A stretch of DNA of 64,000 bases from Candidatus Hydrogenedentota bacterium (GTDB lineage: Bacteria; Hydrogenedentota; Hydrogenedentia; Hydrogenedentales; SLHB01): positions 32,001-96,000 of the forward strand of contig CAVUWV010000001.1 of assembly GCA_963745075.1 (NCBI GenBank), in the 5' to 3' direction. Under the pieces are notes generated by a model, which saw only the letters and a list, made by a program, of their open reading frames with translations, made no database searches and was not told the DNA's origin. Below, piece by piece: positions 1-64,000 of the stretch. The position numbers and the translations under genes were made by a program. Numbering within the stretch: position 1 is the stretch's first letter; each line of letters opens with the position of its first letter.

Positions 1-152
1 CCTTTGGAATCGACCAGTGCTTCGTGACTTTGAATCCACGCGGACTTGACGTTCTTGAGCGTTTTATGCGCCCTTGCAATCCCGTCGGATATCGCGGCAT
101 CAAAACTTTCCTTGGAAGACGCCTTAATCTCGGTAATTCGTGCAATCGACAT
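1..152 (-). CDS. Dodecin family protein, copy 1 (runs off the window edge)
   Basis: Manual translation MSIARITEIKASSKESFDAAISDGIARAHKTLKNVKSAWIQSHEALVDSKG; close paralog of 2458..2664. Confidence 0.85.
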   Translation of the reverse strand, partial: MSIARITEIKASSKESFDAAISDGIARAHKTLKNVKSAWIQSHEALVDSK

Positions 153-226
153 TTTGAGTATCCTCGCGTTGAATCGTGAACTCGACAATTGATCCAATCA
201 CCCTCTCAAAGCCCGCTACGGCCGAA

Positions 227-415
227 TCAGTCCGCGGCAAGATTGGAGGCGTGGTTGAGGTTGGCGTAGAACGAGTCGACCTCTTTCATGGCTTTTTCGG
301 CACAAGGGGGACAGAAACCGTGGCTCACTCGTTCCTCGGCGGGGAAGTCGGCTTCCGGTGCGACCCAACCGTCATCTTTGCAGATTCTCCGGCACTCGGC
401 GCATTTTAAGATCAT
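227..415 (-). CDS. Small Cys/His putative zinc-binding protein (62 aa)
   Basis: MILKCAECRRIC...VSHGFCPPC; GAGGAGG RBS upstream; lies between a promoter box and dodecin. Confidence 0.7.
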   Translation of the reverse strand: MILKCAECRRICKDDGWVAPEADFPAEERVSHGFCPPCAEKAMKEVDSFYANLNHASNLAAD

Positions 416-505
416 GGAAACCTCCTCGGTCCGCGGGCTGAGCGTTGTGGAGAAACCCGATGGTTTGAGCAATCCTGCCTGACCGGCACCGTCAGGCTGT
501 GAATC

Positions 506-559
506 ATTAGGCCAGATTTCCGTAAATGCAGGACAAAGCCTTAGTAAAGGTTTGGCAAA
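506..559 (-). promoter_or_regulatory. 11-bp-phased direct-repeat box plus -10-like hexamer (instance 1)
   Basis: On +: cgtaaa 521, gacaaa 532, agtaaa 543, ggcaaa 554; CCTAAT on - strand 9 bp downstream of the last unit. Confidence 0.75.
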
Positions 560-636
560 CTTTTGGGTTACGCGTGATATCTCCGCGGTTTAGGCACGTC
601 TCGGCGATCCACCGGTAGTACTGACGCGCCATGGGT

Positions 637-741
637 TATGAAATCCCGATCGCTCCCAACAACCAGTACAAGATGAGAAAGATGATGATGGTGCCGAAAA
701 GTCCGCCGCCCCATTTCCAGGCGCCGGCACCTGCGATCCCT
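637..741 (-). pseudogene. 5'-truncated copy of the small membrane protein at 3066..3188
   Basis: Encodes GIAGAGAWKWGGGLFGTIIIFLILYWLLGAIGIS*; similarity to 3066..3188 stops at about 740 and the paralog's start is absent. Confidence 0.65.
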
Positions 742-1170
742 TTGACTGTTCCGGCTTCAAAGTTCGGCCCTTTGCAAGCTCCCCCCGTTCTTTTTTGAGA
801 ATCTCATCATATTGCCACTGAGATTGTATATTGACCATGGTTCAGCATTAGGCGCGGTTCGCGCTCAAGATGGTTGATTCGTCTGCATAGTTGGGGTCTC
901 CATCGCGTGGTACGACGTGATGGAGACCCCAGACCAGTGTGCCGTCTTGAGTCGGCACGCACGTCATTCGTCTCTGTTAGTTGCCGGTGCGGAACAGGAC
1001 TTCGACTCGCCCGTCGCGCCTGAGATTCGCGTCGCCAAATGCGCCAATTTAGATCTTGTCGTCCGGCATTCCGGCCTTGGCCAGACTGTATCGGACGGTA
1101 TTGACACGAAGATCGCTCAGGTCTCGATCGCGCGGATTCATGTAGCCATCGATTCCGACATTCTCCGGCT

Positions 1171-2082
1171 CTATTTCGAATTCACCGTCGTGTAGTACCG
1201 GAGGCGCAGAAATCCCTGTGCGGGCCCCTGGCTGGGGGCAGACGCCAGGCACTCGACGGTATGGCTGCCGGGAACCTGGAACGCATGTTTCAGAACGGGC
1301 GCGGAAGAAACCACCACCCCATCGATGCACCAGACGTGTTTCTCATAGCCACGCGGCGGAGTGAACTCTGTTTCGGTGTTGATGGTGACTTCGGTCGGAA
1401 CTCCTGGCGCAGGCACGACCCTGGTGTATGCCGTAGCGGACGCCACGGCAGCAGTCTTGCCATTCTTTTTCTCGGTCTCGATGTACGTGACGACGTACTC
1501 GCCGGCCTCCCTGAAGGTGTACGTCAGTGCGTTCCGTTTCGGCTCCTCCGCCACGAAATTCCCGTTGATGAACCACGCACAAGTATGTCTGCGCTCGAGC
1601 TTGGTCGCCACGGTCAATTCGAGCGTCTGGCCCTCGTAATACACGGGTCGCAGTTCGATCTGGATCTCCCGCCGTGCGGTTGAGATTGCGATCCCCAATG
1701 TCTCCTCGATCTTCTTCTCGGATTGCCTCGCAAGTGCCGCCCTTTTCGCGACGATGTTGGGCATGTCGCGGCGAGGTATGAAGACCGGCACGATCACAGC
1801 TCCTCCGGCGGTTTCGACGGTTACATCGTAACTACCTGCATCGAGAATCTCGCTCGGCGCAAAGTCGTGGCCGCTGGGGAAAAACTGCCAACCGCGAATG
1901 TCCTTTACAGGGACCGGTACGCCGTCTTTCGTCAGCTTACTGGTTGCCGACTGTTGCGGCGACATGAAGATTGCGCTCGTGGAATTGGTCGTAATCGCTC
2001 CATTGCTCAGGGCAGCCGACAGGCACAAGACCAAGAGAACGCTCACGGTGCTGCCCCCGTGGAAGTAGCTCGCCGTTTTCAT
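1171..2082 (-). CDS. Secreted hypothetical protein with PKD/Ig-like beta-sandwich repeats
   Basis: Signal-like N-terminus; two W-x-I-N/D-G...Y/H-x-F-x-x-x-G-x-Y/H-x-V motifs; GAGGAG RBS. Confidence 0.65.
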   Translation of the reverse strand: MKTASYFHGGSTVSVLLVLCLSAALSNGAITTNSTSAIFMSPQQSATSKLTKDGVPVPVKDIRGWQFFPSGHDFAPSEILDAGSYDVTVETAGGAVIVPVFIPRRDMPNIVAKRAALARQSEKKIEETLGIAISTARREIQIELRPVYYEGQTLELTVATKLERRHTCAWFINGNFVAEEPKRNALTYTFREAGEYVVTYIETEKKNGKTAAVASATAYTRVVPAPGVPTEVTINTETEFTPPRGYEKHVWCIDGVVVSSAPVLKHAFQVPGSHTVECLASAPSQGPAQGFLRLRYYTTVNSK

Positions 2083-2184
2083 AATCAATTCTCCTCTTGT
2101 GATGGTCAAGTACCTCATTCTCGGTTCCGGGCCGACCAGCGGAGGGAAAGCACGACGGTTCGCGTGCCCTCCGGCCTTAAATCG

Positions 2185-2302
2185 CACGATTCACGGTCAG
2201 AACGATCGCGATAACAGGGCAAGTCAGTTCGGCCGCCCAGTAAGAAGTGAGCACCCCCTGCAGCTAGAGGATGATCAAAAGGAACAAGACCACTCCAAAC
2301 AT
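2185..2302 (-). pseudogene. Degenerate lmo0937-like small membrane protein
   Basis: MFGVVLFLLIIL*LQGVLTSY...VIAIVLTVNR resembles 10048..10197, with TAG where Trp is expected. Confidence 0.4.
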
Positions 2303-2457
2303 TTTTGCCTCTTTTGTCGCAGCCCCGCATCAATGTGAATCAACCACCGGCGGGCTACGACCGCGCAGCCTCTTCTGAACTGACCGCCGCCGCAAAGCGC
2401 AACTTGTCAGAGTGGCTTGGGTGATCGCACGGGGCGTGTGCGGCCTTACCTGCCGCG

Positions 2458-2664
2458 TCAGTCTTTCAAGATGAACGTAATTTTCATGAGCACCCGGTAC
2501 TCGGTGATCTCACCTTCGGAATCAACCAGTGCCTCGTGGCTTTGAATCCACGTGGATTTGACGTTCTTGAGCGTTTTATGCGCCCTTTCAATCCCTTCGG
2601 ATATTGCCGCATCGAAGCTCTCCGTAGAAGACGCCTTAATCTCAGTAATTCGTGCAATCGACAT
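2458..2664 (-). CDS. Dodecin family protein, copy 2
   Basis: MSIARITEIKASSTESFDAAISEGIERAHKTLKNVKSTWI...EYRVLMKITFILKD. Confidence 0.9.
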   Translation of the reverse strand: MSIARITEIKASSTESFDAAISEGIERAHKTLKNVKSTWIQSHEALVDSEGEITEYRVLMKITFILKD

Positions 2665-2823
2665 TTGGAATCTCCTCACTTTGAATCGTGCATTCGACAC
2701 ATTGGCCAATCGCCCTGCCAACGCCCCGGTCTACCGAGTCACTCTGCGGCAGGGGCGGAGGCGTGGTCGTGCGGCCTGTGGTTTGGGCCACGTAGCCTAG
2801 CAACTATTGTTAGGCTTCACACC

Positions 2824-2876
2824 ACTAGGCCAAAACTACGTAAATCCTAGACAAAAACTCGTAAAGTTTTGGCAAA
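2824..2876 (-). promoter_or_regulatory. 11-bp-phased box (instance 2), upstream of dodecin 2
   Basis: On +: cgtaaa 2839, gacaaa 2850, cgtaaa 2860 (one 10-bp step), ggcaaa 2871; -10-like CCTAGT. Confidence 0.7.
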
Positions 2877-3065
2877 CAACTCCGCACCGTGCGAAATCGT
2901 CAAGGAGCCGGCATGCATGTATCACATTTCGACAAGTGTGGAGCCCCACAAAGAACGTCCGGCGGCAACGCGGCGATACAGGTGAACACGGACCGTTCCG
3001 TCGTCATGTGCGCCACCAATTTGGCGTGCAGCGACTCTACTTATCGCGGAAAGTACAAGGTTGGG

Positions 3066-3188
3066 CTATGAAATCCCGATCGCTCCCAACAACCAGTACA
3101 AGATGAGAAAGACGATGATGGTGCCGAAAAGCCCGCCGCCCCATTTCCAGGCGCCGGCGCCAGCGAGCCCTGTGCGAAGAAGACCCAT
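3066..3188 (-). CDS. Small membrane protein (40 aa)
   Basis: MGLLRTGLAGAGAWKWGGGLFGTIIVFLILYWLLGAIGIS; AAGGAG RBS; partial duplicate at 637..741. Confidence 0.75.
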   Translation of the reverse strand: MGLLRTGLAGAGAWKWGGGLFGTIIVFLILYWLLGAIGIS

Positions 3189-3431
3189 GGTAGTAGCTCC
3201 TTTTCGTGTTTGATTCACGTCCCGGATCAACAGTCTATTTTCAACCATCACGCGCCCGGCCATGAGCTGCGTATGGCGAGTATTCTGGAAGAGACTTCCC
3301 TTCATTCGTGCACGCATCGAGGGGCAAGCAAGAAGCGCGTAACCGTCGTGGGACACCTCCTCCATCAAGGGGCTGCGCGTTGGCGGGAACCTTTCGGACG
3401 TCGCCTGGCAGCCACCGTTAAGCTTTGTATC

Positions 3432-3485
3432 ATTAGGCCAGAACTACGTAAATGCAGGTCAAAGAATTCGTAAAGTTTCGGCAAA
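3432..3485 (-). promoter_or_regulatory. 11-bp-phased box (instance 3)
   Basis: On +: cgtaaa 3447, gtcaaa 3458, cgtaaa 3469, ggcaaa 3480; -10-like CCTAAT. Confidence 0.75.
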
Positions 3486-3584
3486 TGATTCCGCTGCATG
3501 CGAAACCGCCACGGAGGCGGCAGTCGTCGACGGTGGTCGGCAAAGGTCGAGCGCACGAGAACGCTCGGCGGAATTGGATGTGTG

Positions 3585-5483
3585 TCACGCGGACGCGGAT
3601 ATGGGTTGTGGTTGTGCGGCGTTCTTCGCCTCCTCGTACGCCAGGATTGGCAGCCAGTCGGTCAACTGCTTGCGCGTTTCCAGCAAGGTAGTCGCCATCA
3701 GGTCCGCCCCTACCTCTTGAAGTTGTTCCCGATTCACGTCCACGTTGTCCTTGAGACCCCAGCGTCCCACGATAATCTTGAGATCCGGGTGCCGTGTCTT
3801 AAGCCGTTTGCACAGGTAGCGCGTGTGGGCCAGTCCACCCGGCGGCAACGCGCCGATGCAGATGAGCGCAGACTTCGCCTCGGTTACATGCGCGACGAGT
3901 TCTGCGGTCAATGTCTCCAATACCGTCACCTCCACTTCCCATTCGTCCGGGTTGAGGAGTTGACGCAACATATCGAGCGCCAGCTTATCCGCGTCGTCAC
4001 GAGCCGGACACGCGAGAATGCGAACCTTGGAGGGTAGTGCTTGGGCCCCTTCGACCGACCGTCCTTTTGTCGCCGCCAACACCGCGGCCGACCGACGCTC
4101 GCCCAAATCTTCCAGCACTTCGTGCGTCGCCTGGATGATGAATTTTTCGTCGGATTCCGTGAGCAAGTCCCGCTCTCGATCCCGCTTTGTGTAGACCAGC
4201 GCCGGCACCAGCAGTTCATCGTAGACCTGTTCGGGAGGAGAAGCTTTGGCGTGTGCTAAGACTAACTGTGCCGCCTCATCCTGGTCTCGCGCCAAAAGCC
4301 GCTGGTAGTAACTCACATCCGGGTCCAGCGCCGGTACATCGCCAAGAAGCACGGCAAAGAACTCTAACTCGGGGACGTGCTTCCCGAGGACCACGAGGCA
4401 GACCGTCAGAGGGCCCGACAGAACCAGGCCGATGGGTCCCCACAGAAAAGTCCAGAACGCGGCGGCGATCAGCATGGCCACCACGGAGACGCCGATGCTG
4501 CGACCGTACAGCCACGGCTCCACGGCGTTGTTCCAAACGAGTTCCAGGACCAGGAAGAGTCCGACCACCGCGAGCGGCAGCCACCAACCGGGGAACAGGG
4601 CCAGGCTGAGGGCAATTGGAAGCAGCGCCGCGAGGGGCGCCCCGACGTAGGGAACGTAGCGAAGGACCGCGGCGAGAAAACCCCAGAGCAGAACGTAGTC
4701 GACGCCAATGAAGTACAAGGCCAGGCCCCAAGTCAGGCCGTACGTTCCGTTCACGGCGAGCTGCGTGAGCAGGTAGCGGCTGATGCGCTCCCCCGCGTCG
4801 TCTATGGCCTTGGTCGTCGCAGTCATGCGCCCATTTCCCAATAAGCGGATCAGACGATTACGCAGGGCCTCGCGTTCCAGGAGCATGAACACGACCAGCA
4901 CTAGCGCCAGGGCCAAACCGCCGAGCGACGCCACCACAGAGTTGAACATGGCCGGTAACCACGAAAGCCACGCTGGGATTTCCGGCTGAGCTATCGCGGC
5001 AGGAGCCAGGCGTTCCGGAGGAACCTCTACGGCAACCGGCTTCGTCGCCTCCCCTTCCGGGTTCGCCGACGGTTTCTCCCACTCCCCGGTAATGTCCTGG
5101 GACAATTTGCCAAGGCGTTCCATGTCATCGCCATGGCCCATCCGTCGCAGGTCCTTGACCTTATCCCGGATGTTTTCAGTGTAAGTGGGTAGTTCATGGG
5201 CCAAGCTCGCGAGTTCGACCTTGACCAGCCATACAACGCCCCCTAGAGCCAGGGAGGCGAGCAGGACGACTACGACAACCGAAAGTCTTCGTCCCAAGTG
5301 CCAACGCTGTAGGGCCGTGACAAGCGGGGCAAGCAGAAAAGCCAGGAACAAGGCCAAGGCAACCGGAATGAGCACCGTCTGCGCCCAATACAAGCCGCCT
5401 ATCACGACGACCCCGACGACGGTGCCTGCCAGCACGGTCAGGGTAGCCTGACGAGCGGGAGCGACGAACAATTTCGCCATCAA
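3585..5483 (-). CDS. AI-2E family transporter with C-terminal soluble (B12-binding-like Rossmann) extension
   Basis: Multi-TM; motifs LIPVALALFLAFLL, RISRYL, LRYVPYVG, NNAVEPWLYG, GPIGLVLSGPLTVCLVV. Confidence 0.9.
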   Translation of the reverse strand: MMAKLFVAPARQATLTVLAGTVVGVVVIGGLYWAQTVLIPVALALFLAFLLAPLVTALQRWHLGRRLSVVVVVLLASLALGGVVWLVKVELASLAHELPTYTENIRDKVKDLRRMGHGDDMERLGKLSQDITGEWEKPSANPEGEATKPVAVEVPPERLAPAAIAQPEIPAWLSWLPAMFNSVVASLGGLALALVLVVFMLLEREALRNRLIRLLGNGRMTATTKAIDDAGERISRYLLTQLAVNGTYGLTWGLALYFIGVDYVLLWGFLAAVLRYVPYVGAPLAALLPIALSLALFPGWWLPLAVVGLFLVLELVWNNAVEPWLYGRSIGVSVVAMLIAAAFWTFLWGPIGLVLSGPLTVCLVVLGKHVPELEFFAVLLGDVPALDPDVSYYQRLLARDQDEAAQLVLAHAKASPPEQVYDELLVPALVYTKRDRERDLLTESDEKFIIQATHEVLEDLGERRSAAVLAATKGRSVEGAQALPSKVRILACPARDDADKLALDMLRQLLNPDEWEVEVTVLETLTAELVAHVTEAKSALICIGALPPGGLAHTRYLCKRLKTRHPDLKIIVGRWGLKDNVDVNREQLQEVGADLMATTLLETRKQLTDWLPILAYEEAKNAAQPQPISASA

Positions 5484-5589
5484 TCAAGACCTCCAAAAGA
5501 GTGCAACGATAAAGAGGCTGTTCGCGGCCTGCTCCTACTTGTCGCACTCACGTCACGAAATCGTTCGCGCAATCAGTATGGCTAGCCCG

Positions 5590-5891
5590 GACCTCGCCGC
5601 GACGCTCTTGCTACACGTCGGGGTGCATCGGGCACGTGTAAATGGGGTGGGCTGCAGAGGATTTGACCTTCGCCGTCGAACGGTTGCCGTGATCATGCGC
5701 GGGTGTTATCCACAGCAGCACCCGCGCTTGCCTTCCGGCTTAGCATGGGCGGGCGCGGACAAGAACTCTGTCCGACAGTGTTCGCTGCAGAAGTAGAATG
5801 CTTTTCCATCGCGCTCGGCGTGGAGAGCGGTTGCTTCGTCCACCGTCATTCCGCAGATGGGGTCTTTGGTTTCGGATTTCGAGTCTTTCAT
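5590..5891 (-). pseudogene. YHS domain ORF (5706..5891) plus out-of-frame YTCPMHP motif: N-terminal remnant of a Cu/heavy-metal P1B ATPase
   Basis: KDPICGMTV...FYFCSEHC; downstream frame reads HDHG...PIYTCPMHPDV*. Confidence 0.65.
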
Positions 5892-5924
5892 GATCGTGCT
5901 TCCTTCTCCGGTCACTATTGCCTA

Positions 5925-6290
5925 TCAATCGTTTTCAGTGGTCTCCACAAATGGCGCTATCGGACAATCCAGCGTATCGGCGATGGCGCGAATCAATTCG
6001 GCATCGCGATCCTGGATCAAACCATCCGCACTGACGACATGAACGCAGGCTTCGATAAAACTCCGTTTGATTTGCGGCACGGCCGACGCGAGGCAATCGA
6101 GCGCGGTCTCGACCAGATTCCGATTCAGGTCTTAGCGCCGCTTGAGCTGCACGTCAATTTGTGTGTAATCGTCTTTGAAACGATTGTGTAGTTCGACGAG
6201 TTTGTTGTAGATACCGACAACGAACAAAGCCGCAATCAATGCCAGCGTCGCCAGCACGATGATGACATTCAGTAAAGCAGTCATGACCAT
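5925..6290 (-). pseudogene. lemA: LemA N-terminus fused in frame to the C-terminus of an M48-family peptidase; internal stop
   Basis: GIYNKLVELHNR...QIDVQLKRR*DLNRNLVETA (TAA at 6132-6134), then ...FIEACVHVVSADGLIQDRDAELIRAIADTLDCPIAPF. Confidence 0.7.
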
Positions 6291-6385
6291 CTCTTTTCTT
6301 TGGTTAAGTATCCGGGCAAAGCGCCGGTCCCGGGGCCGTAATCGGCTCTGCTAGAACGACCGTAAGCGTTCACTACTCGCTCCAA

Positions 6386-6781
6386 TCAGGCTGCCGCCAT
6401 CTTCATAATGTTGACCAACGTGTCCTCCACTTCCTGTGCTACACCTTTCAGTTGGGGCGAGTTGAACATTCCCAGCAGCGTGGTTGGCTTCAATGTAGCC
6501 AGAATAGTTCTTCCGCCTTCCTCGAAGATGGAGATCCGGCATGGTAGCGCGGTCGAGACGCTCATATTTTCATCGAGCACCTTCTTCGCTTGTTGCGGTT
6601 GACACACTTCGAAGATTAGGCATTCGCGGGCAAACTCGACGCCCTTCTTCTCCATGGTCTCTTTGAGGTCATGCACCTGCATGACGCCAAAGTGATTGGC
6701 CTGGACCGCAGCCTGCAAGGCTGCCGCCGTATCCTCTACCGTTTTCTCCGTGGGCAGTTTGATCAGCATAGGTTTGCTCAC
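6386..6781 (-). CDS. DUF302 domain protein
   Basis: FGVMQVHDLKETM...IFEVCQP...STALPCRISIFE. Confidence 0.9.
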   Translation of the reverse strand: MSKPMLIKLPTEKTVEDTAAALQAAVQANHFGVMQVHDLKETMEKKGVEFARECLIFEVCQPQQAKKVLDENMSVSTALPCRISIFEEGGRTILATLKPTTLLGMFNSPQLKGVAQEVEDTLVNIMKMAAA

Positions 6782-6954
6782 CTCCTTGCGACTTCATTTC
6801 GTAACAGCGCTGATCGCTGGCACACGCGCACCATCGTTCTCCATGAATTACGCGTTAGGGCGACTCAGCAGCGCTCGCGGTGGCGAGTGCCGCCCTGAGC
6901 CGCCTAAAAGAGATAGCGCTTCCGTTCAATGAGCTTGAGCGCCGTTACTTACGG

Positions 6955-7107
6955 TTACTTCTGGGCTCCTTCCGCCGCATTTTCGACGGCTTGGCCGCCT
7001 TTCTGAATGTCCTTGCCCGCACCCCTAAAGGTGTTGCAGCCGAGTGCTGAGATACTCAATAGCGCGACCAGAACCAATGCCGTGACGAATTTCTGATAGC
7101 CGTTCAT
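6955..7107 (-). CDS. Entericidin EcnA/B family lipoprotein (not in ORF track)
   Basis: MNGYQKFVTALVLVALLSISALGCNTFRGAGKDIQKGGQAVENAAEGAQK. Confidence 0.9.
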   Translation of the reverse strand: MNGYQKFVTALVLVALLSISALGCNTFRGAGKDIQKGGQAVENAAEGAQK

Positions 7108-7249
7108 CTTAAGGTTTCCTTCGCATGGGGTGTTTACTGGTTAGTTCGTGTCTAAATAACAATAAGCGCCGTATCCACTGGGCCGGACGCCGCGCCCGCC
7201 AACGCGTGAACGCCTCTCCAATAAGTACTCTTCTGCGCCTGCTCCTCAA

Positions 7250-7846
7250 TCACACGTCCGCTGTATTGTTATAAGGCGCCTTTGGACCACTTGATTGTCC
7301 GGACGAACTGTTGGAGCCATTGTTCCTGGCACCCACTGGCCGCGCGATTGATTTAGACACTTGTTTTGTGACGATCTCTCGGACGAGTTCAATCAGCGAT
7401 CCAAGGACGATCCCTTTCAACTCTGTAATCTCAGGTTGGAACGTGCTGCCCAGGTTGGCTAGCCAACTTGGTGAAGCCGCGGTGGCGGGCCGAGTGGGGT
7501 CTTTGCCATTGCTGATGTCGCTGACCCGGGTGTGCGGGTGCACGTCAGGATCCGCGCGGGCCAGAGTCGCGTTGTCACCCTTTCCGTCTTCTGCAGTGTG
7601 TCCAGACCGGTGGCTGCCCGAACGCATGCCTCCGAGGAACCCCAGCGCCGTTGCTCCCGCCAGAAGCGTCCAGGGCCGCTGCCGCATATGAAGCTTGAGG
7701 TCAAAGGTGTCTCGGACCGAATTCACGGAGTCCTTGACCGTCCTGACCGTTGCCGAGACCATGTATTCCAACTCTTCGAGCTTGCCGGTCAGGTCGTCCC
7801 GCGTCACATCCATCTGTTTCCGCATCGCATTGCCTTCGTTATCCAC
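7250..7846 (-). CDS. DUF3618/DUF883-like membrane-anchored protein
   Basis: MRKQMDVTRDDLTGKLEELE...RQRPWTLLAGATALGFLGG; overlaps the stop of the upstream gene. Confidence 0.7.
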   Translation of the reverse strand: MDNEGNAMRKQMDVTRDDLTGKLEELEYMVSATVRTVKDSVNSVRDTFDLKLHMRQRPWTLLAGATALGFLGGMRSGSHRSGHTAEDGKGDNATLARADPDVHPHTRVSDISNGKDPTRPATAASPSWLANLGSTFQPEITELKGIVLGSLIELVREIVTKQVSKSIARPVGARNNGSNSSSGQSSGPKAPYNNTADV

Positions 7847-8231
7847 CGACGTTCTCCTTGCGGCCTTGCGTCAACGTGGCGGTCGCGGTATTGAAGAATC
7901 TGTACCTCTGAAACCCCATCAGGCACAGGGCTACGCCAAGGGCCGCGATGGGGGTGCCTACGATTCCGTAGCATCCCCACAAGGGGAGGACCGGCGCTAA
8001 CCGCGCCAGCAGGTGCACCACCATTCCGCAGAGCAAGACGCTGCCCATCACGACGATCGCAAAGCCGACTGCCACGATAGAACCAGCCTCCCGGGCGTGG
8101 TCGATTTCTCCCTTGATCTCATGCCGGAAGAGGGCCAGTTGTTGCTTGGTGAGTACATGGATATCCTCAATGATTCCGTTTACCAGCCCAAAGACACTGG
8201 CTTCCGGCCGCGTTTCCTGATCGTTCGACAT
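7839..8231 (-). CDS. Phage-holin-family (DUF1469/YhjD-like) membrane protein
   Basis: SVFGLVNGIIEDIHVLTKQQLALFRHEIK followed by 2 TM segments; sits between DUF883-like genes. Confidence 0.8.
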   Translation of the reverse strand: MSNDQETRPEASVFGLVNGIIEDIHVLTKQQLALFRHEIKGEIDHAREAGSIVAVGFAIVVMGSVLLCGMVVHLLARLAPVLPLWGCYGIVGTPIAALGVALCLMGFQRYRFFNTATATLTQGRKENVGG

Positions 8232-8235
8232 TGCA

Positions 8236-8682
8236 TTAGCTCCGCGGCGTCGTAGCCTTGGCGACCAGATACCCGGCGGCAACGCCGATGAGCAGGGCTG
8301 GAATGGGGTTGCGGCGGATTAAGTTCGTCAGGTCTTCGGCCATCTCCTTGACGCCCTCCTCCTGGAGGTAGCGGCCGGTGCTTTCCAAACTGTCGGCCAC
8401 TGCCGAGGAAGCATCGCCGGCTATGCCACCCTCTGGCCCACGGTCGCGGACAGAGTTGCCAAACGACCGGAGCCCACTTCCCACCGCGGAGCTGGCGTCT
8501 CCGGTCTTGTGACCCACGTAGGATGCTGCATCTTCTGCCTTGTGACCCACGTAGGAGGCCGCATCTTCTGCCTTGTGGCCCACGAAGGATGCGACATGCT
8601 CAACCCTTCCGGCGCGATCGGCGTCGAGGCAAGGCTGTATATCGTCATCTGAGTTCCGATTTGAGATCGTCGACTTGTCCAT
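8236..8682 (-). CDS. DUF883/ElaB-like protein with 11-aa tandem repeats
   Basis: About 3 copies of ASYVGHKAEDA; C-terminal IRRNPIPALLIGVAAGYLVA. Confidence 0.8.
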   Translation of the reverse strand: MDKSTISNRNSDDDIQPCLDADRAGRVEHVASFVGHKAEDAASYVGHKAEDAASYVGHKTGDASSAVGSGLRSFGNSVRDRGPEGGIAGDASSAVADSLESTGRYLQEEGVKEMAEDLTNLIRRNPIPALLIGVAAGYLVAKATTPRS

Positions 8683-8764
8683 GGTGTATTTCCTTTTCGT
8701 GCTTTTCAGCGGGGAGGCGAGCGGCCGGTACCGATCGCGGAACCGCGCCGCCCGTCGCTTGTGC

Positions 8765-9205
8765 TTACTTCTCGTCTACGGTGATATTGAGCTCGGCGGT
8801 GGCGTCGGGGCCCTTCGTTGGGTGGCCCATCACTTTAACCGCGAAGTCGCCCAGGGCAGCATCGTCTGCTGCGTTCACGGTCACCTTCGCGTCCATGTCA
8901 CTGCGCATGATGACCGGGTCCATCGGATCGATTGTCACGCCGTTGGGTAGGTCGTTGAACATGAGCGTAACATCCTGGTCGATGTTCTTGCCCCGCTTGA
9001 TGCCGATCGTTACGGCTTTGGCCTCGCCTTGGGCAAGTTTCGTGGACATCATGGGCGTGTCGAGGCTGAACGTATCGTCCGTTTGCCCAATCGTGGCTTG
9101 CTCGGAGGCTGGAAGGGAGACTCCAGGACCGCCCGAGGTGCTCTTGTTGCAGCCGAAGGCGGCCACCATGGCTCCTAATAATAGTACCGCAATAACATGT
9201 TTCAT
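8765..9205 (-). CDS. Hypothetical lipoprotein (Ig-like)
   Basis: MKHVIAVLLLGAMVAAFGC lipobox; AAAGGA RBS. Confidence 0.8.
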   Translation of the reverse strand: MKHVIAVLLLGAMVAAFGCNKSTSGGPGVSLPASEQATIGQTDDTFSLDTPMMSTKLAQGEAKAVTIGIKRGKNIDQDVTLMFNDLPNGVTIDPMDPVIMRSDMDAKVTVNAADDAALGDFAVKVMGHPTKGPDATAELNITVDEK

Positions 9206-9305
9206 CAGTGAATATCCTTTCGTTGTTGTAGGGGGAGTCTCCGTCCCACATCGGGCGGGCGCGGTGTGTTCCACTAAAGGTTCAGCTCGCTGCTCGTGGA
9301 GGGGT

Positions 9306-9509
9306 CTACGGTTGGGCCAAGTCGTTGACCTTGTTGACCGCCTTCTCAGCCTTCTCTTTTCCGGCACCGTAGCCTTCCTGAAACTTGCCGGTAAGCTGAT
9401 CGCGTTGCCCGGCGATGATGGTCGAGTCGTCGTTCGTCACCTTGCCCCACTTTGCCTTGGCCCTTCCCTTTAGCTGTTTCCAGTTGCCTTTGACTTGATC
9501 CCAGTTCAT
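9306..9509 (-). CDS. csbD: CsbD family stress protein
   Basis: MNWDQVKGNWKQLKGRAKAKWGKVTNDD...GQRDQLTGKFQEGYG. Confidence 0.92.
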   Translation of the reverse strand: MNWDQVKGNWKQLKGRAKAKWGKVTNDDSTIIAGQRDQLTGKFQEGYGAGKEKAEKAVNKVNDLAQP

Positions 9510-9690
9510 TTCTATTCTCCTTGGAGAACGAGATCTCCGATTTCCGTGTATGTCACCCAGGGTTACTTCCACTCGACGGCGACGGGTTGAGTACGCGAGG
9601 TCGGCAAGTCCTGAAGGCGGACGACGTAGTTCGACTGAATCGGTTTCCGTCGCTTCTTCAACGCGGCCTGTCCACCCCATCAAGTTGCAT

Positions 9691-9912
9691 TTAGTGCTTT
9701 ATGAGCGGAAAGACCAATAATCCGGTGCCGATGACTATGGCGCCTGCGCCGGCCCAGATGGGAATGTTGACCGTCTCCTTCTCCGTGATGGTCAGCTCGA
9801 TCGGTCCCAACTTGGCGCCTTGCGACTCCTTGTTGTAGCTGAAGCCGCCGTACACCAGCCCCAGGATGCCGGCCACGATCAGCACAAGCGCCACTATCAT
9901 GTATGTCTTCAT
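9691..9912 (-). CDS. Small membrane protein (DUF3185-like)
   Basis: LIVAGILGLVYGGFSY...KLGPIELT...NIPIWAGAGAIVIG. Confidence 0.75.
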   Translation of the reverse strand: MKTYMIVALVLIVAGILGLVYGGFSYNKESQGAKLGPIELTITEKETVNIPIWAGAGAIVIGTGLLVFPLIKH

Positions 9913-10047
9913 TTTGTCTGCTCCTGTTGAGGAATCAGCGAATTTCAGTTACGGGCGGCGCTGGGATGGCCAGATTGGACAACCGGTTCTCCGGCAAGCG
10001 AGACCATTTCACCCCGCGCTACACCGCAATTTCGCGCGCTACGGTCG

Positions 10048-10197
10048 TTACACGACGCTTCGGCCTCGAATCACGCTAAGAAGTATTGCGATGACCGCGA
10101 TGACTAAGAGTACGTGAATCAATCCGCCCATCGTGTACGACGTGAGCAGGCCGAGTAGCCACAAGACGACCAGGACAACTATCAGTGTGTAAAGCAT
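10048..10197 (-). CDS. lmo0937-family (DUF5670) small membrane protein
   Basis: MLYTLIVVLVVLWLLGLLTSYTMGGLIHVLLVIAVIAILLSVIRGR. Confidence 0.9.
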   Translation of the reverse strand: MLYTLIVVLVVLWLLGLLTSYTMGGLIHVLLVIAVIAILLSVIRGRSVV

Positions 10198-10332
10198 TGT
10201 TTCTTCTCCTGTACGTGATTTCGTTTCTTCCGGAGCAGCAATTCCGCTCACGGATCTACGCTCAGCGGAGCGGTTCTTCCGGAAGTGAAAGGACAGCCCG
10301 TTCATTTCTATTGGGTGTTTCCACCGGTGTTT

Positions 10333-10740
10333 CTATCCGTTCGAATCTGCGCAAAACAGCGCGGAAATCGTGTGGCTTGATGTGACGTGGTCGAATGTGT
10401 AGCGCTCCACGGGCCCGACGGATCTTCCGTCAACGAACACATCCAACACACGGTTGCCGTTGTTTGGTTCGATGAGAAATGTCTGACTCGACCCGTGAGG
10501 CACGTTGGTGCCACCCGATGGACTAAGCAAACCGCCCGAATCTGACACCGCCATAATCGTGTTTTGCCGTTGATGTTGGTTTTGCTGCCCGTTCTCGCCA
10601 TTGTCGGCCGCGTTCTCAACGGCTCTTCCGCCGAGCTGGGCATCCATTCCAACGCCTCTGAACGTATTACATCCGGGCGCACCGAAGCCTGCTATTGCGC
10701 ACACCGCCAGCGCCATGACCACTCCGTTAAAGGTCTTCAT
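10333..10740 (-). CDS. Entericidin-like lipoprotein fused to an InlB B-repeat-like domain
   Basis: GCNTFRGVGMDAQLGGRAVENAA, then TIMAVSDSGGLLSPSG...VLDVFVDGRSVG...YTFDHVTSSHTISALF. Confidence 0.75.
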   Translation of the reverse strand: MKTFNGVVMALAVCAIAGFGAPGCNTFRGVGMDAQLGGRAVENAADNGENGQQNQHQRQNTIMAVSDSGGLLSPSGGTNVPHGSSQTFLIEPNNGNRVLDVFVDGRSVGPVERYTFDHVTSSHTISALFCADSNG

Positions 10741-10873
10741 ATCGACGTTCCTTGCATGAATCCCATGCGTCGCTCTCTTAGGAGCTAACTTTCTGGATGC
10801 AGGGGCATGCATTGCTCATCCGACGATGCACTGATGTCCAATCGATATCGGGTTGATGAGCAACCGAGCCCCA

Positions 10874-12809
10874 TCACTTGTTCCCTTTCTTGTTCTTCTT
10901 GTCTTCTGTGCCGCGCGCGTGTTCGGGTTTGTCTTCTCGGTTCTTGGTGTTATTCCGAGACGGTTGTACTTCGGGTTTCTGGCTCTGCGCAGTCGGCTCC
11001 GCTGTCGGCACGTCGGGCTCGGATACTTCGCGTTTGGCTTCTTCAGTTCTTGATGTACTCTGAACATGTTGAGACTTCGGCGGCAGGGCTTCCGATCTAT
11101 TCGTCTCCTTGCGTGGCTTTGGTGTCTCAACTACCCGCGAAGTCCGGGACCTGGAATCGGTTTCGGCCCTAGTCTTTACCGGGGTACTTTCCAGTTTCGT
11201 TGGCTCTGCTTTCGGCGCCTGGGTCTGTGGTGTCGATTCCCGTCTTGTTGCCTCTGGCTTGGGCTCGGCTCGTTGTGGTTTCTCGTTCGCCGGCGCTGGC
11301 TTTGCGTCCGTCCTACCGGGGTAAGTCTGTACGTTTCGCTTCACTTTTTCCGGCTTCTTCTCGGACGCGCGGGTCTCTGCTTTCGCCGCAGTCTTCTGCG
11401 CCTTCACGCGCGGATCTTTGCCTTCTACTGATCGCGGTTTCGGCGCGACTGGCAAGGGTGGTGGAATCTTTGCGCCTTCCACGTTTTCTGTCGGTCTCGC
11501 CGCGACGGGAGACGCTGGGAAGTGCATTTTGACCGGCTGCGCGGTTTTGCGGTCCCCTGTCGATTTTCCGGCAGCCCTCGGCGGCGACTCCTTTATTGCG
11601 CGTTCGAATTGGAGATTACGGACCTCTCGTCCCCGCGTTTCGATGCGCTTGCGCTCGTCCATGTTTACCGGCGTGAAGCGCAGAGGCTGCGTCTTGCTTT
11701 GTACCGCCTCGGTGAGACTTCTGCCGACGATCAGGTTCTCTGGAACGCCCGCTTTCCGCGTGTTGATGAAGTTCACCTGAAGGGCCAGTGTCTGGGGTGG
11801 ACGTGCGTCCACATGGTCTCGGCGATACCGGTACTGTTCGCCCATGTGATTGTCCCAGTCCGGGTCGTGCCGCAATTGCGTGGAACGATACTGCGCGTAC
11901 ATGGGATCGTCGCCATATCGCCTGGCCTGCTGCGAGTGCCACGGATAGATGCCCCGTTGCTCGTAGCGCGCGTCATAGTAGTCGCCGTAGTAATAGTGAT
12001 TCGATTGCGGCTGCACGAAAAGAGCTCGCAGCAATCGCAACGAGGTCTATCAAGATGTTGGGTGAGTATGAGTAGTTGGGACGCGAGTAGACTGGCTGCT
12101 CGTAGTAGACCGGCGCGAACATCACGCCGCGATGGACAATATCGTGGTCCCAGTATCCAGGCACATAAACGTAACCTTGTGGCGTCCACGTATAACGTGC
12201 GGGAGACCATACCCAGTCGGGCTGTTGCACCACCCAATATCCGGGTTGCCAGTCATAGCGGGATTGTTGCCAGACCCAGCACCCCGACGACCAGACGCCG
12301 TCAGGTCCCGGCGCGGGAGAACTGGGACCGGCTTCAAGCGATCTCGGCGGGCGTGGCAGGTAGTTTACTTCGTTTTGAGCCACGTCTCCCCAGAACCCCG
12401 AGATCCATTGCGAGCCGCCCGTTACAGGCGCCCAGTATCCGGGAACCCACTGGCGTCCCGGCGGGAGATCACGCCAGACCCCACTCAGCCAGATGAAATC
12501 GCTCCGATCGTCATCCCAACTCCAGTAGCCGGGAATCCACGCGACATCGTTGCCTTCAGGCCGCTGATCGGGAGGCAACTCGATAATGGGGTCATACGGG
12601 GTCCTTGGTACTACTACCCCAGCCGTGGCACCGGTCATAGACGCCTCCGCGAAGGCCTCGTGAATAGGCCCGCGCGTCAGCACCTGCACGCCGGCCTCGG
12701 TTGTGCCCTGGCCTTGGGCGGCCGTAGCCGCTCCCAGCACCACGAGAGGTAGGACCCATATCCAAACTATGGGTGCAATTACCGCCCGCTTAATACAGTC
12801 TATTCTCAT
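10874..12809 (-). pseudogene. YXWGXW/WXXGXW-repeat protein split by a frameshift near 12025
   Basis: WIPGYW, WVPGYW, WQPGYW repeats in 11973..12848 continue as LFVQPQSNHYYYGDYY in 10874..12040. Confidence 0.8.
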
Positions 12810-12872
12810 GATCCGTTCTCCTGACGATTTCCTGTCGGTTTGGTGCAAATTGTGAAAGCAAGAAGAGCAACG

Positions 12873-13019
12873 TTACTTCTGGGCGCCCTCGGCCGCGTTT
12901 TCAATGCTCTTGCCGCCTTCTTGAATGTCTTTTCCCGCACCCCGGAAGGTGTTGCATCCGAGCGCACCGGCGCTCATGAGCGTGCCAACCACCAATGCAA
13001 TAATTAGTCTCTTAAACAC
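12873..13019 (-). CDS. Entericidin EcnA/B family lipoprotein (not in ORF track)
   Basis: GTG start; FKRLIIALVVGTLMSAGALGCNTFRGAGKDIQEGGKSIENAAEGAQK. Confidence 0.88.
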   Translation of the reverse strand: MFKRLIIALVVGTLMSAGALGCNTFRGAGKDIQEGGKSIENAAEGAQK

Positions 13020-13129
13020 GATCGTTTCCCTCTCATTGTGAGCCTTAGGGCCTTAAGGTCTGTTTGTGGTCCGGCGTCCGGCCTCCAACGCGGCCATGAC
13101 CCAGTCGTCGCTTTCTTCTGGCCTTTGGT

Positions 13130-13582
13130 TTAGACGGACGTTCGGTTATGTGTCATCCAGTACTGACCGATGGTTTCCACAACGGTCTGAAAGTCAGAAA
13201 AACTCAGCGGCTTTATGATGTAGCTGTTTGCTCCGCAACGATAGCTCTCTTTGATGTCGCCGGCGGATTGCGAATCCGTGAATACGACCACAGGCGTGAC
13301 CGTAAGGGCGTCTTCCCGCTCGATGGACCGTATTTGGCCGAGTACCGAGAACCCGTCCGATTCCGGCAGCGCCAGGTCCAGCAGGATCAGTCTGGGAGGA
13401 TCTTCCCCGGCACGATCTGCCCATGCGCCGCGACTAAAGAGAAAGTCGAGCGCCTCTGGCCCGTCCCGAACGGACGTGACGACCACATCGGGTATGGACT
13501 CTTGCAGCGTAAGTACGATGGATGCCCGTTGGCTCTCATTATCTTCCACGACCAGGATGTCTACTGGATCACGATTCTTCAC
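13130..13582 (-). CDS. Single-domain response regulator, Rcp1-like
   Basis: ILVVEDN, LILLDLALP, PVVVFT, SYRCGANSYIIKP. Confidence 0.92.
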   Translation of the reverse strand: MKNRDPVDILVVEDNESQRASIVLTLQESIPDVVVTSVRDGPEALDFLFSRGAWADRAGEDPPRLILLDLALPESDGFSVLGQIRSIEREDALTVTPVVVFTDSQSAGDIKESYRCGANSYIIKPLSFSDFQTVVETIGQYWMTHNRTSV

Positions 13583-13643
13583 GGTGGTAACCCCACTCGC
13601 GCAGGTGCGCTATTGGCAGCATTCTTGTATGTCTTCGTACTAA

Positions 13644-13697
13644 AGGGTACCTGTCCGTGATGAACTTCTGGCAAACCTGCGGCAAAGGTTTGGTAAT
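13644..13697 (-). promoter_or_regulatory. 11-bp-phased box (instance 4), upstream of the Rcp1-like receiver
   Basis: On +: gatgaa 13659, ggcaaa 13670, ggcaaa 13681, ggtaat 13692; TACCCT in the -10 position. Confidence 0.6.
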
Positions 13698-13895
13698 CAA
13701 CTTACGGTGTGAGAGGTTCTTCCGCCACAGACGCCGAAGGCCATTTCCGGCGCCACGGTGAGCGCTCAGAGCGACTTGGTACCGGCGGCACACGGGTGCC
13801 CCAGCCAATGGCACTCGCGACGGGCACGCACGCCTGTACTCGAGCTAAAAGCGCGCTTTTTCAACGTAAGTTGCAGGGTTCGTGTGAAGACCGTA

Positions 13896-13949
13896 TTTAC
13901 CGAAACTTTACACAGTTTTTGCCTACGCTTTGCTCGGGGACGGTAATGT
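13896..13949 (+). promoter_or_regulatory. 11-bp-phased box (instance 5); no convincing downstream gene
   Basis: tttacc 13896, tttaca 13907, tttgcc 13918, tttgct 13929; TAATGT in the -10 position. Confidence 0.65.
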
Positions 13950-14633
13950 ACATGTATTGCACGAGGCGCTGTGGATGAGAATTCTCAGTCTTCAATCTTT
14001 TCGTGAAGGTGCGTGATCATGTGGTGGCTTGGCGTTGGTGCTCGTTACCACTCGTTTCCTCGGGGCGCGGCCGCCGCGGTTTTGAGAGCGGCGCGGCAAC
14101 CAACTCGACTGGAGTTTTGACACGCGTGAAAGCCGAAGAAGACGCCGATTACAGAAGGATTACACAAAACTACACTTCTCCAGTTCAGACCCCATAGCTC
14201 CCGCGCGACCTAACTCACACCCCGCAATCGCGCCGGAGCCCATTTTTATGGCGCAATGAAGAATTCGTACGACGTGCGACTTTATGGCGTGGTCCGCCTG
14301 TCCGGACGGCCAGTGACGGGGTATTTACGGGTTGCGGACGTAGAGCGCGTAACGGTGGCCCGAGAACCATCGCGAGACGTGCTCGGTGGCCACGAGGCGA
14401 AGACCGTGGGTGCGCATGCCAGCCGATAACTCGCCTATGGTCTGCGCAGGCAGATAATGTTTACCGCGCAACGGGCGCACCCACCGGCGCCAGAGGGTCC
14501 CCGGAACCCAGCCATCGTGAAAGGGGAGGATCACCCACCGGCGGACCAGTCGGCCGAGGTCTTGTCAGTACTCCTCGAGCACGCGAGCGTCATGGAAACG
14601 TTTTGATCCGTCAGAGAAAACGTTCTCGTTTCC

Positions 14634-14673
14634 CTCATAACCCAAAGGTCGCAGGTTCGAATCCTGCCCCCGC
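14634..14673 (+). mobile_element. att-like site: 3' half of tRNA-Met(CAT), copy 1
   Basis: CTCATAACCCAAAGGTCGCAGGTTCGAATCCTGCCCCCGC; no D-arm or 5' acceptor strand upstream. Confidence 0.85.
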
Positions 14674-14702
14674 CAGGTTGCTCTTTGGCCACAATCTTGC
14701 CT

Positions 14703-15584
14703 TCAGAGCTGTCTGCGGATCGATTTCAATTCCCGCCGACGTTTAGCGGTCGTCTTGGGATATGCCATTTTAAGTTCATTGAGCGCATCAAGGACAATCT
14801 GGGAAATGATTAACCGGGCATTCTCCTTATCATCGGCAGGAACGACGTACCAGGGCGCGTGATGGGTGCTCGTCGCGCTGAGGCAGGCCTCGTAAGCTCT
14901 CATGTAGTCCCCCCAGTAGCTCCTCTCGTGAATGTCGGAGAGACTGAATTTCCAGTTCTTGTCCGGCTCATCAATGCGATCGAGGAAGCGCTTTCGCTGT
15001 TCGTCCTTCGACAGGTGGAGAAAGACCTTGATGGTCCGGGTACCATTACGGTGGAGATGCTCTTCGAGGTCGACAATGGAGCGATACCGCTCCTCCCAGA
15101 TGGTCTTCTCGTCGAGCAACTCATCCGGAAGCCCTTGGCCGCGCAGAATCTCCGGATGCACGCGGACGACGAGCACCTCTTCGTAGTAGGAACGATTGAA
15201 GATGCCGATCCTCCCGCGCTCCGGCAGATGACGGGTCGCGCGCCAGAGGAAATCATGTTGGAGTTCCTCGGCGCTCGGCTGTTTGAAACTGAAAGCCTGG
15301 CAACCCTGCGGATTAACCCCGGACATGACGTGCCGGATGGCGCCGTCCTTGCCGGCGGCGTCCATGCCCTGAAAGATCAGCAGCAATGCATAGCGGTTGG
15401 ACGCGTAATGCAGGCGTTGAAGTGAACTCAACTCTTCAACGTGTTCCCCCAAGAGTTGCTTATACCGCTTCTTCGACTTGCAGAAGGGCTTCACAATCGT
15501 CGGCCACTCTTCGAGATTGACCTCTTTTCCGGGCTGAACGCGGAAATCCTTTGACTTGATCTTCATCTTCATCCTTTCGGCCAT
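14703..15584 (-). CDS. ppk2: Polyphosphate kinase 2 (probably class III)
   Basis: [38 protein letters not shown]. Confidence 0.95.
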
Positions 15585-15608
15585 GTCAGCCGCGTTGTGC
15601 GGGTCTGT

Positions 15609-18224
15609 CTATTCGTGAAGTTTGGGCTCGGCTTTGGCTTCATCTTTCCGAATCTCGCGCTCCGCCTTCTCCCAGTCCTGAGCGGCTCCACCGTCCTGAC
15701 GGCCTCGCTGCTCGTATAATTCATATGCCCGTGTGGCGATCTGCGGCGTCTGATCGACAGGTTTCTTGGCCAATAGGGGCTCGGCAATGGGATCGAACAC
15801 CCGATACGCGAGAAGTTTTGCGCGGTCGCTCACGAGGAACCACACGAGTGCATAACCCCAGACGAACAGTGCCCAGCCCCAGCCGAGGGGAGTCATGAAT
15901 AGCCCGTAAACTGCGATCAACGTCGCCACGATCTGCGTGCCCAGGACGGCCGCCCATAAAACCCGCGCAGGACGGATGGACCAGAACGGGCCGCGTGTGC
16001 GGGTCAAGAAGATCGTTAGATGTCCGGCCACGGACAGCATCAGGTACATCAGTGTTTGAAGATGCGGACGGTCGAGGTGATAGACACGCTCGCCGAGGTA
16101 AAACAGCCCAAAGGCAGCCAAGGGTCCGATGACGCCCAGCACCGTGGCGATACCCAGCACCATCCGCATGTTCCATGACTCGGGCTTGTCCTTGTAATGA
16201 ACGTTGTCATATGCAATGGACAAGATCGCCCCGTCGTTGAGCAACGCCAGCATCACGATCATCACCGCCGTCAAGGGGTAGAAATTGAAGATCAGGATCG
16301 CCAGCGTCATGAACAACAACACGCGCAGTGTCTCGGCGATGCGGTAAATGGCGTAGCTGTTCATCCGCTGGAAGATTTTCCGGCTCTCCTTGATGGCGTC
16401 GATGATCACCGAAAGGCCGGACGTCATCAGCACGATGGACGCCGCCGCCCGTGCCGCGTCTGTCGCGCCCGAGACGGCAATGCCGCAGTCCGCCTTCTTC
16501 AACGCGGGAGCGTCATTCACCCCGTCGCCTGTCATCCCGACAATGTGCCCGCGCTGCTGCAAAACGTCCACGATGTGAAACTTGTGTTCCGGGAACACCT
16601 GCGCGAAACCGTCTGCGTCATCGATCGACTGCGCCAACTGCGCCGTCTCATGGTGCTTGGTGTCGCCGAAGCCGCTGGCATCGAGTATGTGCGTGCCCAA
16701 CCCCAATTTTCCGGCGGTTTCCCTGGCAATAGCCAGCGCATCGCCCGTTACCATCTTCACCTTTATCCCCATCTGTCGTGCGGTCGCAATGGTCGCTTTG
16801 GCTTCTTCCCGAGGCGGGTCGAACAAGGGCAACACACCGACGAACTCCCATGGGCCGTTTCCATCGGCGCGCGCCACGCCCAGTGAGCGGAAACCGCGCG
16901 CTGCAAATTCGTTGACCGCCTTCTCGACCGCGGGCTTGACCTGCCCGGCATTGGCCGATAATTCCAGTATCACCTGCGGCGCACCCTTGGTCGCTTTAGA
17001 TTCCTTCCCATCCGCGCCCTTGACCGTAGCTTCGGTTCGCTTATGCACCGGGTCGAACGGCTGGAAATGGACTACCTGGTAGCCCTTCAGAGTCTGCTCA
17101 TCTTTCAGGCCGCTCAACACGGCCAGATCGATGGTGTCCATATTGTCTGCACGCGACGCCAGCGCAGCATTAAGGATCACTTGATCGGCGGGGATGTTGT
17201 TGACGCTGAACGGATCGCCGAGCGTCAGCTTGTTCTGGGTCAGGGTGCCGGTCTTGTCCGAGCACAACACGTCCACGCCCGCCAGTTCCTCGATGGCGGC
17301 CAACCGGGTCACGATCGCCTCCTTCTTGGCCAACAGGCGCGCGCCGACGGCCATCGTCACCGACAACACCGTGGGCATCGCCACGGGAATCGCGGCCACG
17401 GTCAACACCAGGGCGAATTGCAGCGTGGTGAGGATAGGGTCGCCGCGAAAGAGTGCGACGATGATAATCACCGTCACCAGTGTTGCCGCGAGCAGGATAA
17501 GGTAATTGCCGATCTTCAACACCGCGCGTTGAAAATGGCTGGCTGTCTGCGCCCCTTGCACGAGTTCCGCCGTCTTGCCGAAATAGGTGTTCTGGCCTGT
17601 GGCGTACACGAGCGCATCGATTTCGCCAGTACGGATGATCGATCCCGAGAACACCGCGTCACCGGATTTGTGCGCAATTGGTAACGACTCGCCTGTCAGC
17701 GCGGACTGGTCCACCTCTATCGGGTCCCCTTCCAGCAAACGCGCATCCGCCGGCACGATGTCACCCAGGCGCAGATGGATGACGTCGCCCGGAACCAGTT
17801 CACACGCCGCCGGGTTGACCCACTTTCCATCGCGCTTCACCTGGGCCTTGATCGCCAGCTTGGCTTTCAGCGCCGCAATAGCGTTGCCCGCCTGATGCTC
17901 CTCCCAGAATCCGACCACGGCATTGGCCAATAGCAGCAGGAGGATGATAGAAAAATCCGGCCAATGTTGAGCTGCCGCCGAAAGGATCACGGCCGCTTCG
18001 ATCATCCATGGGATGGGACCCCAGAAATAGGTGAGGAACTTCAGGAACGGATTGGTCTTCTTTTCCTCAAGCTCGTTCGGTCCGTAGTGAGCCAACCGCT
18101 TCTGCGCCTCGGCTTGACTCAGGCCGTCCGGCGAAAACCCTAATTTCTTTTCCACTTCCGCCAGAGGAAGGGACTTCAAGTCATCTTTCGCATCGGGCGT
18201 TGATTTGGGATCATTGGATTTCAT
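15609..18224 (-). CDS. Plasma-membrane proton-efflux P-type ATPase (type IIIA) with C-terminal DUF2934-like tail
   Basis: FWGPIPWMIE, TGES, IPVAMP, CSDKTGTLT, KGAP, MTGDGVNDAPALK; tail IATRAYELYEQRGRQDG..QDWEKAE. Confidence 0.93.
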   Translation of the reverse strand: MKSNDPKSTPDAKDDLKSLPLAEVEKKLGFSPDGLSQAEAQKRLAHYGPNELEEKKTNPFLKFLTYFWGPIPWMIEAAVILSAAAQHWPDFSIILLLLLANAVVGFWEEHQAGNAIAALKAKLAIKAQVKRDGKWVNPAACELVPGDVIHLRLGDIVPADARLLEGDPIEVDQSALTGESLPIAHKSGDAVFSGSIIRTGEIDALVYATGQNTYFGKTAELVQGAQTASHFQRAVLKIGNYLILLAATLVTVIIIVALFRGDPILTTLQFALVLTVAAIPVAMPTVLSVTMAVGARLLAKKEAIVTRLAAIEELAGVDVLCSDKTGTLTQNKLTLGDPFSVNNIPADQVILNAALASRADNMDTIDLAVLSGLKDEQTLKGYQVVHFQPFDPVHKRTEATVKGADGKESKATKGAPQVILELSANAGQVKPAVEKAVNEFAARGFRSLGVARADGNGPWEFVGVLPLFDPPREEAKATIATARQMGIKVKMVTGDALAIARETAGKLGLGTHILDASGFGDTKHHETAQLAQSIDDADGFAQVFPEHKFHIVDVLQQRGHIVGMTGDGVNDAPALKKADCGIAVSGATDAARAAASIVLMTSGLSVIIDAIKESRKIFQRMNSYAIYRIAETLRVLLFMTLAILIFNFYPLTAVMIVMLALLNDGAILSIAYDNVHYKDKPESWNMRMVLGIATVLGVIGPLAAFGLFYLGERVYHLDRPHLQTLMYLMLSVAGHLTIFLTRTRGPFWSIRPARVLWAAVLGTQIVATLIAVYGLFMTPLGWGWALFVWGYALVWFLVSDRAKLLAYRVFDPIAEPLLAKKPVDQTPQIATRAYELYEQRGRQDGGAAQDWEKAEREIRKDEAKAEPKLHE

Positions 18225-18242
18225 AATGGCATTCTCCTGTGC

Positions 18243-19358
18243 TTACGAAGTCTTTGCCTCCGGCGGGTGGGCGACTGCTCCCGGCGGCAAGGTAGCGGGC
18301 AGGTCAAGACGTGCCACGCCAATCCGGTCGTCCGCCATCCCATAGTAGACGTCGAAGCGATCCGGTGCTCCAAGATCATCGCGCCGGTCGATGCCGGTGG
18401 GAAAGACGACGTTAGCAATAGTCCCGCGGCGTTCTTGCGCTAGCTCCGGCGTCAGCACCGGTTCCGGCGAGCGATAGCGTATCACGCGCGGATGCTCCTT
18501 CGACAGCACCATCACTCCGGCCGAGTAACACAACTGATGTCCGTCGTTGCTCGACTCCGCCATTTCGCTCACGCCGTGATAAACAATCAGCCAGCCGTGC
18601 CGGGTTAGGGCGGGCGGAGTGCCGCCGCCGATCTTGAGCCGCTCCCAGGGTGACACCGGAGTCGCGAGACGGTGATGCGAATTGAACAGGCCGAAGTGCG
18701 GTGGTTCGACGCCATCCGAGACCGTCGGACAATAGGAAATCCAGATGCTTTCGCGATCGAGATCCACCAACCGCGTCCCAGACTGACGGACGGTTTCCTC
18801 GGGGCGAGTACCGGAGAAGAGGGGCCGGTGCAGGAGCGCCAGTTGCATTTTCCCGGCGTGATTCGGAATCGCGATGGGGAAGAGACTGGCATCCTTGTTG
18901 TCTACATGAACGAAGTCAACGCCGAGATACGGATCGAAAGTCGCGAGGCCCAGTCGCTTCCAGCGAAACAAGTCCTCCGATACCGCCAGGGCGATCCGTG
19001 GGCCTATGGACGATAGTGCCGTATACGTCATCACAAAACGCTGGAGCGGTTCCACGAATGTGATTCGAGGATCCTCGCAGCCACCGCCGCCGTCGGGCAG
19101 GCGCTCGTACTCGACTTCCGGCTCGAGTGCAATACCCAGTCGGTCGACGCCAGACGGATCGCCGGCCTCATCAAACCGTACCCTGGCAATGCCAATGCGA
19201 GAATAGTTGCCCCGTGCAACGAGCCTTGGAAACAAGTAGAGCTCACCGTCGGGACCACGAGCGGCGGCGGGATTCAGGACGCCTTCGACTTCCTGCGGAT
19301 TACCCGCCTCTGGCTCCATCACCATTCCCAGGCGCTGCAACTTAAACCGGCTCATCAC
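18243..19358 (-). CDS. GH130-like glycosidase / mannoside phosphorylase
   Basis: GVLNPAA, GCEDPRI, NKDASLFP, KIGGGTPP, NVVFPTG, YYGMAD. Confidence 0.85.
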   Translation of the reverse strand: MMSRFKLQRLGMVMEPEAGNPQEVEGVLNPAAARGPDGELYLFPRLVARGNYSRIGIARVRFDEAGDPSGVDRLGIALEPEVEYERLPDGGGGCEDPRITFVEPLQRFVMTYTALSSIGPRIALAVSEDLFRWKRLGLATFDPYLGVDFVHVDNKDASLFPIAIPNHAGKMQLALLHRPLFSGTRPEETVRQSGTRLVDLDRESIWISYCPTVSDGVEPPHFGLFNSHHRLATPVSPWERLKIGGGTPPALTRHGWLIVYHGVSEMAESSNDGHQLCYSAGVMVLSKEHPRVIRYRSPEPVLTPELAQERRGTIANVVFPTGIDRRDDLGAPDRFDVYYGMADDRIGVARLDLPATLPPGAVAHPPEAKTS

Positions 19359-19371
19359 ACCCTTCCATGAG

Positions 19372-20130
19372 TCATGCTCTCTGTTCGGCGCCTAAACAAG
19401 CGATGATTGCTTCGGTAACCCGTTTCGTCTCGCTGGGTCCTTGAACCGGGATTGAGTCCACACCCGCCTCTTCAGCCGGATAGTCATTTCCTCCCACAAA
19501 CAAGGCATCGCCTATGAAGATCATTTCCTTCAAGGAAATGCTCAAGATGTCTCGCAGCTTTCTGACTCCGTAGGCTTTGTCAATGCCGGGTTTTGTGACA
19601 TCAATGGAAGTTGCACCACCCACTCGGACGGAATACTCTGGGATTAGCGTGTCGAGGATTGCCTTGATCTTCTTCCGCTTGGCAAAGTCAGGATCCCATT
19701 TGTCTTTTTCCTCCAAGGGGGCCTGCTGGCCTAATGCGGAAAACGTTATCTGGCCTCCCCGATCCTCAATTTCCTCTCCCCAGACCTTTTCGACCTTGAA
19801 GCCCGATGTTCCGAGCGCCTTTTTTAGAGAACTGACGATCTTCTCCTTTTCAGCCGCGCTGAAATCCTCTGAATAGATCTTCTTCCAATCCCCCGCGTAT
19901 TGGTAGAACTTGGTTCCGGTGGTAGGAAGGAGAGACAGATTTGTCAGGCGACTGTCATGAGGAAGAACGGCGAGCACTTGTTTCTCAAACTGCGGCCAAT
20001 CGCCTCCGGAAATCACGGCCACTTTGACGATGCCGAGAAGGTCATGCAACAAGGCCGACATTTCAGCATCCAAAGACGATTTGCTTTCGGCGAGGGTGCC
20101 GTCCAGATCATAGACAATCAGCTTTTTCAT
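19372..20130 (-). CDS. HAD-IIB hydrolase, eukaryote-type phosphomannomutase-like
   Basis: YDLDGTLA, ISGG, IEDRGGQITFSALG, GGATSIDV, FIGDALFVGGND. Confidence 0.85.
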   Translation of the reverse strand: MKKLIVYDLDGTLAESKSSLDAEMSALLHDLLGIVKVAVISGGDWPQFEKQVLAVLPHDSRLTNLSLLPTTGTKFYQYAGDWKKIYSEDFSAAEKEKIVSSLKKALGTSGFKVEKVWGEEIEDRGGQITFSALGQQAPLEEKDKWDPDFAKRKKIKAILDTLIPEYSVRVGGATSIDVTKPGIDKAYGVRKLRDILSISLKEMIFIGDALFVGGNDYPAEEAGVDSIPVQGPSETKRVTEAIIACLGAEQRA

Positions 20131-20185
20131 TATCCTCTTGCCTATGCCTTCTGGCGATCTCGACTGGATCTTGCGGCCAAAGCCG

Positions 20186-20548
20186 CTAAGCTTCGTCCAG
20201 CCATTTCCGCGCCTCAGCGGCGTCGGCGTGATCGAAGTATCGGACCGACGCCGTCGTAAACGGCTTGCAAAACGTCGCCATGCCATGCTGCCACTTCGTT
20301 TCCCCGACCATCGCTATTCGCTCGATATCGGAGAAGTGTTTAGCGCCAAACTTCATGTCCTCCCACATCGCGCCGGCATCCCAACCGTGAAAGCCGGTCA
20401 TATCGAACAGCAGGAGCAGCTTTCCGTGTTGCTGGACGAGCCGGTCGAACTCGGGCACAAAGTGTTCGTAATCGGTCTTTGCCAATTTCCCGCTGACGTG
20501 AACAACGAGCAACTTCCCGCCGTCTTCTTCATTGAGTTGAATGGGCAT
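20186..20548 (-). CDS. SpoIIAA-like (STAS/SEC14) protein
   Basis: VSGKLAKTDY...FHGWDAGAMWEDMKF...RIAMVG...EARKWL. Confidence 0.88.
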   Translation of the reverse strand: MPIQLNEEDGGKLLVVHVSGKLAKTDYEHFVPEFDRLVQQHGKLLLLFDMTGFHGWDAGAMWEDMKFGAKHFSDIERIAMVGETKWQHGMATFCKPFTTASVRYFDHADAAEARKWLDEA

Positions 20549-20844
20549 TGCGATCTCCTGTTATCCGATTTGGGTTAGCACTAACCCGCCCCACGAATGC
20601 TTCGCGGATTCCGGTAAACTATTGCTCACTTCTTCTTTCCAGTGATTCCAATCACGGCGCGCTGCATGAGGCTTTCGAGAATCGCACATTCGACACGGTG
20701 AACCAGGACCTTATTCCGCCGTTTGCATTTATCGTAGTGGTAGCGGCTACCTTCTTCGGAGTGGCAGTGGGTCACGCGCTCAACTTTCATGCCATCTTCT
20801 AAGACGAGCTTGCGCTGCAACTCCTGACACGACGATCGATGGAA

Positions 20845-20890
20845 CGCGGGCCACGTGTCTGGTCGGCGTCGCCCAGACACGTGGCCCGCG
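20845..20890. terminator. Perfect 18-bp stem hairpin downstream of the OmpA gene
   Basis: CGCGGGCCACGTGTCTGG-N10-CCAGACACGTGGCCCGCG; no clear poly-U tail. Confidence 0.5.
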
Positions 20891-21005
20891 ATGCTTTCAC
20901 GATTAAACTCCCAATCCTGCTGATAAAACGGATGGCAACTTCGCGAGAAGGGGACGATCGATTATCATCCGGGTTGCCTTGACGCCGATCGGTTGCCCTT
21001 ATCGT

Positions 21006-22064
21006 TTAATCGCGAAAGCTGAGCCTGAACTCCGCGCGGCGATTCTGCTTGCGATTTGCTTCGCTGGTATTTGGCACCGCCGGACGGGTTTCCCCGTAGG
21101 CTTCGGTAGTAATACGGCTCCCATCGATGCCGTGTTCCACCAAGTAGGCCTTTACGGAATTGGCGCGGCGTTGGCTCAGGTCCATATTGTATTGAGAGGA
21201 ACCCAGGTCGCAGGTATGGCCCTCGATTGCGAGGCGCTCAAGCGTATGTGCCCTGATTTCTGCGACCAGCTGATCCAGTGCCGCTTTTCCTTGCGGCTTC
21301 AGCACGGACTTGTCAAAGTCGAAGAGGATCTCATTCGGCAGGACGATTCTTTGTTCTACGATCGTGGGGGCGGAGCCGGGGCCGAAGAAGATTTCCCGGA
21401 CCATTGCGTCCATTCCCTCGGAAGTATCCACTTCGGATGCCTGCCAGGCGTGTCCGCAACCCGTTACGCGTGTCATATCTCCCAGCAGCACCTTACCCGA
21501 ATCGCTGAATCCAACGTTTACGGTATAGATGCACAGCTCGCCGTCGTGTGCTTTCGCGATCGCTTCGCAGGCATTCAAGACTCGCTCATGGGGATGGGTC
21601 CTGCCGTCGGAGAACACCACTAGCGCGGATCTTCCGGTCTGCCCTTCAAACTCCGATCCGGTGACGAGTACACCCTGGTGCAACGGCGTTGTACCGCCGA
21701 GATACCGCAGGTGGTCCGCGCAATCCTTGAGGGCATCCAAGGTACCGCTGCGCAGGGGCACCTGCATCCAATCGGATTCTGACCCCCCGGCGAACGAACT
21801 GAACCCCATTTGATATGCCATGTCGGGCATAGCGCCCACGAATGCCTTCAGGAGATTCTTCTCCTGCTGGAAGACTCGATGTTCACGGGTCGACCCCGTC
21901 ACGTCGGCGAGGATCATGACTTGGTCCACTTTGAGCACCTCGCCCGGTCCAGGGGTTACCCGCGTCACCGGGAAGGATCGTGCGTGCATCGTCTGACAGC
22001 CGGTCAATGCACCGACGGCCAACACACAACACGCAATACACACTACGCGGCGGATGGTACGCAT
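21006..22064 (-). CDS. vWA + OmpA-C (peptidoglycan-binding) lipoprotein
   Basis: LTGC lipobox; DVTGS...TPL...FSDG (MIDAS-like); LFDFDKS, EGHTC, LSQRRA, NRRAE. Confidence 0.9.
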   Translation of the reverse strand: MRTIRRVVCIACCVLAVGALTGCQTMHARSFPVTRVTPGPGEVLKVDQVMILADVTGSTREHRVFQQEKNLLKAFVGAMPDMAYQMGFSSFAGGSESDWMQVPLRSGTLDALKDCADHLRYLGGTTPLHQGVLVTGSEFEGQTGRSALVVFSDGRTHPHERVLNACEAIAKAHDGELCIYTVNVGFSDSGKVLLGDMTRVTGCGHAWQASEVDTSEGMDAMVREIFFGPGSAPTIVEQRIVLPNEILFDFDKSVLKPQGKAALDQLVAEIRAHTLERLAIEGHTCDLGSSQYNMDLSQRRANSVKAYLVEHGIDGSRITTEAYGETRPAVPNTSEANRKQNRRAEFRLSFRD

Positions 22065-22131
22065 ACGTTCGCCTCCTGCGGTTTTCGAAGTTCTGAATTA
22101 ATGCAGCGTTGAAGTCAGATCAGTTCTCTAC

Positions 22132-22185
22132 ATTAGGTCAAACAAGGGCAAATTCCGGGTAAATACAAGGTAAAGAGTTGGTAAA
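22132..22185 (-). promoter_or_regulatory. 11-bp-phased box (instance 6), upstream of OmpA-vWA
   Basis: On +: ggcaaa 22147, ggtaaa 22158, 22169, 22180; CCTAAT. Confidence 0.8.
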
Positions 22186-22324
22186 CGGCGCAAGTAGAAT
22201 GGGTGCACGGTGGCTGCAATTGCCTCCCACTACCGCGATGACTACCAGCTTGCCGTGATAAACGTACGTAGCGCAGCGGGTGATGTCCGGAGCGAAGACC
22301 GCGTCACCGACGTGCTTGAAGGGG

Positions 22325-22378
22325 TTTACCGAAACTTTACCCCCGTTTTACCCCATGATTACCCACACATGGCTAAAT
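22325..22378 (+). promoter_or_regulatory. 11-bp-phased box (instance 7), upstream of radical SAM gene
   Basis: tttacc 22325, 22336, 22347, attacc 22358; CTAAAT. Confidence 0.8.
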
Positions 22379-22447
22379 CGAACTAATGAAATGCGTGTTG
22401 CGGCGAGCCTGCGACGAGAAGAGATCGGTACGGTTCGTCGGGCGTGA

Positions 22448-24586
22448 TTGAATGGACATCTCGAGATGCAAATCCGCGAAGACAATCCCCTGATGCACTT
22501 ACACGTAGTCTATGTCCGTCCGTCGCGATATGATGACGACGGTTACGTTGTGCGCTTTGCGCGTGGTGTCTTGCCGTCCAACACCCTATGTTGTCTCGAA
22601 AGCCTGACCGAACGCGTTGCGGAACGCGGCGACCTGGGTTCGGCTGTGAAGGTAACCGTGGACGTATTTGACGACACGGTGCAGAGAATCCCGATCCGAC
22701 GGATTGCGAAGCTGAACCGCCGGCCCGGGACGACGGTCGTCGTGGGTTTCGTGGGGGTTCAGAGCAACCAGTTCATGCGCGCCTCGGACCTCGCCCTGGA
22801 ATTGCGTGAGCAAGGCGTGCAGGTCATGATCGGCGGGTTCCACGTCAGCGGCGTTCTGACGTTGTTCGATAAGCCCTCCTATGAACTCCAACGGCTTCTG
22901 GATCACGGGGTGACACTGGTGAAGGGGGAAGTGGAAGCGCCGGGGATCATGGCGATGCTGCTGGGCGACGCCCTCCATGGCGCCATGAAACCCGTCTACA
23001 ACATCACCGAGTGGCCGGACTTGGCGAACGCACCCGTGCCGCACGCCAACCCGAAATTGCAGTGGCGCTACGTCGCGAAACGGATGGCGACAATTGACAC
23101 CAGCCGGGGGTGCCTGTTCAACTGCTCCTTTTGCACCATCATCAATGTCCAGGGCCGGAAAATGCGCTTTCGCTCCTCGGCGTTAGTGCTCAAAGCTATC
23201 GAAGAGAACTACGCCAATGGGATTCGCTTCTACTTCTTCACCGATGATAATTTCGCACGGAATCCCATGTGGAACGAGATTTTCGACGGCCTAATCGCGC
23301 TGCGGAATCGCGGCATTCGGGTCCAGTTCATGATGCAGACCGACACCCAGGCGCATCGCATCCCGAACTTCGTGGAGAAAGCGGCTGAGGCGGGATGCTA
23401 TCTCGCCTTCATCGGCATGGAGAGTGTGAACCCGGAAAACCTTAAGGCCGTCGGCAAACGGCAGAATCATACGCAGGAATATGTGCAGATGGTGGAAACC
23501 TGGCACCAGCACAAAATCCTGGTACACGTCGGTTACATCATTGGCCTGCCGTTCGACTCGCGGGAATCCGTTCGCAACGACATAGAATACCTGCGCAATC
23601 AGATCAAAGTGGATCTTGCGTCCTTGTTCATGCTGACGCCCTTGCCCGGGTCTCGCGACCATTGGCAGATGGTTCAGGACAACGTCCCCATTGACGCAGA
23701 CTACAATGACTACGACGGGCTTCACGAGACATTCCGGCACGGGCTCATGCCAAACGGTGCATGGCGCGCCGCGTACGATGAGGCCATGCACATGCTATAC
23801 AGCAAAGAGAACATCGTCGCCGCGTTGTTGCGCACGGACTCCGAGCACTATTGGGAAATCATGTGTTTTTCGATCTGGTATCGCCACGGTACGTTAGTTG
23901 GCATGCACCCGATGGCGACCGGGGTCTTTCGCCTCAAAGATCGACGTTCCCGACGCCCAATCTTCCCGCGCGAGAACGTACTTCAATACGGTTGGCGCCG
24001 GATGAAGGATTCATACCACGGCATGAGGACCTATCTCGGCCTCTTCTTCGAATTCCAGGAGATTTGGATGCTCACCCGCAAGCCCCACGATCCACGCTGG
24101 GCGACCCTCGCCGACTTGCGCGAAAAATGGACGGACGTGCAGCACCGTCTCGTGGAATACGACCTTCAGGGGCGGTATTCGGATGCCGCCCAGGAACTCA
24201 AGGCGATGCTCACTAGCACCGCCGACCGATTGCGCCAGCTAAGCCGCGCAGGAGGGCACATCAGTTTCTCCGTCCGGCGCAGGTTGCAGAAGAAGGCGGC
24301 GGAAGTGGAGAGCTATCTGAGAGCCTTCGACATGCAGGCACCGGGCTGGAGTGACGTCGCCGATGCCGAACGCTTTGTGAAAAAGACCGTGATCGCCGGT
24401 TACGAAGAGATTGCGATTCGCTACGTGGCCAAGCGCCGCCAATTCAATGCGTTTCGCCAGGACACACTCGAGCGAATCAAGGCCGGACAGCTTCTGAGCA
24501 TCAATGTATTCCGTATTCCCTATGCGATGGTGTGTGAAATCTTCTTCGCTTCGCGGTTCGCCATGCATTTCTTCGCCCACAATTGA
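22448..24586 (+). CDS. Cobalamin-binding-type radical SAM protein with long C-terminal extension
   Basis: RPSRYDDDGY, IGGFHVSG, SRGCLFNCSFC, FTDDNF, FIGMES, GYIIGLP, LTPLPGS. Confidence 0.9.
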   Translation: MNGHLEMQIREDNPLMHLHVVYVRPSRYDDDGYVVRFARGVLPSNTLCCLESLTERVAERGDLGSAVKVTVDVFDDTVQRIPIRRIAKLNRRPGTTVVVGFVGVQSNQFMRASDLALELREQGVQVMIGGFHVSGVLTLFDKPSYELQRLLDHGVTLVKGEVEAPGIMAMLLGDALHGAMKPVYNITEWPDLANAPVPHANPKLQWRYVAKRMATIDTSRGCLFNCSFCTIINVQGRKMRFRSSALVLKAIEENYANGIRFYFFTDDNFARNPMWNEIFDGLIALRNRGIRVQFMMQTDTQAHRIPNFVEKAAEAGCYLAFIGMESVNPENLKAVGKRQNHTQEYVQMVETWHQHKILVHVGYIIGLPFDSRESVRNDIEYLRNQIKVDLASLFMLTPLPGSRDHWQMVQDNVPIDADYNDYDGLHETFRHGLMPNGAWRAAYDEAMHMLYSKENIVAALLRTDSEHYWEIMCFSIWYRHGTLVGMHPMATGVFRLKDRRSRRPIFPRENVLQYGWRRMKDSYHGMRTYLGLFFEFQEIWMLTRKPHDPRWATLADLREKWTDVQHRLVEYDLQGRYSDAAQELKAMLTSTADRLRQLSRAGGHISFSVRRRLQKKAAEVESYLRAFDMQAPGWSDVADAERFVKKTVIAGYEEIAIRYVAKRRQFNAFRQDTLERIKAGQLLSINVFRIPYAMVCEIFFASRFAMHFFAHN

Positions 24587-24706
24587 CAACACGGTTCCCG
24601 CGATCGGTTCTTCCAGACTGAAAGACATGGCCCACAAAGGGGGCGGGGGCATCCTGGTGAATTTGGCAGCGGATCGTACACACCACGTGCGTAGCGTGAA
24701 GGGAAA

Positions 24707-25462
24707 TTACTCGGGCACATCCACGAACCGGTAGCCGGTCCCGCGCACAGTTTCCAGGAACCTGGGGTTGTCTGGATCGTCCTCGATCTTCTTCCGAATA
24801 TGCCCGATGTGCACGTCCACGACTTTTGGAATACTGTAGCTGCTGTCTTTCCACGCGAGTTCGAGAAGCTTGTCCCGCGTAAATACATGTTCGGGGCGTC
24901 GCGCAAGCGTGTAGAGCAGGTCGAACTCGACGCCGGTCAGTTCGATTGGGACATCGTCTTTCCACACGCGCCGTTCACCCGGGTCTAAACGCAAGCGGCG
25001 AAAACGCAAGACCTTGTCCCCCTCCACCTCGTCTTTGGATCTGCGCAGAATCGCCTCAATGCGGGCGCTGAGTTCTTGAAAATGAAACGGTTTGGGCACG
25101 TAATCGTCCGCCCCGATCGTGAGAGCCATAACTTTGACCGCCGAGATATTGGTGGAACTCAGCATCAGGACAGGTACATTGCCCGAATCGCGGATCTTGC
25201 GCAGCACTTCAATTCCGTCGATCGAACGTTCTCCCTTGGTCGTGGTATCCGGGAAATTGATGTCGAGCACCACGAGGTCCAGTTCCATGGATTTGGCGAG
25301 CGCCACCGCAGATCGCCCGTCGGCCGCGGTTGTCACCTCATACCCCTGATTCTCAAGATGCTTTTGGACATCCCGCAACAGTTTCCGGTCGTCATCCACA
25401 ACCAGAATCCTGCTCTTTGAAGTCTTTGTCAAAATTCCAGCATCCTTTTTGGTGACCGTCAA
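24707..25462 (-). CDS. OmpR/PhoB-family response regulator
   Basis: REC (VVDDD, LDINFP, GADDYVPKPF) plus winged helix (LTGVEFDLL, VDVHIGHIRKKIE, TVRGTGY). Confidence 0.95.
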   Translation of the reverse strand: MTVTKKDAGILTKTSKSRILVVDDDRKLLRDVQKHLENQGYEVTTAADGRSAVALAKSMELDLVVLDINFPDTTTKGERSIDGIEVLRKIRDSGNVPVLMLSSTNISAVKVMALTIGADDYVPKPFHFQELSARIEAILRRSKDEVEGDKVLRFRRLRLDPGERRVWKDDVPIELTGVEFDLLYTLARRPEHVFTRDKLLELAWKDSSYSIPKVVDVHIGHIRKKIEDDPDNPRFLETVRGTGYRFVDVPE

Positions 25463-25474
25463 ATACCCTGCCGA

Positions 25475-26623
25475 TCATTCACCCAGCGTAAAGTAAATTG
25501 TCGCGCCCTGATCGGTCTGGCCTTCGGCCCATATGCGGCCGGTGTGCCGTTCGATGATACGTTTAACGAGAGCCAGGCCAACTCCCGATCCCTCGAAATC
25601 ATGGGCTTTATGGAGCCGGTGAAACGCTAAAAACATCGATTCCGAGTGGATCATGTCAAACCCCACGCCGTTGTCACGGACAAAGTACACCGTTTCACCG
25701 TCGGGTTGGTTGAAACCGACATGGATCTCCGCCCTTTCGCGCGGCCGCGTAAACTTCAGGGCATTCGCCAGGACGTTCAAGAATACCTGTTTCAGAAGTG
25801 CACGATCCGCGCGGCATGGAGGCAACTCGTCAATCACGACGACCACTTCGCGGCCTTCCTGCTCGTCCTGCAACTCCTCCAGCGCCTCGTGTGCCAGTCG
25901 TCGCACGTCAACGCGCCGTTTTCTCATGGGCTCGCGGTTTACTCGCGAAAATGTGAGGAGATCCTCGATGAGCTTGCCCATTTCCCGGGTGCTATTCAAG
26001 ATCATGTGAGTCTTTTCCACGGCTCCGTCTGGAAGTTGGGCACCGTGTTCCTGAAGCAGCAGGTGCGCAATCTTGTTCGTCAACCGCAGAGGAGAGCGCA
26101 GGTCATGCGAAACGGAATGCGTGAACGATTCAAGCTCGAAATTGATTCGCTCAAGTTCGGCTCCGTGCCGCTGGAGTACCTCGTTCAACTCCTGGATTCT
26201 TCGCTCCGCCTCCTTTTCGCGTGTGATCTCTCGGAGTTCCACGAGGATCACGTTGGTCTGGTCTTCCCCCATGGTTATACGCCGGGCGCTGAGAGACAAA
26301 ACTTTTCGCGTACTTGGCGGGACCGCGCATACGATTTCGACGTCTTTCGCGTTGCCTTCCCGGGCCACGACCGCCTCCAGGACTGCCCGCAACCGCGGTT
26401 GACCCTTCTCTCCGGCGATAAGTTCCTGGACCGACTTCCCCGCCAAGTGTCCCGGGACGATCCCCAATGCTTCGAAGAAGGCTGGGTTCGCCGCTATTGC
26501 CCGGAGCGTTTCGTCCAGAACGAGGACCGGTTCGGCTAGTGCGTTCAGGATGGATTCGGCGATCTTCATGGGTTCTACCAGCGTCCTCGGATGCTGCCCC
26601 CCCAACGGCACTCCCATACTCAT
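25475..26623 (-). CDS. Cytoplasmic PAS sensor histidine kinase (Cph1-like HK core)
   Basis: PAS; SVSHDLRSPL; QVFLNVLANALKFT; DNGVGF; GSGVGLA; no TM segments. Confidence 0.92.
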   Translation of the reverse strand: MSMGVPLGGQHPRTLVEPMKIAESILNALAEPVLVLDETLRAIAANPAFFEALGIVPGHLAGKSVQELIAGEKGQPRLRAVLEAVVAREGNAKDVEIVCAVPPSTRKVLSLSARRITMGEDQTNVILVELREITREKEAERRIQELNEVLQRHGAELERINFELESFTHSVSHDLRSPLRLTNKIAHLLLQEHGAQLPDGAVEKTHMILNSTREMGKLIEDLLTFSRVNREPMRKRRVDVRRLAHEALEELQDEQEGREVVVVIDELPPCRADRALLKQVFLNVLANALKFTRPRERAEIHVGFNQPDGETVYFVRDNGVGFDMIHSESMFLAFHRLHKAHDFEGSGVGLALVKRIIERHTGRIWAEGQTDQGATIYFTLGE

Positions 26624-26746
26624 TTCCTCTCACTACGTTGTATCACAGTATACATGAATTAGTGCGAAAACGGAACAATCAGGCAATTATCTAGTTGGGC
26701 AATTTTCCGCAACCATCGCGGGAAACCGTTGAGCAGGTGGGTAAGG

Positions 26747-26800
26747 TTTACCGAAGTTTTGCCAGTACTTTGCCGGGAGATTACCCAATTCTGGCCTAAT
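26747..26800 (+). promoter_or_regulatory. 11-bp-phased box (instance 8), between the divergent HK and rubrerythrin genes
   Basis: tttacc 26747, tttgcc 26758, tttgcc 26769, attacc 26780; CCTAAT 26795. Confidence 0.82.
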
Positions 26801-26917
26801 ACAGGCGGTGCAACACGCAGGGCAGGCCGGCGCACCGGCCAAATTCTCAGTCTTTCTATGACTTTGGGTTGGCCGGTATCCGGGAATCAACCGAGTCGCC
26901 CGATAAGAGGAACAACG

Positions 26918-27355
26918 ATGAATCCGCAGACGCAAGATAACTTGTTGCAAGCCATGCGCGGCGAGGCATTCGCCTTCGTGAAGTACGAGCTGTTCGCCGA
27001 TCAGGCTCGTCAGAATGGACGGGAGGAACTCGCGGCGCTGTTCGAAAATACGGCGCAGGTAGAGCGCCTGGAGCACTTCGCCGAACTCGCCGAACTCGCC
27101 GGGTTGGTGGGCAACGACTACGACAACCTGTGTAACGCCGTCCACGATGAATCGTACGAAGCGGAGAGTATGTACCGTGAGTTTGCCGCGCAGGCGGCCG
27201 CCCCTGGCGACAATCACGCGGCCGCCCGGTTTGCCGAAATAGGCCGGGATGAGATGCAGCACCGCGACGCTTTCAAGGCGGCCCTGCAAGAGCTCGAGGC
27301 GGGCAGGCAGACCAACGTCGACATGGTTACTGCACCGGAGCCTCATCATGTGTGA
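26918..27355 (+). CDS. Rubrerythrin / ferritin-like protein lacking the rubredoxin domain
   Basis: TQDNLLQAMRGEAFA..KY..FA..A, ERLEH, ESYE...Y, DEMQH. Confidence 0.88.
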   Translation: MNPQTQDNLLQAMRGEAFAFVKYELFADQARQNGREELAALFENTAQVERLEHFAELAELAGLVGNDYDNLCNAVHDESYEAESMYREFAAQAAAPGDNHAAARFAEIGRDEMQHRDAFKAALQELEAGRQTNVDMVTAPEPHHV

Positions 27356-27886
27356 CTTACGTGGTCAGATAGACTTTACCAGCGCCACGGGGCGCCGTTT
27401 TCGGCAGTGTATTGCCGGCCCTGGGGTTATGCCTCCTAAGGAAGGCGGTTATTCGCCGCCTTCCTATCTCCGGCAAGGACCGCGCGGTTTTTTTGCGCGG
27501 TCCTGAGAGGCCTCAGGATGACAGATTATCCAAAGCCCTCCCTTCCCCAAGCTCCCTGCGCGGTTGTCCGTCAACCCCGCCGACCGCGCAGGGACACTCT
27601 TCATGGCATTCGCGGGTCTGAACGAAGGCAATCATGGCTTTTAGTATTCAGGTAGGCCATACCAACGGCGGCGTCGGCACGAACCGCATATCCACCGTCG
27701 ACCGTATCGTCAAGAATATTCTCAACCCGAATCCGCCTCACGGCACCGACCTTGGTGAAGAGCTGACTGTGGGGGCGGCCATCCAGAATCTCAAGCGATG
27801 GTGCGACGGCTTCTAGAACTCTGGCGACGATGATACCGCAGAGCGCGGTACAATCGTTGAACTCCTGAAAGAGAGGGAGACTATCC

Positions 27887-29032
27887 GTGGACACGTCAAC
27901 TCTGACCGAAGTGGCTGGACCCCGCATCGAGGAGCTTTCCCTACAACGGATTCTGGCCTACGCGCTTGAGAACGGGGCTTCCGATATTCACCTCAAGCTA
28001 GGGAGGCCGCCTGCCGTTCGCGTCGACGGTGCGTTGCGATTCACGCATATAGCGGAACTCACGGATGACGACATGTTGCGAATCCTGGATGAGCTCATGA
28101 GCCCGTCGCAAAAGCAAAGCTTTCTTGAGACGGGCGATGCGGACCTGGCGATCAGTTTTCCCGATTTGGGACGGTTTCGCGCAAACTGCTATCGGCAACG
28201 GGGCGCCATGGCCATTGTGCTTCGTCACGTTCAGTCGACGATTCCAGATTTTAAGTCGCTGCATCTGCCCGAGAAGGCAATGGAACGAATCGCATTACTC
28301 CCCCGCGGCCTGGTACTCGTCACAGGCACGACAAGCAGCGGAAAATCGACTACGTTGGCGGCGCTCATTGACCGCATCAACGCGTCACGTCACAGCCACA
28401 TCGTGACGCTTGAGGATCCCATCGAGTATTTGCACACCGATAAGAAATGTAGTGTGAGCCAGCGTGAAGTTTCCATAGATACCAAGGACTTCAAGACGGG
28501 GTTGCGAGCCATCATGCGGGAAGACCCCAACGTGATCCTGATTGGCGAAATGCGTGATGTGGAGACGTTTTATACATGCCTTGGTGCTGCGGAGACCGGT
28601 CACCTCGTGTTCAGTACACTCCATACGACGAACGTCACGATGACGATCGATCGTATTCTGGACATGTTTCCCGCGGACCAGCACGGTCAGATCAGGTCGC
28701 AACTCGCGCTCCAACTTCGCGCAGTGATTTCCCTGCGGCTCCTACCGGCTGCCGACGGAACCGGCCGCGTTCCTGCCGTTGAGGTTATGTTCAACAACCC
28801 GGGTATTGCGTCGCTCATCCGTGATGACGAGATCGAACGGATACCGAATGCCATCGCGGACGGCTCCGAGGACGGCATGCAAACGTTCAACATGGCGCTG
28901 GTCGACTTGGTCAAGCAGAAGATTGTTACGCAGGCGGCCGCTGAATGGGCCTCGGACAACCCGGATGCGCTCAAGATGAATCTTCAAGGTATTTTCGGAA
29001 GCCGGGACCGCGGCGGGATCTCCAAAAAATAG
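27887..29032 (+). CDS. PilT/PilU-family type IV pilus ATPase
   Basis: ASDIHL, RFRAN, VTGTTSSGKSTT, TLEDPIE, REDPNVILIGEMRD, AAETGHLVFSTLH. Confidence 0.92.
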   Translation: MDTSTLTEVAGPRIEELSLQRILAYALENGASDIHLKLGRPPAVRVDGALRFTHIAELTDDDMLRILDELMSPSQKQSFLETGDADLAISFPDLGRFRANCYRQRGAMAIVLRHVQSTIPDFKSLHLPEKAMERIALLPRGLVLVTGTTSSGKSTTLAALIDRINASRHSHIVTLEDPIEYLHTDKKCSVSQREVSIDTKDFKTGLRAIMREDPNVILIGEMRDVETFYTCLGAAETGHLVFSTLHTTNVTMTIDRILDMFPADQHGQIRSQLALQLRAVISLRLLPAADGTGRVPAVEVMFNNPGIASLIRDDEIERIPNAIADGSEDGMQTFNMALVDLVKQKIVTQAAAEWASDNPDALKMNLQGIFGSRDRGGISKK

Positions 29033-29145
29033 AGACAACCCAAGCGTGTGTGCTCTTCGATGGCTCGTTGAATTCCTTCCATCGCAATTGTCGACCGTGC
29101 CGCGGGCATTCCAGCATAGTTGCCGTTTCGCAGAAGGTGAGGTCG

Positions 29146-29199
29146 TTTACCAAAGCTTTGCCAATCCTTTGTCTCAGTTTCGTGTCGATGCGCGACAAT
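29146..29199 (+). promoter_or_regulatory. 11-bp-phased box (instance 9), upstream of DUF3309
   Basis: tttacc 29146, tttgcc 29157, tttgtc 29168, ttcgtg 29179; GACAAT. Confidence 0.7.
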
Positions 29200-29290
29200 A
29201 TGGGTAACGGAATGGGCTCGGCCGGGCGCGGTTGCCAAAAGACGACCGCGAACGGCCGGGCCGGCTGTCAACGAACTAAAGGAGCCCATT

Positions 29291-29455
29291 ATGGGTACGA
29301 TTCTGCTGGTTATTCTTGTTTTGATGATCTTTGGCTTTTCGCCCAGATGGGGCTATAGCCGGAATTGGGGCTACGGTCCCAGCGGCTTCGTCGGACTGGC
29401 TGCGGTTGTCGTGTTGGTGCTTTTGTTTATGGGACACCTGCCCCGCGGTTTCTGA
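29291..29455 (+). CDS. DUF3309 family small membrane protein (not in ORF track)
   Basis: MGTILLVILVLMIFGFSPRWGYSRNWGYGPSGFVGLAAVVVLVLLFMGHLPRGF; AAAGGAG RBS. Confidence 0.9.
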   Translation: MGTILLVILVLMIFGFSPRWGYSRNWGYGPSGFVGLAAVVVLVLLFMGHLPRGF

Positions 29456-29649
29456 TGCATCGTGTATCTTGCCCGACCCAGGTGGCCCGGCTTGCCGTTG
29501 ATTGAAAGGACCCGCCGGCCGGAAACGCGTGAGTGGGAGGTGTCGAATTACATTAATGCCATTAGACGGTTTCCGTCGGGCATCGGGCGTTGTTCGTCCC
29601 GGCCGGCACAGGCTGACTAGAGGAGCTTGGCCGGCGCGAGGTTCAGGCT

Positions 29650-30620
29650 ATGCAATCGAATTTGACAAATATGCGTGTTCTCACGACGCGCCACCACGTA
29701 TTGGGTTTGCTTGGGATTGCTGTTGTTTGCGCTATACCTTTTACGGCCCGTGGCGGAAATACCAAACTCGCCAACGGTGCTGGCGACATCGCCGGTGTAT
29801 CGGTGGCCAGTACTAATGATGCCGCCAAGGACAGTCACGGCCCTACCGTAAAGTTGAGTTATGGCAATGATGAATCCCGACAGAATCCTATTTCCTCCTT
29901 TATGTATTTTGTCCCGCTGATCTCCTTGAATCTTGTGGATAGGCAAACCAGTGCCAACAATGATGAGGAGATAGGTATTGTCTCGTATGAACGGAAGATA
30001 GACGCAAAATCCTTCTTTGTGGCCTGTGAATTCGAAATATCGGGAGAAGGTTTTCATAAGAGCTCATTTGACCCGGCGGGGGTAATAGCAACACGCACCG
30101 CCAATCTGAAAAGAAATGAGTCGCTGGTACGGGTACTGGACTATATCAAATTCGAGGGAGAAGGATTCGGCCGTATCGAAGTAGAAGGAACGATAAACGA
30201 TTCCGCGGAGACCGTTACCGGAGTGAACCTCCGGTTCAATGCGCGCGGGGGAAGAGTCCTGTGACCATTGGCCTATATGACATCAAGCCGCGGGACGGAC
30301 AATACCAGTACGAGAACCGATCGAATGAGGTGGTCGCCCGGGTGAATACGCTCGCATTCAAGAAAACCGCGGAGACCCCCAAGATGGAGATAAGTGTGGC
30401 GTCAATCGCCAGGGCAGTAGCGCCGGATGGTTACTTCGCCCGCATCAAAGGGACACTAGCGACTCTGCTTATGAAGCCGCCGAAAATTGACGCGCTCGGC
30501 AATGAAACCATGCTCAGCTTTGGATATGCCATACTCAAGCAAGAACCCGAGTTCACGTTCCCGACCGCGAAAAATCTCAAGGAAGACAGAACGGTTGCCG
30601 CTTTGGCGCCTCAGCCATGA
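29650..30620 (+). pseudogene. Secreted hypothetical protein split by a frameshift in a G run near 30250
   Basis: Adding one G joins NARGG to KSPVTIGLYD (ORFs 29650..30264 and 30261..30620). Confidence 0.65.
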
Positions 30621-30913
30621 GCTGTTGAGCACTGCTGAGCCCGTGAAGCGCTTGACAGCATATTTCGGTATTGCGCTCCGGACGCTTTTTCCACGTAAGC
30701 CGCGCGTGTTGTTTGAGCGGGCCAATACGATAGCTGATTTTAATAGCCTTCCCTTCCCCAAGTCCTTGAGCGGTTGCCCCCTCAACCGCTCAAGGACGCT
30801 CCTTTTCTGTGGACCTGCAATCGGTTGTGGCGCGATATTGATCAAACGTATCCGTTCCGGAGTTTGCTGATTGGTCGGACACGTCTTTGTCTGCAGGCAC
30901 GCAGCGGAGAATG

Positions 30914-30967
30914 TTTACCAAAGCTTTACCAATTCTTTATCTGCGTTTCGTGCGCCAAAGGCACAAT
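30914..30967 (+). promoter_or_regulatory. 11-bp-phased box (instance 10)
   Basis: tttacc 30914, tttacc 30925, tttatc 30936, ttcgtg 30947; CACAAT. Confidence 0.72.
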
Positions 30968-31243
30968 GACCGCGTAGGATGCAGGCGCCTAAGGCAACCG
31001 TCCAGACGGGCGAGGCTGCACTTCTGCGCGTCGCGGGATCCCTTTGTTCGCTGCCGGTCACGGGACCGGTACAGCGGACGGAAATGTACAGAAGTTGCCC
31101 GCTGGCCGGAGCGGAAGTGAATGTAACGTGAGTTCTACGAGATCTGGTTAGGCACCAAGCTAACGCCATCCATCGTAGACGCCACGCGGGAGGCCCCAAG
31201 GGGGCACGGCTACTTGAGCATGGCTAAGCAGGAGAGGAAAGCA

Positions 31244-31492
31244 ATGAGACGACAGAAGCAACCGTGTGCGCGATATGGAGTCGAAATCCGAAGCATGTCT
31301 CTGCATGCAGAAACGGACGATTTGGCGCGCATTGGCACGTTGCTGAACGGCCATGGCGGACGGGTTCGCGTGTTTGACAGGCAGACCCGGTCGTTACTAT
31401 TGGAAGGCACCGTTGAGGAAATACGCGAGGCGCTCGGTACATTACCCACACCGGGCGCAGAAGATCTGCGCCAAGAGCCGGAGGCGACGTGA
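31244..31492 (+). CDS. Hypothetical protein
   Basis: GGAGAGG RBS; translationally coupled (GTGA) to the next ORF. Confidence 0.5.
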   Translation: MRRQKQPCARYGVEIRSMSLHAETDDLARIGTLLNGHGGRVRVFDRQTRSLLLEGTVEEIREALGTLPTPGAEDLRQEPEAT

Positions 31493-31836
31493 GGTCTGGG
31501 AATCCCTCAAAGATCGAAACCATCTATCACGATGATGGCGTTGAGGCGACGCGATCGGCGGCAGGATTCTTCATTAGTGTGCCCCGCCCGATCTCGGCAA
31601 ACCATCAACTCGGTATCGTGGCCGCACTGTGGGAAGTGTGGACGGCGGCCCGAAATGATGTCTGTGGCGCCGACCTGGAGTGGACAATCGATGTTTCTGA
31701 CCTCGATGAGCTAACGCTTCCTTTGAGCGCCGTCATGTCCGCGATTGACGCTGATCTCCGTTCGGTCGGGAGCGAGCTCTTGGTTGTTGGCGATCCGCAA
31801 GACCGAGTCAAGAGGCCTTTCAAAAGGACTGCTTAG
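31489..31836 (+). CDS. Hypothetical protein, STAS-like
   Basis: WTIDVSDLDEL...AVMSAIDADLRSVGSELLVVG resembles a STAS core. Confidence 0.5.
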   Translation: MRSGNPSKIETIYHDDGVEATRSAAGFFISVPRPISANHQLGIVAALWEVWTAARNDVCGADLEWTIDVSDLDELTLPLSAVMSAIDADLRSVGSELLVVGDPQDRVKRPFKRTA

Positions 31837-32070
31837 CGCACGTCACGGCTGCAGAAGCGGGAGTGCAATCGGAGTTCGGAACGTGTATTGACTGGGTAGC
31901 AATCCATGGAATCGACGAATGTGACAAGGCAATTCTTCGATTCGATTGATTGACGGCCGAAAAAGGTATGACGTTCTGGTTGCGATCGAATAACCGCACG
32001 GGCCGATGCGAGAACCGGATTCGGCTGATTCAAGAGGAATTGTGCGCGCCTGCAACAAAGGAGACATGCA

Positions 32071-32196
32071 ATGGGAGACAAAAGTCAGAAAGACAAGGAC
32101 AAGGGTCGAAAACAGAGAGCCATAAAGGACGCGGATACGAGGAAGAAGAAGAAGGAAAAACAAGACAAAGCGCCGACCGTCGCTTCGTTGAAGTAA
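32071..32196 (+). CDS. Small Lys-rich hydrophilic protein (41 aa; not in ORF track)
   Basis: MGDKSQKDKDKGRKQRAIKDADTRKKKKEKQDKAPTVASLK; AAGGAG RBS. Confidence 0.6.
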   Translation: MGDKSQKDKDKGRKQRAIKDADTRKKKKEKQDKAPTVASLK

Positions 32197-32326
32197 GACG
32201 TGCGTGCCCGTTCGGCAAGGCGGCGCGAATCATGGTGCCGCGCGCCGAGATACGCGCTGAGTATCCATCTGCGCGACGGTAGTGCCTTGTACCTAAAAGC
32301 TAGGTCAGCTAGTTCGGAGTAGTAAA

Positions 32327-32773
32327 GTGAGCATGCGTATTCGCGAGATTGTCGGCGAGAATCGGGAGAAGTACTCGGTGAATCTCGACCGATCTATCCA
32401 GCAGGTGATTGACTATATGTACGACGGCGAAGTACGTGCGGTCGCCGTCTGTGACGGCGACAACGTTGTTGGGGTCTTTTCGGAGCGGGATCTGCTGCGG
32501 CGGGTCGTGCACCAGGGCCTCGACCTGAATAAGGCCAACGTCCAAGACGTAATGACAAGCCCGGTGTATTGGATTTCCATGGACGAGCGCTACGAGGTAG
32601 CGAAGGCAATCATGGTCGATAAGCGGCTTGGCCAATTGGTCGTTAAGGATGAGCAACACCTATTCCGAGGATTCGTTTCCTGGCGAGAGCTTCTGGAAGC
32701 CGATCTTTCGGATTCCCGGGATCTTGTGGGCAAGCTGAACGACGATTACTACGAGCATCGTTTTCAGCCTTGA
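32327..32773 (+). CDS. CBS-domain pair protein
   Basis: VVGVFSERDLLRRVV...VQDVMT...GFVSWRELL. Confidence 0.9.
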   Translation: MSMRIREIVGENREKYSVNLDRSIQQVIDYMYDGEVRAVAVCDGDNVVGVFSERDLLRRVVHQGLDLNKANVQDVMTSPVYWISMDERYEVAKAIMVDKRLGQLVVKDEQHLFRGFVSWRELLEADLSDSRDLVGKLNDDYYEHRFQP

Positions 32774-32977
32774 TTTTGGTGAGTTGACGGTCATGATTCG
32801 AGCCTACGCAATCGTCTGGTTAAACTGCGCGAAGTAACGAGAAGAAGAACCTAGACTATTTGTCGCTCTAGAGCGGTTTAAATTTTCACAGTCCGATGCC
32901 GATATTTTGGGTATGAAACCAACGTATATTGAGATCCGGGAGCGAATCATCGAGGCGTATACGGAGGGGAATCATAC

Positions 32978-34358
32978 TGTCCTTGCGGAAAATCCGTCCG
33001 GCCTGGCTTATCCCGTGTGCTAAGCGAAATTCCATGGCGACGAAGTGTAGGAAGTCAGGTTCGGCGGCGGGGGATTGTCCATCGGCACGGCGACTAGGGA
33101 CACCGTTGGCAACATCGACAGGACCTCCCGACCTCCACTGTCGGAATGAGGCGCGAGGATGGGGTCATGTCACGGCAAATGCTATGCGGCGCGGCGTTCG
33201 TATCGGTGGTGAAGCCCGCCGACTTGGGGGAGCGAGACAACTTTGCCTTGATTGGGCACCTGCAATCGGACGCGTGACCGGGCTGTCCATCTCAAGGGAT
33301 AGATGTGTTCGGGATTCATTGTAATACGCGACGTAGTCGGCAAGAACTCGTCTCAGATGGTTTTCGCTGAAGACGATGACGTGGTCCAAACACTCTCGTC
33401 GAACGCTGCCGTTGAGTCTTTCCGAATACGGATTTTGCCAGGGACTATGTGGTGCCGTGAGGACTTCTTCGATGCCCATGTTCTTGACCCGCCGTCGAAA
33501 CCAATCGCCATAGACCTTGTCACGGTCGCGAAGGAGATACTTCGGCGAGGTGTCCCACGGAAAGGCCTCAACGACTTGCTGTGCTGCCCATGCCGCGGTC
33601 GGATGTTCCGTTACTGCGAAGTGAACGATCCGACGGCGCTCGACGGACAGAAAAAGCAACACGTACAGGATTTGGAATCGGACGGTGGGTACCACCATGA
33701 AATCGATGGACACGATCTCCCTTGCATGGTTCTTGAGGAACGCGCGCCAGGTGGGAGACGGTGGCTTTGGGACGCGTACCTTGTATTTGTCCACGGTTGA
33801 CCTGTTGACCGATGATACCGAGCTTCGCCAATTCGCCCACAATACGTGGCGAACCCCACGTTGGGTTCATCGACGACATGGTCCGGATCAGTTCTTTCAC
33901 TTCGTCCGCGACGGGAGGTCGGCCGGGTTCACCGGACTGAGACAACTTTCTCCAATGCTCTTTGAAGCGCTTGCGCTGCCAGCGAATGACCGTATCCGGC
34001 TTCACGAAAATGAGTGCGTCTTTCCATCCGGTCCAAGCTTTTGCCAGAAGACTCCACAGAATACGATCAGCCGGCCTCACCTTCGGTCTCTTGACACTCC
34101 GCTGGTACACGCACAGCTGATGCCGCAACGCAAGGTTCTCGGCTTGAAGCCCCGCGCGAGACTTCAACATCGCCGCCCAAGAAACCCGTACACAGTCTAA
34201 TGAATTCAATCATTTCCACTCCGATCACGCACCCAACGACGAGGTTTCATTGAAGCGGAAAGAACTAACAAATGGCTCGGCAATTCAGCGAGTTTGAGCG
34301 GAGACGCCATGAACGTAAGTCCTTGCCCGGCAATAAGGACGAATTTTCAGCAACCGCC
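32978..34358 (-). mobile_element. IS element (rve/DDE transposase, IS481/IS3-like) with two frameshifts
   Basis: LQAENLALRHQL..., WGSPRIVGEL, SIDF, LLRDRD, SPWQNPYSER, GGLHHRYERRAA*; frameshifts near 33812 and 33262; end TGTCCTTGCGGAAAATCC with a degenerate inverse near 34341. Confidence 0.85.
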
Positions 34359-34584
34359 GATTCTTGATGACTTCTAATGCATTTTAGCGTAATGTATTCA
34401 CCAGCATGAGAATTCGGTCATCTCATGTGTTCGGGTTGGAAAACTGGGCTTAGCTGCGTGTCAATGCTTCCAATAATATCTCGCGGCAAAAAAACGCGTA
34501 TCGGGTGCCAGCCCATCGCCCAATTGATATCGAGCCGACATTTGCGACGCTGAATAAAAGCCAGGGAGCGGACACCAATCTGTT

Positions 34585-35154
34585 ATGGGTGATGTAACGC
34601 AGATTCTTGCGGCCATGCAGGTCGGCGATTCCCATTCTTCTGAGGAGCTTATACCTCTCGTATATAATGAGTTGCGGCGATTGGCAGCGAGTCGCATGGC
34701 CCACGAATCGCCTGAGAACACGCTTCAACCGACGGCACTTGTCCACGAGGCTTTCCTGCGATTGGTTGGCTCTGAGGCTGGGCAGTCGTGGAACAGTCGC
34801 GGCCACTTCTTTGCGGCGGCAGCAGAAGCAATGCGGCGTATCCTTATCGAGGCGGCTCGAAAGAAGCGAAGCCTGAAACGAGGCGAGGGTTTTGAGCGTG
34901 TCGAACTGGATATTGCGGATGGCGCCACGCTCGAAATCAATGCGGAATTACTGGATCTCGACGCGGCGCTGCTTAACTTCGCGCAGGTAGAGCCGAGGGC
35001 GGCCGAGTTGGTGAAACTCCGGTTCTTCGCAGGCCTCACCATCGAAGAGGCGGCTGCAGCGCTCCAGATCTCGCCACGCACGGCCAAACGGGAATGGGCA
35101 TATGCACGCGTATGGCTGCGGCGCGAAATGGATGAGCACGCTCAGCCGTCCTGA
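34585..35154 (+). CDS. ECF sigma factor (TIGR02999-like, kinase-associated type)
   Basis: LIPLVYNELRRLA, TLQPTALVHEAFLRL, HFFAAAAEAMRRILI, VKLRFFAGLT, REWAYARVWL. Confidence 0.95.
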   Translation: MGDVTQILAAMQVGDSHSSEELIPLVYNELRRLAASRMAHESPENTLQPTALVHEAFLRLVGSEAGQSWNSRGHFFAAAAEAMRRILIEAARKKRSLKRGEGFERVELDIADGATLEINAELLDLDAALLNFAQVEPRAAELVKLRFFAGLTIEEAAAALQISPRTAKREWAYARVWLRREMDEHAQPS

Positions 35155-35313
35155 GGTACGATCTGCTCATCCTTTGACACCCTTCGTCTCTCTAATACGC
35201 ACTAGAGGATAACGCTCCTACGTTCCGATGACTTCTCGGCAGGCACGAGTGGGAGCAGTGCGGCGTCGCCAGGTGAATTCGGGCCCAGGATCCAAAATGG
35301 AGGTGTCACGGAA

Positions 35314-38300
35314 ATGGATAGGCGGATGCTGGAGAAGGAGGTATTTCTTGCTGCCCTCGCCTTGTCCTCGGAACCCGAGCGCGCTGCCTATGTCGAGTCG
35401 GCGTGCGGCGGGGACGAAACGCTTCGAAATGGTGTGGAAGAACTGCTGCTTCTCCATGACCAGGCGGACGGCCTCATTGATGAGGCCCTATTGTTTCCAG
35501 TTGATAGGACCAGCCCAAAGCAGTTTGACGCCAGCGGAACGGACATTGGACCGTATCACCTCCAACAACTGATCGGCGAGGGTGGCTTCGGAGTCGTCTA
35601 TCTCGCGTCGCAGGAGAAACCCTTCAAGCGACAGGTTGCGTTGAAGGTTGTCAAGCCGGGAATGGACACACGCCAGATTCTGGCTCGCTTCGACGCCGAG
35701 CGGCAAGCTCTTGCCATGATGGACCATCCTAACATTGCCCGCGTTTTTGATGTAGGCGCTACCGACACGGGCCGGCCTTACTTCGCAATGGAACTCGTGG
35801 ATGGAGTCAGTATAACCGAATACTGCGATCAGAACCGGCTCACCGTAGCCGACCGCCTCAAACTGTTCGCCCAAGTTTGCGACGCAATTCAGCATGCACA
35901 CCAGAAGGGCGTCATCCATCGCGACATCAAACCGTCAAACATCCTGGTCTCGCCACAGGACGGTCGGTGCGAACCAAAAGTCATTGACTTCGGCGTTGCG
36001 AAGGCGTTAAATCAGCGCTTGACCGAACATTCCATGGCGACGACAGGCATGTTCATGCTTGGCACGCCATTATACATGAGCCCGGAGCAGGCAGATACGG
36101 GTTCTATTGATGTCGACACGCGTAGCGACATCTACTCCCTCGGTGTCCTTCTCTACGAATTGCTCACCGGCACCACGCCCCTGGATCGCAACCGCGTCAA
36201 GCGCGCAACCTACGAGGAATTTCGCCGGATGGTTCGAGACGAAGAACCGCCGCGACCCAGTGCGCGCGTAGGTTCAGCGGACGAGCCGCACACGACGGTT
36301 GGCGAGAATCGCCAAATCACGCCGAGCCGGCTTCGAACCCTTTTGAGCCGCGATCTGGATTGGGTCGTGATGAAGGCAATTGCGAAAGAGCGCGAGCGGC
36401 GATACGAGTCCGTGGGCAGGCTCGCCGATGATATCAACCGTTACCTGGACGGGGATAGCGTGGCCGCCCGTCCACCGTCCGTGATGTACAAAATGCAGAA
36501 GTTGGCTTTGCGCCACCGAACGGCACTTATTGTTGCAGTCATTCTTCTGTTGGCGACGTCGGCGGGCCTCGCGGTGAGTACCGCACTCATACTGGAACAA
36601 CGAAATATCGCGCGTTGGGAAGCGGATCAGGCCGAACTGGCGCACCTCGAAGCGCTACGGGAAAAAGAACGTCGCAGTTGAAAATGTCTACTATGCCAAC
36701 ATCCAGATTGCTTACCAGGACTGGCGCTGGGGACAAGTTCACCGAATGCAGATGCTGCTCGATGACTTGCGCCCCCAGACCGGCGAGCGCGATCGGCGCG
36801 GCTGGGAGTGGTATTACCTTCATTCGCTTTGCCACATGGACAAACTGACCATTCAAACCCATGCAGGTGCCGTGTCGTCAATCGCGCAAAGTCCGGACGG
36901 AAAACGAATCGCTTCCGGGTCGGTCACGGACAACGCCGTCCGAATTTGGGATGCGTCAACAGGCGAGGAACTGGTTTGTTTACGCGGTCCTCAACGTGGC
37001 GTTTCATCTGTGTCCTGGTGCGGCGACGGAGAAACGCTGGCGTCTGGAGGGTGGGATGGGACGCTCATAATCTGGGATCTCAATACGCGGCGTATCCTGC
37101 ACGAGGTCAATTGCGGAACCTCTGTCTTGGCAGTCGCATGGCGCCCCGATGACCAGGCCGTAGCGGTAGGCGGCTTCCGTCAGATCGAGGGGAACACTGA
37201 AGACGGCACGGTTTGGATTGTTGACGGGAAATCTGGAGCCCAAGTGCGTGAGCTTACGGGACACGTCGGCCTAATATGGTCTCTTGCGTGGGACCCGACG
37301 GGAACCCTCCTAGCCGCAGGCGAAAACTGGCAAGGATTCATCCAGGTCTGGGAGCCCGAAACCGCACGGCTCGTTTCCACATTCAAGGCCCACAACCACT
37401 ATATTGGCGCTCTCGCCTGGAGCCCGGATGGTAAATGGCTGGCATCCGGCAGCCAGAGCGCTGCCATCCGGATTTTCAACACCGCCGACTGGTCTGTTGC
37501 CAACGATATTCCAAAAAGTCATCTGGGACGTGTCAACGCGGTATGCTGGAGTAGTACCAGCGATCGGCTCGCCTCGTTTGGATTGGACGGCGTTGGCAAG
37601 ATCCGGGACACCGCAACGAATTCCGTTGTTGCAACGATCCGCGGACATCAAGGCGCAGTGACGTCCGCCTTTTGGTCGCGGAACGAAGACACACTCGTAA
37701 CCGGAAGTTCCGACGGTACAATCAAAGTGTGGAACGTCAACGAGCAAACAGAGACTCGGGATTATGTCGGACGGGAACGTGTCGCGTGGAGTCCGAATGG
37801 AAAATGTCTCGCCATTAGAGTCACGGACCCTGTGAGCGGGGAGGAAATGGTTCGGATCGTCAATTCCAACGATGGGAGCGAGGTACTTAATCTACGACTT
37901 GATGGCACGGGATTCATTGGTCCAATCGCCTTCAGTCCGGACGGCGGGAAACTTGCCGTTGGCGTTTGGCGTCCTGGAAGACTCATCGTATGGGACTTGG
38001 AGACCCGGCAAATCGTTCTCGATGCTGTTGCGCACGGTTTCGAACTTCGATCGGTAGACTGGTCTCCGGACGGCACTCGCCTCGTTACCGGGGGAGAGGA
38101 CGGCCTAATACAGGTGTGGGACACGGGACGGCTGGCATGCGTCAAGTCCATTCTCGGGTATTCTGACGAACCGTTTGACGTCGATTGCGTTATCTGGAAC
38201 CCGGCAGGTACAAAGTTTGCGTCTTCCACTCGTTTTGGTGGAGTCAACGTGTGGGACGCAGAAACCTACACGTCACTCCTCAGTCCAAGTTCTCCGAAAT

Positions 38301-38689
38301 ACGACGCTGGCGGACAATATCCTCTCTCTTGGAGTCCTTCGGGCGACCGGTTGGCAATCGGTTGTTCAGGTGGCGAAATCTTCGTCATCGACGCGGTCAC
38401 GGGTAAGGAATGCTACGTGGCGGTCGGAAACTCCTCCATTGTACGTTCGGTCGCGTGGAGCCCGGACGGGACACGGCTCGCCAGCGGCGGTTGGGACCGC
38501 CAACTCAAGATATGGGATGCAAGTAACGGACGCGAGTTGTTCTCATTCACAGGAAAGGATGAACCCATTGATTGTGTGGCGTGGGCGCCCGAAGGGCGGC
38601 GAATCGCCATTGCTAGGTCCGCAAGCGTAGAAATCCTCGACGCGACCAACGGGTACGCTTCGGAACCGTATGCCGAAGCCGCTGATTAA
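35314..38689 (+). pseudogene. Ser/Thr protein kinase with TM segment and WD40 repeats, split by a frameshift near 36675
   Basis: IGEGGFG, VALK, HRDIKPSN, DFG, GTPLYMSPEQ; second frame reads ENVYYANIQIAYQDW..RGWEWYYL into many WD40 repeats. Confidence 0.88.
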
Positions 38690-38965
38690 CGTCGCGGCAC
38701 ACCAGTCTCAAGGCACTTTCTGACAACCACTTGCGGCATCGTCCCCAACAAGCGTTGTCCCTCTCCCAGTCCTCCCAAGATGTTCGCACGGCGAATCGGT
38801 GTCACCTTTTGCTCCGTAAATGCGCACTACTGGGTGTAGCCGGAGCGCACCGAAGCGACCGCCTGCATCACTGTTATCGCTTGCAAGGCGTTAGCCAATC
38901 CGAGGTGTACATGCTTTGTCTGTCGCCGTTTCCGTATTGACGGACTCAGGTGAGGGAGAAGAGAA

Positions 38966-39928
38966 ATGAGTGCTTTAACTCGTAGTTTCCTGTTGCTCGG
39001 GATCGTTCTGCTCATCACCGCCTTGGTACCGATCTTCGGCTGTCCGGCTCCGGGGCAGGGACAGGACAATCTGACAGGTCGCGTGGAAGATTTGGAAGCG
39101 CAGTTGGCGGAACTCAGAGCGAAGACCGCGTACATTACGATTCAACAAGGCAACCTGAATGGACTTGCCGGACCTCACATGATCGTCGAGGGCTGCAATG
39201 TGCACGTCCGCAGTGGAAGCGGAAGTACGTCGGATGAGACAGTGGCCCGGGCCAACGTGTCGAGCGAAGATAAAGCGTTGCCGCTGGGTTTGGGCAATCT
39301 GATCGTGGGCTACAACGAGGAGCCCTTGATCGAAGCGACCGACCGGGCAGGATCTCATAACCTTATTGTGGGCTCGCGCCATAATTATCCCAACGTCGCG
39401 GGTGTTGTTTTTGGACTGGAGAACACCGCCAGTGGAATATCCTGCACCGTACTGGGGGGGTATAACAATGAAGCTTCGGGGGACTATTCAAGCGTTGGTG
39501 GTGGCGCGAGAAATGCTTCCGTCGGCAACTTCGCTGCGGTGGCAAGCGGTGACTCGGGTACTGCCGAAGGGAACTATTCGGGCATCTCGGGAGGCAAATC
39601 CAACACGGCCAGTGGCGTTTACTCTAGCGTTTCCGGCGGAAGCTCCAACGAGGCCAGCGGCGTCCAATCCAGCATTAGCGGGGGAAGCTACAACAATGCC
39701 AGCGGCGTCCAATCCGGCGTCAGCGGCGGCTACCAGAATGCATCCACCAACCAGAATGCAAGCATTAGCGGCGGGTCATATAACATAGCAAGTGGCGGCG
39801 GTTCGAGCGTCGCTGGCGGATCGGGTAACACGGCCAGCGGCCTTTTATCTATCGTCAGCGGTGGCTCAGGTCGTGACGCATCTGGGACCTTAGACTGGGT
39901 GGCAGGAGGGCTGTGGCAGGACGAATAG
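38966..39928 (+). CDS. Lipoprotein with coiled coil and 14-aa Gly/Ser/Asn repeats (adhesin head-like beta-solenoid)
   Basis: IFGC lipobox; GLGNLIVGYNE; repeats S-x-SGG-x-x-N-x-ASG. Confidence 0.8.
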   Translation: MSALTRSFLLLGIVLLITALVPIFGCPAPGQGQDNLTGRVEDLEAQLAELRAKTAYITIQQGNLNGLAGPHMIVEGCNVHVRSGSGSTSDETVARANVSSEDKALPLGLGNLIVGYNEEPLIEATDRAGSHNLIVGSRHNYPNVAGVVFGLENTASGISCTVLGGYNNEASGDYSSVGGGARNASVGNFAAVASGDSGTAEGNYSGISGGKSNTASGVYSSVSGGSSNEASGVQSSISGGSYNNASGVQSGVSGGYQNASTNQNASISGGSYNIASGGGSSVAGGSGNTASGLLSIVSGGSGRDASGTLDWVAGGLWQDE

Positions 39929-40259
39929 GAAATCCCGAAGTGATTTGCGAACCGTGTGCGTCCTGAACACTGGCCCCGAATTTGCCCAAACAATTGGTCG
40001 AAGTCTTCAACCGTAGTGATGAGTAGTCTTTCGTTGATTCAGGCAATGCAGCCATTACGCAGAAAAAGGTCTTACGATGAATTCTACACACAGTCCGTCC
40101 TTTGGAATCGTTCTCCGGATCGCATTCGTACCGTTCGCTCTGGGTCTGTTCACAGCCCGCTTCGCCGATTAAACTTAACACTCAGACTTCGTCCCATCTT
40201 CATGATTCGTTATGCAAGGTGTACTCAAACGCCCTCCAAACCGAAAAGAGGATCCTGTC

Positions 40260-41051
40260 GTGAAACAGCCGTTCAGGACTTTTGGCGTGTCGCTGGTCGC
40301 AATGATTCTCGCCGTATTGGCTGGGTGTCCTTCAAATAACCGAGACCCCGTGGCCGGCCAAACTCGAACTTTCGACGGTATCGAGTTTCAGTGGTGTCCG
40401 GCAGGGTCCCTAATGATGGGCAGCCCTTCAGATGAGGTGGGCCGTCAAATGGATGAAACCGTTCGTGCAGTCACCATTTCTCAAGGGTTTTGGTTGGGGA
40501 AGTACGAGGTGACGCAGGCACAGTGGGAGAAAACTCGAGGCACAAACCCGTCGTACCACATTGGCGATGATCTGCCGGTCGAAATGGTCAACTGGGACGA
40601 TGCCCAAGATTTTCTGGACGTTCTGAATGCCGGGGCTTCCGGAGCATCGTACCGGTTAGCGACGGAGGCCGAATGGGAGTATGCCCACCGGGCCGGGACC
40701 ACGACGCGGTTCTATTGGGGCGACGACCCGAACCTGACGGCCGTAGACAAACGTTCCTGGCACAATGGAAACAGTGACGCGACCCATGCGGTTGGATTAA
40801 GAATACCAAACAATTGGGGTCTCTGCGACATGTCCGGGAACGCCGCCGAATGGTGCCAGGATAGGTACGGAGACTATGTGCCGGGACCCGTGACGGACCC
40901 CCAAGGACCCAGTTCTGGCACGTCTCGCGTCGTGCGTGGGGGGTCATGGCTCGACGATCCGGAACTCGGCCGCTCAGCCGCTCGCAACTACGCAGCGCAA
41001 GACGTCCTGTCCCGCGATATCGGGTTTCGTGTGCTAAGGACCAAAGAGTAA
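40260..41051 (+). CDS. FGE-sulfatase (SUMF1/C-lectin fold) lipoprotein
   Basis: LAGC; MMGS, GKYEVTQAQW, RLATEAEWEYA, DMSGNAAEWC, RGGSW, IGFR. Confidence 0.92.
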   Translation: MKQPFRTFGVSLVAMILAVLAGCPSNNRDPVAGQTRTFDGIEFQWCPAGSLMMGSPSDEVGRQMDETVRAVTISQGFWLGKYEVTQAQWEKTRGTNPSYHIGDDLPVEMVNWDDAQDFLDVLNAGASGASYRLATEAEWEYAHRAGTTTRFYWGDDPNLTAVDKRSWHNGNSDATHAVGLRIPNNWGLCDMSGNAAEWCQDRYGDYVPGPVTDPQGPSSGTSRVVRGGSWLDDPELGRSAARNYAAQDVLSRDIGFRVLRTKE

Positions 41052-41134
41052 TGGGCAGCGCACTCCTTGTCTTTTCCCGTTCCAAGGGTAAAACGCATTC
41101 GCTATTGTGAGACTAACCGAAAGAGGTTCCGATC

Positions 41135-41932
41135 ATGAAACAATTCAGCGGCACCGTTGGCGCGGCGCTGGTCGCGTCGTGTTTTGTACTCTCCGTTGGA
41201 TGCCCGCCCGTTGGCAGAGACCCAGTAGCAGGCCAGACTCGAACCTTCGATGGCATAGAGTTTCAGTGGTGCCCTGCGGGCACCTTTGCCATGGGGAGTC
41301 CTTCGAGCGAGGCTGGTCGTGCAATTGACGAGACATTGCACGCGGTTACAATTGCCAAGGGATTTTGGCTGGGAAAGTTCGAAGTGACGCAGGCGCAGTG
41401 GGAGGATATTAGGAACACTAATCCTTCCTTTTTCGAGGGTAATGATCGACCGGTCGAAACAGTGAGTTGGAACGATGTCCAGGAGTACCTCGTCACCTTC
41501 AATGCCACGCATTCTGGCGCGACATACCGGTTGCCGACAGAAGCGGAGTGGGAATATGCGTGCCGTGCGGGTTCAACCTCGCGGTTCTACTGGGGCGAAG
41601 ATTCCAATGAAACCGCTATTGCTAATTATGCTTGGTACAACGCTAACAGCAGCAACAAGACGCACATCGTAGGAACGAAAAGCCCCAACGAATGGGGCCT
41701 TTTTGACATGTCTGGGAACGTCCACGAGTGGTGCCAAGATGAATACGGAGACTACCCAGCTGGTCCGGTTACCGATCCCATGGGAGCCATTCCGGGCGAT
41801 TCTGCGGTCTACCGTGGCGGGGCGTGGCACCTCGATCAACCATATTTTTGCCGTTCGGCGGCACGCTACTACGACCTTCCAAACCTAAAATACAACTATA
41901 TTGGCTTTCGCTTGTTGCGGACAGAGAATTGA
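41135..41932 (+). CDS. FGE-sulfatase lipoprotein, tandem paralog
   Basis: SVGC; shares RDPVAGQTRTFDGIEFQWCPAG with the previous gene; RLPTEAEWEYAC, DMSGNVHEWC. Confidence 0.92.
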   Translation: MKQFSGTVGAALVASCFVLSVGCPPVGRDPVAGQTRTFDGIEFQWCPAGTFAMGSPSSEAGRAIDETLHAVTIAKGFWLGKFEVTQAQWEDIRNTNPSFFEGNDRPVETVSWNDVQEYLVTFNATHSGATYRLPTEAEWEYACRAGSTSRFYWGEDSNETAIANYAWYNANSSNKTHIVGTKSPNEWGLFDMSGNVHEWCQDEYGDYPAGPVTDPMGAIPGDSAVYRGGAWHLDQPYFCRSAARYYDLPNLKYNYIGFRLLRTEN

Positions 41933-42123
41933 TGATTACGGTCCTATGCTTCGTTGGCAACTCCGGCAAGCAAAGGCCGGATTCAGCTCCCGACGAGTAT
42001 GCGAGTATCGAGCGGGAGCCGACCTAGGGGATCGAGGAATTCAACGTCATTCGCGAGACACATCTTGTCTATGTCGAGAGCGAATGTTCCAGCGTATCAG
42101 AGCTAACAACATGGGAGAATGGC

Positions 42124-45100
42124 ATGTATTCACTTCTTCGTATCGCATCGCGCATAGGGGTTGGTGCGGCGATTGTGGTCATGATTCTGACATTGCCGGC
42201 ACACGCGGTGGATGATTTTGTATGGGCTCGATCCGTCGGCGGAAGCGCCGACGATACCGGGGTTGACGTCGCGGTTGATGCCGAGGGTAACGCATACATT
42301 GCGGGCACTTTTTCCGGAACCGCTGATTTCGACCCGGGCCCTGGAGGTTACAATCTAGCAAGCGCCGGCGGCAAGGACGGATTTATAGTGAAACTCGATC
42401 GCAACGGAGACTTTGTCTGGGCGCGTTCGTTTGGCGGGAATTCTGCCGCGGTGACTAGTTATGCGGTTACGCTCGACGCGGTGGGAGGGGTGTATGTTGC
42501 AGGTTATTATGGTGGGACCGTGGACTTCGACCCAGGTTTCGGTTCCGCCAGTCGGACGAGTGCGAACCTCGAGGACCTTTTCGTACTGAAGGTGGATGTC
42601 GATGGAGACTTTTCGTGGGTCGTGACCAGCAGTGGCGGTGCGCTTTTTGACTCGGTCTTCGACGCGGCTGCAGATCCGGCAGGAAATGTCTATGTGGCGG
42701 GCGCGTTTGAAGGTACGGTCGATCTCGACCCAGGCCCCGCAACGCTTAATCTCACAAGTGCCGGCAGCACCGATGCGTTCATTCTCGCTCTCGATGGCAG
42801 TGGTTCCCTACTGTGGGCCAGGCAGCTCTCGGGACCACAGCGTAACTTTTGTTCCGGTATAGCGCTCGATCTGTCCGGCAATGTGTACTGCACGGGAGAA
42901 TTCTACAGCACGGTTGACTACGACCCCGGTGCAGGTATTTTCAATCTCACCAGCAACGGGCTCAACGATATTTTCGTTTTGAAGCTGGACTCCGCTGGGA
43001 TTTTCGCGTGGGCGAAAAACATGGGTGGTCCATTCGATGATAATGGGTTTGCCATTGCCGTCGATGGCGGCGGCAACGTCTACGCGACAGGTGGGTTTCA
43101 AGGTACGGTCGATTTCGATCCAAGCTTCCTCACGTTCGACCTAACCAGCAACGGTAGTAGAGATATCTTTGTACTTCGAATGGATTCTGCCGGCAACCTT
43201 TTTTGGGCCGTCAGCATGGGGGCCTTGAGCACAGACTTTGGATTGGGAATCGCCGCCGATAGTGAGAGAAACGTGTATACGACCGGCTATTTTCAATCGA
43301 ACACCGACTTTGACCCGGGGCCTGGCGTCTTCAATCTTGTCAGCGGAGGGGGACAAGATACGTTTATCCAGAAATTGAACGCAACGGGAGATTTCATCTG
43401 GGCCAGAAGTTTTTCAAGTGTGGATGAGGACGGACGAGGACGGAGTGTATTTGTTGATAGCCACGATAACGTATTCGTCGGAGGGGTTTTTGGGGATACG
43501 GCCGATTTTGACGTGGGTTCAGATACGTGGCAATTGACCAGTCAAGGTGGAACCGATGCCTATGTGGTCAAACTGGGAACCGTATCCGACCTCTCCATTA
43601 TGAAAAGTTCGCAGCCCAATCCTGTAGTGGCGGGAGCGATTGAGTACTACCAGATCGACGTTGACAATGCGGGCCCCAGCGACACCACCGCAGTGATTTA
43701 TGATGTCCTTCCAGAACAGGTGCAGTTCCTGGTGGACGATGGGCAACCGAACTGTACGCAGCCGGCGAATTTGCTTGGGTTACGCGCGTCCTTGGCGGGC
43801 GCGAACGAGGTGCCGCCCGCAATGCCTCCCAGCACGTCGACGGGAACGGCGACCTTTGTTCTTGATACGACGACCAACGAACTTATGTACACGATCGAGG
43901 TTTTGGATGTTACCGATCAAATCGTTTCGGCGCATATTCATACCGGTTCCGCGGGAGTCAGTGGCCCGATCGCGGTTTTGCTGTATCACGGCACGACTGA
44001 AATCACGGCGATTAGGCCCTTTGTAGGGAAGGTCCTATTGATACCGACCGACGCCGCAGCCATTCTGGCTGACCCCGCCGGTTTCTATGTAAACGTTCAC
44101 ACGGTCGGCTACCCTTCGGGCCTCATGCGCGGACAACTTGGCGTAACGCAAAACACGCCCATTCGCTGCGAAGTGAGTGAAATTCCAGCCGGGGATTTTG
44201 ACAGCCTTGTCTTGACGACGCTGGTCGCTCCGAATACGCCGGCGTTGTCTGTGCTCACGAACCTTGCCTTCGTCGTGGGTGCCAATGAAGAGCAACCCGG
44301 TGCATTGTGGGATAACGTTGCCAGCGCCGGATCCGCCGTGCAAGCTGCAGCGGATCTTCGCGTGACCCAAGTCAGTGCCAAGAGCACGAATGTTCAAGCG
44401 GGGGACGTGTTTACCTACAGCGTTTTCGTAGACAATCTGGGGCCCAGCTTTGCGCCTGGCGTGGCGCTTGATGTCGTCCTGCAATCGACGGGAGCCTTCG
44501 ACCTCATCGATGTGTCGTCGGACCGAGACATGAATATCACGGAAACGCCCGGCGGCGGACCTCTCGCGGTTGCCGGTTCGCCGCTTCCGCCCGGGGCGCC
44601 GCCTGCGCCATTCGGTGTGAACCCGCCAACGGGGGTGGCCAATGTCTATCAGCGACTGGATCTCAGCTGCAACTTGACCGGAGGCGACGACGCGCTTGTC
44701 CCCGATGCGTTAGGCGTGCTCGAAAGCGGAGTGCCTGCCGCGGCGGGCCGCTGGTCCTTGATTCTTCGGGCGCGCGCCCGAGAGGCGCAGACGATCAATA
44801 GCGTGGTAACGGTGCTTAGTGACGTTCCGGACCTCAACAGTGGCAACAACGACGCTGTTGACATCGTATCGGTACAGAATACGGCGGATTTGGCGATTAC
44901 AAAGACTGCTACTCCCGGGTCGGTTAATCCGGGAGACGAGATCACGTACTCAATGTCGGTGAATAACTTGGGGCCTTCAGCGGCATACCAGGTGGAGATT
45001 CGCGATGCGCTTCCGGCGGAAGTGGAGGTGCTGAACGTCACGGGTGTATTGCCGGGTGGCGGCGCGGCGGGTAGCATTCCCGGTACGCCCGGCAACCCGC

Positions 45101-45729
45101 TGGCTCCTGCGACGTGTTTTGTGGGGACTCTTGGGATTGGACAGACCGGTAGCATGACGATTGTGGCGCGTGCGCGAGGCGATATCGCACTCGATCCGTT
45201 GACGGGCGACCGCGTAATACACAACGGAGCGCGGGTCTGGAGTGCCACCTTCGATCCGGTGAACTCAAATAACGTGGCTTCCGCTTCTACAACGATCGCG
45301 TGTGCAGATCCCGATAGCCCAACGAATCTCGCGGCCACGGACGGATCCCAATTCCATTCGGTTATCCTCACATGGGATTCGGTGCCGGGCGCTGCAGGGT
45401 ATACCGTGTATCGCAGTGCCATTGACAATTTCGCCACCGCGCAGCGCCTGGCCACTGTGGTCGAGCCACCATATGTTGATCTCGAGCCGTACGAGACGCC
45501 AAGCTTCTTGAACTGTAATCACGGTAAGAAGACGTTCACGTACTGGGTCAGCACGGTCAACAGCTGCGGCGAAAGCCTGCCCAGCGAGCCGGACATGGGA
45601 CACGAGAATCCTGCGAAGTTGGCCTCCTTGGTGCCTCAACTCAGTCAGGCGGGAGATATCGCGATCCTTCTTGCATTATTGACGCTAACCACGTGGCGAT
45701 ACTTCCGCAAGAAGGAACAAAATCAATAG
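42124..45729 (+). CDS. Large surface protein: SBBP beta-propeller repeats, DUF11 repeats, CHRD, FN3-like domain, C-terminal TM + basic tail
   Basis: DxxGNVYxxG.F.GT.DFDPG repeats; DLSIMK/DLAITK..N.GPS; LAGANEVP...AHIH...YVNVHT...RGQL. Confidence 0.85.
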   Translation: MYSLLRIASRIGVGAAIVVMILTLPAHAVDDFVWARSVGGSADDTGVDVAVDAEGNAYIAGTFSGTADFDPGPGGYNLASAGGKDGFIVKLDRNGDFVWARSFGGNSAAVTSYAVTLDAVGGVYVAGYYGGTVDFDPGFGSASRTSANLEDLFVLKVDVDGDFSWVVTSSGGALFDSVFDAAADPAGNVYVAGAFEGTVDLDPGPATLNLTSAGSTDAFILALDGSGSLLWARQLSGPQRNFCSGIALDLSGNVYCTGEFYSTVDYDPGAGIFNLTSNGLNDIFVLKLDSAGIFAWAKNMGGPFDDNGFAIAVDGGGNVYATGGFQGTVDFDPSFLTFDLTSNGSRDIFVLRMDSAGNLFWAVSMGALSTDFGLGIAADSERNVYTTGYFQSNTDFDPGPGVFNLVSGGGQDTFIQKLNATGDFIWARSFSSVDEDGRGRSVFVDSHDNVFVGGVFGDTADFDVGSDTWQLTSQGGTDAYVVKLGTVSDLSIMKSSQPNPVVAGAIEYYQIDVDNAGPSDTTAVIYDVLPEQVQFLVDDGQPNCTQPANLLGLRASLAGANEVPPAMPPSTSTGTATFVLDTTTNELMYTIEVLDVTDQIVSAHIHTGSAGVSGPIAVLLYHGTTEITAIRPFVGKVLLIPTDAAAILADPAGFYVNVHTVGYPSGLMRGQLGVTQNTPIRCEVSEIPAGDFDSLVLTTLVAPNTPALSVLTNLAFVVGANEEQPGALWDNVASAGSAVQAAADLRVTQVSAKSTNVQAGDVFTYSVFVDNLGPSFAPGVALDVVLQSTGAFDLIDVSSDRDMNITETPGGGPLAVAGSPLPPGAPPAPFGVNPPTGVANVYQRLDLSCNLTGGDDALVPDALGVLESGVPAAAGRWSLILRARAREAQTINSVVTVLSDVPDLNSGNNDAVDIVSVQNTADLAITKTATPGSVNPGDEITYSMSVNNLGPSAAYQVEIRDALPAEVEVLNVTGVLPGGGAAGSIPGTPGNPLAPATCFVGTLGIGQTGSMTIVARARGDIALDPLTGDRVIHNGARVWSATFDPVNSNNVASASTTIACADPDSPTNLAATDGSQFHSVILTWDSVPGAAGYTVYRSAIDNFATAQRLATVVEPPYVDLEPYETPSFLNCNHGKKTFTYWVSTVNSCGESLPSEPDMGHENPAKLASLVPQLSQAGDIAILLALLTLTTWRYFRKKEQNQ

Positions 45730-45901
45730 CTGCGAGTGTGAACAGAGCTCTGTAGCTACGAGGCGGGAGTGGCGCTTGTTACCAAGGCAAAATTGGCAAT
45801 GCGTCACTTCCGCCATCGGAGCGGTCGGTCGGCCGGAGGATTTGAAGGCGGTTACCACGACCGGATTGCAGAGCCCATTTACGACACGTTTCCGGCCGAA
45901 C

Positions 45902-46140
45902 CTGTCCTTGCGGAAAATCCGTCCGGCGCGCCTTGTTCCTTGCGCTAAGCAGAACACCATGGTGACGAAGTGCAGGAAATCAGGTTCGGCGGATTGTCTA
46001 TCGGAATGAGGTGCGAGGAATGGAGTCACGTCACGCTTATTGGCTATGCGGCGTGGTGTTCGTACCTGTGGTGAAACCCACCGACTTGGGGGAGCGAAAC
46101 GACCTCGCCCACGTCAGCCGTTTGAATCGGACAGATGTCC
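45902..46140 (-). mobile_element. Terminal remnant of the same IS family as 32978..34358
   Basis: Same end TGTCCTTGCGGAAAATCCGTCCGGC and C-terminal peptide VVSLPQVGGFHHRYEHHAA*. Confidence 0.8.
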
Positions 46141-46340
46141 AGGTTGTCTATAGCCAGCGGAAGTTGAGTTTACACGAAGGGCGGGGTGGCTTCGAAAAGT
46201 GTGGCACTTTGTGTGCCACATTTTTTGAAGAACATGTGCACCATGGCGTACCATGTGGTGCAGAGTTGAAAAACGCTAAGTGGTTGGCGCTGCGCTAATT
46301 GCTTGGAATGCAGCGGGTTACACGGAATCGCAGTTCCGGC

Positions 46341-46382
46341 CTCATAACCCAAAGGTCGCAGGTTCGAATCCTGCCCCCGCTA
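46341..46382 (+). mobile_element. att-like site: 3' half of tRNA-Met(CAT), copy 2
   Basis: Identical 40-bp core plus TA; TGTGGCAC/GTGCCACA inverted repeat at 46200-46220 upstream. Confidence 0.85.
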
Positions 46383-46574
46383 ATTCTGCGGGAGTTGGGT
46401 AGGCAGAAGGGGATCGAGTTGGTGGAAGGCATTGCGGCATCCGATCATATCCGCATGCTGCTGCGAGTGTCGCCCAAGTACAACGTAGCGATGACGGTGG
46501 TGTATCTGAAAGGTAGCAGTGCGATTCGAATTCACCGGGAATTGACAAGGACAAGAGGGACGTTGTCTGGTTAA
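46383..46574 (+). pseudogene. tnpA: IS200/IS605 TnpA (Y1) internal fragment
   Basis: ILRELGRQKGIELVEG...DHIRMLL..SPKY.V...V.YLKGSSAIRIHRE; second HUH His lost; both ends missing. Confidence 0.8.
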
Positions 46575-46593
46575 ATGAGGAAGAAAGGTCCAA

Positions 46594-47484
46594 ATGAATT
46601 CATATTGTCTCCATCACACACGTACGTCCATCGCAGTCGCGACGTGTATGTTACTGGCCGGAGGGGCCGGAATACTGTGCGGCGGCCATCCGGGGATTGA
46701 ATATGGCTGGACTGCACCGGTAGGCGTATTGCTCGTCGTCGGCTGTCTCCTTGTTGTCATCTGGCCAAAACTACCTAGATTGTTCGTCTATACCGACGGA
46801 TTCGTAGTGCGTGGGTTTCTTGAGGGCGGGAAACGTAAATACGATTGGCAAACAGTGCAGGGAGTCAAGACTCGGGGACAATTGACAACGGCGGGCTTCA
46901 TCGTACTTACGACGGAGGGCCGCGTGCGTATACGAGGAAGTCTTTCGGGCGTCACAGAATTATACAGAGTATTTAAGAAGATGGCGTCCGATTCAGAGCA
47001 TTCTTCTCTGAACTTAACGAAGGCTTATTGTGAGGGTGGCGAGACTATTGTACTACGAAAGAATTGGCAAATGGGTATTGGTCCCGCCATTGTTTTCGCA
47101 ACCTCCGGTTGGTTCTTAATAATTGTGGATAAAAGTACTTCCGCCAACGCGTGGTTTTTGTACATTTTGCTTGGGGCGGGGTTGGCAGGGGGTGCAATAA
47201 ATAGCCTCCAAGTTCTTGTCAGTCCTTTTACAATCCGTCTTACCGGTACAAAGCTAATGATTGTTGGAATCGCTCGTCGAAAAGAGTGGGATTTGGGGCA
47301 AATTACGAGCATGGGTGTCCTCAGGCCTTCTGACTCAGAGCAGCTGCAAATATGTACCGATACTGGTGAGACGGTGAAGATACGGCTCAAAGATCTTTTT
47401 GGTTACCCCGTCTTTGACCGCGCGTTTTGCTCTATCTATTATCGATGGGAGATGTGTCGAGATCGACAGATTACGGGCAATTAG
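46594..47484 (+). CDS. Hypothetical membrane protein (two 2TM + PH-like modules)
   Basis: Hydrophobic pairs each followed by a beta-rich segment; visibly more AT-rich than the flanks. Confidence 0.6.
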   Translation: MNSYCLHHTRTSIAVATCMLLAGGAGILCGGHPGIEYGWTAPVGVLLVVGCLLVVIWPKLPRLFVYTDGFVVRGFLEGGKRKYDWQTVQGVKTRGQLTTAGFIVLTTEGRVRIRGSLSGVTELYRVFKKMASDSEHSSLNLTKAYCEGGETIVLRKNWQMGIGPAIVFATSGWFLIIVDKSTSANAWFLYILLGAGLAGGAINSLQVLVSPFTIRLTGTKLMIVGIARRKEWDLGQITSMGVLRPSDSEQLQICTDTGETVKIRLKDLFGYPVFDRAFCSIYYRWEMCRDRQITGN

Positions 47485-47512
47485 GCAATTGGGGGGACAC
47501 GATACTTGATTC

Positions 47513-47920
47513 TCAGAGCGCTACGACGGGTGGACCCACAACCTGAACATGCACTTGGTTACCTCGACGCCGGTATCTGGGCGGCCGACCACGGTCGTCG
47601 CGTATGACGAGACGGGAACCGAGCGCACGTACACGTACAACTCGACCGGCGGCGGGAATTACTACTATCTCCGAGCCAATGGCACGTCGGCCGAGCGCGG
47701 CACGCTGTTGACCTTGGAAGGTGCTACGGGCGAGTATTTCCTGACCTTGCCCGGCGGGCGGGAATACCACTTCTCCGCTGCAACGGCCGATGCGTACCGG
47801 TTCGCGAGGCTGGTGGCCATTGCCGACCGGAACGGAAACGAGTTGACGCTGGCGTACGACGGCGCTGTGGGCACGGGCAAACTAACGAAGGCCTCGCCGC
47901 CCGCCGGTGACGCCCGCTAA
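47513..47920 (+). pseudogene. RHS/YD-repeat protein N-terminal fragment (DUF6531-like)
   Basis: GWTHNLNMHL...Y.LTLPGGREYHF...RLVAIADRNGNELTLAYD. Confidence 0.7.
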
Positions 47921-49657
47921 CTCGACTCCGTGATCTTCAAAGTGGATAGGAAGCACACCAATGAAGGTGTTAAGCGAGTCCCCGTCTATCCATTTGAGCA
48001 AGGCTGTGATCTCGTGCGCTTGCCACTCCGAGGCCACTTCTAGAACACCAGCTAGCGCTGTGCCTCCAGTCTGCGCGCGAACCTGACCATAGGCACGGCA
48101 CGCAACAGCCCCAAATTCTGGATGAACGATAGCCTTGGCAACATATGGACCCGAGACTGGTTCTCCGTGCAGATCGATTTCTTCAACTTTGAACGTAAAT
48201 CCAAAGTGACCTTTGCCCAATGGTTGCACGATACGATAGCGTCGGCTATTTAATTCTCGGATCGTCGCCTCATCCCAGTATTCAGGTGCCAATGGTTGTT
48301 CGGTAGCCTCCTGGGTGGATCCAGTCACTGGCCCTACCAACTCCTCCTGAAGCAGAGTGGCTAATTGCGCCGCTTCCGGCCGATCTTGAGGTTTCTCTGA
48401 CTGGCCGCGTGCGAGCACCCGCTTGGAAGAATCTGCAATCGGGTCGTTGTGCTCCCCAAATATTTGTTTTAAGACCGACGTGAGCGCATATACGTCCGAT
48501 TTTGTGGACGCAAGATCCAGACCCCCGGCGACTAATTCAGGAGCTATCCACTCGGCGACCTCGGTTGGTGGGGCTGCTCCGGCAACCGTGTCCGTTCCGG
48601 GGATTCGCGCGAACTCGAAGCCCGTGAAGACTGGCCTATTATCGCTTCGGACGAGGACCGTCTCCGGCGAAATCCGTCGATGCAACACGGCAGATTCAAG
48701 AGCCTGATGCACTTCGGCCAGTTGCGCCAGGCAAGCTTGCGCAAATGCAGCGCGATCCGCAGTTGACCAATTGGTATCAAGTACTTTCTTCGCCAAAGGC
48801 ACCGCTACCGGTTCAGAGTATGAGAAGTAATACATTTCACCGGTAAAGCCTGGTACGGGTTGAAAAGTCTCCATCATGGCGGGAATGCATTCTAGCTTTT
48901 GCAGCCGCCGTACGGCTTCATACTCACGAGTTGCGACGTTCAGTGCTTCGGGTTCGCTTGCCGCAGACAGATCGTAAATGTGCAAGATCACGCGATCACC
49001 CGTAGTTGACCTGCGTGCGCGGTAAGTTCTTCGCCAGGCCAAAACGCTGGTGCCAGCTGATTCACACTCGAGATAATCCCCAAAGCTTGTCATGCGGGGG
49101 TGCGACGCACGGGGGATTACGGCATTGAGCGCCTTCAGAACAGTGGCAATTTCGCCATCACTAAGGCACCTCGCCTTTTGACAACCAAGCAATTCCTGCC
49201 ACTCTCCGATGCCGTAAGCAGGAACTCCTGAAAGTGAGGTAACGGTCGAAGCACCTGAGAATCGTTCCCGCTCCGCACCGGTAAGCAAGAGCTTCGCGGG
49301 GATGAACAGGTTCTGTACCATCGGAATGCTCTTCAGACGAGATTTTAGGATTTGCGCCTTTCTTTGCGCTTTTAATGCCTCGGCCCGCACACCATCGGAG
49401 TTCGCCACTGACTCCACATATCGGCGATCCCAATGTTTTACTTCAACGACGACAATTCCGGAAGAACCGATGGCGAGAATGTCAATCTCATAGGGCATGC
49501 GAGCCCCTGCCTGGAAGGAGATACATAGATTGGTGAGAAGGACCCACGTCCCTGCGGTTTCATCTCCAATGAGGCGTTGGCGAAGGTATTCGAGTGCGCG
49601 CCGCTCACTTTCGTTCGCGAACGGAGCGCAAGGAACATGGGTTACGCGTTGTGACAT
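47882..49657 (-). pseudogene. NERD nuclease + kinase-like + start of a second kinase domain (PglW-like), C-terminally truncated
   Basis: FANESERRAL...EIDILAI...VVEVKHW; LHRRISPETV..FTGFEFAR; second kinase LGKGHFG..YVAK ends at the RHS junction near 47918. Confidence 0.75.
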
Positions 49658-49756
49658 CGTTCCACCTTCCGCTTGCACGTGGCCACGGATATCTTAACAG
49701 TCGACTTGTCCCGTCAAATCATCTTCAGTGGCTTACGGCAATTGCTGATGCCGCAC

Positions 49757-49939
49757 CTACCGACTTTGGTCTTCGCGCTTTTCACTCTGCACATACTTTT
49801 CCGCAGCCTCCCTCACTACCCACGCGAGTGAGACCTTCTTCCTTTTGGCAATGCGTTCTAATGCCCGGTAGAGTTCCGCAGGAAAGCCAATAGAGGCCCG
49901 CACTAGCGCGCCCTTTCTCTTCGATTCGACCCTCTTCAT
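49757..49939 (-). CDS. CopG/ribbon-helix-helix regulator
   Basis: VRASIGFPAELYRALERIAKRKKVSLAWVVREAAEKY; GGGAGAGG RBS. Confidence 0.85.
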   Translation of the reverse strand: MKRVESKRKGALVRASIGFPAELYRALERIAKRKKVSLAWVVREAAEKYVQSEKREDQSR

Positions 49940-50258
49940 AATACCTCTCCCTGCGGTGATCACCACATTACACCGAATTGGTGCGCATCGGCAAGATTTC
50001 GCCGTACAGTATCGTGGCAGTCTAGCGGGAATAACAGGTCCCTAGCTGGAAAGCCCTTACTCTTGAGCAAACGGTACGGGGAAGCCGCTCACCAAAGAGC
50101 GGCCGGTTCCAGATTAAGGCGGTATGCTCGTCGGGAACAAGCATGGCGTCGATTAGAAGTGCGAGGGTATGGCGGGACCACACGGGCGGGACCGGGTGGA
50201 ACTGAACTGCGTCATAATTTCGCATACAGGGAGCGATTCTATACGGAGGAATCGACAA

Positions 50259-51431
50259 GTGAAGACCAAAGAATGGCGAATGCCCCGTCAAGATTTCTAC
50301 GAGCTGCTATGGAGCAAGCCCTTGAAGGTATTGGAAAGGGAGCTTGGGATTTGGTACGGCCAGATGCTGGGGATAATTCGAGACTACAAGATTCCTCAAC
50401 CGCCGATGGGATACTGGATGAAGGTCCAACATGGAAAGTCAGTTCGCAAGCCGCCATTGAAACCACTTCCGGGCAAAGAGGAAATCGTACTGAACCTTTA
50501 CGTCCCGGATGAACGTCCGTACGACGAGCAGCAAAGGCAGCAAGCGGAGGACTTGCTCGCAAATGAATTGAGCCCAGAAAAACGCATCGTCGTGCCCAAT
50601 GAGTTGACGGACGCTCATCCATTGGTTGTGAGGGCGGAACGGAGCCTTCGAAATGCGAGTACCAACGAGCGACACCTTCTAGTTCCGTCCGCACAGAACT
50701 GCCTTGATATTCGTGTGTCGAAGGAAGCTTTGCCTCGTGCGTTGCGAATCATGGATGCACTGATCAAAGCGCTTGTAGCCCGAGATATTGCCGTTGAACT
50801 TACTGGGGAGCGAGACATTCCAACACGCGTCATCGTCTTGGGAGAGGCATTTGGGATAGGTCTTGAGGAAAAGGTGGATCGGCGGGAAAAGGAACTAACG
50901 CCGCAACAAAAGAAAGAGAAGGAGCGGCACTCATGGATGTACAGTCGGCAAGAATTCACGTACCATCCAAATGGTCAGTTTGTACTCAGCATCAAAGAAG
51001 GGCGGACAAGCTACGGTCGCCAGAACTGGTCGGATGGAAAAGTGCAACGGGTCGAAAACCTTCTAAACAAGTTTGTCTGCGCGTTGTACCGTTCTGCGGT
51101 CACCGCTCGTTCGGACCGGATGCAGCGCGAGATCGACGAAGCGAAGCGACTGGAGAAACAGCGGAGGAATGAAGAACTGCGGCGACTGCAGCAGATTGAA
51201 CGCGCACGACTCGAGAACCTGGAGAAGCACGCCGAATCGTGGAAGCGCAGCCAAACGATCAGAGCGTATATTGCCGCCGTTCAGGAACGGGCTGAGAAGG
51301 AGAAGTTCGCGCACGGAGACCTTCCGGTGACAGAATGGATAGACTGGGCGCTCCAACAGGCTGATCGCCTTGACCCACTCTGCGTGAGCCCTTACTCCGT
51401 GCTTGACGAGAAGGTAGACTCGTGGTGGTGA
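50259..51431 (+). CDS. Hypothetical protein at the island end
   Basis: R..FYELLWSKP...IPQPPMGYWMK; ALPRALRIMDALIKAL; WIDWALQQADRLDPL; GGAGGA RBS. Confidence 0.75.
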   Translation: MKTKEWRMPRQDFYELLWSKPLKVLERELGIWYGQMLGIIRDYKIPQPPMGYWMKVQHGKSVRKPPLKPLPGKEEIVLNLYVPDERPYDEQQRQQAEDLLANELSPEKRIVVPNELTDAHPLVVRAERSLRNASTNERHLLVPSAQNCLDIRVSKEALPRALRIMDALIKALVARDIAVELTGERDIPTRVIVLGEAFGIGLEEKVDRREKELTPQQKKEKERHSWMYSRQEFTYHPNGQFVLSIKEGRTSYGRQNWSDGKVQRVENLLNKFVCALYRSAVTARSDRMQREIDEAKRLEKQRRNEELRRLQQIERARLENLEKHAESWKRSQTIRAYIAAVQERAEKEKFAHGDLPVTEWIDWALQQADRLDPLCVSPYSVLDEKVDSWW

Positions 51432-51642
51432 TTGCACAACGCGACCCGAGTCTGCTTAGGGTCAAGAGCGACGTTGCGAACGAGATTTCCTGCCCCACAG
51501 GTGATACTCAATTTGATACTTACGAATTGACGACCATGGTGAAAATGGTTAAGATGGGAAGGTGGTGAGGAGCGAGCGTATCTCGCTCAGTTGTCGTAAG
51601 TTATAGATTTTGTAAGCACTTGCGGTGGCTTGGGTTAAGACT

Positions 51643-51687
51643 CTCATAACCCAAAGGTCGCAGGTTCGAATCCTGCCCCCGCTACCA
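51643..51687 (+). mobile_element. att-like site: 3' half of tRNA-Met(CAT) including the CCA end, copy 3
   Basis: Identical core plus TACCA; paired direct repeats TGATACT (51502/51514) and TGTACCC (51758/51770) flank it. Confidence 0.9.
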
Positions 51688-51696
51688 TGTTGATAC

Positions 51697-51731
51697 AAAG
51701 GGGCTTGCAGCAATTGCAGGTCCCTTTTTTT
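51697..51731 (+). terminator. Intrinsic terminator after the tRNA 3' fragment
   Basis: AAAGGGGCTTGCA-GCAAT-TGCAGGTCCCTTTTTTT. Confidence 0.75.
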
Positions 51732-51824
51732 GTGTTTTATGGATATTTTCGGGCCACTGTACCCTGATTTGTACCCCAGAATTTCGGGCCTGCAGGTTCC
51801 AGAACCATCGAAAGGGAATCTGCA

Positions 51825-52535
51825 ATGGCGGGTCTTCGAAAACGCGGTATAATGTATTATGCGCGCGAATATGACCTCCTGTCCGAAATGAACCGTATCG
51901 GTATCGATCAATTCATCACAAGTCCGTTTCGCGCATTGGCGAGTGATACCGAGGCCGGTAATGGAGAAACGTTGGAGGTCTGCGAGGCCAATCCAGACCG
52001 GTTTTTAATGCTTTTTGTGGTCAACCCTCACCGGTCCGGGCGCGTCGACGCCGATTTTGCGCCATCTGCTAGCCATCCTCAGGTGAATGGACTAAAGTTT
52101 CACTGCGAAGTTCATGCCTATCCGACGGAGGGCGAAGGTTACACATGGGGCTGGCGTACGGCGCCAGGAAAGGGAATGCCGTCGTTGGTCCACACGTATC
52201 CGGCGAGCGTTTTGGCGGTTGTTCCCAAGTTGGCCGATCAATATCCTGATGCGAAGTTTATCATTGTGCGTCATTTTGGACCCGAAAACCTCGACCAAGC
52301 GCCACCGCTCATTCACGACAGGGCAAACGTTTATTCGGACACCTGTGTGTCACTCCTGCCTCTTGGGACCATAGAACGCCTCGTACGCGAGCTGGGCGAT
52401 GAGAGAATTCTATTTGGCACGGACATGCCCTACCTCAACGGCGGCCAGATTGGGAAGGTTCTTCTGGCTGAACTGGATGGTGAGGTTAAGAAGAAGCTCC
52501 TGGCCAAATACCCTAAGCGGCTCTTTTCTTTATAG
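51825..52535 (+). pseudogene. Amidohydrolase_2 family, N-terminally truncated and fused to an integrase-like start
   Basis: GLKFH, LVHT, RILFGTDMP present but the N-terminal D-x-H-x-H is absent; begins MAGLRKRGIMYYAR. Confidence 0.65.
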
Positions 52536-52553
52536 ATTAAACGGGAGAGTTCA

Positions 52554-53792
52554 TTGCGATTCGTTCGTTTATGTATCACTGCGATGCTTGCCACGAGGAT
52601 GTCCGCGTACGCCTTGCAACCGAAGCCGGGTGACGCGCCGCCCCCGGAAATTCGCGCGAAGATAAAAGCCTTGGCGCCTGAACTCGAGCGGGCAATGGCG
52701 TCGGAGAATGAGAAGGCCGTCTACGAGGTGGTCGCGAAAATTCGGCACGTCTACGGACCCTTCGCGGGAATACCGGAGTCGCCCGAACATTACGTTAAGC
52801 CGGTGAAAACCGACGATCCACCGTTGGATGCGCTGATTAGTGGGTGGAGGGCACTGTTCAACCGTATACTCGCGAAACGGGGTTGCCACAGCGAAATCGC
52901 CAAGAAGAATCAAATGGAACTGCGCGAATCCGCGTCTATCGCGACGGCATGTCTGGTGATGGCGGAAGCTGGGGTTCCCGACTCTCCGACATATAAAGCC
53001 CGCGCCAGAGAGGAACTCGATTATTTGTTGGCGCGCCAGGCGGAGAGCGGATTGTTTCCGTTCCCGGCCTACCCGGCCGCTTCAGCGCCGAATCTGGCGG
53101 CGATGGCGGAACGCATGCGGACGGAGCATCCAGACGACATCAAGAACGGGTACTTCATTGCCGATCGCGACGGCGGCGCCCAGTTCGACACGGGGTGTTG
53201 CGCCTATGCGCTACTACAAGGCTTCAAGGACCTCGGCAACGAGCGATACTTGGCCGCGGCCCGAAAGGCAGGCGACTGGGCGGTGGCGCGCCGTCTCGTG
53301 GCTAACTGGAACTACAACAGTTTCAGCGTGTGGCAACTCTCCGCATTGTACGACGCCACCAAGGAGCGAAAGTACCTGGACGCTGCGGTTGAAAAGGCGA
53401 TCTTGGGCGTGTTACCCGGTCTAATGGAAAATGGGCGGTGGGTTGACCCGCATAACGCCAAGCAGTCGTATCACTTCATCATGCTTCGGGCGCTAAATGA
53501 GTTGCTTCGCGTATTGCCGAAAAACTACCCGCGGTACGGCGAGATTCGTGACAAAACGGTACTGGCAGCGAACTCCGGCGCAAAAGACATACTGCGTAAT
53601 GGGGTATCCAACTCGGAAAGTGCGCTGATCGCGCTTTCACTCCTCCAGGCGAACATCGGGCCAAAGCCCTTATGGCACGACGCCGCCAACGCCATTGTCA
53701 ATGCGCTTATTGCGGCGAAGAAGGGAGATCCCATTTCGTTGCCATTTTACATCCGTTACCGTTCTCAACCGGCCGGGATCGGCCGTTCGTAG
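52554..53792 (+). CDS. Secreted hypothetical protein (alpha/alpha toroid-like)
   Basis: Signal peptide; LDYLLARQAESGLFP, YLAAARKAGDW, NWNYNSF. Confidence 0.7.
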   Translation: MRFVRLCITAMLATRMSAYALQPKPGDAPPPEIRAKIKALAPELERAMASENEKAVYEVVAKIRHVYGPFAGIPESPEHYVKPVKTDDPPLDALISGWRALFNRILAKRGCHSEIAKKNQMELRESASIATACLVMAEAGVPDSPTYKARAREELDYLLARQAESGLFPFPAYPAASAPNLAAMAERMRTEHPDDIKNGYFIADRDGGAQFDTGCCAYALLQGFKDLGNERYLAAARKAGDWAVARRLVANWNYNSFSVWQLSALYDATKERKYLDAAVEKAILGVLPGLMENGRWVDPHNAKQSYHFIMLRALNELLRVLPKNYPRYGEIRDKTVLAANSGAKDILRNGVSNSESALIALSLLQANIGPKPLWHDAANAIVNALIAAKKGDPISLPFYIRYRSQPAGIGRS

Positions 53793-53856
53793 TCGCGCCT
53801 ACGATGCACGCATATCTGTATCACCGATGGATCTTCCGCCAAATCAGCGTTGGAAC

Positions 53857-55260
53857 TTACAGGGTCCAACCTTCTCGGTAGACACGGCGGACGTAGGCGT
53901 TGGCGTCTGTGTCGTTGGTGACTTCCATCTTTTCGCCGTCCCACAACAGATTCCGATCCGGGAACCGGACTGCCAGGTTTCCCATGAGAACCATCTCCGA
54001 CAACGGCCCCGAGTAGTCGAAGTTCGAGTCGGCCGGCTCTCCCGTCTTGCACGCCCGGACCCAGTCCTGTTCGTGGCCGCCCGCGTCGCCGGGAATGCGC
54101 GGGATGCTCGGCGCCGGAGGCGTGAAGGCCTTCATGCGTGCTTGGGGGATCAGCTTGGGGTCGCGCCCATAGCACCCGCACATCAGCGTGCCCTCGTCAC
54201 CCAAGAAAAGCAGCCCGCCGTCCGAGTCGCCCATCGTGCGCCAATCTTCAAGTTCCTCGGGTCGAGGCGGCATCATGCCGCCGTCATACCAGGTCAGCTT
54301 CACTTCCGGCATTCCTTCCCGTTTAGGAAATTTGTACCGGATTATCGTCGACCGCGGGTAGTTCTCGTTCTTCGGTTCCGTCTTTTTCCAGAATCCTCCC
54401 CAGTACGTCGAAATGCAGGCATTCACACTCACGGGGTATTTCAGTTTGAGCGCCCAGAACGCCGGGTCCAGAATGTGGCAGCCCAGGTCCCCAAGCGAGC
54501 CCGTACCGAAATCCCACCACGCGCGCCACTTCTCCGGTAAATAGTCGGGGTGATACGGACGCATCGGCGCCGGGCCGATCCAGCGGTCCCAATCCAGCGT
54601 CGCCGGCACGGGAGGCGTGTCCTTCGGACGATCCACTTCAATGCCCTGCGGCCACACCGGCCGGTTGGTCCAGGCGTGGACTTCGTGCACCTTTCCGATG
54701 GCGCCGCTCCAAATCCATTCGCAGATTTGACGGGTACCTTCGCCGGAGTGCCCCTGGTTGCCCATCTGCGTCATCACCTTGTGCTTCCGGGCCTCCTCGG
54801 TCATCGCCCGCACTTCGTTCACCGAGTGTGCGAGGGGTTTTTGGACGTACACATGCTTGCCCGCCCGGATTGCGGCCAACGCGATCACGGCATGAGTGTG
54901 GTCGGGCGTTGCGACGATCACCGCGTCAAGATGTTTTTCCTTGTCCAGCATCTTGCGGAAGTCACCGTACTTCTTCGCCTTCGGATACGTTTCAAACACC
55001 AGCCCGGCATACTTCTCATCCACGTCGCACAACGCCACGATGTTCTCCGTCTCGGCGCACGCTTTGATGTTGTTTTTGCCCATGCCGCCGATGCCCACCG
55101 CGGCAATATTGAGCTTCTCATTCGCCGACTTCTTCTTGCGGGCCCCGACAAGAAGACTCTGCGGAAGCACCGAAACGGCCGCCATGCCGGCAGCGCCCAT
55201 CACAAAATCACGCCTCGGAATACCTTCACCCGCACCGTTCGCCGATTCGGTGTCATTCAT
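53857..55260 (-). CDS. Gfo/Idh/MocA oxidoreductase with Tat signal
   Basis: PRRDFV; GIGGMG; ATPDHTH; YVQKPL; GDLGCH. Confidence 0.95.
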   Translation of the reverse strand: MNDTESANGAGEGIPRRDFVMGAAGMAAVSVLPQSLLVGARKKKSANEKLNIAAVGIGGMGKNNIKACAETENIVALCDVDEKYAGLVFETYPKAKKYGDFRKMLDKEKHLDAVIVATPDHTHAVIALAAIRAGKHVYVQKPLAHSVNEVRAMTEEARKHKVMTQMGNQGHSGEGTRQICEWIWSGAIGKVHEVHAWTNRPVWPQGIEVDRPKDTPPVPATLDWDRWIGPAPMRPYHPDYLPEKWRAWWDFGTGSLGDLGCHILDPAFWALKLKYPVSVNACISTYWGGFWKKTEPKNENYPRSTIIRYKFPKREGMPEVKLTWYDGGMMPPRPEELEDWRTMGDSDGGLLFLGDEGTLMCGCYGRDPKLIPQARMKAFTPPAPSIPRIPGDAGGHEQDWVRACKTGEPADSNFDYSGPLSEMVLMGNLAVRFPDRNLLWDGEKMEVTNDTDANAYVRRVYREGWTL

Positions 55261-55595
55261 GATATGTCTCCTATCATTACGAAGTTGATAACCAACGAGT
55301 CTACTCCAACGTCTACCGGCAAGCCAAACGGGGACGGGGGATTTGCCGGAAATTCCTCGCCCAGCACTACGAGCACGTCCCCGAGAAACTCCCGGCCGAA
55401 AACGTCAACCCCCACATCCCATGGCTGTACAACTTCAAGCTCGACTTCCACTTCAAGTAGCCCAAGGGACACCGCGTCTAATCAATTGGCCCAAATAAAC
55501 CCCTGCGAACGGGGGCGTAGGAATGGACTGACGTTTGACGCCGTCGCTGTGCCTGCTCCACAATGCCATTCTGACCGAAAGCGGGGTAGGCCACG

Positions 55596-56996
55596 ATGGC
55601 GAAAAGATTTCTTCTGATAGCAATTCTCCTGTCCGTTACGAGCGTCGCACAGGAATCTCCCACGGCCGCGTCTGCGAAACGAGCGCTGCACCGTGCGGTC
55701 GCATTCTTTCGTGAGAGCATCTCCGTCGAAGGCAGCTACCTCTGGCGGTACAGCGACGATCTGACGTATCGCGAAGGCGAAGGCAAAGCCGACGACCAGA
55801 CGGGCTGGGTGCAACCGCCCGGCACGCCGTACGTCGGCGAAGCGTACCTGGCCGCCTTCGAGGCCACGGACGACCCCGACTATCTCGATGCCGCCCGCGA
55901 AACCGCCAACGCCCTCGTGCGGACCCAACTTCAGTCGGGAGGGTGGTCTTACCCCATCTACTTCGACACGAAGAGGCGGGAAAAGCAGGCCTATCGCGCA
56001 GACGGACGGAAGGACGGAAACAATGTTTCCACGCTGGACGACAACACGACCCAGGCGGCCCTGCGGTTTCTCATGAAGGTCGACAAGGCCAACGGGTTTA
56101 AGGACGAGGCCCTGCACGAATGCGTAATGTACGGTCTGAACGCGCTGCTCGACGTCCAATACCCGAACGGCGCGTGGCCCCAACGTTTCTCCGGCCCGCC
56201 GGATGCGAGTCAGTTTCCTGTCGTGAACGCGTCGTATCCCGAGTCCTGGCCCCGCGAGTTCCCGAAGAGGGACTACCAGCACGACTACACCTTCAACGAC
56301 AACACCATTGCGGACGTCATCGATACGCTCCTCGATGCGGCGGACGTTTATGGCGATGACCGCTATCGCGCCGCCGCGTTGAAAGGCGGCGATTTCATGC
56401 TCCTGGCCCAGATGCCGGACCCGCAACCCGCCTGGGCGCAACAGTACGACCGCGACATGCATCCGGTCTGGGCGCGCAAGTTCGAACCGCCCGCAGTGAC
56501 CGGCGGCGAATCGCAAGGCGTCATGCGCTGCCTCATCGAACTGTCCCGCCGGACGGGGGAGAAGCGGTTCCTGGAACCCATCCCCAAAGCGATTGCATAC
56601 CTGCGCGCATCGGAACTGCCCGATGGACGCCTCGCCCGGTTTTACGAACTCAAGACCAACACGCCGATCTACTTCACGATGGACTATCACCTCACCTACT
56701 CCAGCGACGACATGCCGACCCATTATTCATTTATCGTTGGATCGTCATTGGATGCAATCGGAGCTTCCTACGAGAAAGCGCTGAAGGAGAACGCGCCTCC
56801 CGCAAAATCCAAACCGTCTGCGCCATCCGCGGAACGGGTGCAGGAAATCATCGATTCTCTGGACTACCAGGGCGCCTGGGTACAGGACGGCGAATTGCGC
56901 TACCACGAGAACACCGGCGTAAAGCGTGTCATCGATTGCCGGACCTTCGCCGCCAACGTCCGCACGCTCGCCGCGTACGTAGCGGCTTCGCAATGA
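55596..56996 (+). CDS. Pectate lyase (PL10-like)
   Basis: TLDDNTT, QYPNGAWPQ, TFNDN, WAQQYD, ARKFEP, ARFYEL. Confidence 0.85.
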   Translation: MAKRFLLIAILLSVTSVAQESPTAASAKRALHRAVAFFRESISVEGSYLWRYSDDLTYREGEGKADDQTGWVQPPGTPYVGEAYLAAFEATDDPDYLDAARETANALVRTQLQSGGWSYPIYFDTKRREKQAYRADGRKDGNNVSTLDDNTTQAALRFLMKVDKANGFKDEALHECVMYGLNALLDVQYPNGAWPQRFSGPPDASQFPVVNASYPESWPREFPKRDYQHDYTFNDNTIADVIDTLLDAADVYGDDRYRAAALKGGDFMLLAQMPDPQPAWAQQYDRDMHPVWARKFEPPAVTGGESQGVMRCLIELSRRTGEKRFLEPIPKAIAYLRASELPDGRLARFYELKTNTPIYFTMDYHLTYSSDDMPTHYSFIVGSSLDAIGASYEKALKENAPPAKSKPSAPSAERVQEIIDSLDYQGAWVQDGELRYHENTGVKRVIDCRTFAANVRTLAAYVAASQ

Positions 56997-57057
56997 CGTG
57001 AATGCCAATTACCGTTGCATCTTGACGATGGCAACAAAGGACTTGGGGGAATCTATC

Positions 57058-59067
57058 TTGAAACCGATCTTCTTGTTCGGAGCGTTCGCGATCGCTGTCT
57101 CAACTGCGGCACATTCAGAAGACAGGATCGCCTGGGAAGGCCTCTTCAGCCTGCCGAACGCAATTTCCGAAACCGCGACTTCGCCAGACGAAATCCAGAA
57201 TCTTCCCACGTCCTTTCGCTACGGCGGCGCTCCGTCATCCAAACTTCTGGCAAACTGGTCCTTCCGCACAACGGAACCGAAGCGTACAGATGGCACGACC
57301 TCGTTTTCCTGTGTATGGGCCGCGCCGGATGGATTCGAAGCGCGGCTCAATGTGGTGCATTTCGACGAGCCCGCCGCGGTCGAGACGCAGTGGGTGTTCA
57401 CGAACTTGGGCACCGAACCGAGCGAGCGGATCACCGACGCCTTCGCGATAGACCTGTCCGCGTCATCGGAAAAGGAACGTTGTGTCCTGCATAGCGCTAT
57501 GGGCGGCATCACGGGGACCATCAAACCCGCCCCGGAGTCCGCCGGATTCGAACTTGCCGCGACACCCTTGGGTGAAAAGGCACTCACCGTTTCGGACGGA
57601 CGTTCCAGCAACGGTCATCTCCCCTTCTTTTGCCTGGAACACTTCAGTGGCGAACGTGGCGTCGTTGGGGCCCTCGGCTGGTCCGGCCAGTGGGAGGCAC
57701 GAGGGGCCTTCGACGCGTCAACCAATAGGGTCACGTTTTACGCGGGCATGACGCCGGTCGGGTTCAGGCTTCCGCCAGGCGAAACGGTACGAATGCCACG
57801 GGCCTTACTCGTCCCCTTTGAAGGCGACGCCCGAGTTGGCACGAACCGGCTGCGGCGACTGCTCCGCGAGCATTACCAAGGACGGATCGACGGCGAGAGA
57901 GTCCTGTCACCGGTGTCGTTCAACACATGGTTCGTTTTTAACAACGACGTGAACGCCGCCATGCTGATGGAATTGGCCGGGGAAGCGGCGCCGTTGGGCA
58001 TCGAATACTTCTGCCTTGATGCCGGATGGTTTGACGGCGATTTCCCGAAAGGCGTGGGCAACTGGACGGTCAATCGGGAGAAGTTTCCGGACGGTCTCGA
58101 AGCCGAGGCCAATCGCGTCCACGATCTCGGCATGAAGTTCGGGCTGTGGTTTGAGCCCGAACGCGTCACGGAAGGCACGCGGTGGGCCACCGAACACGGC
58201 GACCTCCTCTACGAAGCGCGCGCGGCCGGCGACCGGCGGCTACTCGACCTGTCCAAACCGGAAGCGCGGCGTTTGATCGTCGACATGATAAGCGGATACG
58301 TCGACCGGCTCGGCGTGGACTGGATTCGCTACGATTTCAACATCAGCCCGCTCGGATTCTGGAAAGCCGCCGAAGGCCCTGACGAACAAGGGCTCGCCCA
58401 ACTCCGGTACATCAACGGCCTGTACGCCGTGCTCGATGAGCTGATGCAGCGCCACCCGGGGCTGCTCATTGAACAGTGCGCCAGTGGTGGACGACGCATC
58501 GACCTGGAGACCATACGGTACGGTCACACGTTCTGGAAGAGCGACGACACCTTCGACCAGCTATTGATGCGGTTCCACGAAACCGGCGGCAACGAATTCC
58601 TCTTGGCGGGACATCTCAACACCAACTACTGCACCTTCGCGTCGGCGGGCGAAGTGCTCGCATTGTTCGCCGGTCCCCTGGGTTTCGGCGCGGACTTCCG
58701 GACCCTCACCGACGAGCAAAAGGCATTCTTGAAGCGGGCGACCGCCGCGTACAAGGACATTCGTCAATACCTCAACGCCGACTACTATCCCGCCTTTCCC
58801 CAGACGAAAGACCCGGCCGCATGGAACGGTTGGCAATTCGTTGCGCCGGAAACGGGTGAGGGCGTGGTCATCGCTTACCGTCCCGAAACCGCGACCGACG
58901 AGCGCCGCGTCGTCCCGCTCAAGGGGCTCAAACCCGGCACGGACTACCGTCTACGCGAGGCCATGACAGGCGAGGAACGGGTCGTTTCTTCCCAGGACGT
59001 GGCGGCCGGAATCGAACTCACCTTAGCCCCCGGAACCTGCGAGGTCTGGCGTTATCGACCAGAATAG
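57058..59067 (+). CDS. Alpha-galactosidase (GH36)
   Basis: FNTW, FCLDAGWF, GNW, KFPDGL, FGLWFEPE, RYDFN, CASGGRR, KSD. Confidence 0.92.
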   Translation: MKPIFLFGAFAIAVSTAAHSEDRIAWEGLFSLPNAISETATSPDEIQNLPTSFRYGGAPSSKLLANWSFRTTEPKRTDGTTSFSCVWAAPDGFEARLNVVHFDEPAAVETQWVFTNLGTEPSERITDAFAIDLSASSEKERCVLHSAMGGITGTIKPAPESAGFELAATPLGEKALTVSDGRSSNGHLPFFCLEHFSGERGVVGALGWSGQWEARGAFDASTNRVTFYAGMTPVGFRLPPGETVRMPRALLVPFEGDARVGTNRLRRLLREHYQGRIDGERVLSPVSFNTWFVFNNDVNAAMLMELAGEAAPLGIEYFCLDAGWFDGDFPKGVGNWTVNREKFPDGLEAEANRVHDLGMKFGLWFEPERVTEGTRWATEHGDLLYEARAAGDRRLLDLSKPEARRLIVDMISGYVDRLGVDWIRYDFNISPLGFWKAAEGPDEQGLAQLRYINGLYAVLDELMQRHPGLLIEQCASGGRRIDLETIRYGHTFWKSDDTFDQLLMRFHETGGNEFLLAGHLNTNYCTFASAGEVLALFAGPLGFGADFRTLTDEQKAFLKRATAAYKDIRQYLNADYYPAFPQTKDPAAWNGWQFVAPETGEGVVIAYRPETATDERRVVPLKGLKPGTDYRLREAMTGEERVVSSQDVAAGIELTLAPGTCEVWRYRPE

Positions 59068-59285
59068 GGCTGTCGGAAACGCATTCCGTTCTCGGCACTA
59101 TTCTGGCCGTCGTGCCCCTCCGGTCGCATCGATCCGCGGATTTGCGTTAATATACGAGTTTTCGGAGTCCCGAGGTGGTGTTGCCGCGCCGGGCCGGGGC
59201 GCGCGGTGAAGGTCCTGCCGAACGTCCCCGCCAATCGTCCTCTCGCTGCAACCGGGTCTCGCCTTGGAAGAAAGGGAATCGACAC

Positions 59286-61274
59286 ATGAGTTACTTCGTC
59301 ACCGGAGCCACCGGATTCATCGGGCGCAATTTGTTAGAACGCCTGGTCAAGCGCAAGGGGACAATCTACTGTCTCGTCCGCAAGGGGTCCGAGCATAAAC
59401 TCGACGCCTTGCGGAAGCGGCTGGGCGTGAAGGCCGATCGCATCGTCGCGGTAAAAGGCGACATCGAGAAACCGCTCTGCGGCCTTCGCAAGGAGGACGT
59501 TACGAAACTTCGCGGGAGGGTCAACCACTTCTTCCACCTCGCCGCCATCTACGACATCATGTGCGAAGACGAAGCCCGGCACACCGCTGCCAACGTCGAA
59601 GGCACGCGTCATGCCGTGGAACTCGCCCACGCGATCAAAGCCGGTCATTTTCAATATGCCAGTTCGACCGCCGTCGCCGGCATGTTTCCGGGATACTGGC
59701 GCGAAGATATGTTTGACGAAGCCGAGAATTTCCATCATCCCTACTTCCGCAGCAAACATGCCGCTGAGGGCGTCGTCCGCTCCGAGTGCAAGATTCCGTA
59801 CCGGATCTACCGGCCGGGCATCGTCGTCGGCGACTCGAAGACGGGGGAGACCGACAAAGCTGACGGTCCATACTACGCGTTCAAGTTTCTGCAGAAGGTC
59901 CGCAACGCGCTGCCCGCCTGGGTGCCCCTCGTCGGACTCGAAGGTGGACGCATCAACATCGTGCCCGTCGATTTCGTCGCGGACGCGATGGACCATCTCG
60001 CCCACAAGCGCGGACCGAATGGCCAGTGCTTTCACCTGACCGATCCCGACCCGTACCGGGCGGGCGAAGTGCTCAACATTTTCGCCGACGCCGCCCACGC
60101 GCCCCAGTTCGTCATGCGGATCAACTCGCGCATGCTGGACCTCATCCCGCGCGGACTTCGTGAAGGTATTATGGGACTGCCGCCCATCCGTCGAATCATC
60201 GATACCGTGCTCGGGGATTTGGGCATTCCCTACGAAGTGTTCTACTACCTGGGCTACCCCACCCGCTTCGACTGCCGGGACACGGAGGAAGCCCTGAAGA
60301 AGTCGGGAATCGCGTGCCCCCCGTTGGAAAGTTACGCGCCGAAGATTTGGGACTACTGGGAACGCCACCTGGACCCGGACCTCTTCCGGGACCGGAGTCT
60401 GGGCGGTGCCGTGCGCGGCCGGGTTGTCGTGGTAACGGGGGCGTCCTCGGGCATTGGCCGGGCGTCCGCCCACAAGATCGCCGCGGCCGGCGCCAAGACG
60501 ATTCTCGTCGCGCGCAACCAGGACGGACTCGAACTCGTCCGCAAGGAGATCGAGGACAAGGGCGGCGAGGCGTACGTGTACACCGCCGACCTCTCAAACA
60601 TGGACGAGTGCGACAAGGTGATGGATGTGATCCTGAAGGAACACGGGGCCGTCGACATCCTCGTGAACAACGCCGGGAAATCCATTCGCCGCTCCATCAA
60701 ACAGTCCTACGACCGCTTCCACGACTACGAGCGCTTGATGCAACTCAACTACTTCGGTGCGATCCGCCTGATCATGCGCGTCCTTCCCGGCATGGCGGAA
60801 CGCCGTCGCGGCCACGTGATCAACGTCAGCACCATGGGCGTCCTGGCGAACCCGCCGCGATTTTCCGCGTATGTGGCGTCCAAGTCCGCGCTGGACGCAT
60901 TTTCCCGTTGCGCGCAAGCCGAGTATTTGGACAAAGACATCAATTTCACCACCATCAGCATGCCCCTCGTACGGACCCCCATGATCGACCCCACGGGCCT
61001 CTACGAAAACGTGCCGGCCCTTTCCGCCGACGAAGCCGCCGACATGGTCGTCAATGCGATTGTGGACAAGCCGCGCCGCATCGCGACCCGCCTCGGCGTA
61101 TTCGCACAGGTCATGCATACTGTGCTCCCAAACGTCGCGTTGGTAATTCTGAACACCGCCTACAAACTGTTCCCCGACACCGGCGGTCCCAGGGACAAAG
61201 AGGCCGCCATCGAAGCGCCGCCGTCTACCGAGGCCGTCGCGTTTGCATCGCTCATGCGCGGGATCTATTGGTAG
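59286..61274 (+). CDS. Two-domain SDR oxidoreductase (fatty acyl-CoA reductase-like)
   Basis: TGATGFIG..HLAAIYD..YFRSK plus TGASSGIG..NNAGKSIRR..YVASK..MPLVRTPMI. Confidence 0.88.
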   Translation: MSYFVTGATGFIGRNLLERLVKRKGTIYCLVRKGSEHKLDALRKRLGVKADRIVAVKGDIEKPLCGLRKEDVTKLRGRVNHFFHLAAIYDIMCEDEARHTAANVEGTRHAVELAHAIKAGHFQYASSTAVAGMFPGYWREDMFDEAENFHHPYFRSKHAAEGVVRSECKIPYRIYRPGIVVGDSKTGETDKADGPYYAFKFLQKVRNALPAWVPLVGLEGGRINIVPVDFVADAMDHLAHKRGPNGQCFHLTDPDPYRAGEVLNIFADAAHAPQFVMRINSRMLDLIPRGLREGIMGLPPIRRIIDTVLGDLGIPYEVFYYLGYPTRFDCRDTEEALKKSGIACPPLESYAPKIWDYWERHLDPDLFRDRSLGGAVRGRVVVVTGASSGIGRASAHKIAAAGAKTILVARNQDGLELVRKEIEDKGGEAYVYTADLSNMDECDKVMDVILKEHGAVDILVNNAGKSIRRSIKQSYDRFHDYERLMQLNYFGAIRLIMRVLPGMAERRRGHVINVSTMGVLANPPRFSAYVASKSALDAFSRCAQAEYLDKDINFTTISMPLVRTPMIDPTGLYENVPALSADEAADMVVNAIVDKPRRIATRLGVFAQVMHTVLPNVALVILNTAYKLFPDTGGPRDKEAAIEAPPSTEAVAFASLMRGIYW

Positions 61275-61555
61275 GCTGTATTCTACCGGTTCAAATTCCG
61301 AGCCACTCTTCATTTCGTAATCGTGCTCGTAATCGTTATCGTAATCGAAAGAGTGAGACCGCGTGTGAGAACAACAGCGACATCAGGGACACAAGATCTA
61401 CCCGCAAGCAAAGCCGTGTAGTATTCATTCTTCGCGGTTCCCGAACGCAAGGCAATCACACCATGGGCTACGAAATCTCCCTATTGTCCCTCGCTCTTTG
61501 CAAGGTACTCACGAAATCCTAATACGAATACACTACAAAGGAGGACATCACCGCG

Positions 61556-62548
61556 ATGGAATACCGTCTTCTCGGAAAATCTGACCTGAACGTACCCGTC
61601 GTGTCATTCGGCGCTTGGGCTTTGGGCGGCTGGATGTGGGGTGGCACCGACGATGCCGCAGGCATCCGCGCGATTCACCGTGCCATCGATGAAGGCATCA
61701 CCTTGATCGATACCGCGCCCACCTACGGCATGGGCCACAGCGAACGCGTCGTGGGACAGGCCATCAAAGGCCGGCGGGACGACGTGCTCATCGCGACGAA
61801 GTGCGGCATCCGCTGGGACCTGGAAGGCGAGCATGAAGGAATGAAGACCCGCACCAATGAGGGCAATGAAGTGACACTGGTCCGGAATCTCACGCCGGAG
61901 TCGATCTTCCACGAAGTGGATCAAAGCCTGCAGCGTCTTGGAATCGATCGGATCGACCTCTACCAATGCCATTGGCCGGACCCCAACACGCCGATTGCGG
62001 AAACCATGGACGGCCTGTTGGAGGTTCAGAAGCAGGGCAAGGTACGCGCCATCGGCGTCAGCAATTTCACCGTGGAAATGATGCAGGAGTGCGTGAAGAA
62101 AGGGGCCATCGCAAGCGATCAGCCCCCGTACAACGCCCTCGAACGCCAAATCGAGAAGGACGTTTTGCCCTTCTGCGCGGACCAGCAAATTGGCGTCCTC
62201 GCCTACAGTCCCATCGCCCAGGGCCTCATGACCGGCAAGGTCACGCCGGACCGCACATTCAACGAGGGCGACGCGCGGGCCAAGAAGCCCTGGTTTTCGG
62301 TGGAAAACCGGAAGCGCATCCTGGCCATGTTGGAGAAGATCACGCCCATCGCGGACGCGCACGATGCGACGCTGGCCCAAATCGCCACGCGATGGGTCAT
62401 CGACCAACGTGGTATTACCACGGCCATCGTGGGCGCGCGGGACGAGCATCAGGTCGCGGAAAACGCGAAAGCCGGGTCAATCACGCTCTCGACCGACGAA
62501 TTGGCCACGATTCGTGCCGCTGTTGAGGAATTGGGCGACCCTGTCTAA
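61556..62548 (+). CDS. Aldo/keto reductase
   Basis: IDTAPTYG, IATKCG, IDLYQCHWPD, IGVSNF, AYSPIAQG. Confidence 0.95.
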   Translation: MEYRLLGKSDLNVPVVSFGAWALGGWMWGGTDDAAGIRAIHRAIDEGITLIDTAPTYGMGHSERVVGQAIKGRRDDVLIATKCGIRWDLEGEHEGMKTRTNEGNEVTLVRNLTPESIFHEVDQSLQRLGIDRIDLYQCHWPDPNTPIAETMDGLLEVQKQGKVRAIGVSNFTVEMMQECVKKGAIASDQPPYNALERQIEKDVLPFCADQQIGVLAYSPIAQGLMTGKVTPDRTFNEGDARAKKPWFSVENRKRILAMLEKITPIADAHDATLAQIATRWVIDQRGITTAIVGARDEHQVAENAKAGSITLSTDELATIRAAVEELGDPV

Positions 62549-62597
62549 CGTTACAACCCTTGACAATCCCCAATATGAAGTTAACCGAGGAGAAATC

Positions 62598-63800
62598 ATG
62601 CGATATCTGGCGTGTTTTGCCCTGATCGTTGCGGCGGCCGGCGCCGAGGACAACGTACTGTTCGGCCCCTACATCCAGAACGTGCAGACCGAACAAGCCA
62701 CGGTCGTCTGGATCACGTCGGACAACAGCGTCACCCTGGAAGGCGGGGACCAGCCTGTCACCCGCGAGGACTACCAGATGCATTCCGTGCGCTTCGATCA
62801 CCTCAAGCCGAACACGGAGTACACATATACCCTCGACAACGGCCTTAAAGGCAAGTACCGCACGGCGCCCGAAGGCAGCGCGAATTTCCGGTTCGTGGTA
62901 TACGGCGACAACCGGTCCCAGGAGGACGTGCATCAGCAAATCGTTGATCAGATTCGCAAACAGGAGAACGTCAGCCTCGTGTTGAATACCGGCGACCTCG
63001 TGCGGAGCGGGAGCGTTCTCGACGACTGGAAGAGTTTCTTCCGGGCAGCGGGACCGCTCATGGCTGAGACCTATTACATGCCGTGCCTGGGCAATCACGA
63101 GGACAACGCCGACGAGTATTTCGACTTCTTCGACCTGCCGGGTAACGAAGAACATTTCAGTTTCAACTGGGGCGGAGTCCATTTTGTTGCACTGAACACC
63201 GAAGCGCCGGACGTTCCCGACGGCATCGATGAGAGCGCCGAGACGAGTCTGTGGAATTCGGAGATCATGTGGAACTACTTCGCCCGGCAGCGCAAGTGGT
63301 TGGATCAGGATCTCCAGCACAACTACGGCGCGGACTTCCTCGTGGTGTACTTCCACGTGCCCATGTACGACACCAAGCTCTCGCGCCGCGAACCCCAGAT
63401 CGAGATCCGGCGGGCGTTCGCGGACATCCTCGAGAAGCACAAGGTCGAACTCGTGTTGAACGGCCACACCCACAACTACCAGCACCACCGCAAAGGCATG
63501 ACGCACTTCATCGTCACCGGCGGCGGCGGCGCGCCCCTCTACGATCTCGGCGATACGCTGGGCCCGGAGACAAACGGTGTCGAGATCGTGAAGCAGGAAA
63601 AGGTCCATCACTTCCTGGTCATCGACAAGGACGGCTGGCTGCTTCGCGTCAAGGCGATTCGGGTGGACGGCACGCCCATCGAGGAATTCACGGTAGAATC
63701 GCAAGCCGGTGCGCGCTTGGTCGACCGGCGGCTCGACGCCATCGGCGGGTTGCCCTGGGCCGGCAAGGCCCGCGAAAAAGCAGCGGCCGCAAATCACTGA
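62598..63800 (+). CDS. Secreted metallophosphoesterase (purple acid phosphatase-like)
   Basis: FN3-like N-domain; YGDNR, TGDLV, GNHE, FHVP, NGHTHNY. Confidence 0.92.
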   Translation: MRYLACFALIVAAAGAEDNVLFGPYIQNVQTEQATVVWITSDNSVTLEGGDQPVTREDYQMHSVRFDHLKPNTEYTYTLDNGLKGKYRTAPEGSANFRFVVYGDNRSQEDVHQQIVDQIRKQENVSLVLNTGDLVRSGSVLDDWKSFFRAAGPLMAETYYMPCLGNHEDNADEYFDFFDLPGNEEHFSFNWGGVHFVALNTEAPDVPDGIDESAETSLWNSEIMWNYFARQRKWLDQDLQHNYGADFLVVYFHVPMYDTKLSRREPQIEIRRAFADILEKHKVELVLNGHTHNYQHHRKGMTHFIVTGGGGAPLYDLGDTLGPETNGVEIVKQEKVHHFLVIDKDGWLLRVKAIRVDGTPIEEFTVESQAGARLVDRRLDAIGGLPWAGKAREKAAAANH

Positions 63801-63847
63801 CAGGGACGGATACGGAGCGGGCGAACACGGACCTACTCGGACTGCTA

Positions 63848-64000
63848 CTAGGCCATAGTATTGTTTTCGGCGACGACTTTGGCGGATTCGTCGATGGCCA
63901 GTGTGTTTTCTTTGCCGGCGCCGAGGGTGCAGGCGCGGATGGAGTTGACTTGGCCCGAGCCGGTCCAGCGGACGGCGGAGGGCATGAGCTTCTCGTCGCG
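63848..64000 (-). CDS. C-terminus of a gene entering from beyond the window
   Basis: Open frame RDEKLMPSAVRWTGSGQ...ENNTMA* with core-like codon usage. Confidence 0.55.
   Translation of the reverse strand, partial: RDEKLMPSAVRWTGSGQVNSIRACTLGAGKENTLAIDESAKVVAENNTMA

Follow-up and report, generated by a model that had tools for sequence, protein, structure and literature searches.

Results

Twelve tandem hexamer arrays with a fixed -10

Twelve arrays of TTTRCC-like hexamers, carried by an island of about 40 kb in the genome of a Candidatus Hydrogenedentota bacterium, are with good probability activator-dependent promoters. Judged from sequence, they are likely bound by the phosphorylated form of a response regulator encoded at 24707-25462. 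Ten of the arrays lie in the window, the stretch of 64,000 nucleotides that was analysed.

Read by coordinate, each of the ten window arrays consists of four units, the first hexamers starting at 559-, 2876-, 3485-, 13697-, 13896+, 22185-, 22325+, 26747+, 29146+ and 30914+ (sign gives the strand). Nine have exact 11-bp steps; at 2876-, units 2 and 3 are instead 10 bp apart. Three arrays, 13697-, 29146+ and 30914+, have TTCATC or TTCGTG as last unit. In all ten the last unit is followed, after 9 bp, by a -10-like hexamer with T as final base (CCTAAT four times, CCTAGT, CTAAAT, GACAAT, CACAAT, TACCCT and TAATGT). The original prediction had placed such sites at 506, 2824, 3432, 13644, 13896, 22132, 22325, 26747, 29146 and 30914, with hexamers 11 bp apart except for one 10-bp step, TTCRTS as last unit at three sites, and a T-final hexamer after 9 bp. 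Arrays span all of these positions, and re-reading bore out the steps, the three variant units and the list of -10 hexamers exactly as claimed.

Two further arrays lie just left of the window (C1:23997- and C1:24058+). With these included, the 9-bp gap between last unit and -10-like hexamer is found in 12/12 arrays of the genome, and the direct repeat units are 11 nt long throughout 11 of the 12, the other having its single 10-bp step. If the -10 hexamer is set at -12 to -7, the units cover about -60 to -22, and the whole promoter design is 54 bp long.

No -35-like hexamer was found 16-18 bp from the -10 in any of the 12 promoters, the best match being 2-3/6, and a sigma-70 consensus scan of 13001-33000 reported none of the seven arrays starting there. 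The -10 is weak (3-4/6 matches to TATAAT), and TG is present at -15/-14 in 8/12 promoters. Because the second position of the hexamer is C, not A, in 6/12, the exact register of the -10 is uncertain. A sigma-54 reading of the TGGCC ahead of the -10 was rejected by eye, there being no GC 10 bp further.

The arrays overlap the polymerase contact region, and might accordingly be read as repression operators, at which a regulator lying over -60 to -22 blocks the polymerase; OmpR-family regulators such as RpaB can repress or activate, according to site position (PMC6525291). However, a repressed promoter needs a good core, which the absent -35 and poor -10 do not provide, and a fixed distance of 9 bp from last unit to -10 is a requirement of activators that replace the -35. 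Repression is therefore very unlikely.

The spacers had been said to differ between sites. This stands in part. Mean spacer identity is 0.36, against an expectation of about 0.26, and most pairs are near the random level, but identity is 0.45-0.70 among 559-, 2876- and 3485-, and 0.60 between 29146+ and 30914+. Since they share spacers, the members of each of these two groups are paralogous promoters.

The arrays are confined to one island

The search model, trained on the ten window sites, was a matrix for the hexamer whose scores were added up over four units 11 bp apart. Scanning the 6.8-Mb assembly gave 17 raw matches above 20 bits, all in C1:23986-62914, and over the whole assembly arrays above 24 bits were found only within C1:23997-62914. 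When steps of 10-12 bp were allowed, 12 arrays were found inside C1:20000-66000 and one four-unit match above 20 bits elsewhere. Three Markov-2 simulated genomes yielded 0, 3 and 0 four-unit matches above 20 bits, the highest at 22.7, compared with 26-42 bits for the true arrays. A step control was made with three units above 20 bits and steps of 6 to 16 bp. Step 11 gave 13 matches, 11 of them in the island, whereas all other steps gave 1-7 matches each, with 0-1 in the island. The scores of the ten window sites are circular, as the matrix was trained on them. This circularity does not touch the lack of arrays in the remainder of the genome, the arrays at C1:23997- and C1:24058+, which were not used in training, or those of other genomes. 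The original statement that no instance occurs right of 31 kb in the window holds. No Rfam family was matched at gathering thresholds in the window and in L001, and ARAGORN found no tRNA in the window. Among sequencing runs, a search with 21001-31000 gave no RNA run, and one DNA run with a 0.06 share of words.

These results bear on whether the arrays could lack regulatory meaning and stem from a mobile or duplicated repeat, or from chance alone. The paralogous copies with shared spacers are what such an origin would give. Against it, the spacers of most pairs are near the random level, simulated genomes give 0-3 matches, all below 23 bits, and only the 11-bp step gives a signal. Moreover, the arrays are all intergenic and point at genes (except for 13896+, which has no supported ORF), and orthologous promoters of other genera retain the hexamers and the -10 while their flanks diverge. 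We consider this explanation hardly credible.

Putative target genes

Nine window sites had been said to point into a downstream gene, and this was confirmed for all except 13896+, the first ORF being backed by Pfam or by conservation across genomes. Array 1 (506..559, - strand; TTTGCC/TTTACT/TTTGTC/TTTACG, 9 bp, CCTAAT) has as putative targets an 81-aa ORF and a dodecin-like ORF, with hybrid PAS kinase, RR-HD, RR-cyclase and patatin genes further left. Putative targets of array 2 (2824..2876, - strand; one 10-bp step, -10 CCTAGT) are a dodecin gene (2458-2721) and probably that of a PKD-domain protein (1171-2187). For array 3 (3432..3485, - strand; -10 CCTAAT) the candidate is a 100-aa ORF (3066-3368).

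Of all promoters of the regulon, array 4 (13644..13697, - strand; last unit TTCATC, -10 TACCCT) is the best conserved. Its putative target is a single-domain response regulator of 150 aa, Rcp/phytochrome-RR-like (13130..13582, - strand). Array 5 (13896..13949, + strand; -10 TAATGT) is divergent from array 4. No supported ORF was found downstream of it, tblastx against other loci revealed no conserved ORF there, and the sole blastn match in this region was an element of 37-54 nt near 14633-14683.

Array 6 (22132..22185, - strand; -10 CCTAAT) would drive an OmpA/VWA gene (21006-22064) and probably the HAD, GH130, H+-ATPase and PPK2 genes that follow, to 14703. Array 7 (22325..22378, + strand; -10 CTAAAT) precedes its putative target, a B12-type radical SAM protein gene (22448-24586). 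Array 8 (26747..26800, + strand; -10 CCTAAT), divergent from the kinase-regulator operon, has a rubrerythrin-like gene (26858-27355) and possibly a PilT gene (27887-29032) as putative targets. Array 9 (29146..29199, + strand; last unit TTCGTG, -10 GACAAT) would serve a DUF3309 gene (29291-29455) and then a 204-aa ORF. Array 10 (30914..30967, + strand; last unit TTCGTG, -10 CACAAT) would serve a 92-aa ORF (31214-31492), a 115-aa ORF and possibly a CBS protein gene (32327-32773). Thirteen unassigned ORFs were rescanned against Pfam at E <= 1, with nothing usable. Within the island, no sigma or anti-sigma gene was found. An ECF sigma gene is present at 34585, past an IS remnant, and has no array.

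The local regulator and its kinase

The predicted binder of the arrays (24707..25462, - strand) belongs to the OmpR/PhoB family, with a receiver domain (PF00072, 2.5e-25) and a Trans_reg_C domain (PF00486, 1.2e-24). It has full-length matches to the MtrA, PrrA, RegX3 and KdpE structures, the best being MtrA 2gwr (E 4.3e-43). MtrA of actinobacteria is also its best NCBIfam match (NF040689), at 193.3 bits, below the cut-off of 300; MtrA further differs in gene neighbourhood, in partner (here a cytoplasmic PAS kinase) and in targets. The RpaB model (NF045944) comes second with 186.5 bits, yet far below its cut-off of 330. On the PhoB equivalog model (TIGR02154) the regulator reaches 175.6 bits for a cut-off of 296.2. 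Six proteins of the genome match this model, all below the cut-off, and the regulator is fifth among them.

The predicted partner of the regulator, a cytoplasmic PAS histidine kinase, is encoded by the adjoining gene (25475..26623, - strand). Among solved structures it matched bacteriophytochrome-type kinases and HK853 over the kinase core, which gave no cofactor clue for the PAS domain. Array 26747+ begins 124 bp upstream of the kinase start, in the opposite direction. The kinase-regulator operon has no array on its own strand, so that autoregulation is not evident. Apart from the regulator, none of the island gene products was found to have a recognised DNA-binding domain.

Conservation in Hydrogenedentota

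In a survey of 135 Hydrogenedentota genomes, with E <= 1e-80 as criterion, an orthologue of the regulator was present in 26, and in none of the five congeners searched. The exact pattern gave 132 matches in the 26 genomes with an orthologue (23 having at least one) and 77 matches in the 109 genomes with none detected (41 having at least one); a reversed-pattern control gave 51 over all 135. Per genome, the pattern is about 7 times commoner where the orthologue is present, bearing in mind that related genomes are non-independent samples. Three orthologue-bearing genomes lack the exact pattern (G006, G123 and G127; 80-91% complete). Many typical arrays and no detected orthologue were found in G065 (8 matches), G121 (7), G066 (4) and G005 (3); these assemblies are fragmented, and an orthologue may have been left unassembled or have diverged further.

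On long contigs, matches and regulator gene are found side by side, including in other genera and families. All six matches of G106 are on C30, at most 15 kb from this gene; all three of G094 are on C12; and seven arrays of G014 lie in C8:58-77 kb. Among 37 loci encoding relatives of the regulator, the five with at least 69% identity all carry arrays (15 sites in 62.9 kb), and the 32 with at most 60% identity gave two weak matches (22.0 and 23.3 bits) in 486 kb.

These distributions also help to decide whether the arrays are bound by another winged-helix/OmpR-family regulator encoded elsewhere, the local one merely co-travelling. Candidates are numerous: a first look for OmpR-family proteins in the genome gave 89, and six paralogues match the PhoB model at E <= 1e-40. 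Arrays with no detected orthologue, in G065 and G121, also fit this view. On the other hand, arrays lie a few kb from the orthologue where contigs permit, they are absent, apart from the two weak matches, at the 32 loci of more distant relatives, and the island encodes no second recognised DNA-binding-domain protein. Control from elsewhere is thus unlikely, and the local regulator is the favoured candidate.

The fixed -10 is conserved as well. In other genomes, 27 arrays located by the hexamer matrix alone, with the -10 outside the search model, share a consensus (at least 60% of sites) of GG at offsets 46-47, A at offset 49 and T at offset 53; the -10 is therefore at the same position in arrays found without using it. 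At seven loci, the receiver promoter shows conserved hexamers and -10 within diverged flanks. The comparative evidence thus supports the earlier reading of the arrays as putative OmpR/PhoB-type operators and promoters.

Gene content around the arrays is partly constant. The kinase and regulator genes are adjacent in 9/9 other genome groups compared, and the single-domain receiver was found in 8/9. Among the first genes after 88 arrays of 17 genomes, this receiver is the commonest (13/17 genomes), followed by DUF3309 (9/17); CsbD, GlsB, dodecin, rubrerythrin-like and B12 radical-SAM proteins are further targets. The polyphosphate operon is not in the island of the other genomes compared. The left flank of the island (8 kb) had no match in the five congeners, and the right flank (10 kb) only scattered ones, of 65-87% identity. 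The congeners are too diverged for a before/after synteny comparison of the island borders.

Discussion

Core sites of B. subtilis PhoP contain four TT(A/T/C)ACA-like repeats with a period of about 11 bp, at about -60 to -20, and about 10 bp lie between the end of the E. coli PHO box and the -10. The layout of the arrays agrees with both. As described in PMC4415409, PHO boxes are made of 11-nucleotide direct repeat units to which effector domains are bound head to tail. Like the arrays, the boxes of PhoB (E. coli) and PhoP (Streptomyces, B. subtilis) have 11-nt units of conserved then less conserved bases, with at least two units in the -35 region of activator-dependent promoters. Tandem 11-nt units replacing the -35 make the arrays PHO-box-type operators, for which head-to-tail binding and activation are predicted by analogy.

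This geometry raises the question of whether the arrays are the phosphate-starvation (Pho) regulon itself and the local pair PhoR-PhoB. A PAS domain in the kinase, as in PhoR, and targets including polyphosphate kinase 2, an HAD phosphatase-type hydrolase and a GH130 phosphorylase could be taken in this sense. However, the PHO-box unit is CTGTCAT or GTTCACC, not TTTRCC; the regulator is well below the PhoB cut-off; and no pst, phoU or alkaline phosphatase gene was found among the island genes scanned, the targets being devoid of phosphate uptake and scavenging genes (pstSCAB, phoU, phosphatases). Links to phosphate metabolism among island genes are limited to PPK2 and the HAD hydrolase, and the islands of the other genomes compared do not include the polyphosphate operon. 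What is conserved among the targets is small proteins of stress type. The regulon is also confined to one island and patchy in the phylum; an orthologue in only 26/135 genomes, and in 0/5 congeners, would be odd for a core nutrient regulon. The Pho explanation is accordingly most improbable. The array system is a set of putative PHO-box-like class II activator arrays, distinct from the Pho regulon.

The half-site of HLR1, bound by the cyanobacterial OmpR-family regulator RpaB, is (G/T)TTACA(T/A)(T/A), close to TTTACC, and upstream sites activate (PMC6525291). In the same source, HLR1 consists of two 8-nt repeats 2 nt apart, with a 10-bp period, whereas the arrays have four units with an 11-bp period; activating sites of RpaB are centred near -51, whereas the arrays extend to -22. 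A narrow literature search gave nothing matching TTTACC direct repeats of a response regulator, and the literature on Hydrogenedentes two-component systems, by its listings and the opening lines of its abstracts, contained nothing about this regulon.

On the model of PhoB and PhoP, two dimers would place their four winged-helix domains head to tail on one DNA face, and the promoter-proximal protomer would replace the -35 contact and recruit a sigma-70-type polymerase. The adjacent cytoplasmic PAS kinase would tune the phosphorylation level to an intracellular signal. Gene content suggests that the output may be a general-stress-like set comprising small membrane proteins (DUF3309, GlsB, CsbD in relatives, Gly-zipper, DUF5670), dodecin and a rubrerythrin-like protein and, in this genome, also the operon with a proton P-type ATPase and polyphosphate kinase 2. 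It also suggests that the single-domain receiver, as the most conserved target, may act back on the kinase, for instance by serving as a phosphate sink.

CsbD-like, GlsB/YeaQ-type, glycine-zipper and ferritin-like families are typical of general stress regulons. The sigma-B, RpoS and EcfG regulons share with the array targets CsbD-like, GlsB/YeaQ-type (Transgly_assoc), glycine-zipper, small membrane and ferritin-like proteins, but depend on a dedicated sigma factor, in contrast to the two-component activator with tandem boxes predicted here. Taken jointly, these observations allow a more tentative proposal, namely that a general stress response of Hydrogenedentota might operate through a portable three-protein switch with no stress sigma factor. 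The switch would comprise the PAS kinase, the OmpR-type activator and the Rcp-like receiver that the activator induces. Together with its four-box promoters and a variable stress cargo, here including a polyphosphate-to-ATP enzyme and a proton pump, it might travel as a self-contained island, possibly gained and lost between genera.

No new mechanism is revealed, and the system is a further instance of a well-known type of gene control. For a candidate phylum that lacks a cultured model, it provides a fully specified and testable predicted regulon, comprising a regulator, a kinase, a receiver for feedback, a promoter geometry of 54 bp and some 90 natural variants from 17 genomes. Confinement to a single island allows the members of the regulon to be recognised from the sequence alone. 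The promoter design could serve as an orthogonal inducible system once the signal is known, and the variable cargo shows which genes this lineage treats as stress genes.

Promoter arrays without a −35 element

The ten sites in the window (559-, 2876-, 3485-, 13697-, 13896+, 22185-, 22325+, 26747+, 29146+ and 30914+, named by first-hexamer start and strand) were read by coordinate, and every detail of their original description as TTTRCC-like arrays with a fixed −10 was borne out. Each carries four hexamers of the type TTT(A/G)C(C/G/T) with starts 11 bp apart, followed exactly 9 bp past the array by a hexamer ending in T. Array 2876- has one 10-bp step, and the last unit is degenerate (TTCATC or TTCGTG) in three sites. 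If the T-ending hexamer is set at −12 to −7, the units span about −60 to −22. With two further arrays found on the same contig (see below), 12 promoters were inspected, and none has a −35-like hexamer 16–18 bp upstream of the −10, the best match being 2–3 of six positions. The −10 itself matches TATAAT at 3–4 of six positions, and TG is present at −15/−14 in eight of the 12. None of the seven arrays starting within window 13001–33000 was reported by a sigma-70 consensus scan of that segment.

The spacers had been described as differing between sites. This held for most array pairs, whose spacer identity was near random, but not for 559-/2876-/3485- (0.45–0.70) or 29146+/30914+ (0.60), which are, judged by their sequence, paralogous promoters. 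Allowing for these copies, the genome has closer to nine independent promoters than twelve. Downstream of 559-, 2876- and 3485-, some 8 nt past the −10 and at the start of the predicted transcript, lie GC-rich inverted repeats that resemble one another (window about 477–498, minus strand, after array 559-) and could form a 5′ stem-loop for stability or regulation. A terminator-like hairpin of 15 pairs with a T-rich tail (window 30762–30797, plus strand) lies about 120 nt before array 30914+ and probably ends the DUF3309 transcription unit.

Confinement to one island

A hexamer matrix built from the 40 units of the ten window sites was summed over four units at 11 bp and run over the whole 6.8-Mb assembly (36 contigs). 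It gave 17 raw matches above 20 bits, all on contig CAVUWV010000001.1, of which the window covers positions 32001–96000, between contig positions 23986 and 62914. When 10–12-bp steps were allowed, 12 arrays were found within contig positions 20000–66000, and a single match elsewhere, so that apart from this one the arrays are confined to the island. Real arrays scored 26–42 bits, whereas three Markov-2 simulated genomes gave 0, 3 and 0 matches with a maximum of 22.7 bits. The two arrays outside the training set, at contig positions 23997- and 24058+, point away from each other at a distance of 8 kb from the window's left end.

The period was specific. When three units above 20 bits were required, a step of 11 gave 13 matches, 11 of them in the island; steps 6–10 and 12–16 gave one to seven each, with none or one in the island. 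Lone strong hexamers were barely enriched there (96 observed versus 74 expected). The island is special by the phased array, not by the hexamer word.

Genes of the island

Arrays precede a GlsB/YeaQ-type protein and two dodecins, and head a long operon for a hybrid PAS kinase, a receiver-HD protein, a receiver-cyclase and a patatin. Others head genes for a B12-type radical SAM protein, a rubrerythrin-like protein with PilT, DUF3309, and small unknown proteins with a CBS protein. Array 13697- stands before a 150-aa single-domain receiver (window 13130–13582, minus strand), followed by WXXGXW and DUF5670 proteins. A further array-headed operon encodes OmpA/VWA, a HAD hydrolase, GH130, a type IIIA proton P-type ATPase (1060.8 bits, cut-off 615.5) and a PPK2 of the ADP-polyphosphate phosphotransferase type (516.4 bits, cut-off 450). 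The pairing of the last two suggests a polyphosphate-driven ATP supply for the proton pump under stress. The ATPase (window 14703–18224, minus strand), with PPK2 directly after it, has a C-terminal DUF2934 tail. Just past the PPK2 3′ end, a 37–54-nt stretch (window 14633–14683) shares 89–92% identity with stretches in loci of genomes G020 and G019, and may be a dispersed repeat.

An AI-2E family transporter (window 3585–5483, minus strand) lies inside the island without an upstream array. Its C-terminus bears a fused B12-binding-like domain (25.4 bits, under the cut-off of 32.1), and it has a full-length relative of 56% identity in a locus of genome G039. The right end of the island is an integrase-core (rve) ORF (33165–33842, minus strand), beyond which lies an ECF sigma factor of the PF07638 type (window 34585–35154, plus strand; 4.7e-63). 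A CBS-pair gene at this right edge (window 32349–32769) has 87% DNA identity in the congener G003, a 99% complete genome in which neither a regulator orthologue nor an array-pattern match was found.

The regulator and its partners

The predicted binder of the arrays is a response regulator (window 24707–25462, minus strand) with receiver and Trans_reg_C domains, encoded mid-island with a 382-aa PAS kinase (25475–26623, minus strand) in which inspection by eye revealed no evident transmembrane stretch. Both genes read towards the radical SAM gene, which faces them, and away from array 26747+. In its core, the kinase most resembles bacteriophytochrome-type kinases. The single-domain receiver resembles the phytochrome-associated regulators Rcp1, RcpA and RcpB, and retains the acidic pocket, the phospho-acceptor Asp and the conserved Lys.

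Two known systems were considered and rejected. In a Pho regulon, the PHO boxes consist, as described in PMC4415409, of 11-nt direct repeat units on which effector domains line up head to tail, a unit length shared with the arrays here. On TIGR02154 (cut-off 296.2 bits), however, the regulator reached 175.6 bits and ranked only fifth of six in its own genome; moreover, no pst, phoU or phosphatase genes were found in the island, and the array system is patchy across the phylum. The second candidate was RpaB with its HLR1 box. HLR1 has two units at a 10-bp period in the description of PMC6525291, whereas the arrays here have four units at 11 bp, and the regulator falls under the RpaB cut-off, as it does under that of MtrA.

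Arrays and regulator across genomes

The strongest part of the case for an OmpR/PhoB-type operator/promoter is comparative. Relatives of the regulator at 69–80% identity were found on contigs labelled Candidatus Hydrogenedentota, except for two labelled Nitrospirales or Nitrospiraceae, and two of the genomes, G019 and G020, belong to the family of the genome studied here. Among 37 loci around regulator relatives, taken from one-genome-per-species contigs, all five with at least 69% regulator identity carried arrays (15 sites in 62.9 kb); the 32 loci at 60% or less gave two weak matches in 486 kb.

A survey of 135 Hydrogenedentota genomes detected a regulator orthologue (E ≤ 1e-80) in 26 of them, representing five families and 21 of the 66 genera, and in none of the five congeners searched (72–99% complete). 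Matches to the exact pattern TTTRC-N6-TTTRC-N6-TTTR were then tallied per genome. The 26 orthologue-bearing genomes held 132 matches, with at least one in 23 and none in the other three; the 109 other genomes held 77, with at least one in 41. The reversed pattern, used as a control, gave 51 matches over all 135 genomes. On long contigs the matches adjoin the regulator gene (G014 C8, G019 C8, G106 C30, G115 C130, G094 C12 and G092 C3). Four genomes with fragmented assemblies (G065, G121, G066 and G005) had many typical arrays and no detected orthologue. Co-occurrence and adjacency with regulator orthologues support the predicted operator/promoter of a regulon. Beyond the ten sites of the window, the observation now covers 12 arrays, their exclusivity within the genome and their conservation across the phylum.

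The −10 position is conserved as well. A set of 27 arrays, first gathered from other genomes by the hexamer matrix only, has the same fixed GG-nAnnnT at offsets 46–53, and an alignment of the receiver promoter from seven loci showed the hexamers and −10 kept while the flanks have diverged.

Regulators sharing at least 60% identity have in common PK(V/T/A)VDVH(I/V)(G/S)HIRKK at the expected position of the recognition helix, and an 8-residue insertion after the phospho-acceptor Asp loop (residues about 72–79). In Chloroflexota relatives of about 50% identity, whose loci are free of arrays, the corresponding stretch is ERVVDVH(I/V)GR(L/I)RKK and the insertion is missing. These differences agree with a different DNA specificity, and are not proof of it. 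The locus of a 60% identical regulator in an unclassified "bacterium" MAG (L032) has no TTTRCC array; 1.6 kb past its receiver gene are three TACCCT units at 11-bp steps (12950–12978), possibly a variant box.

Regulon content was compared by clustering the first ORFs downstream of 88 arrays from 17 genomes. The first gene was the single-domain receiver in 13 of the 17 and DUF3309 in nine. The B12 radical SAM protein came first in four, and second, after DUF3309, in G014 and G019. Other recurrent first genes encode CsbD-like, glycine-zipper, SPFH/Band 7 and WXXGXW proteins and a PAS-GAF hybrid kinase. In each of the nine other genome groups compared, the kinase gene adjoins the regulator gene; eight of the nine also yielded the receiver. 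The remaining cargo varies; the proton-pump/polyphosphate operon occurs only in this genome among those compared, except for a partial ATPase match in G019. In G014 (L015) and G019 (L017), DUF3309 and a 710–765-aa radical SAM gene form one unit under one array; here DUF3309 (29291–29455) and radical SAM (22448–24586) lie 5 kb apart, each with its own array.

Proposed mechanism

By analogy with the PHO-box model, four winged-helix domains would bind one DNA face of the array, the proximal one taking over the −35 contact. An intracellular cue would prompt the PAS kinase to phosphorylate the regulator, and the array-induced receiver would compete for kinase phosphate, giving a negative loop. From its gene content, the regulon output reads as a general-stress or dormancy-type programme. 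The mechanism would not be new; in this uncultured phylum the arrays point to a new regulon of a familiar type.
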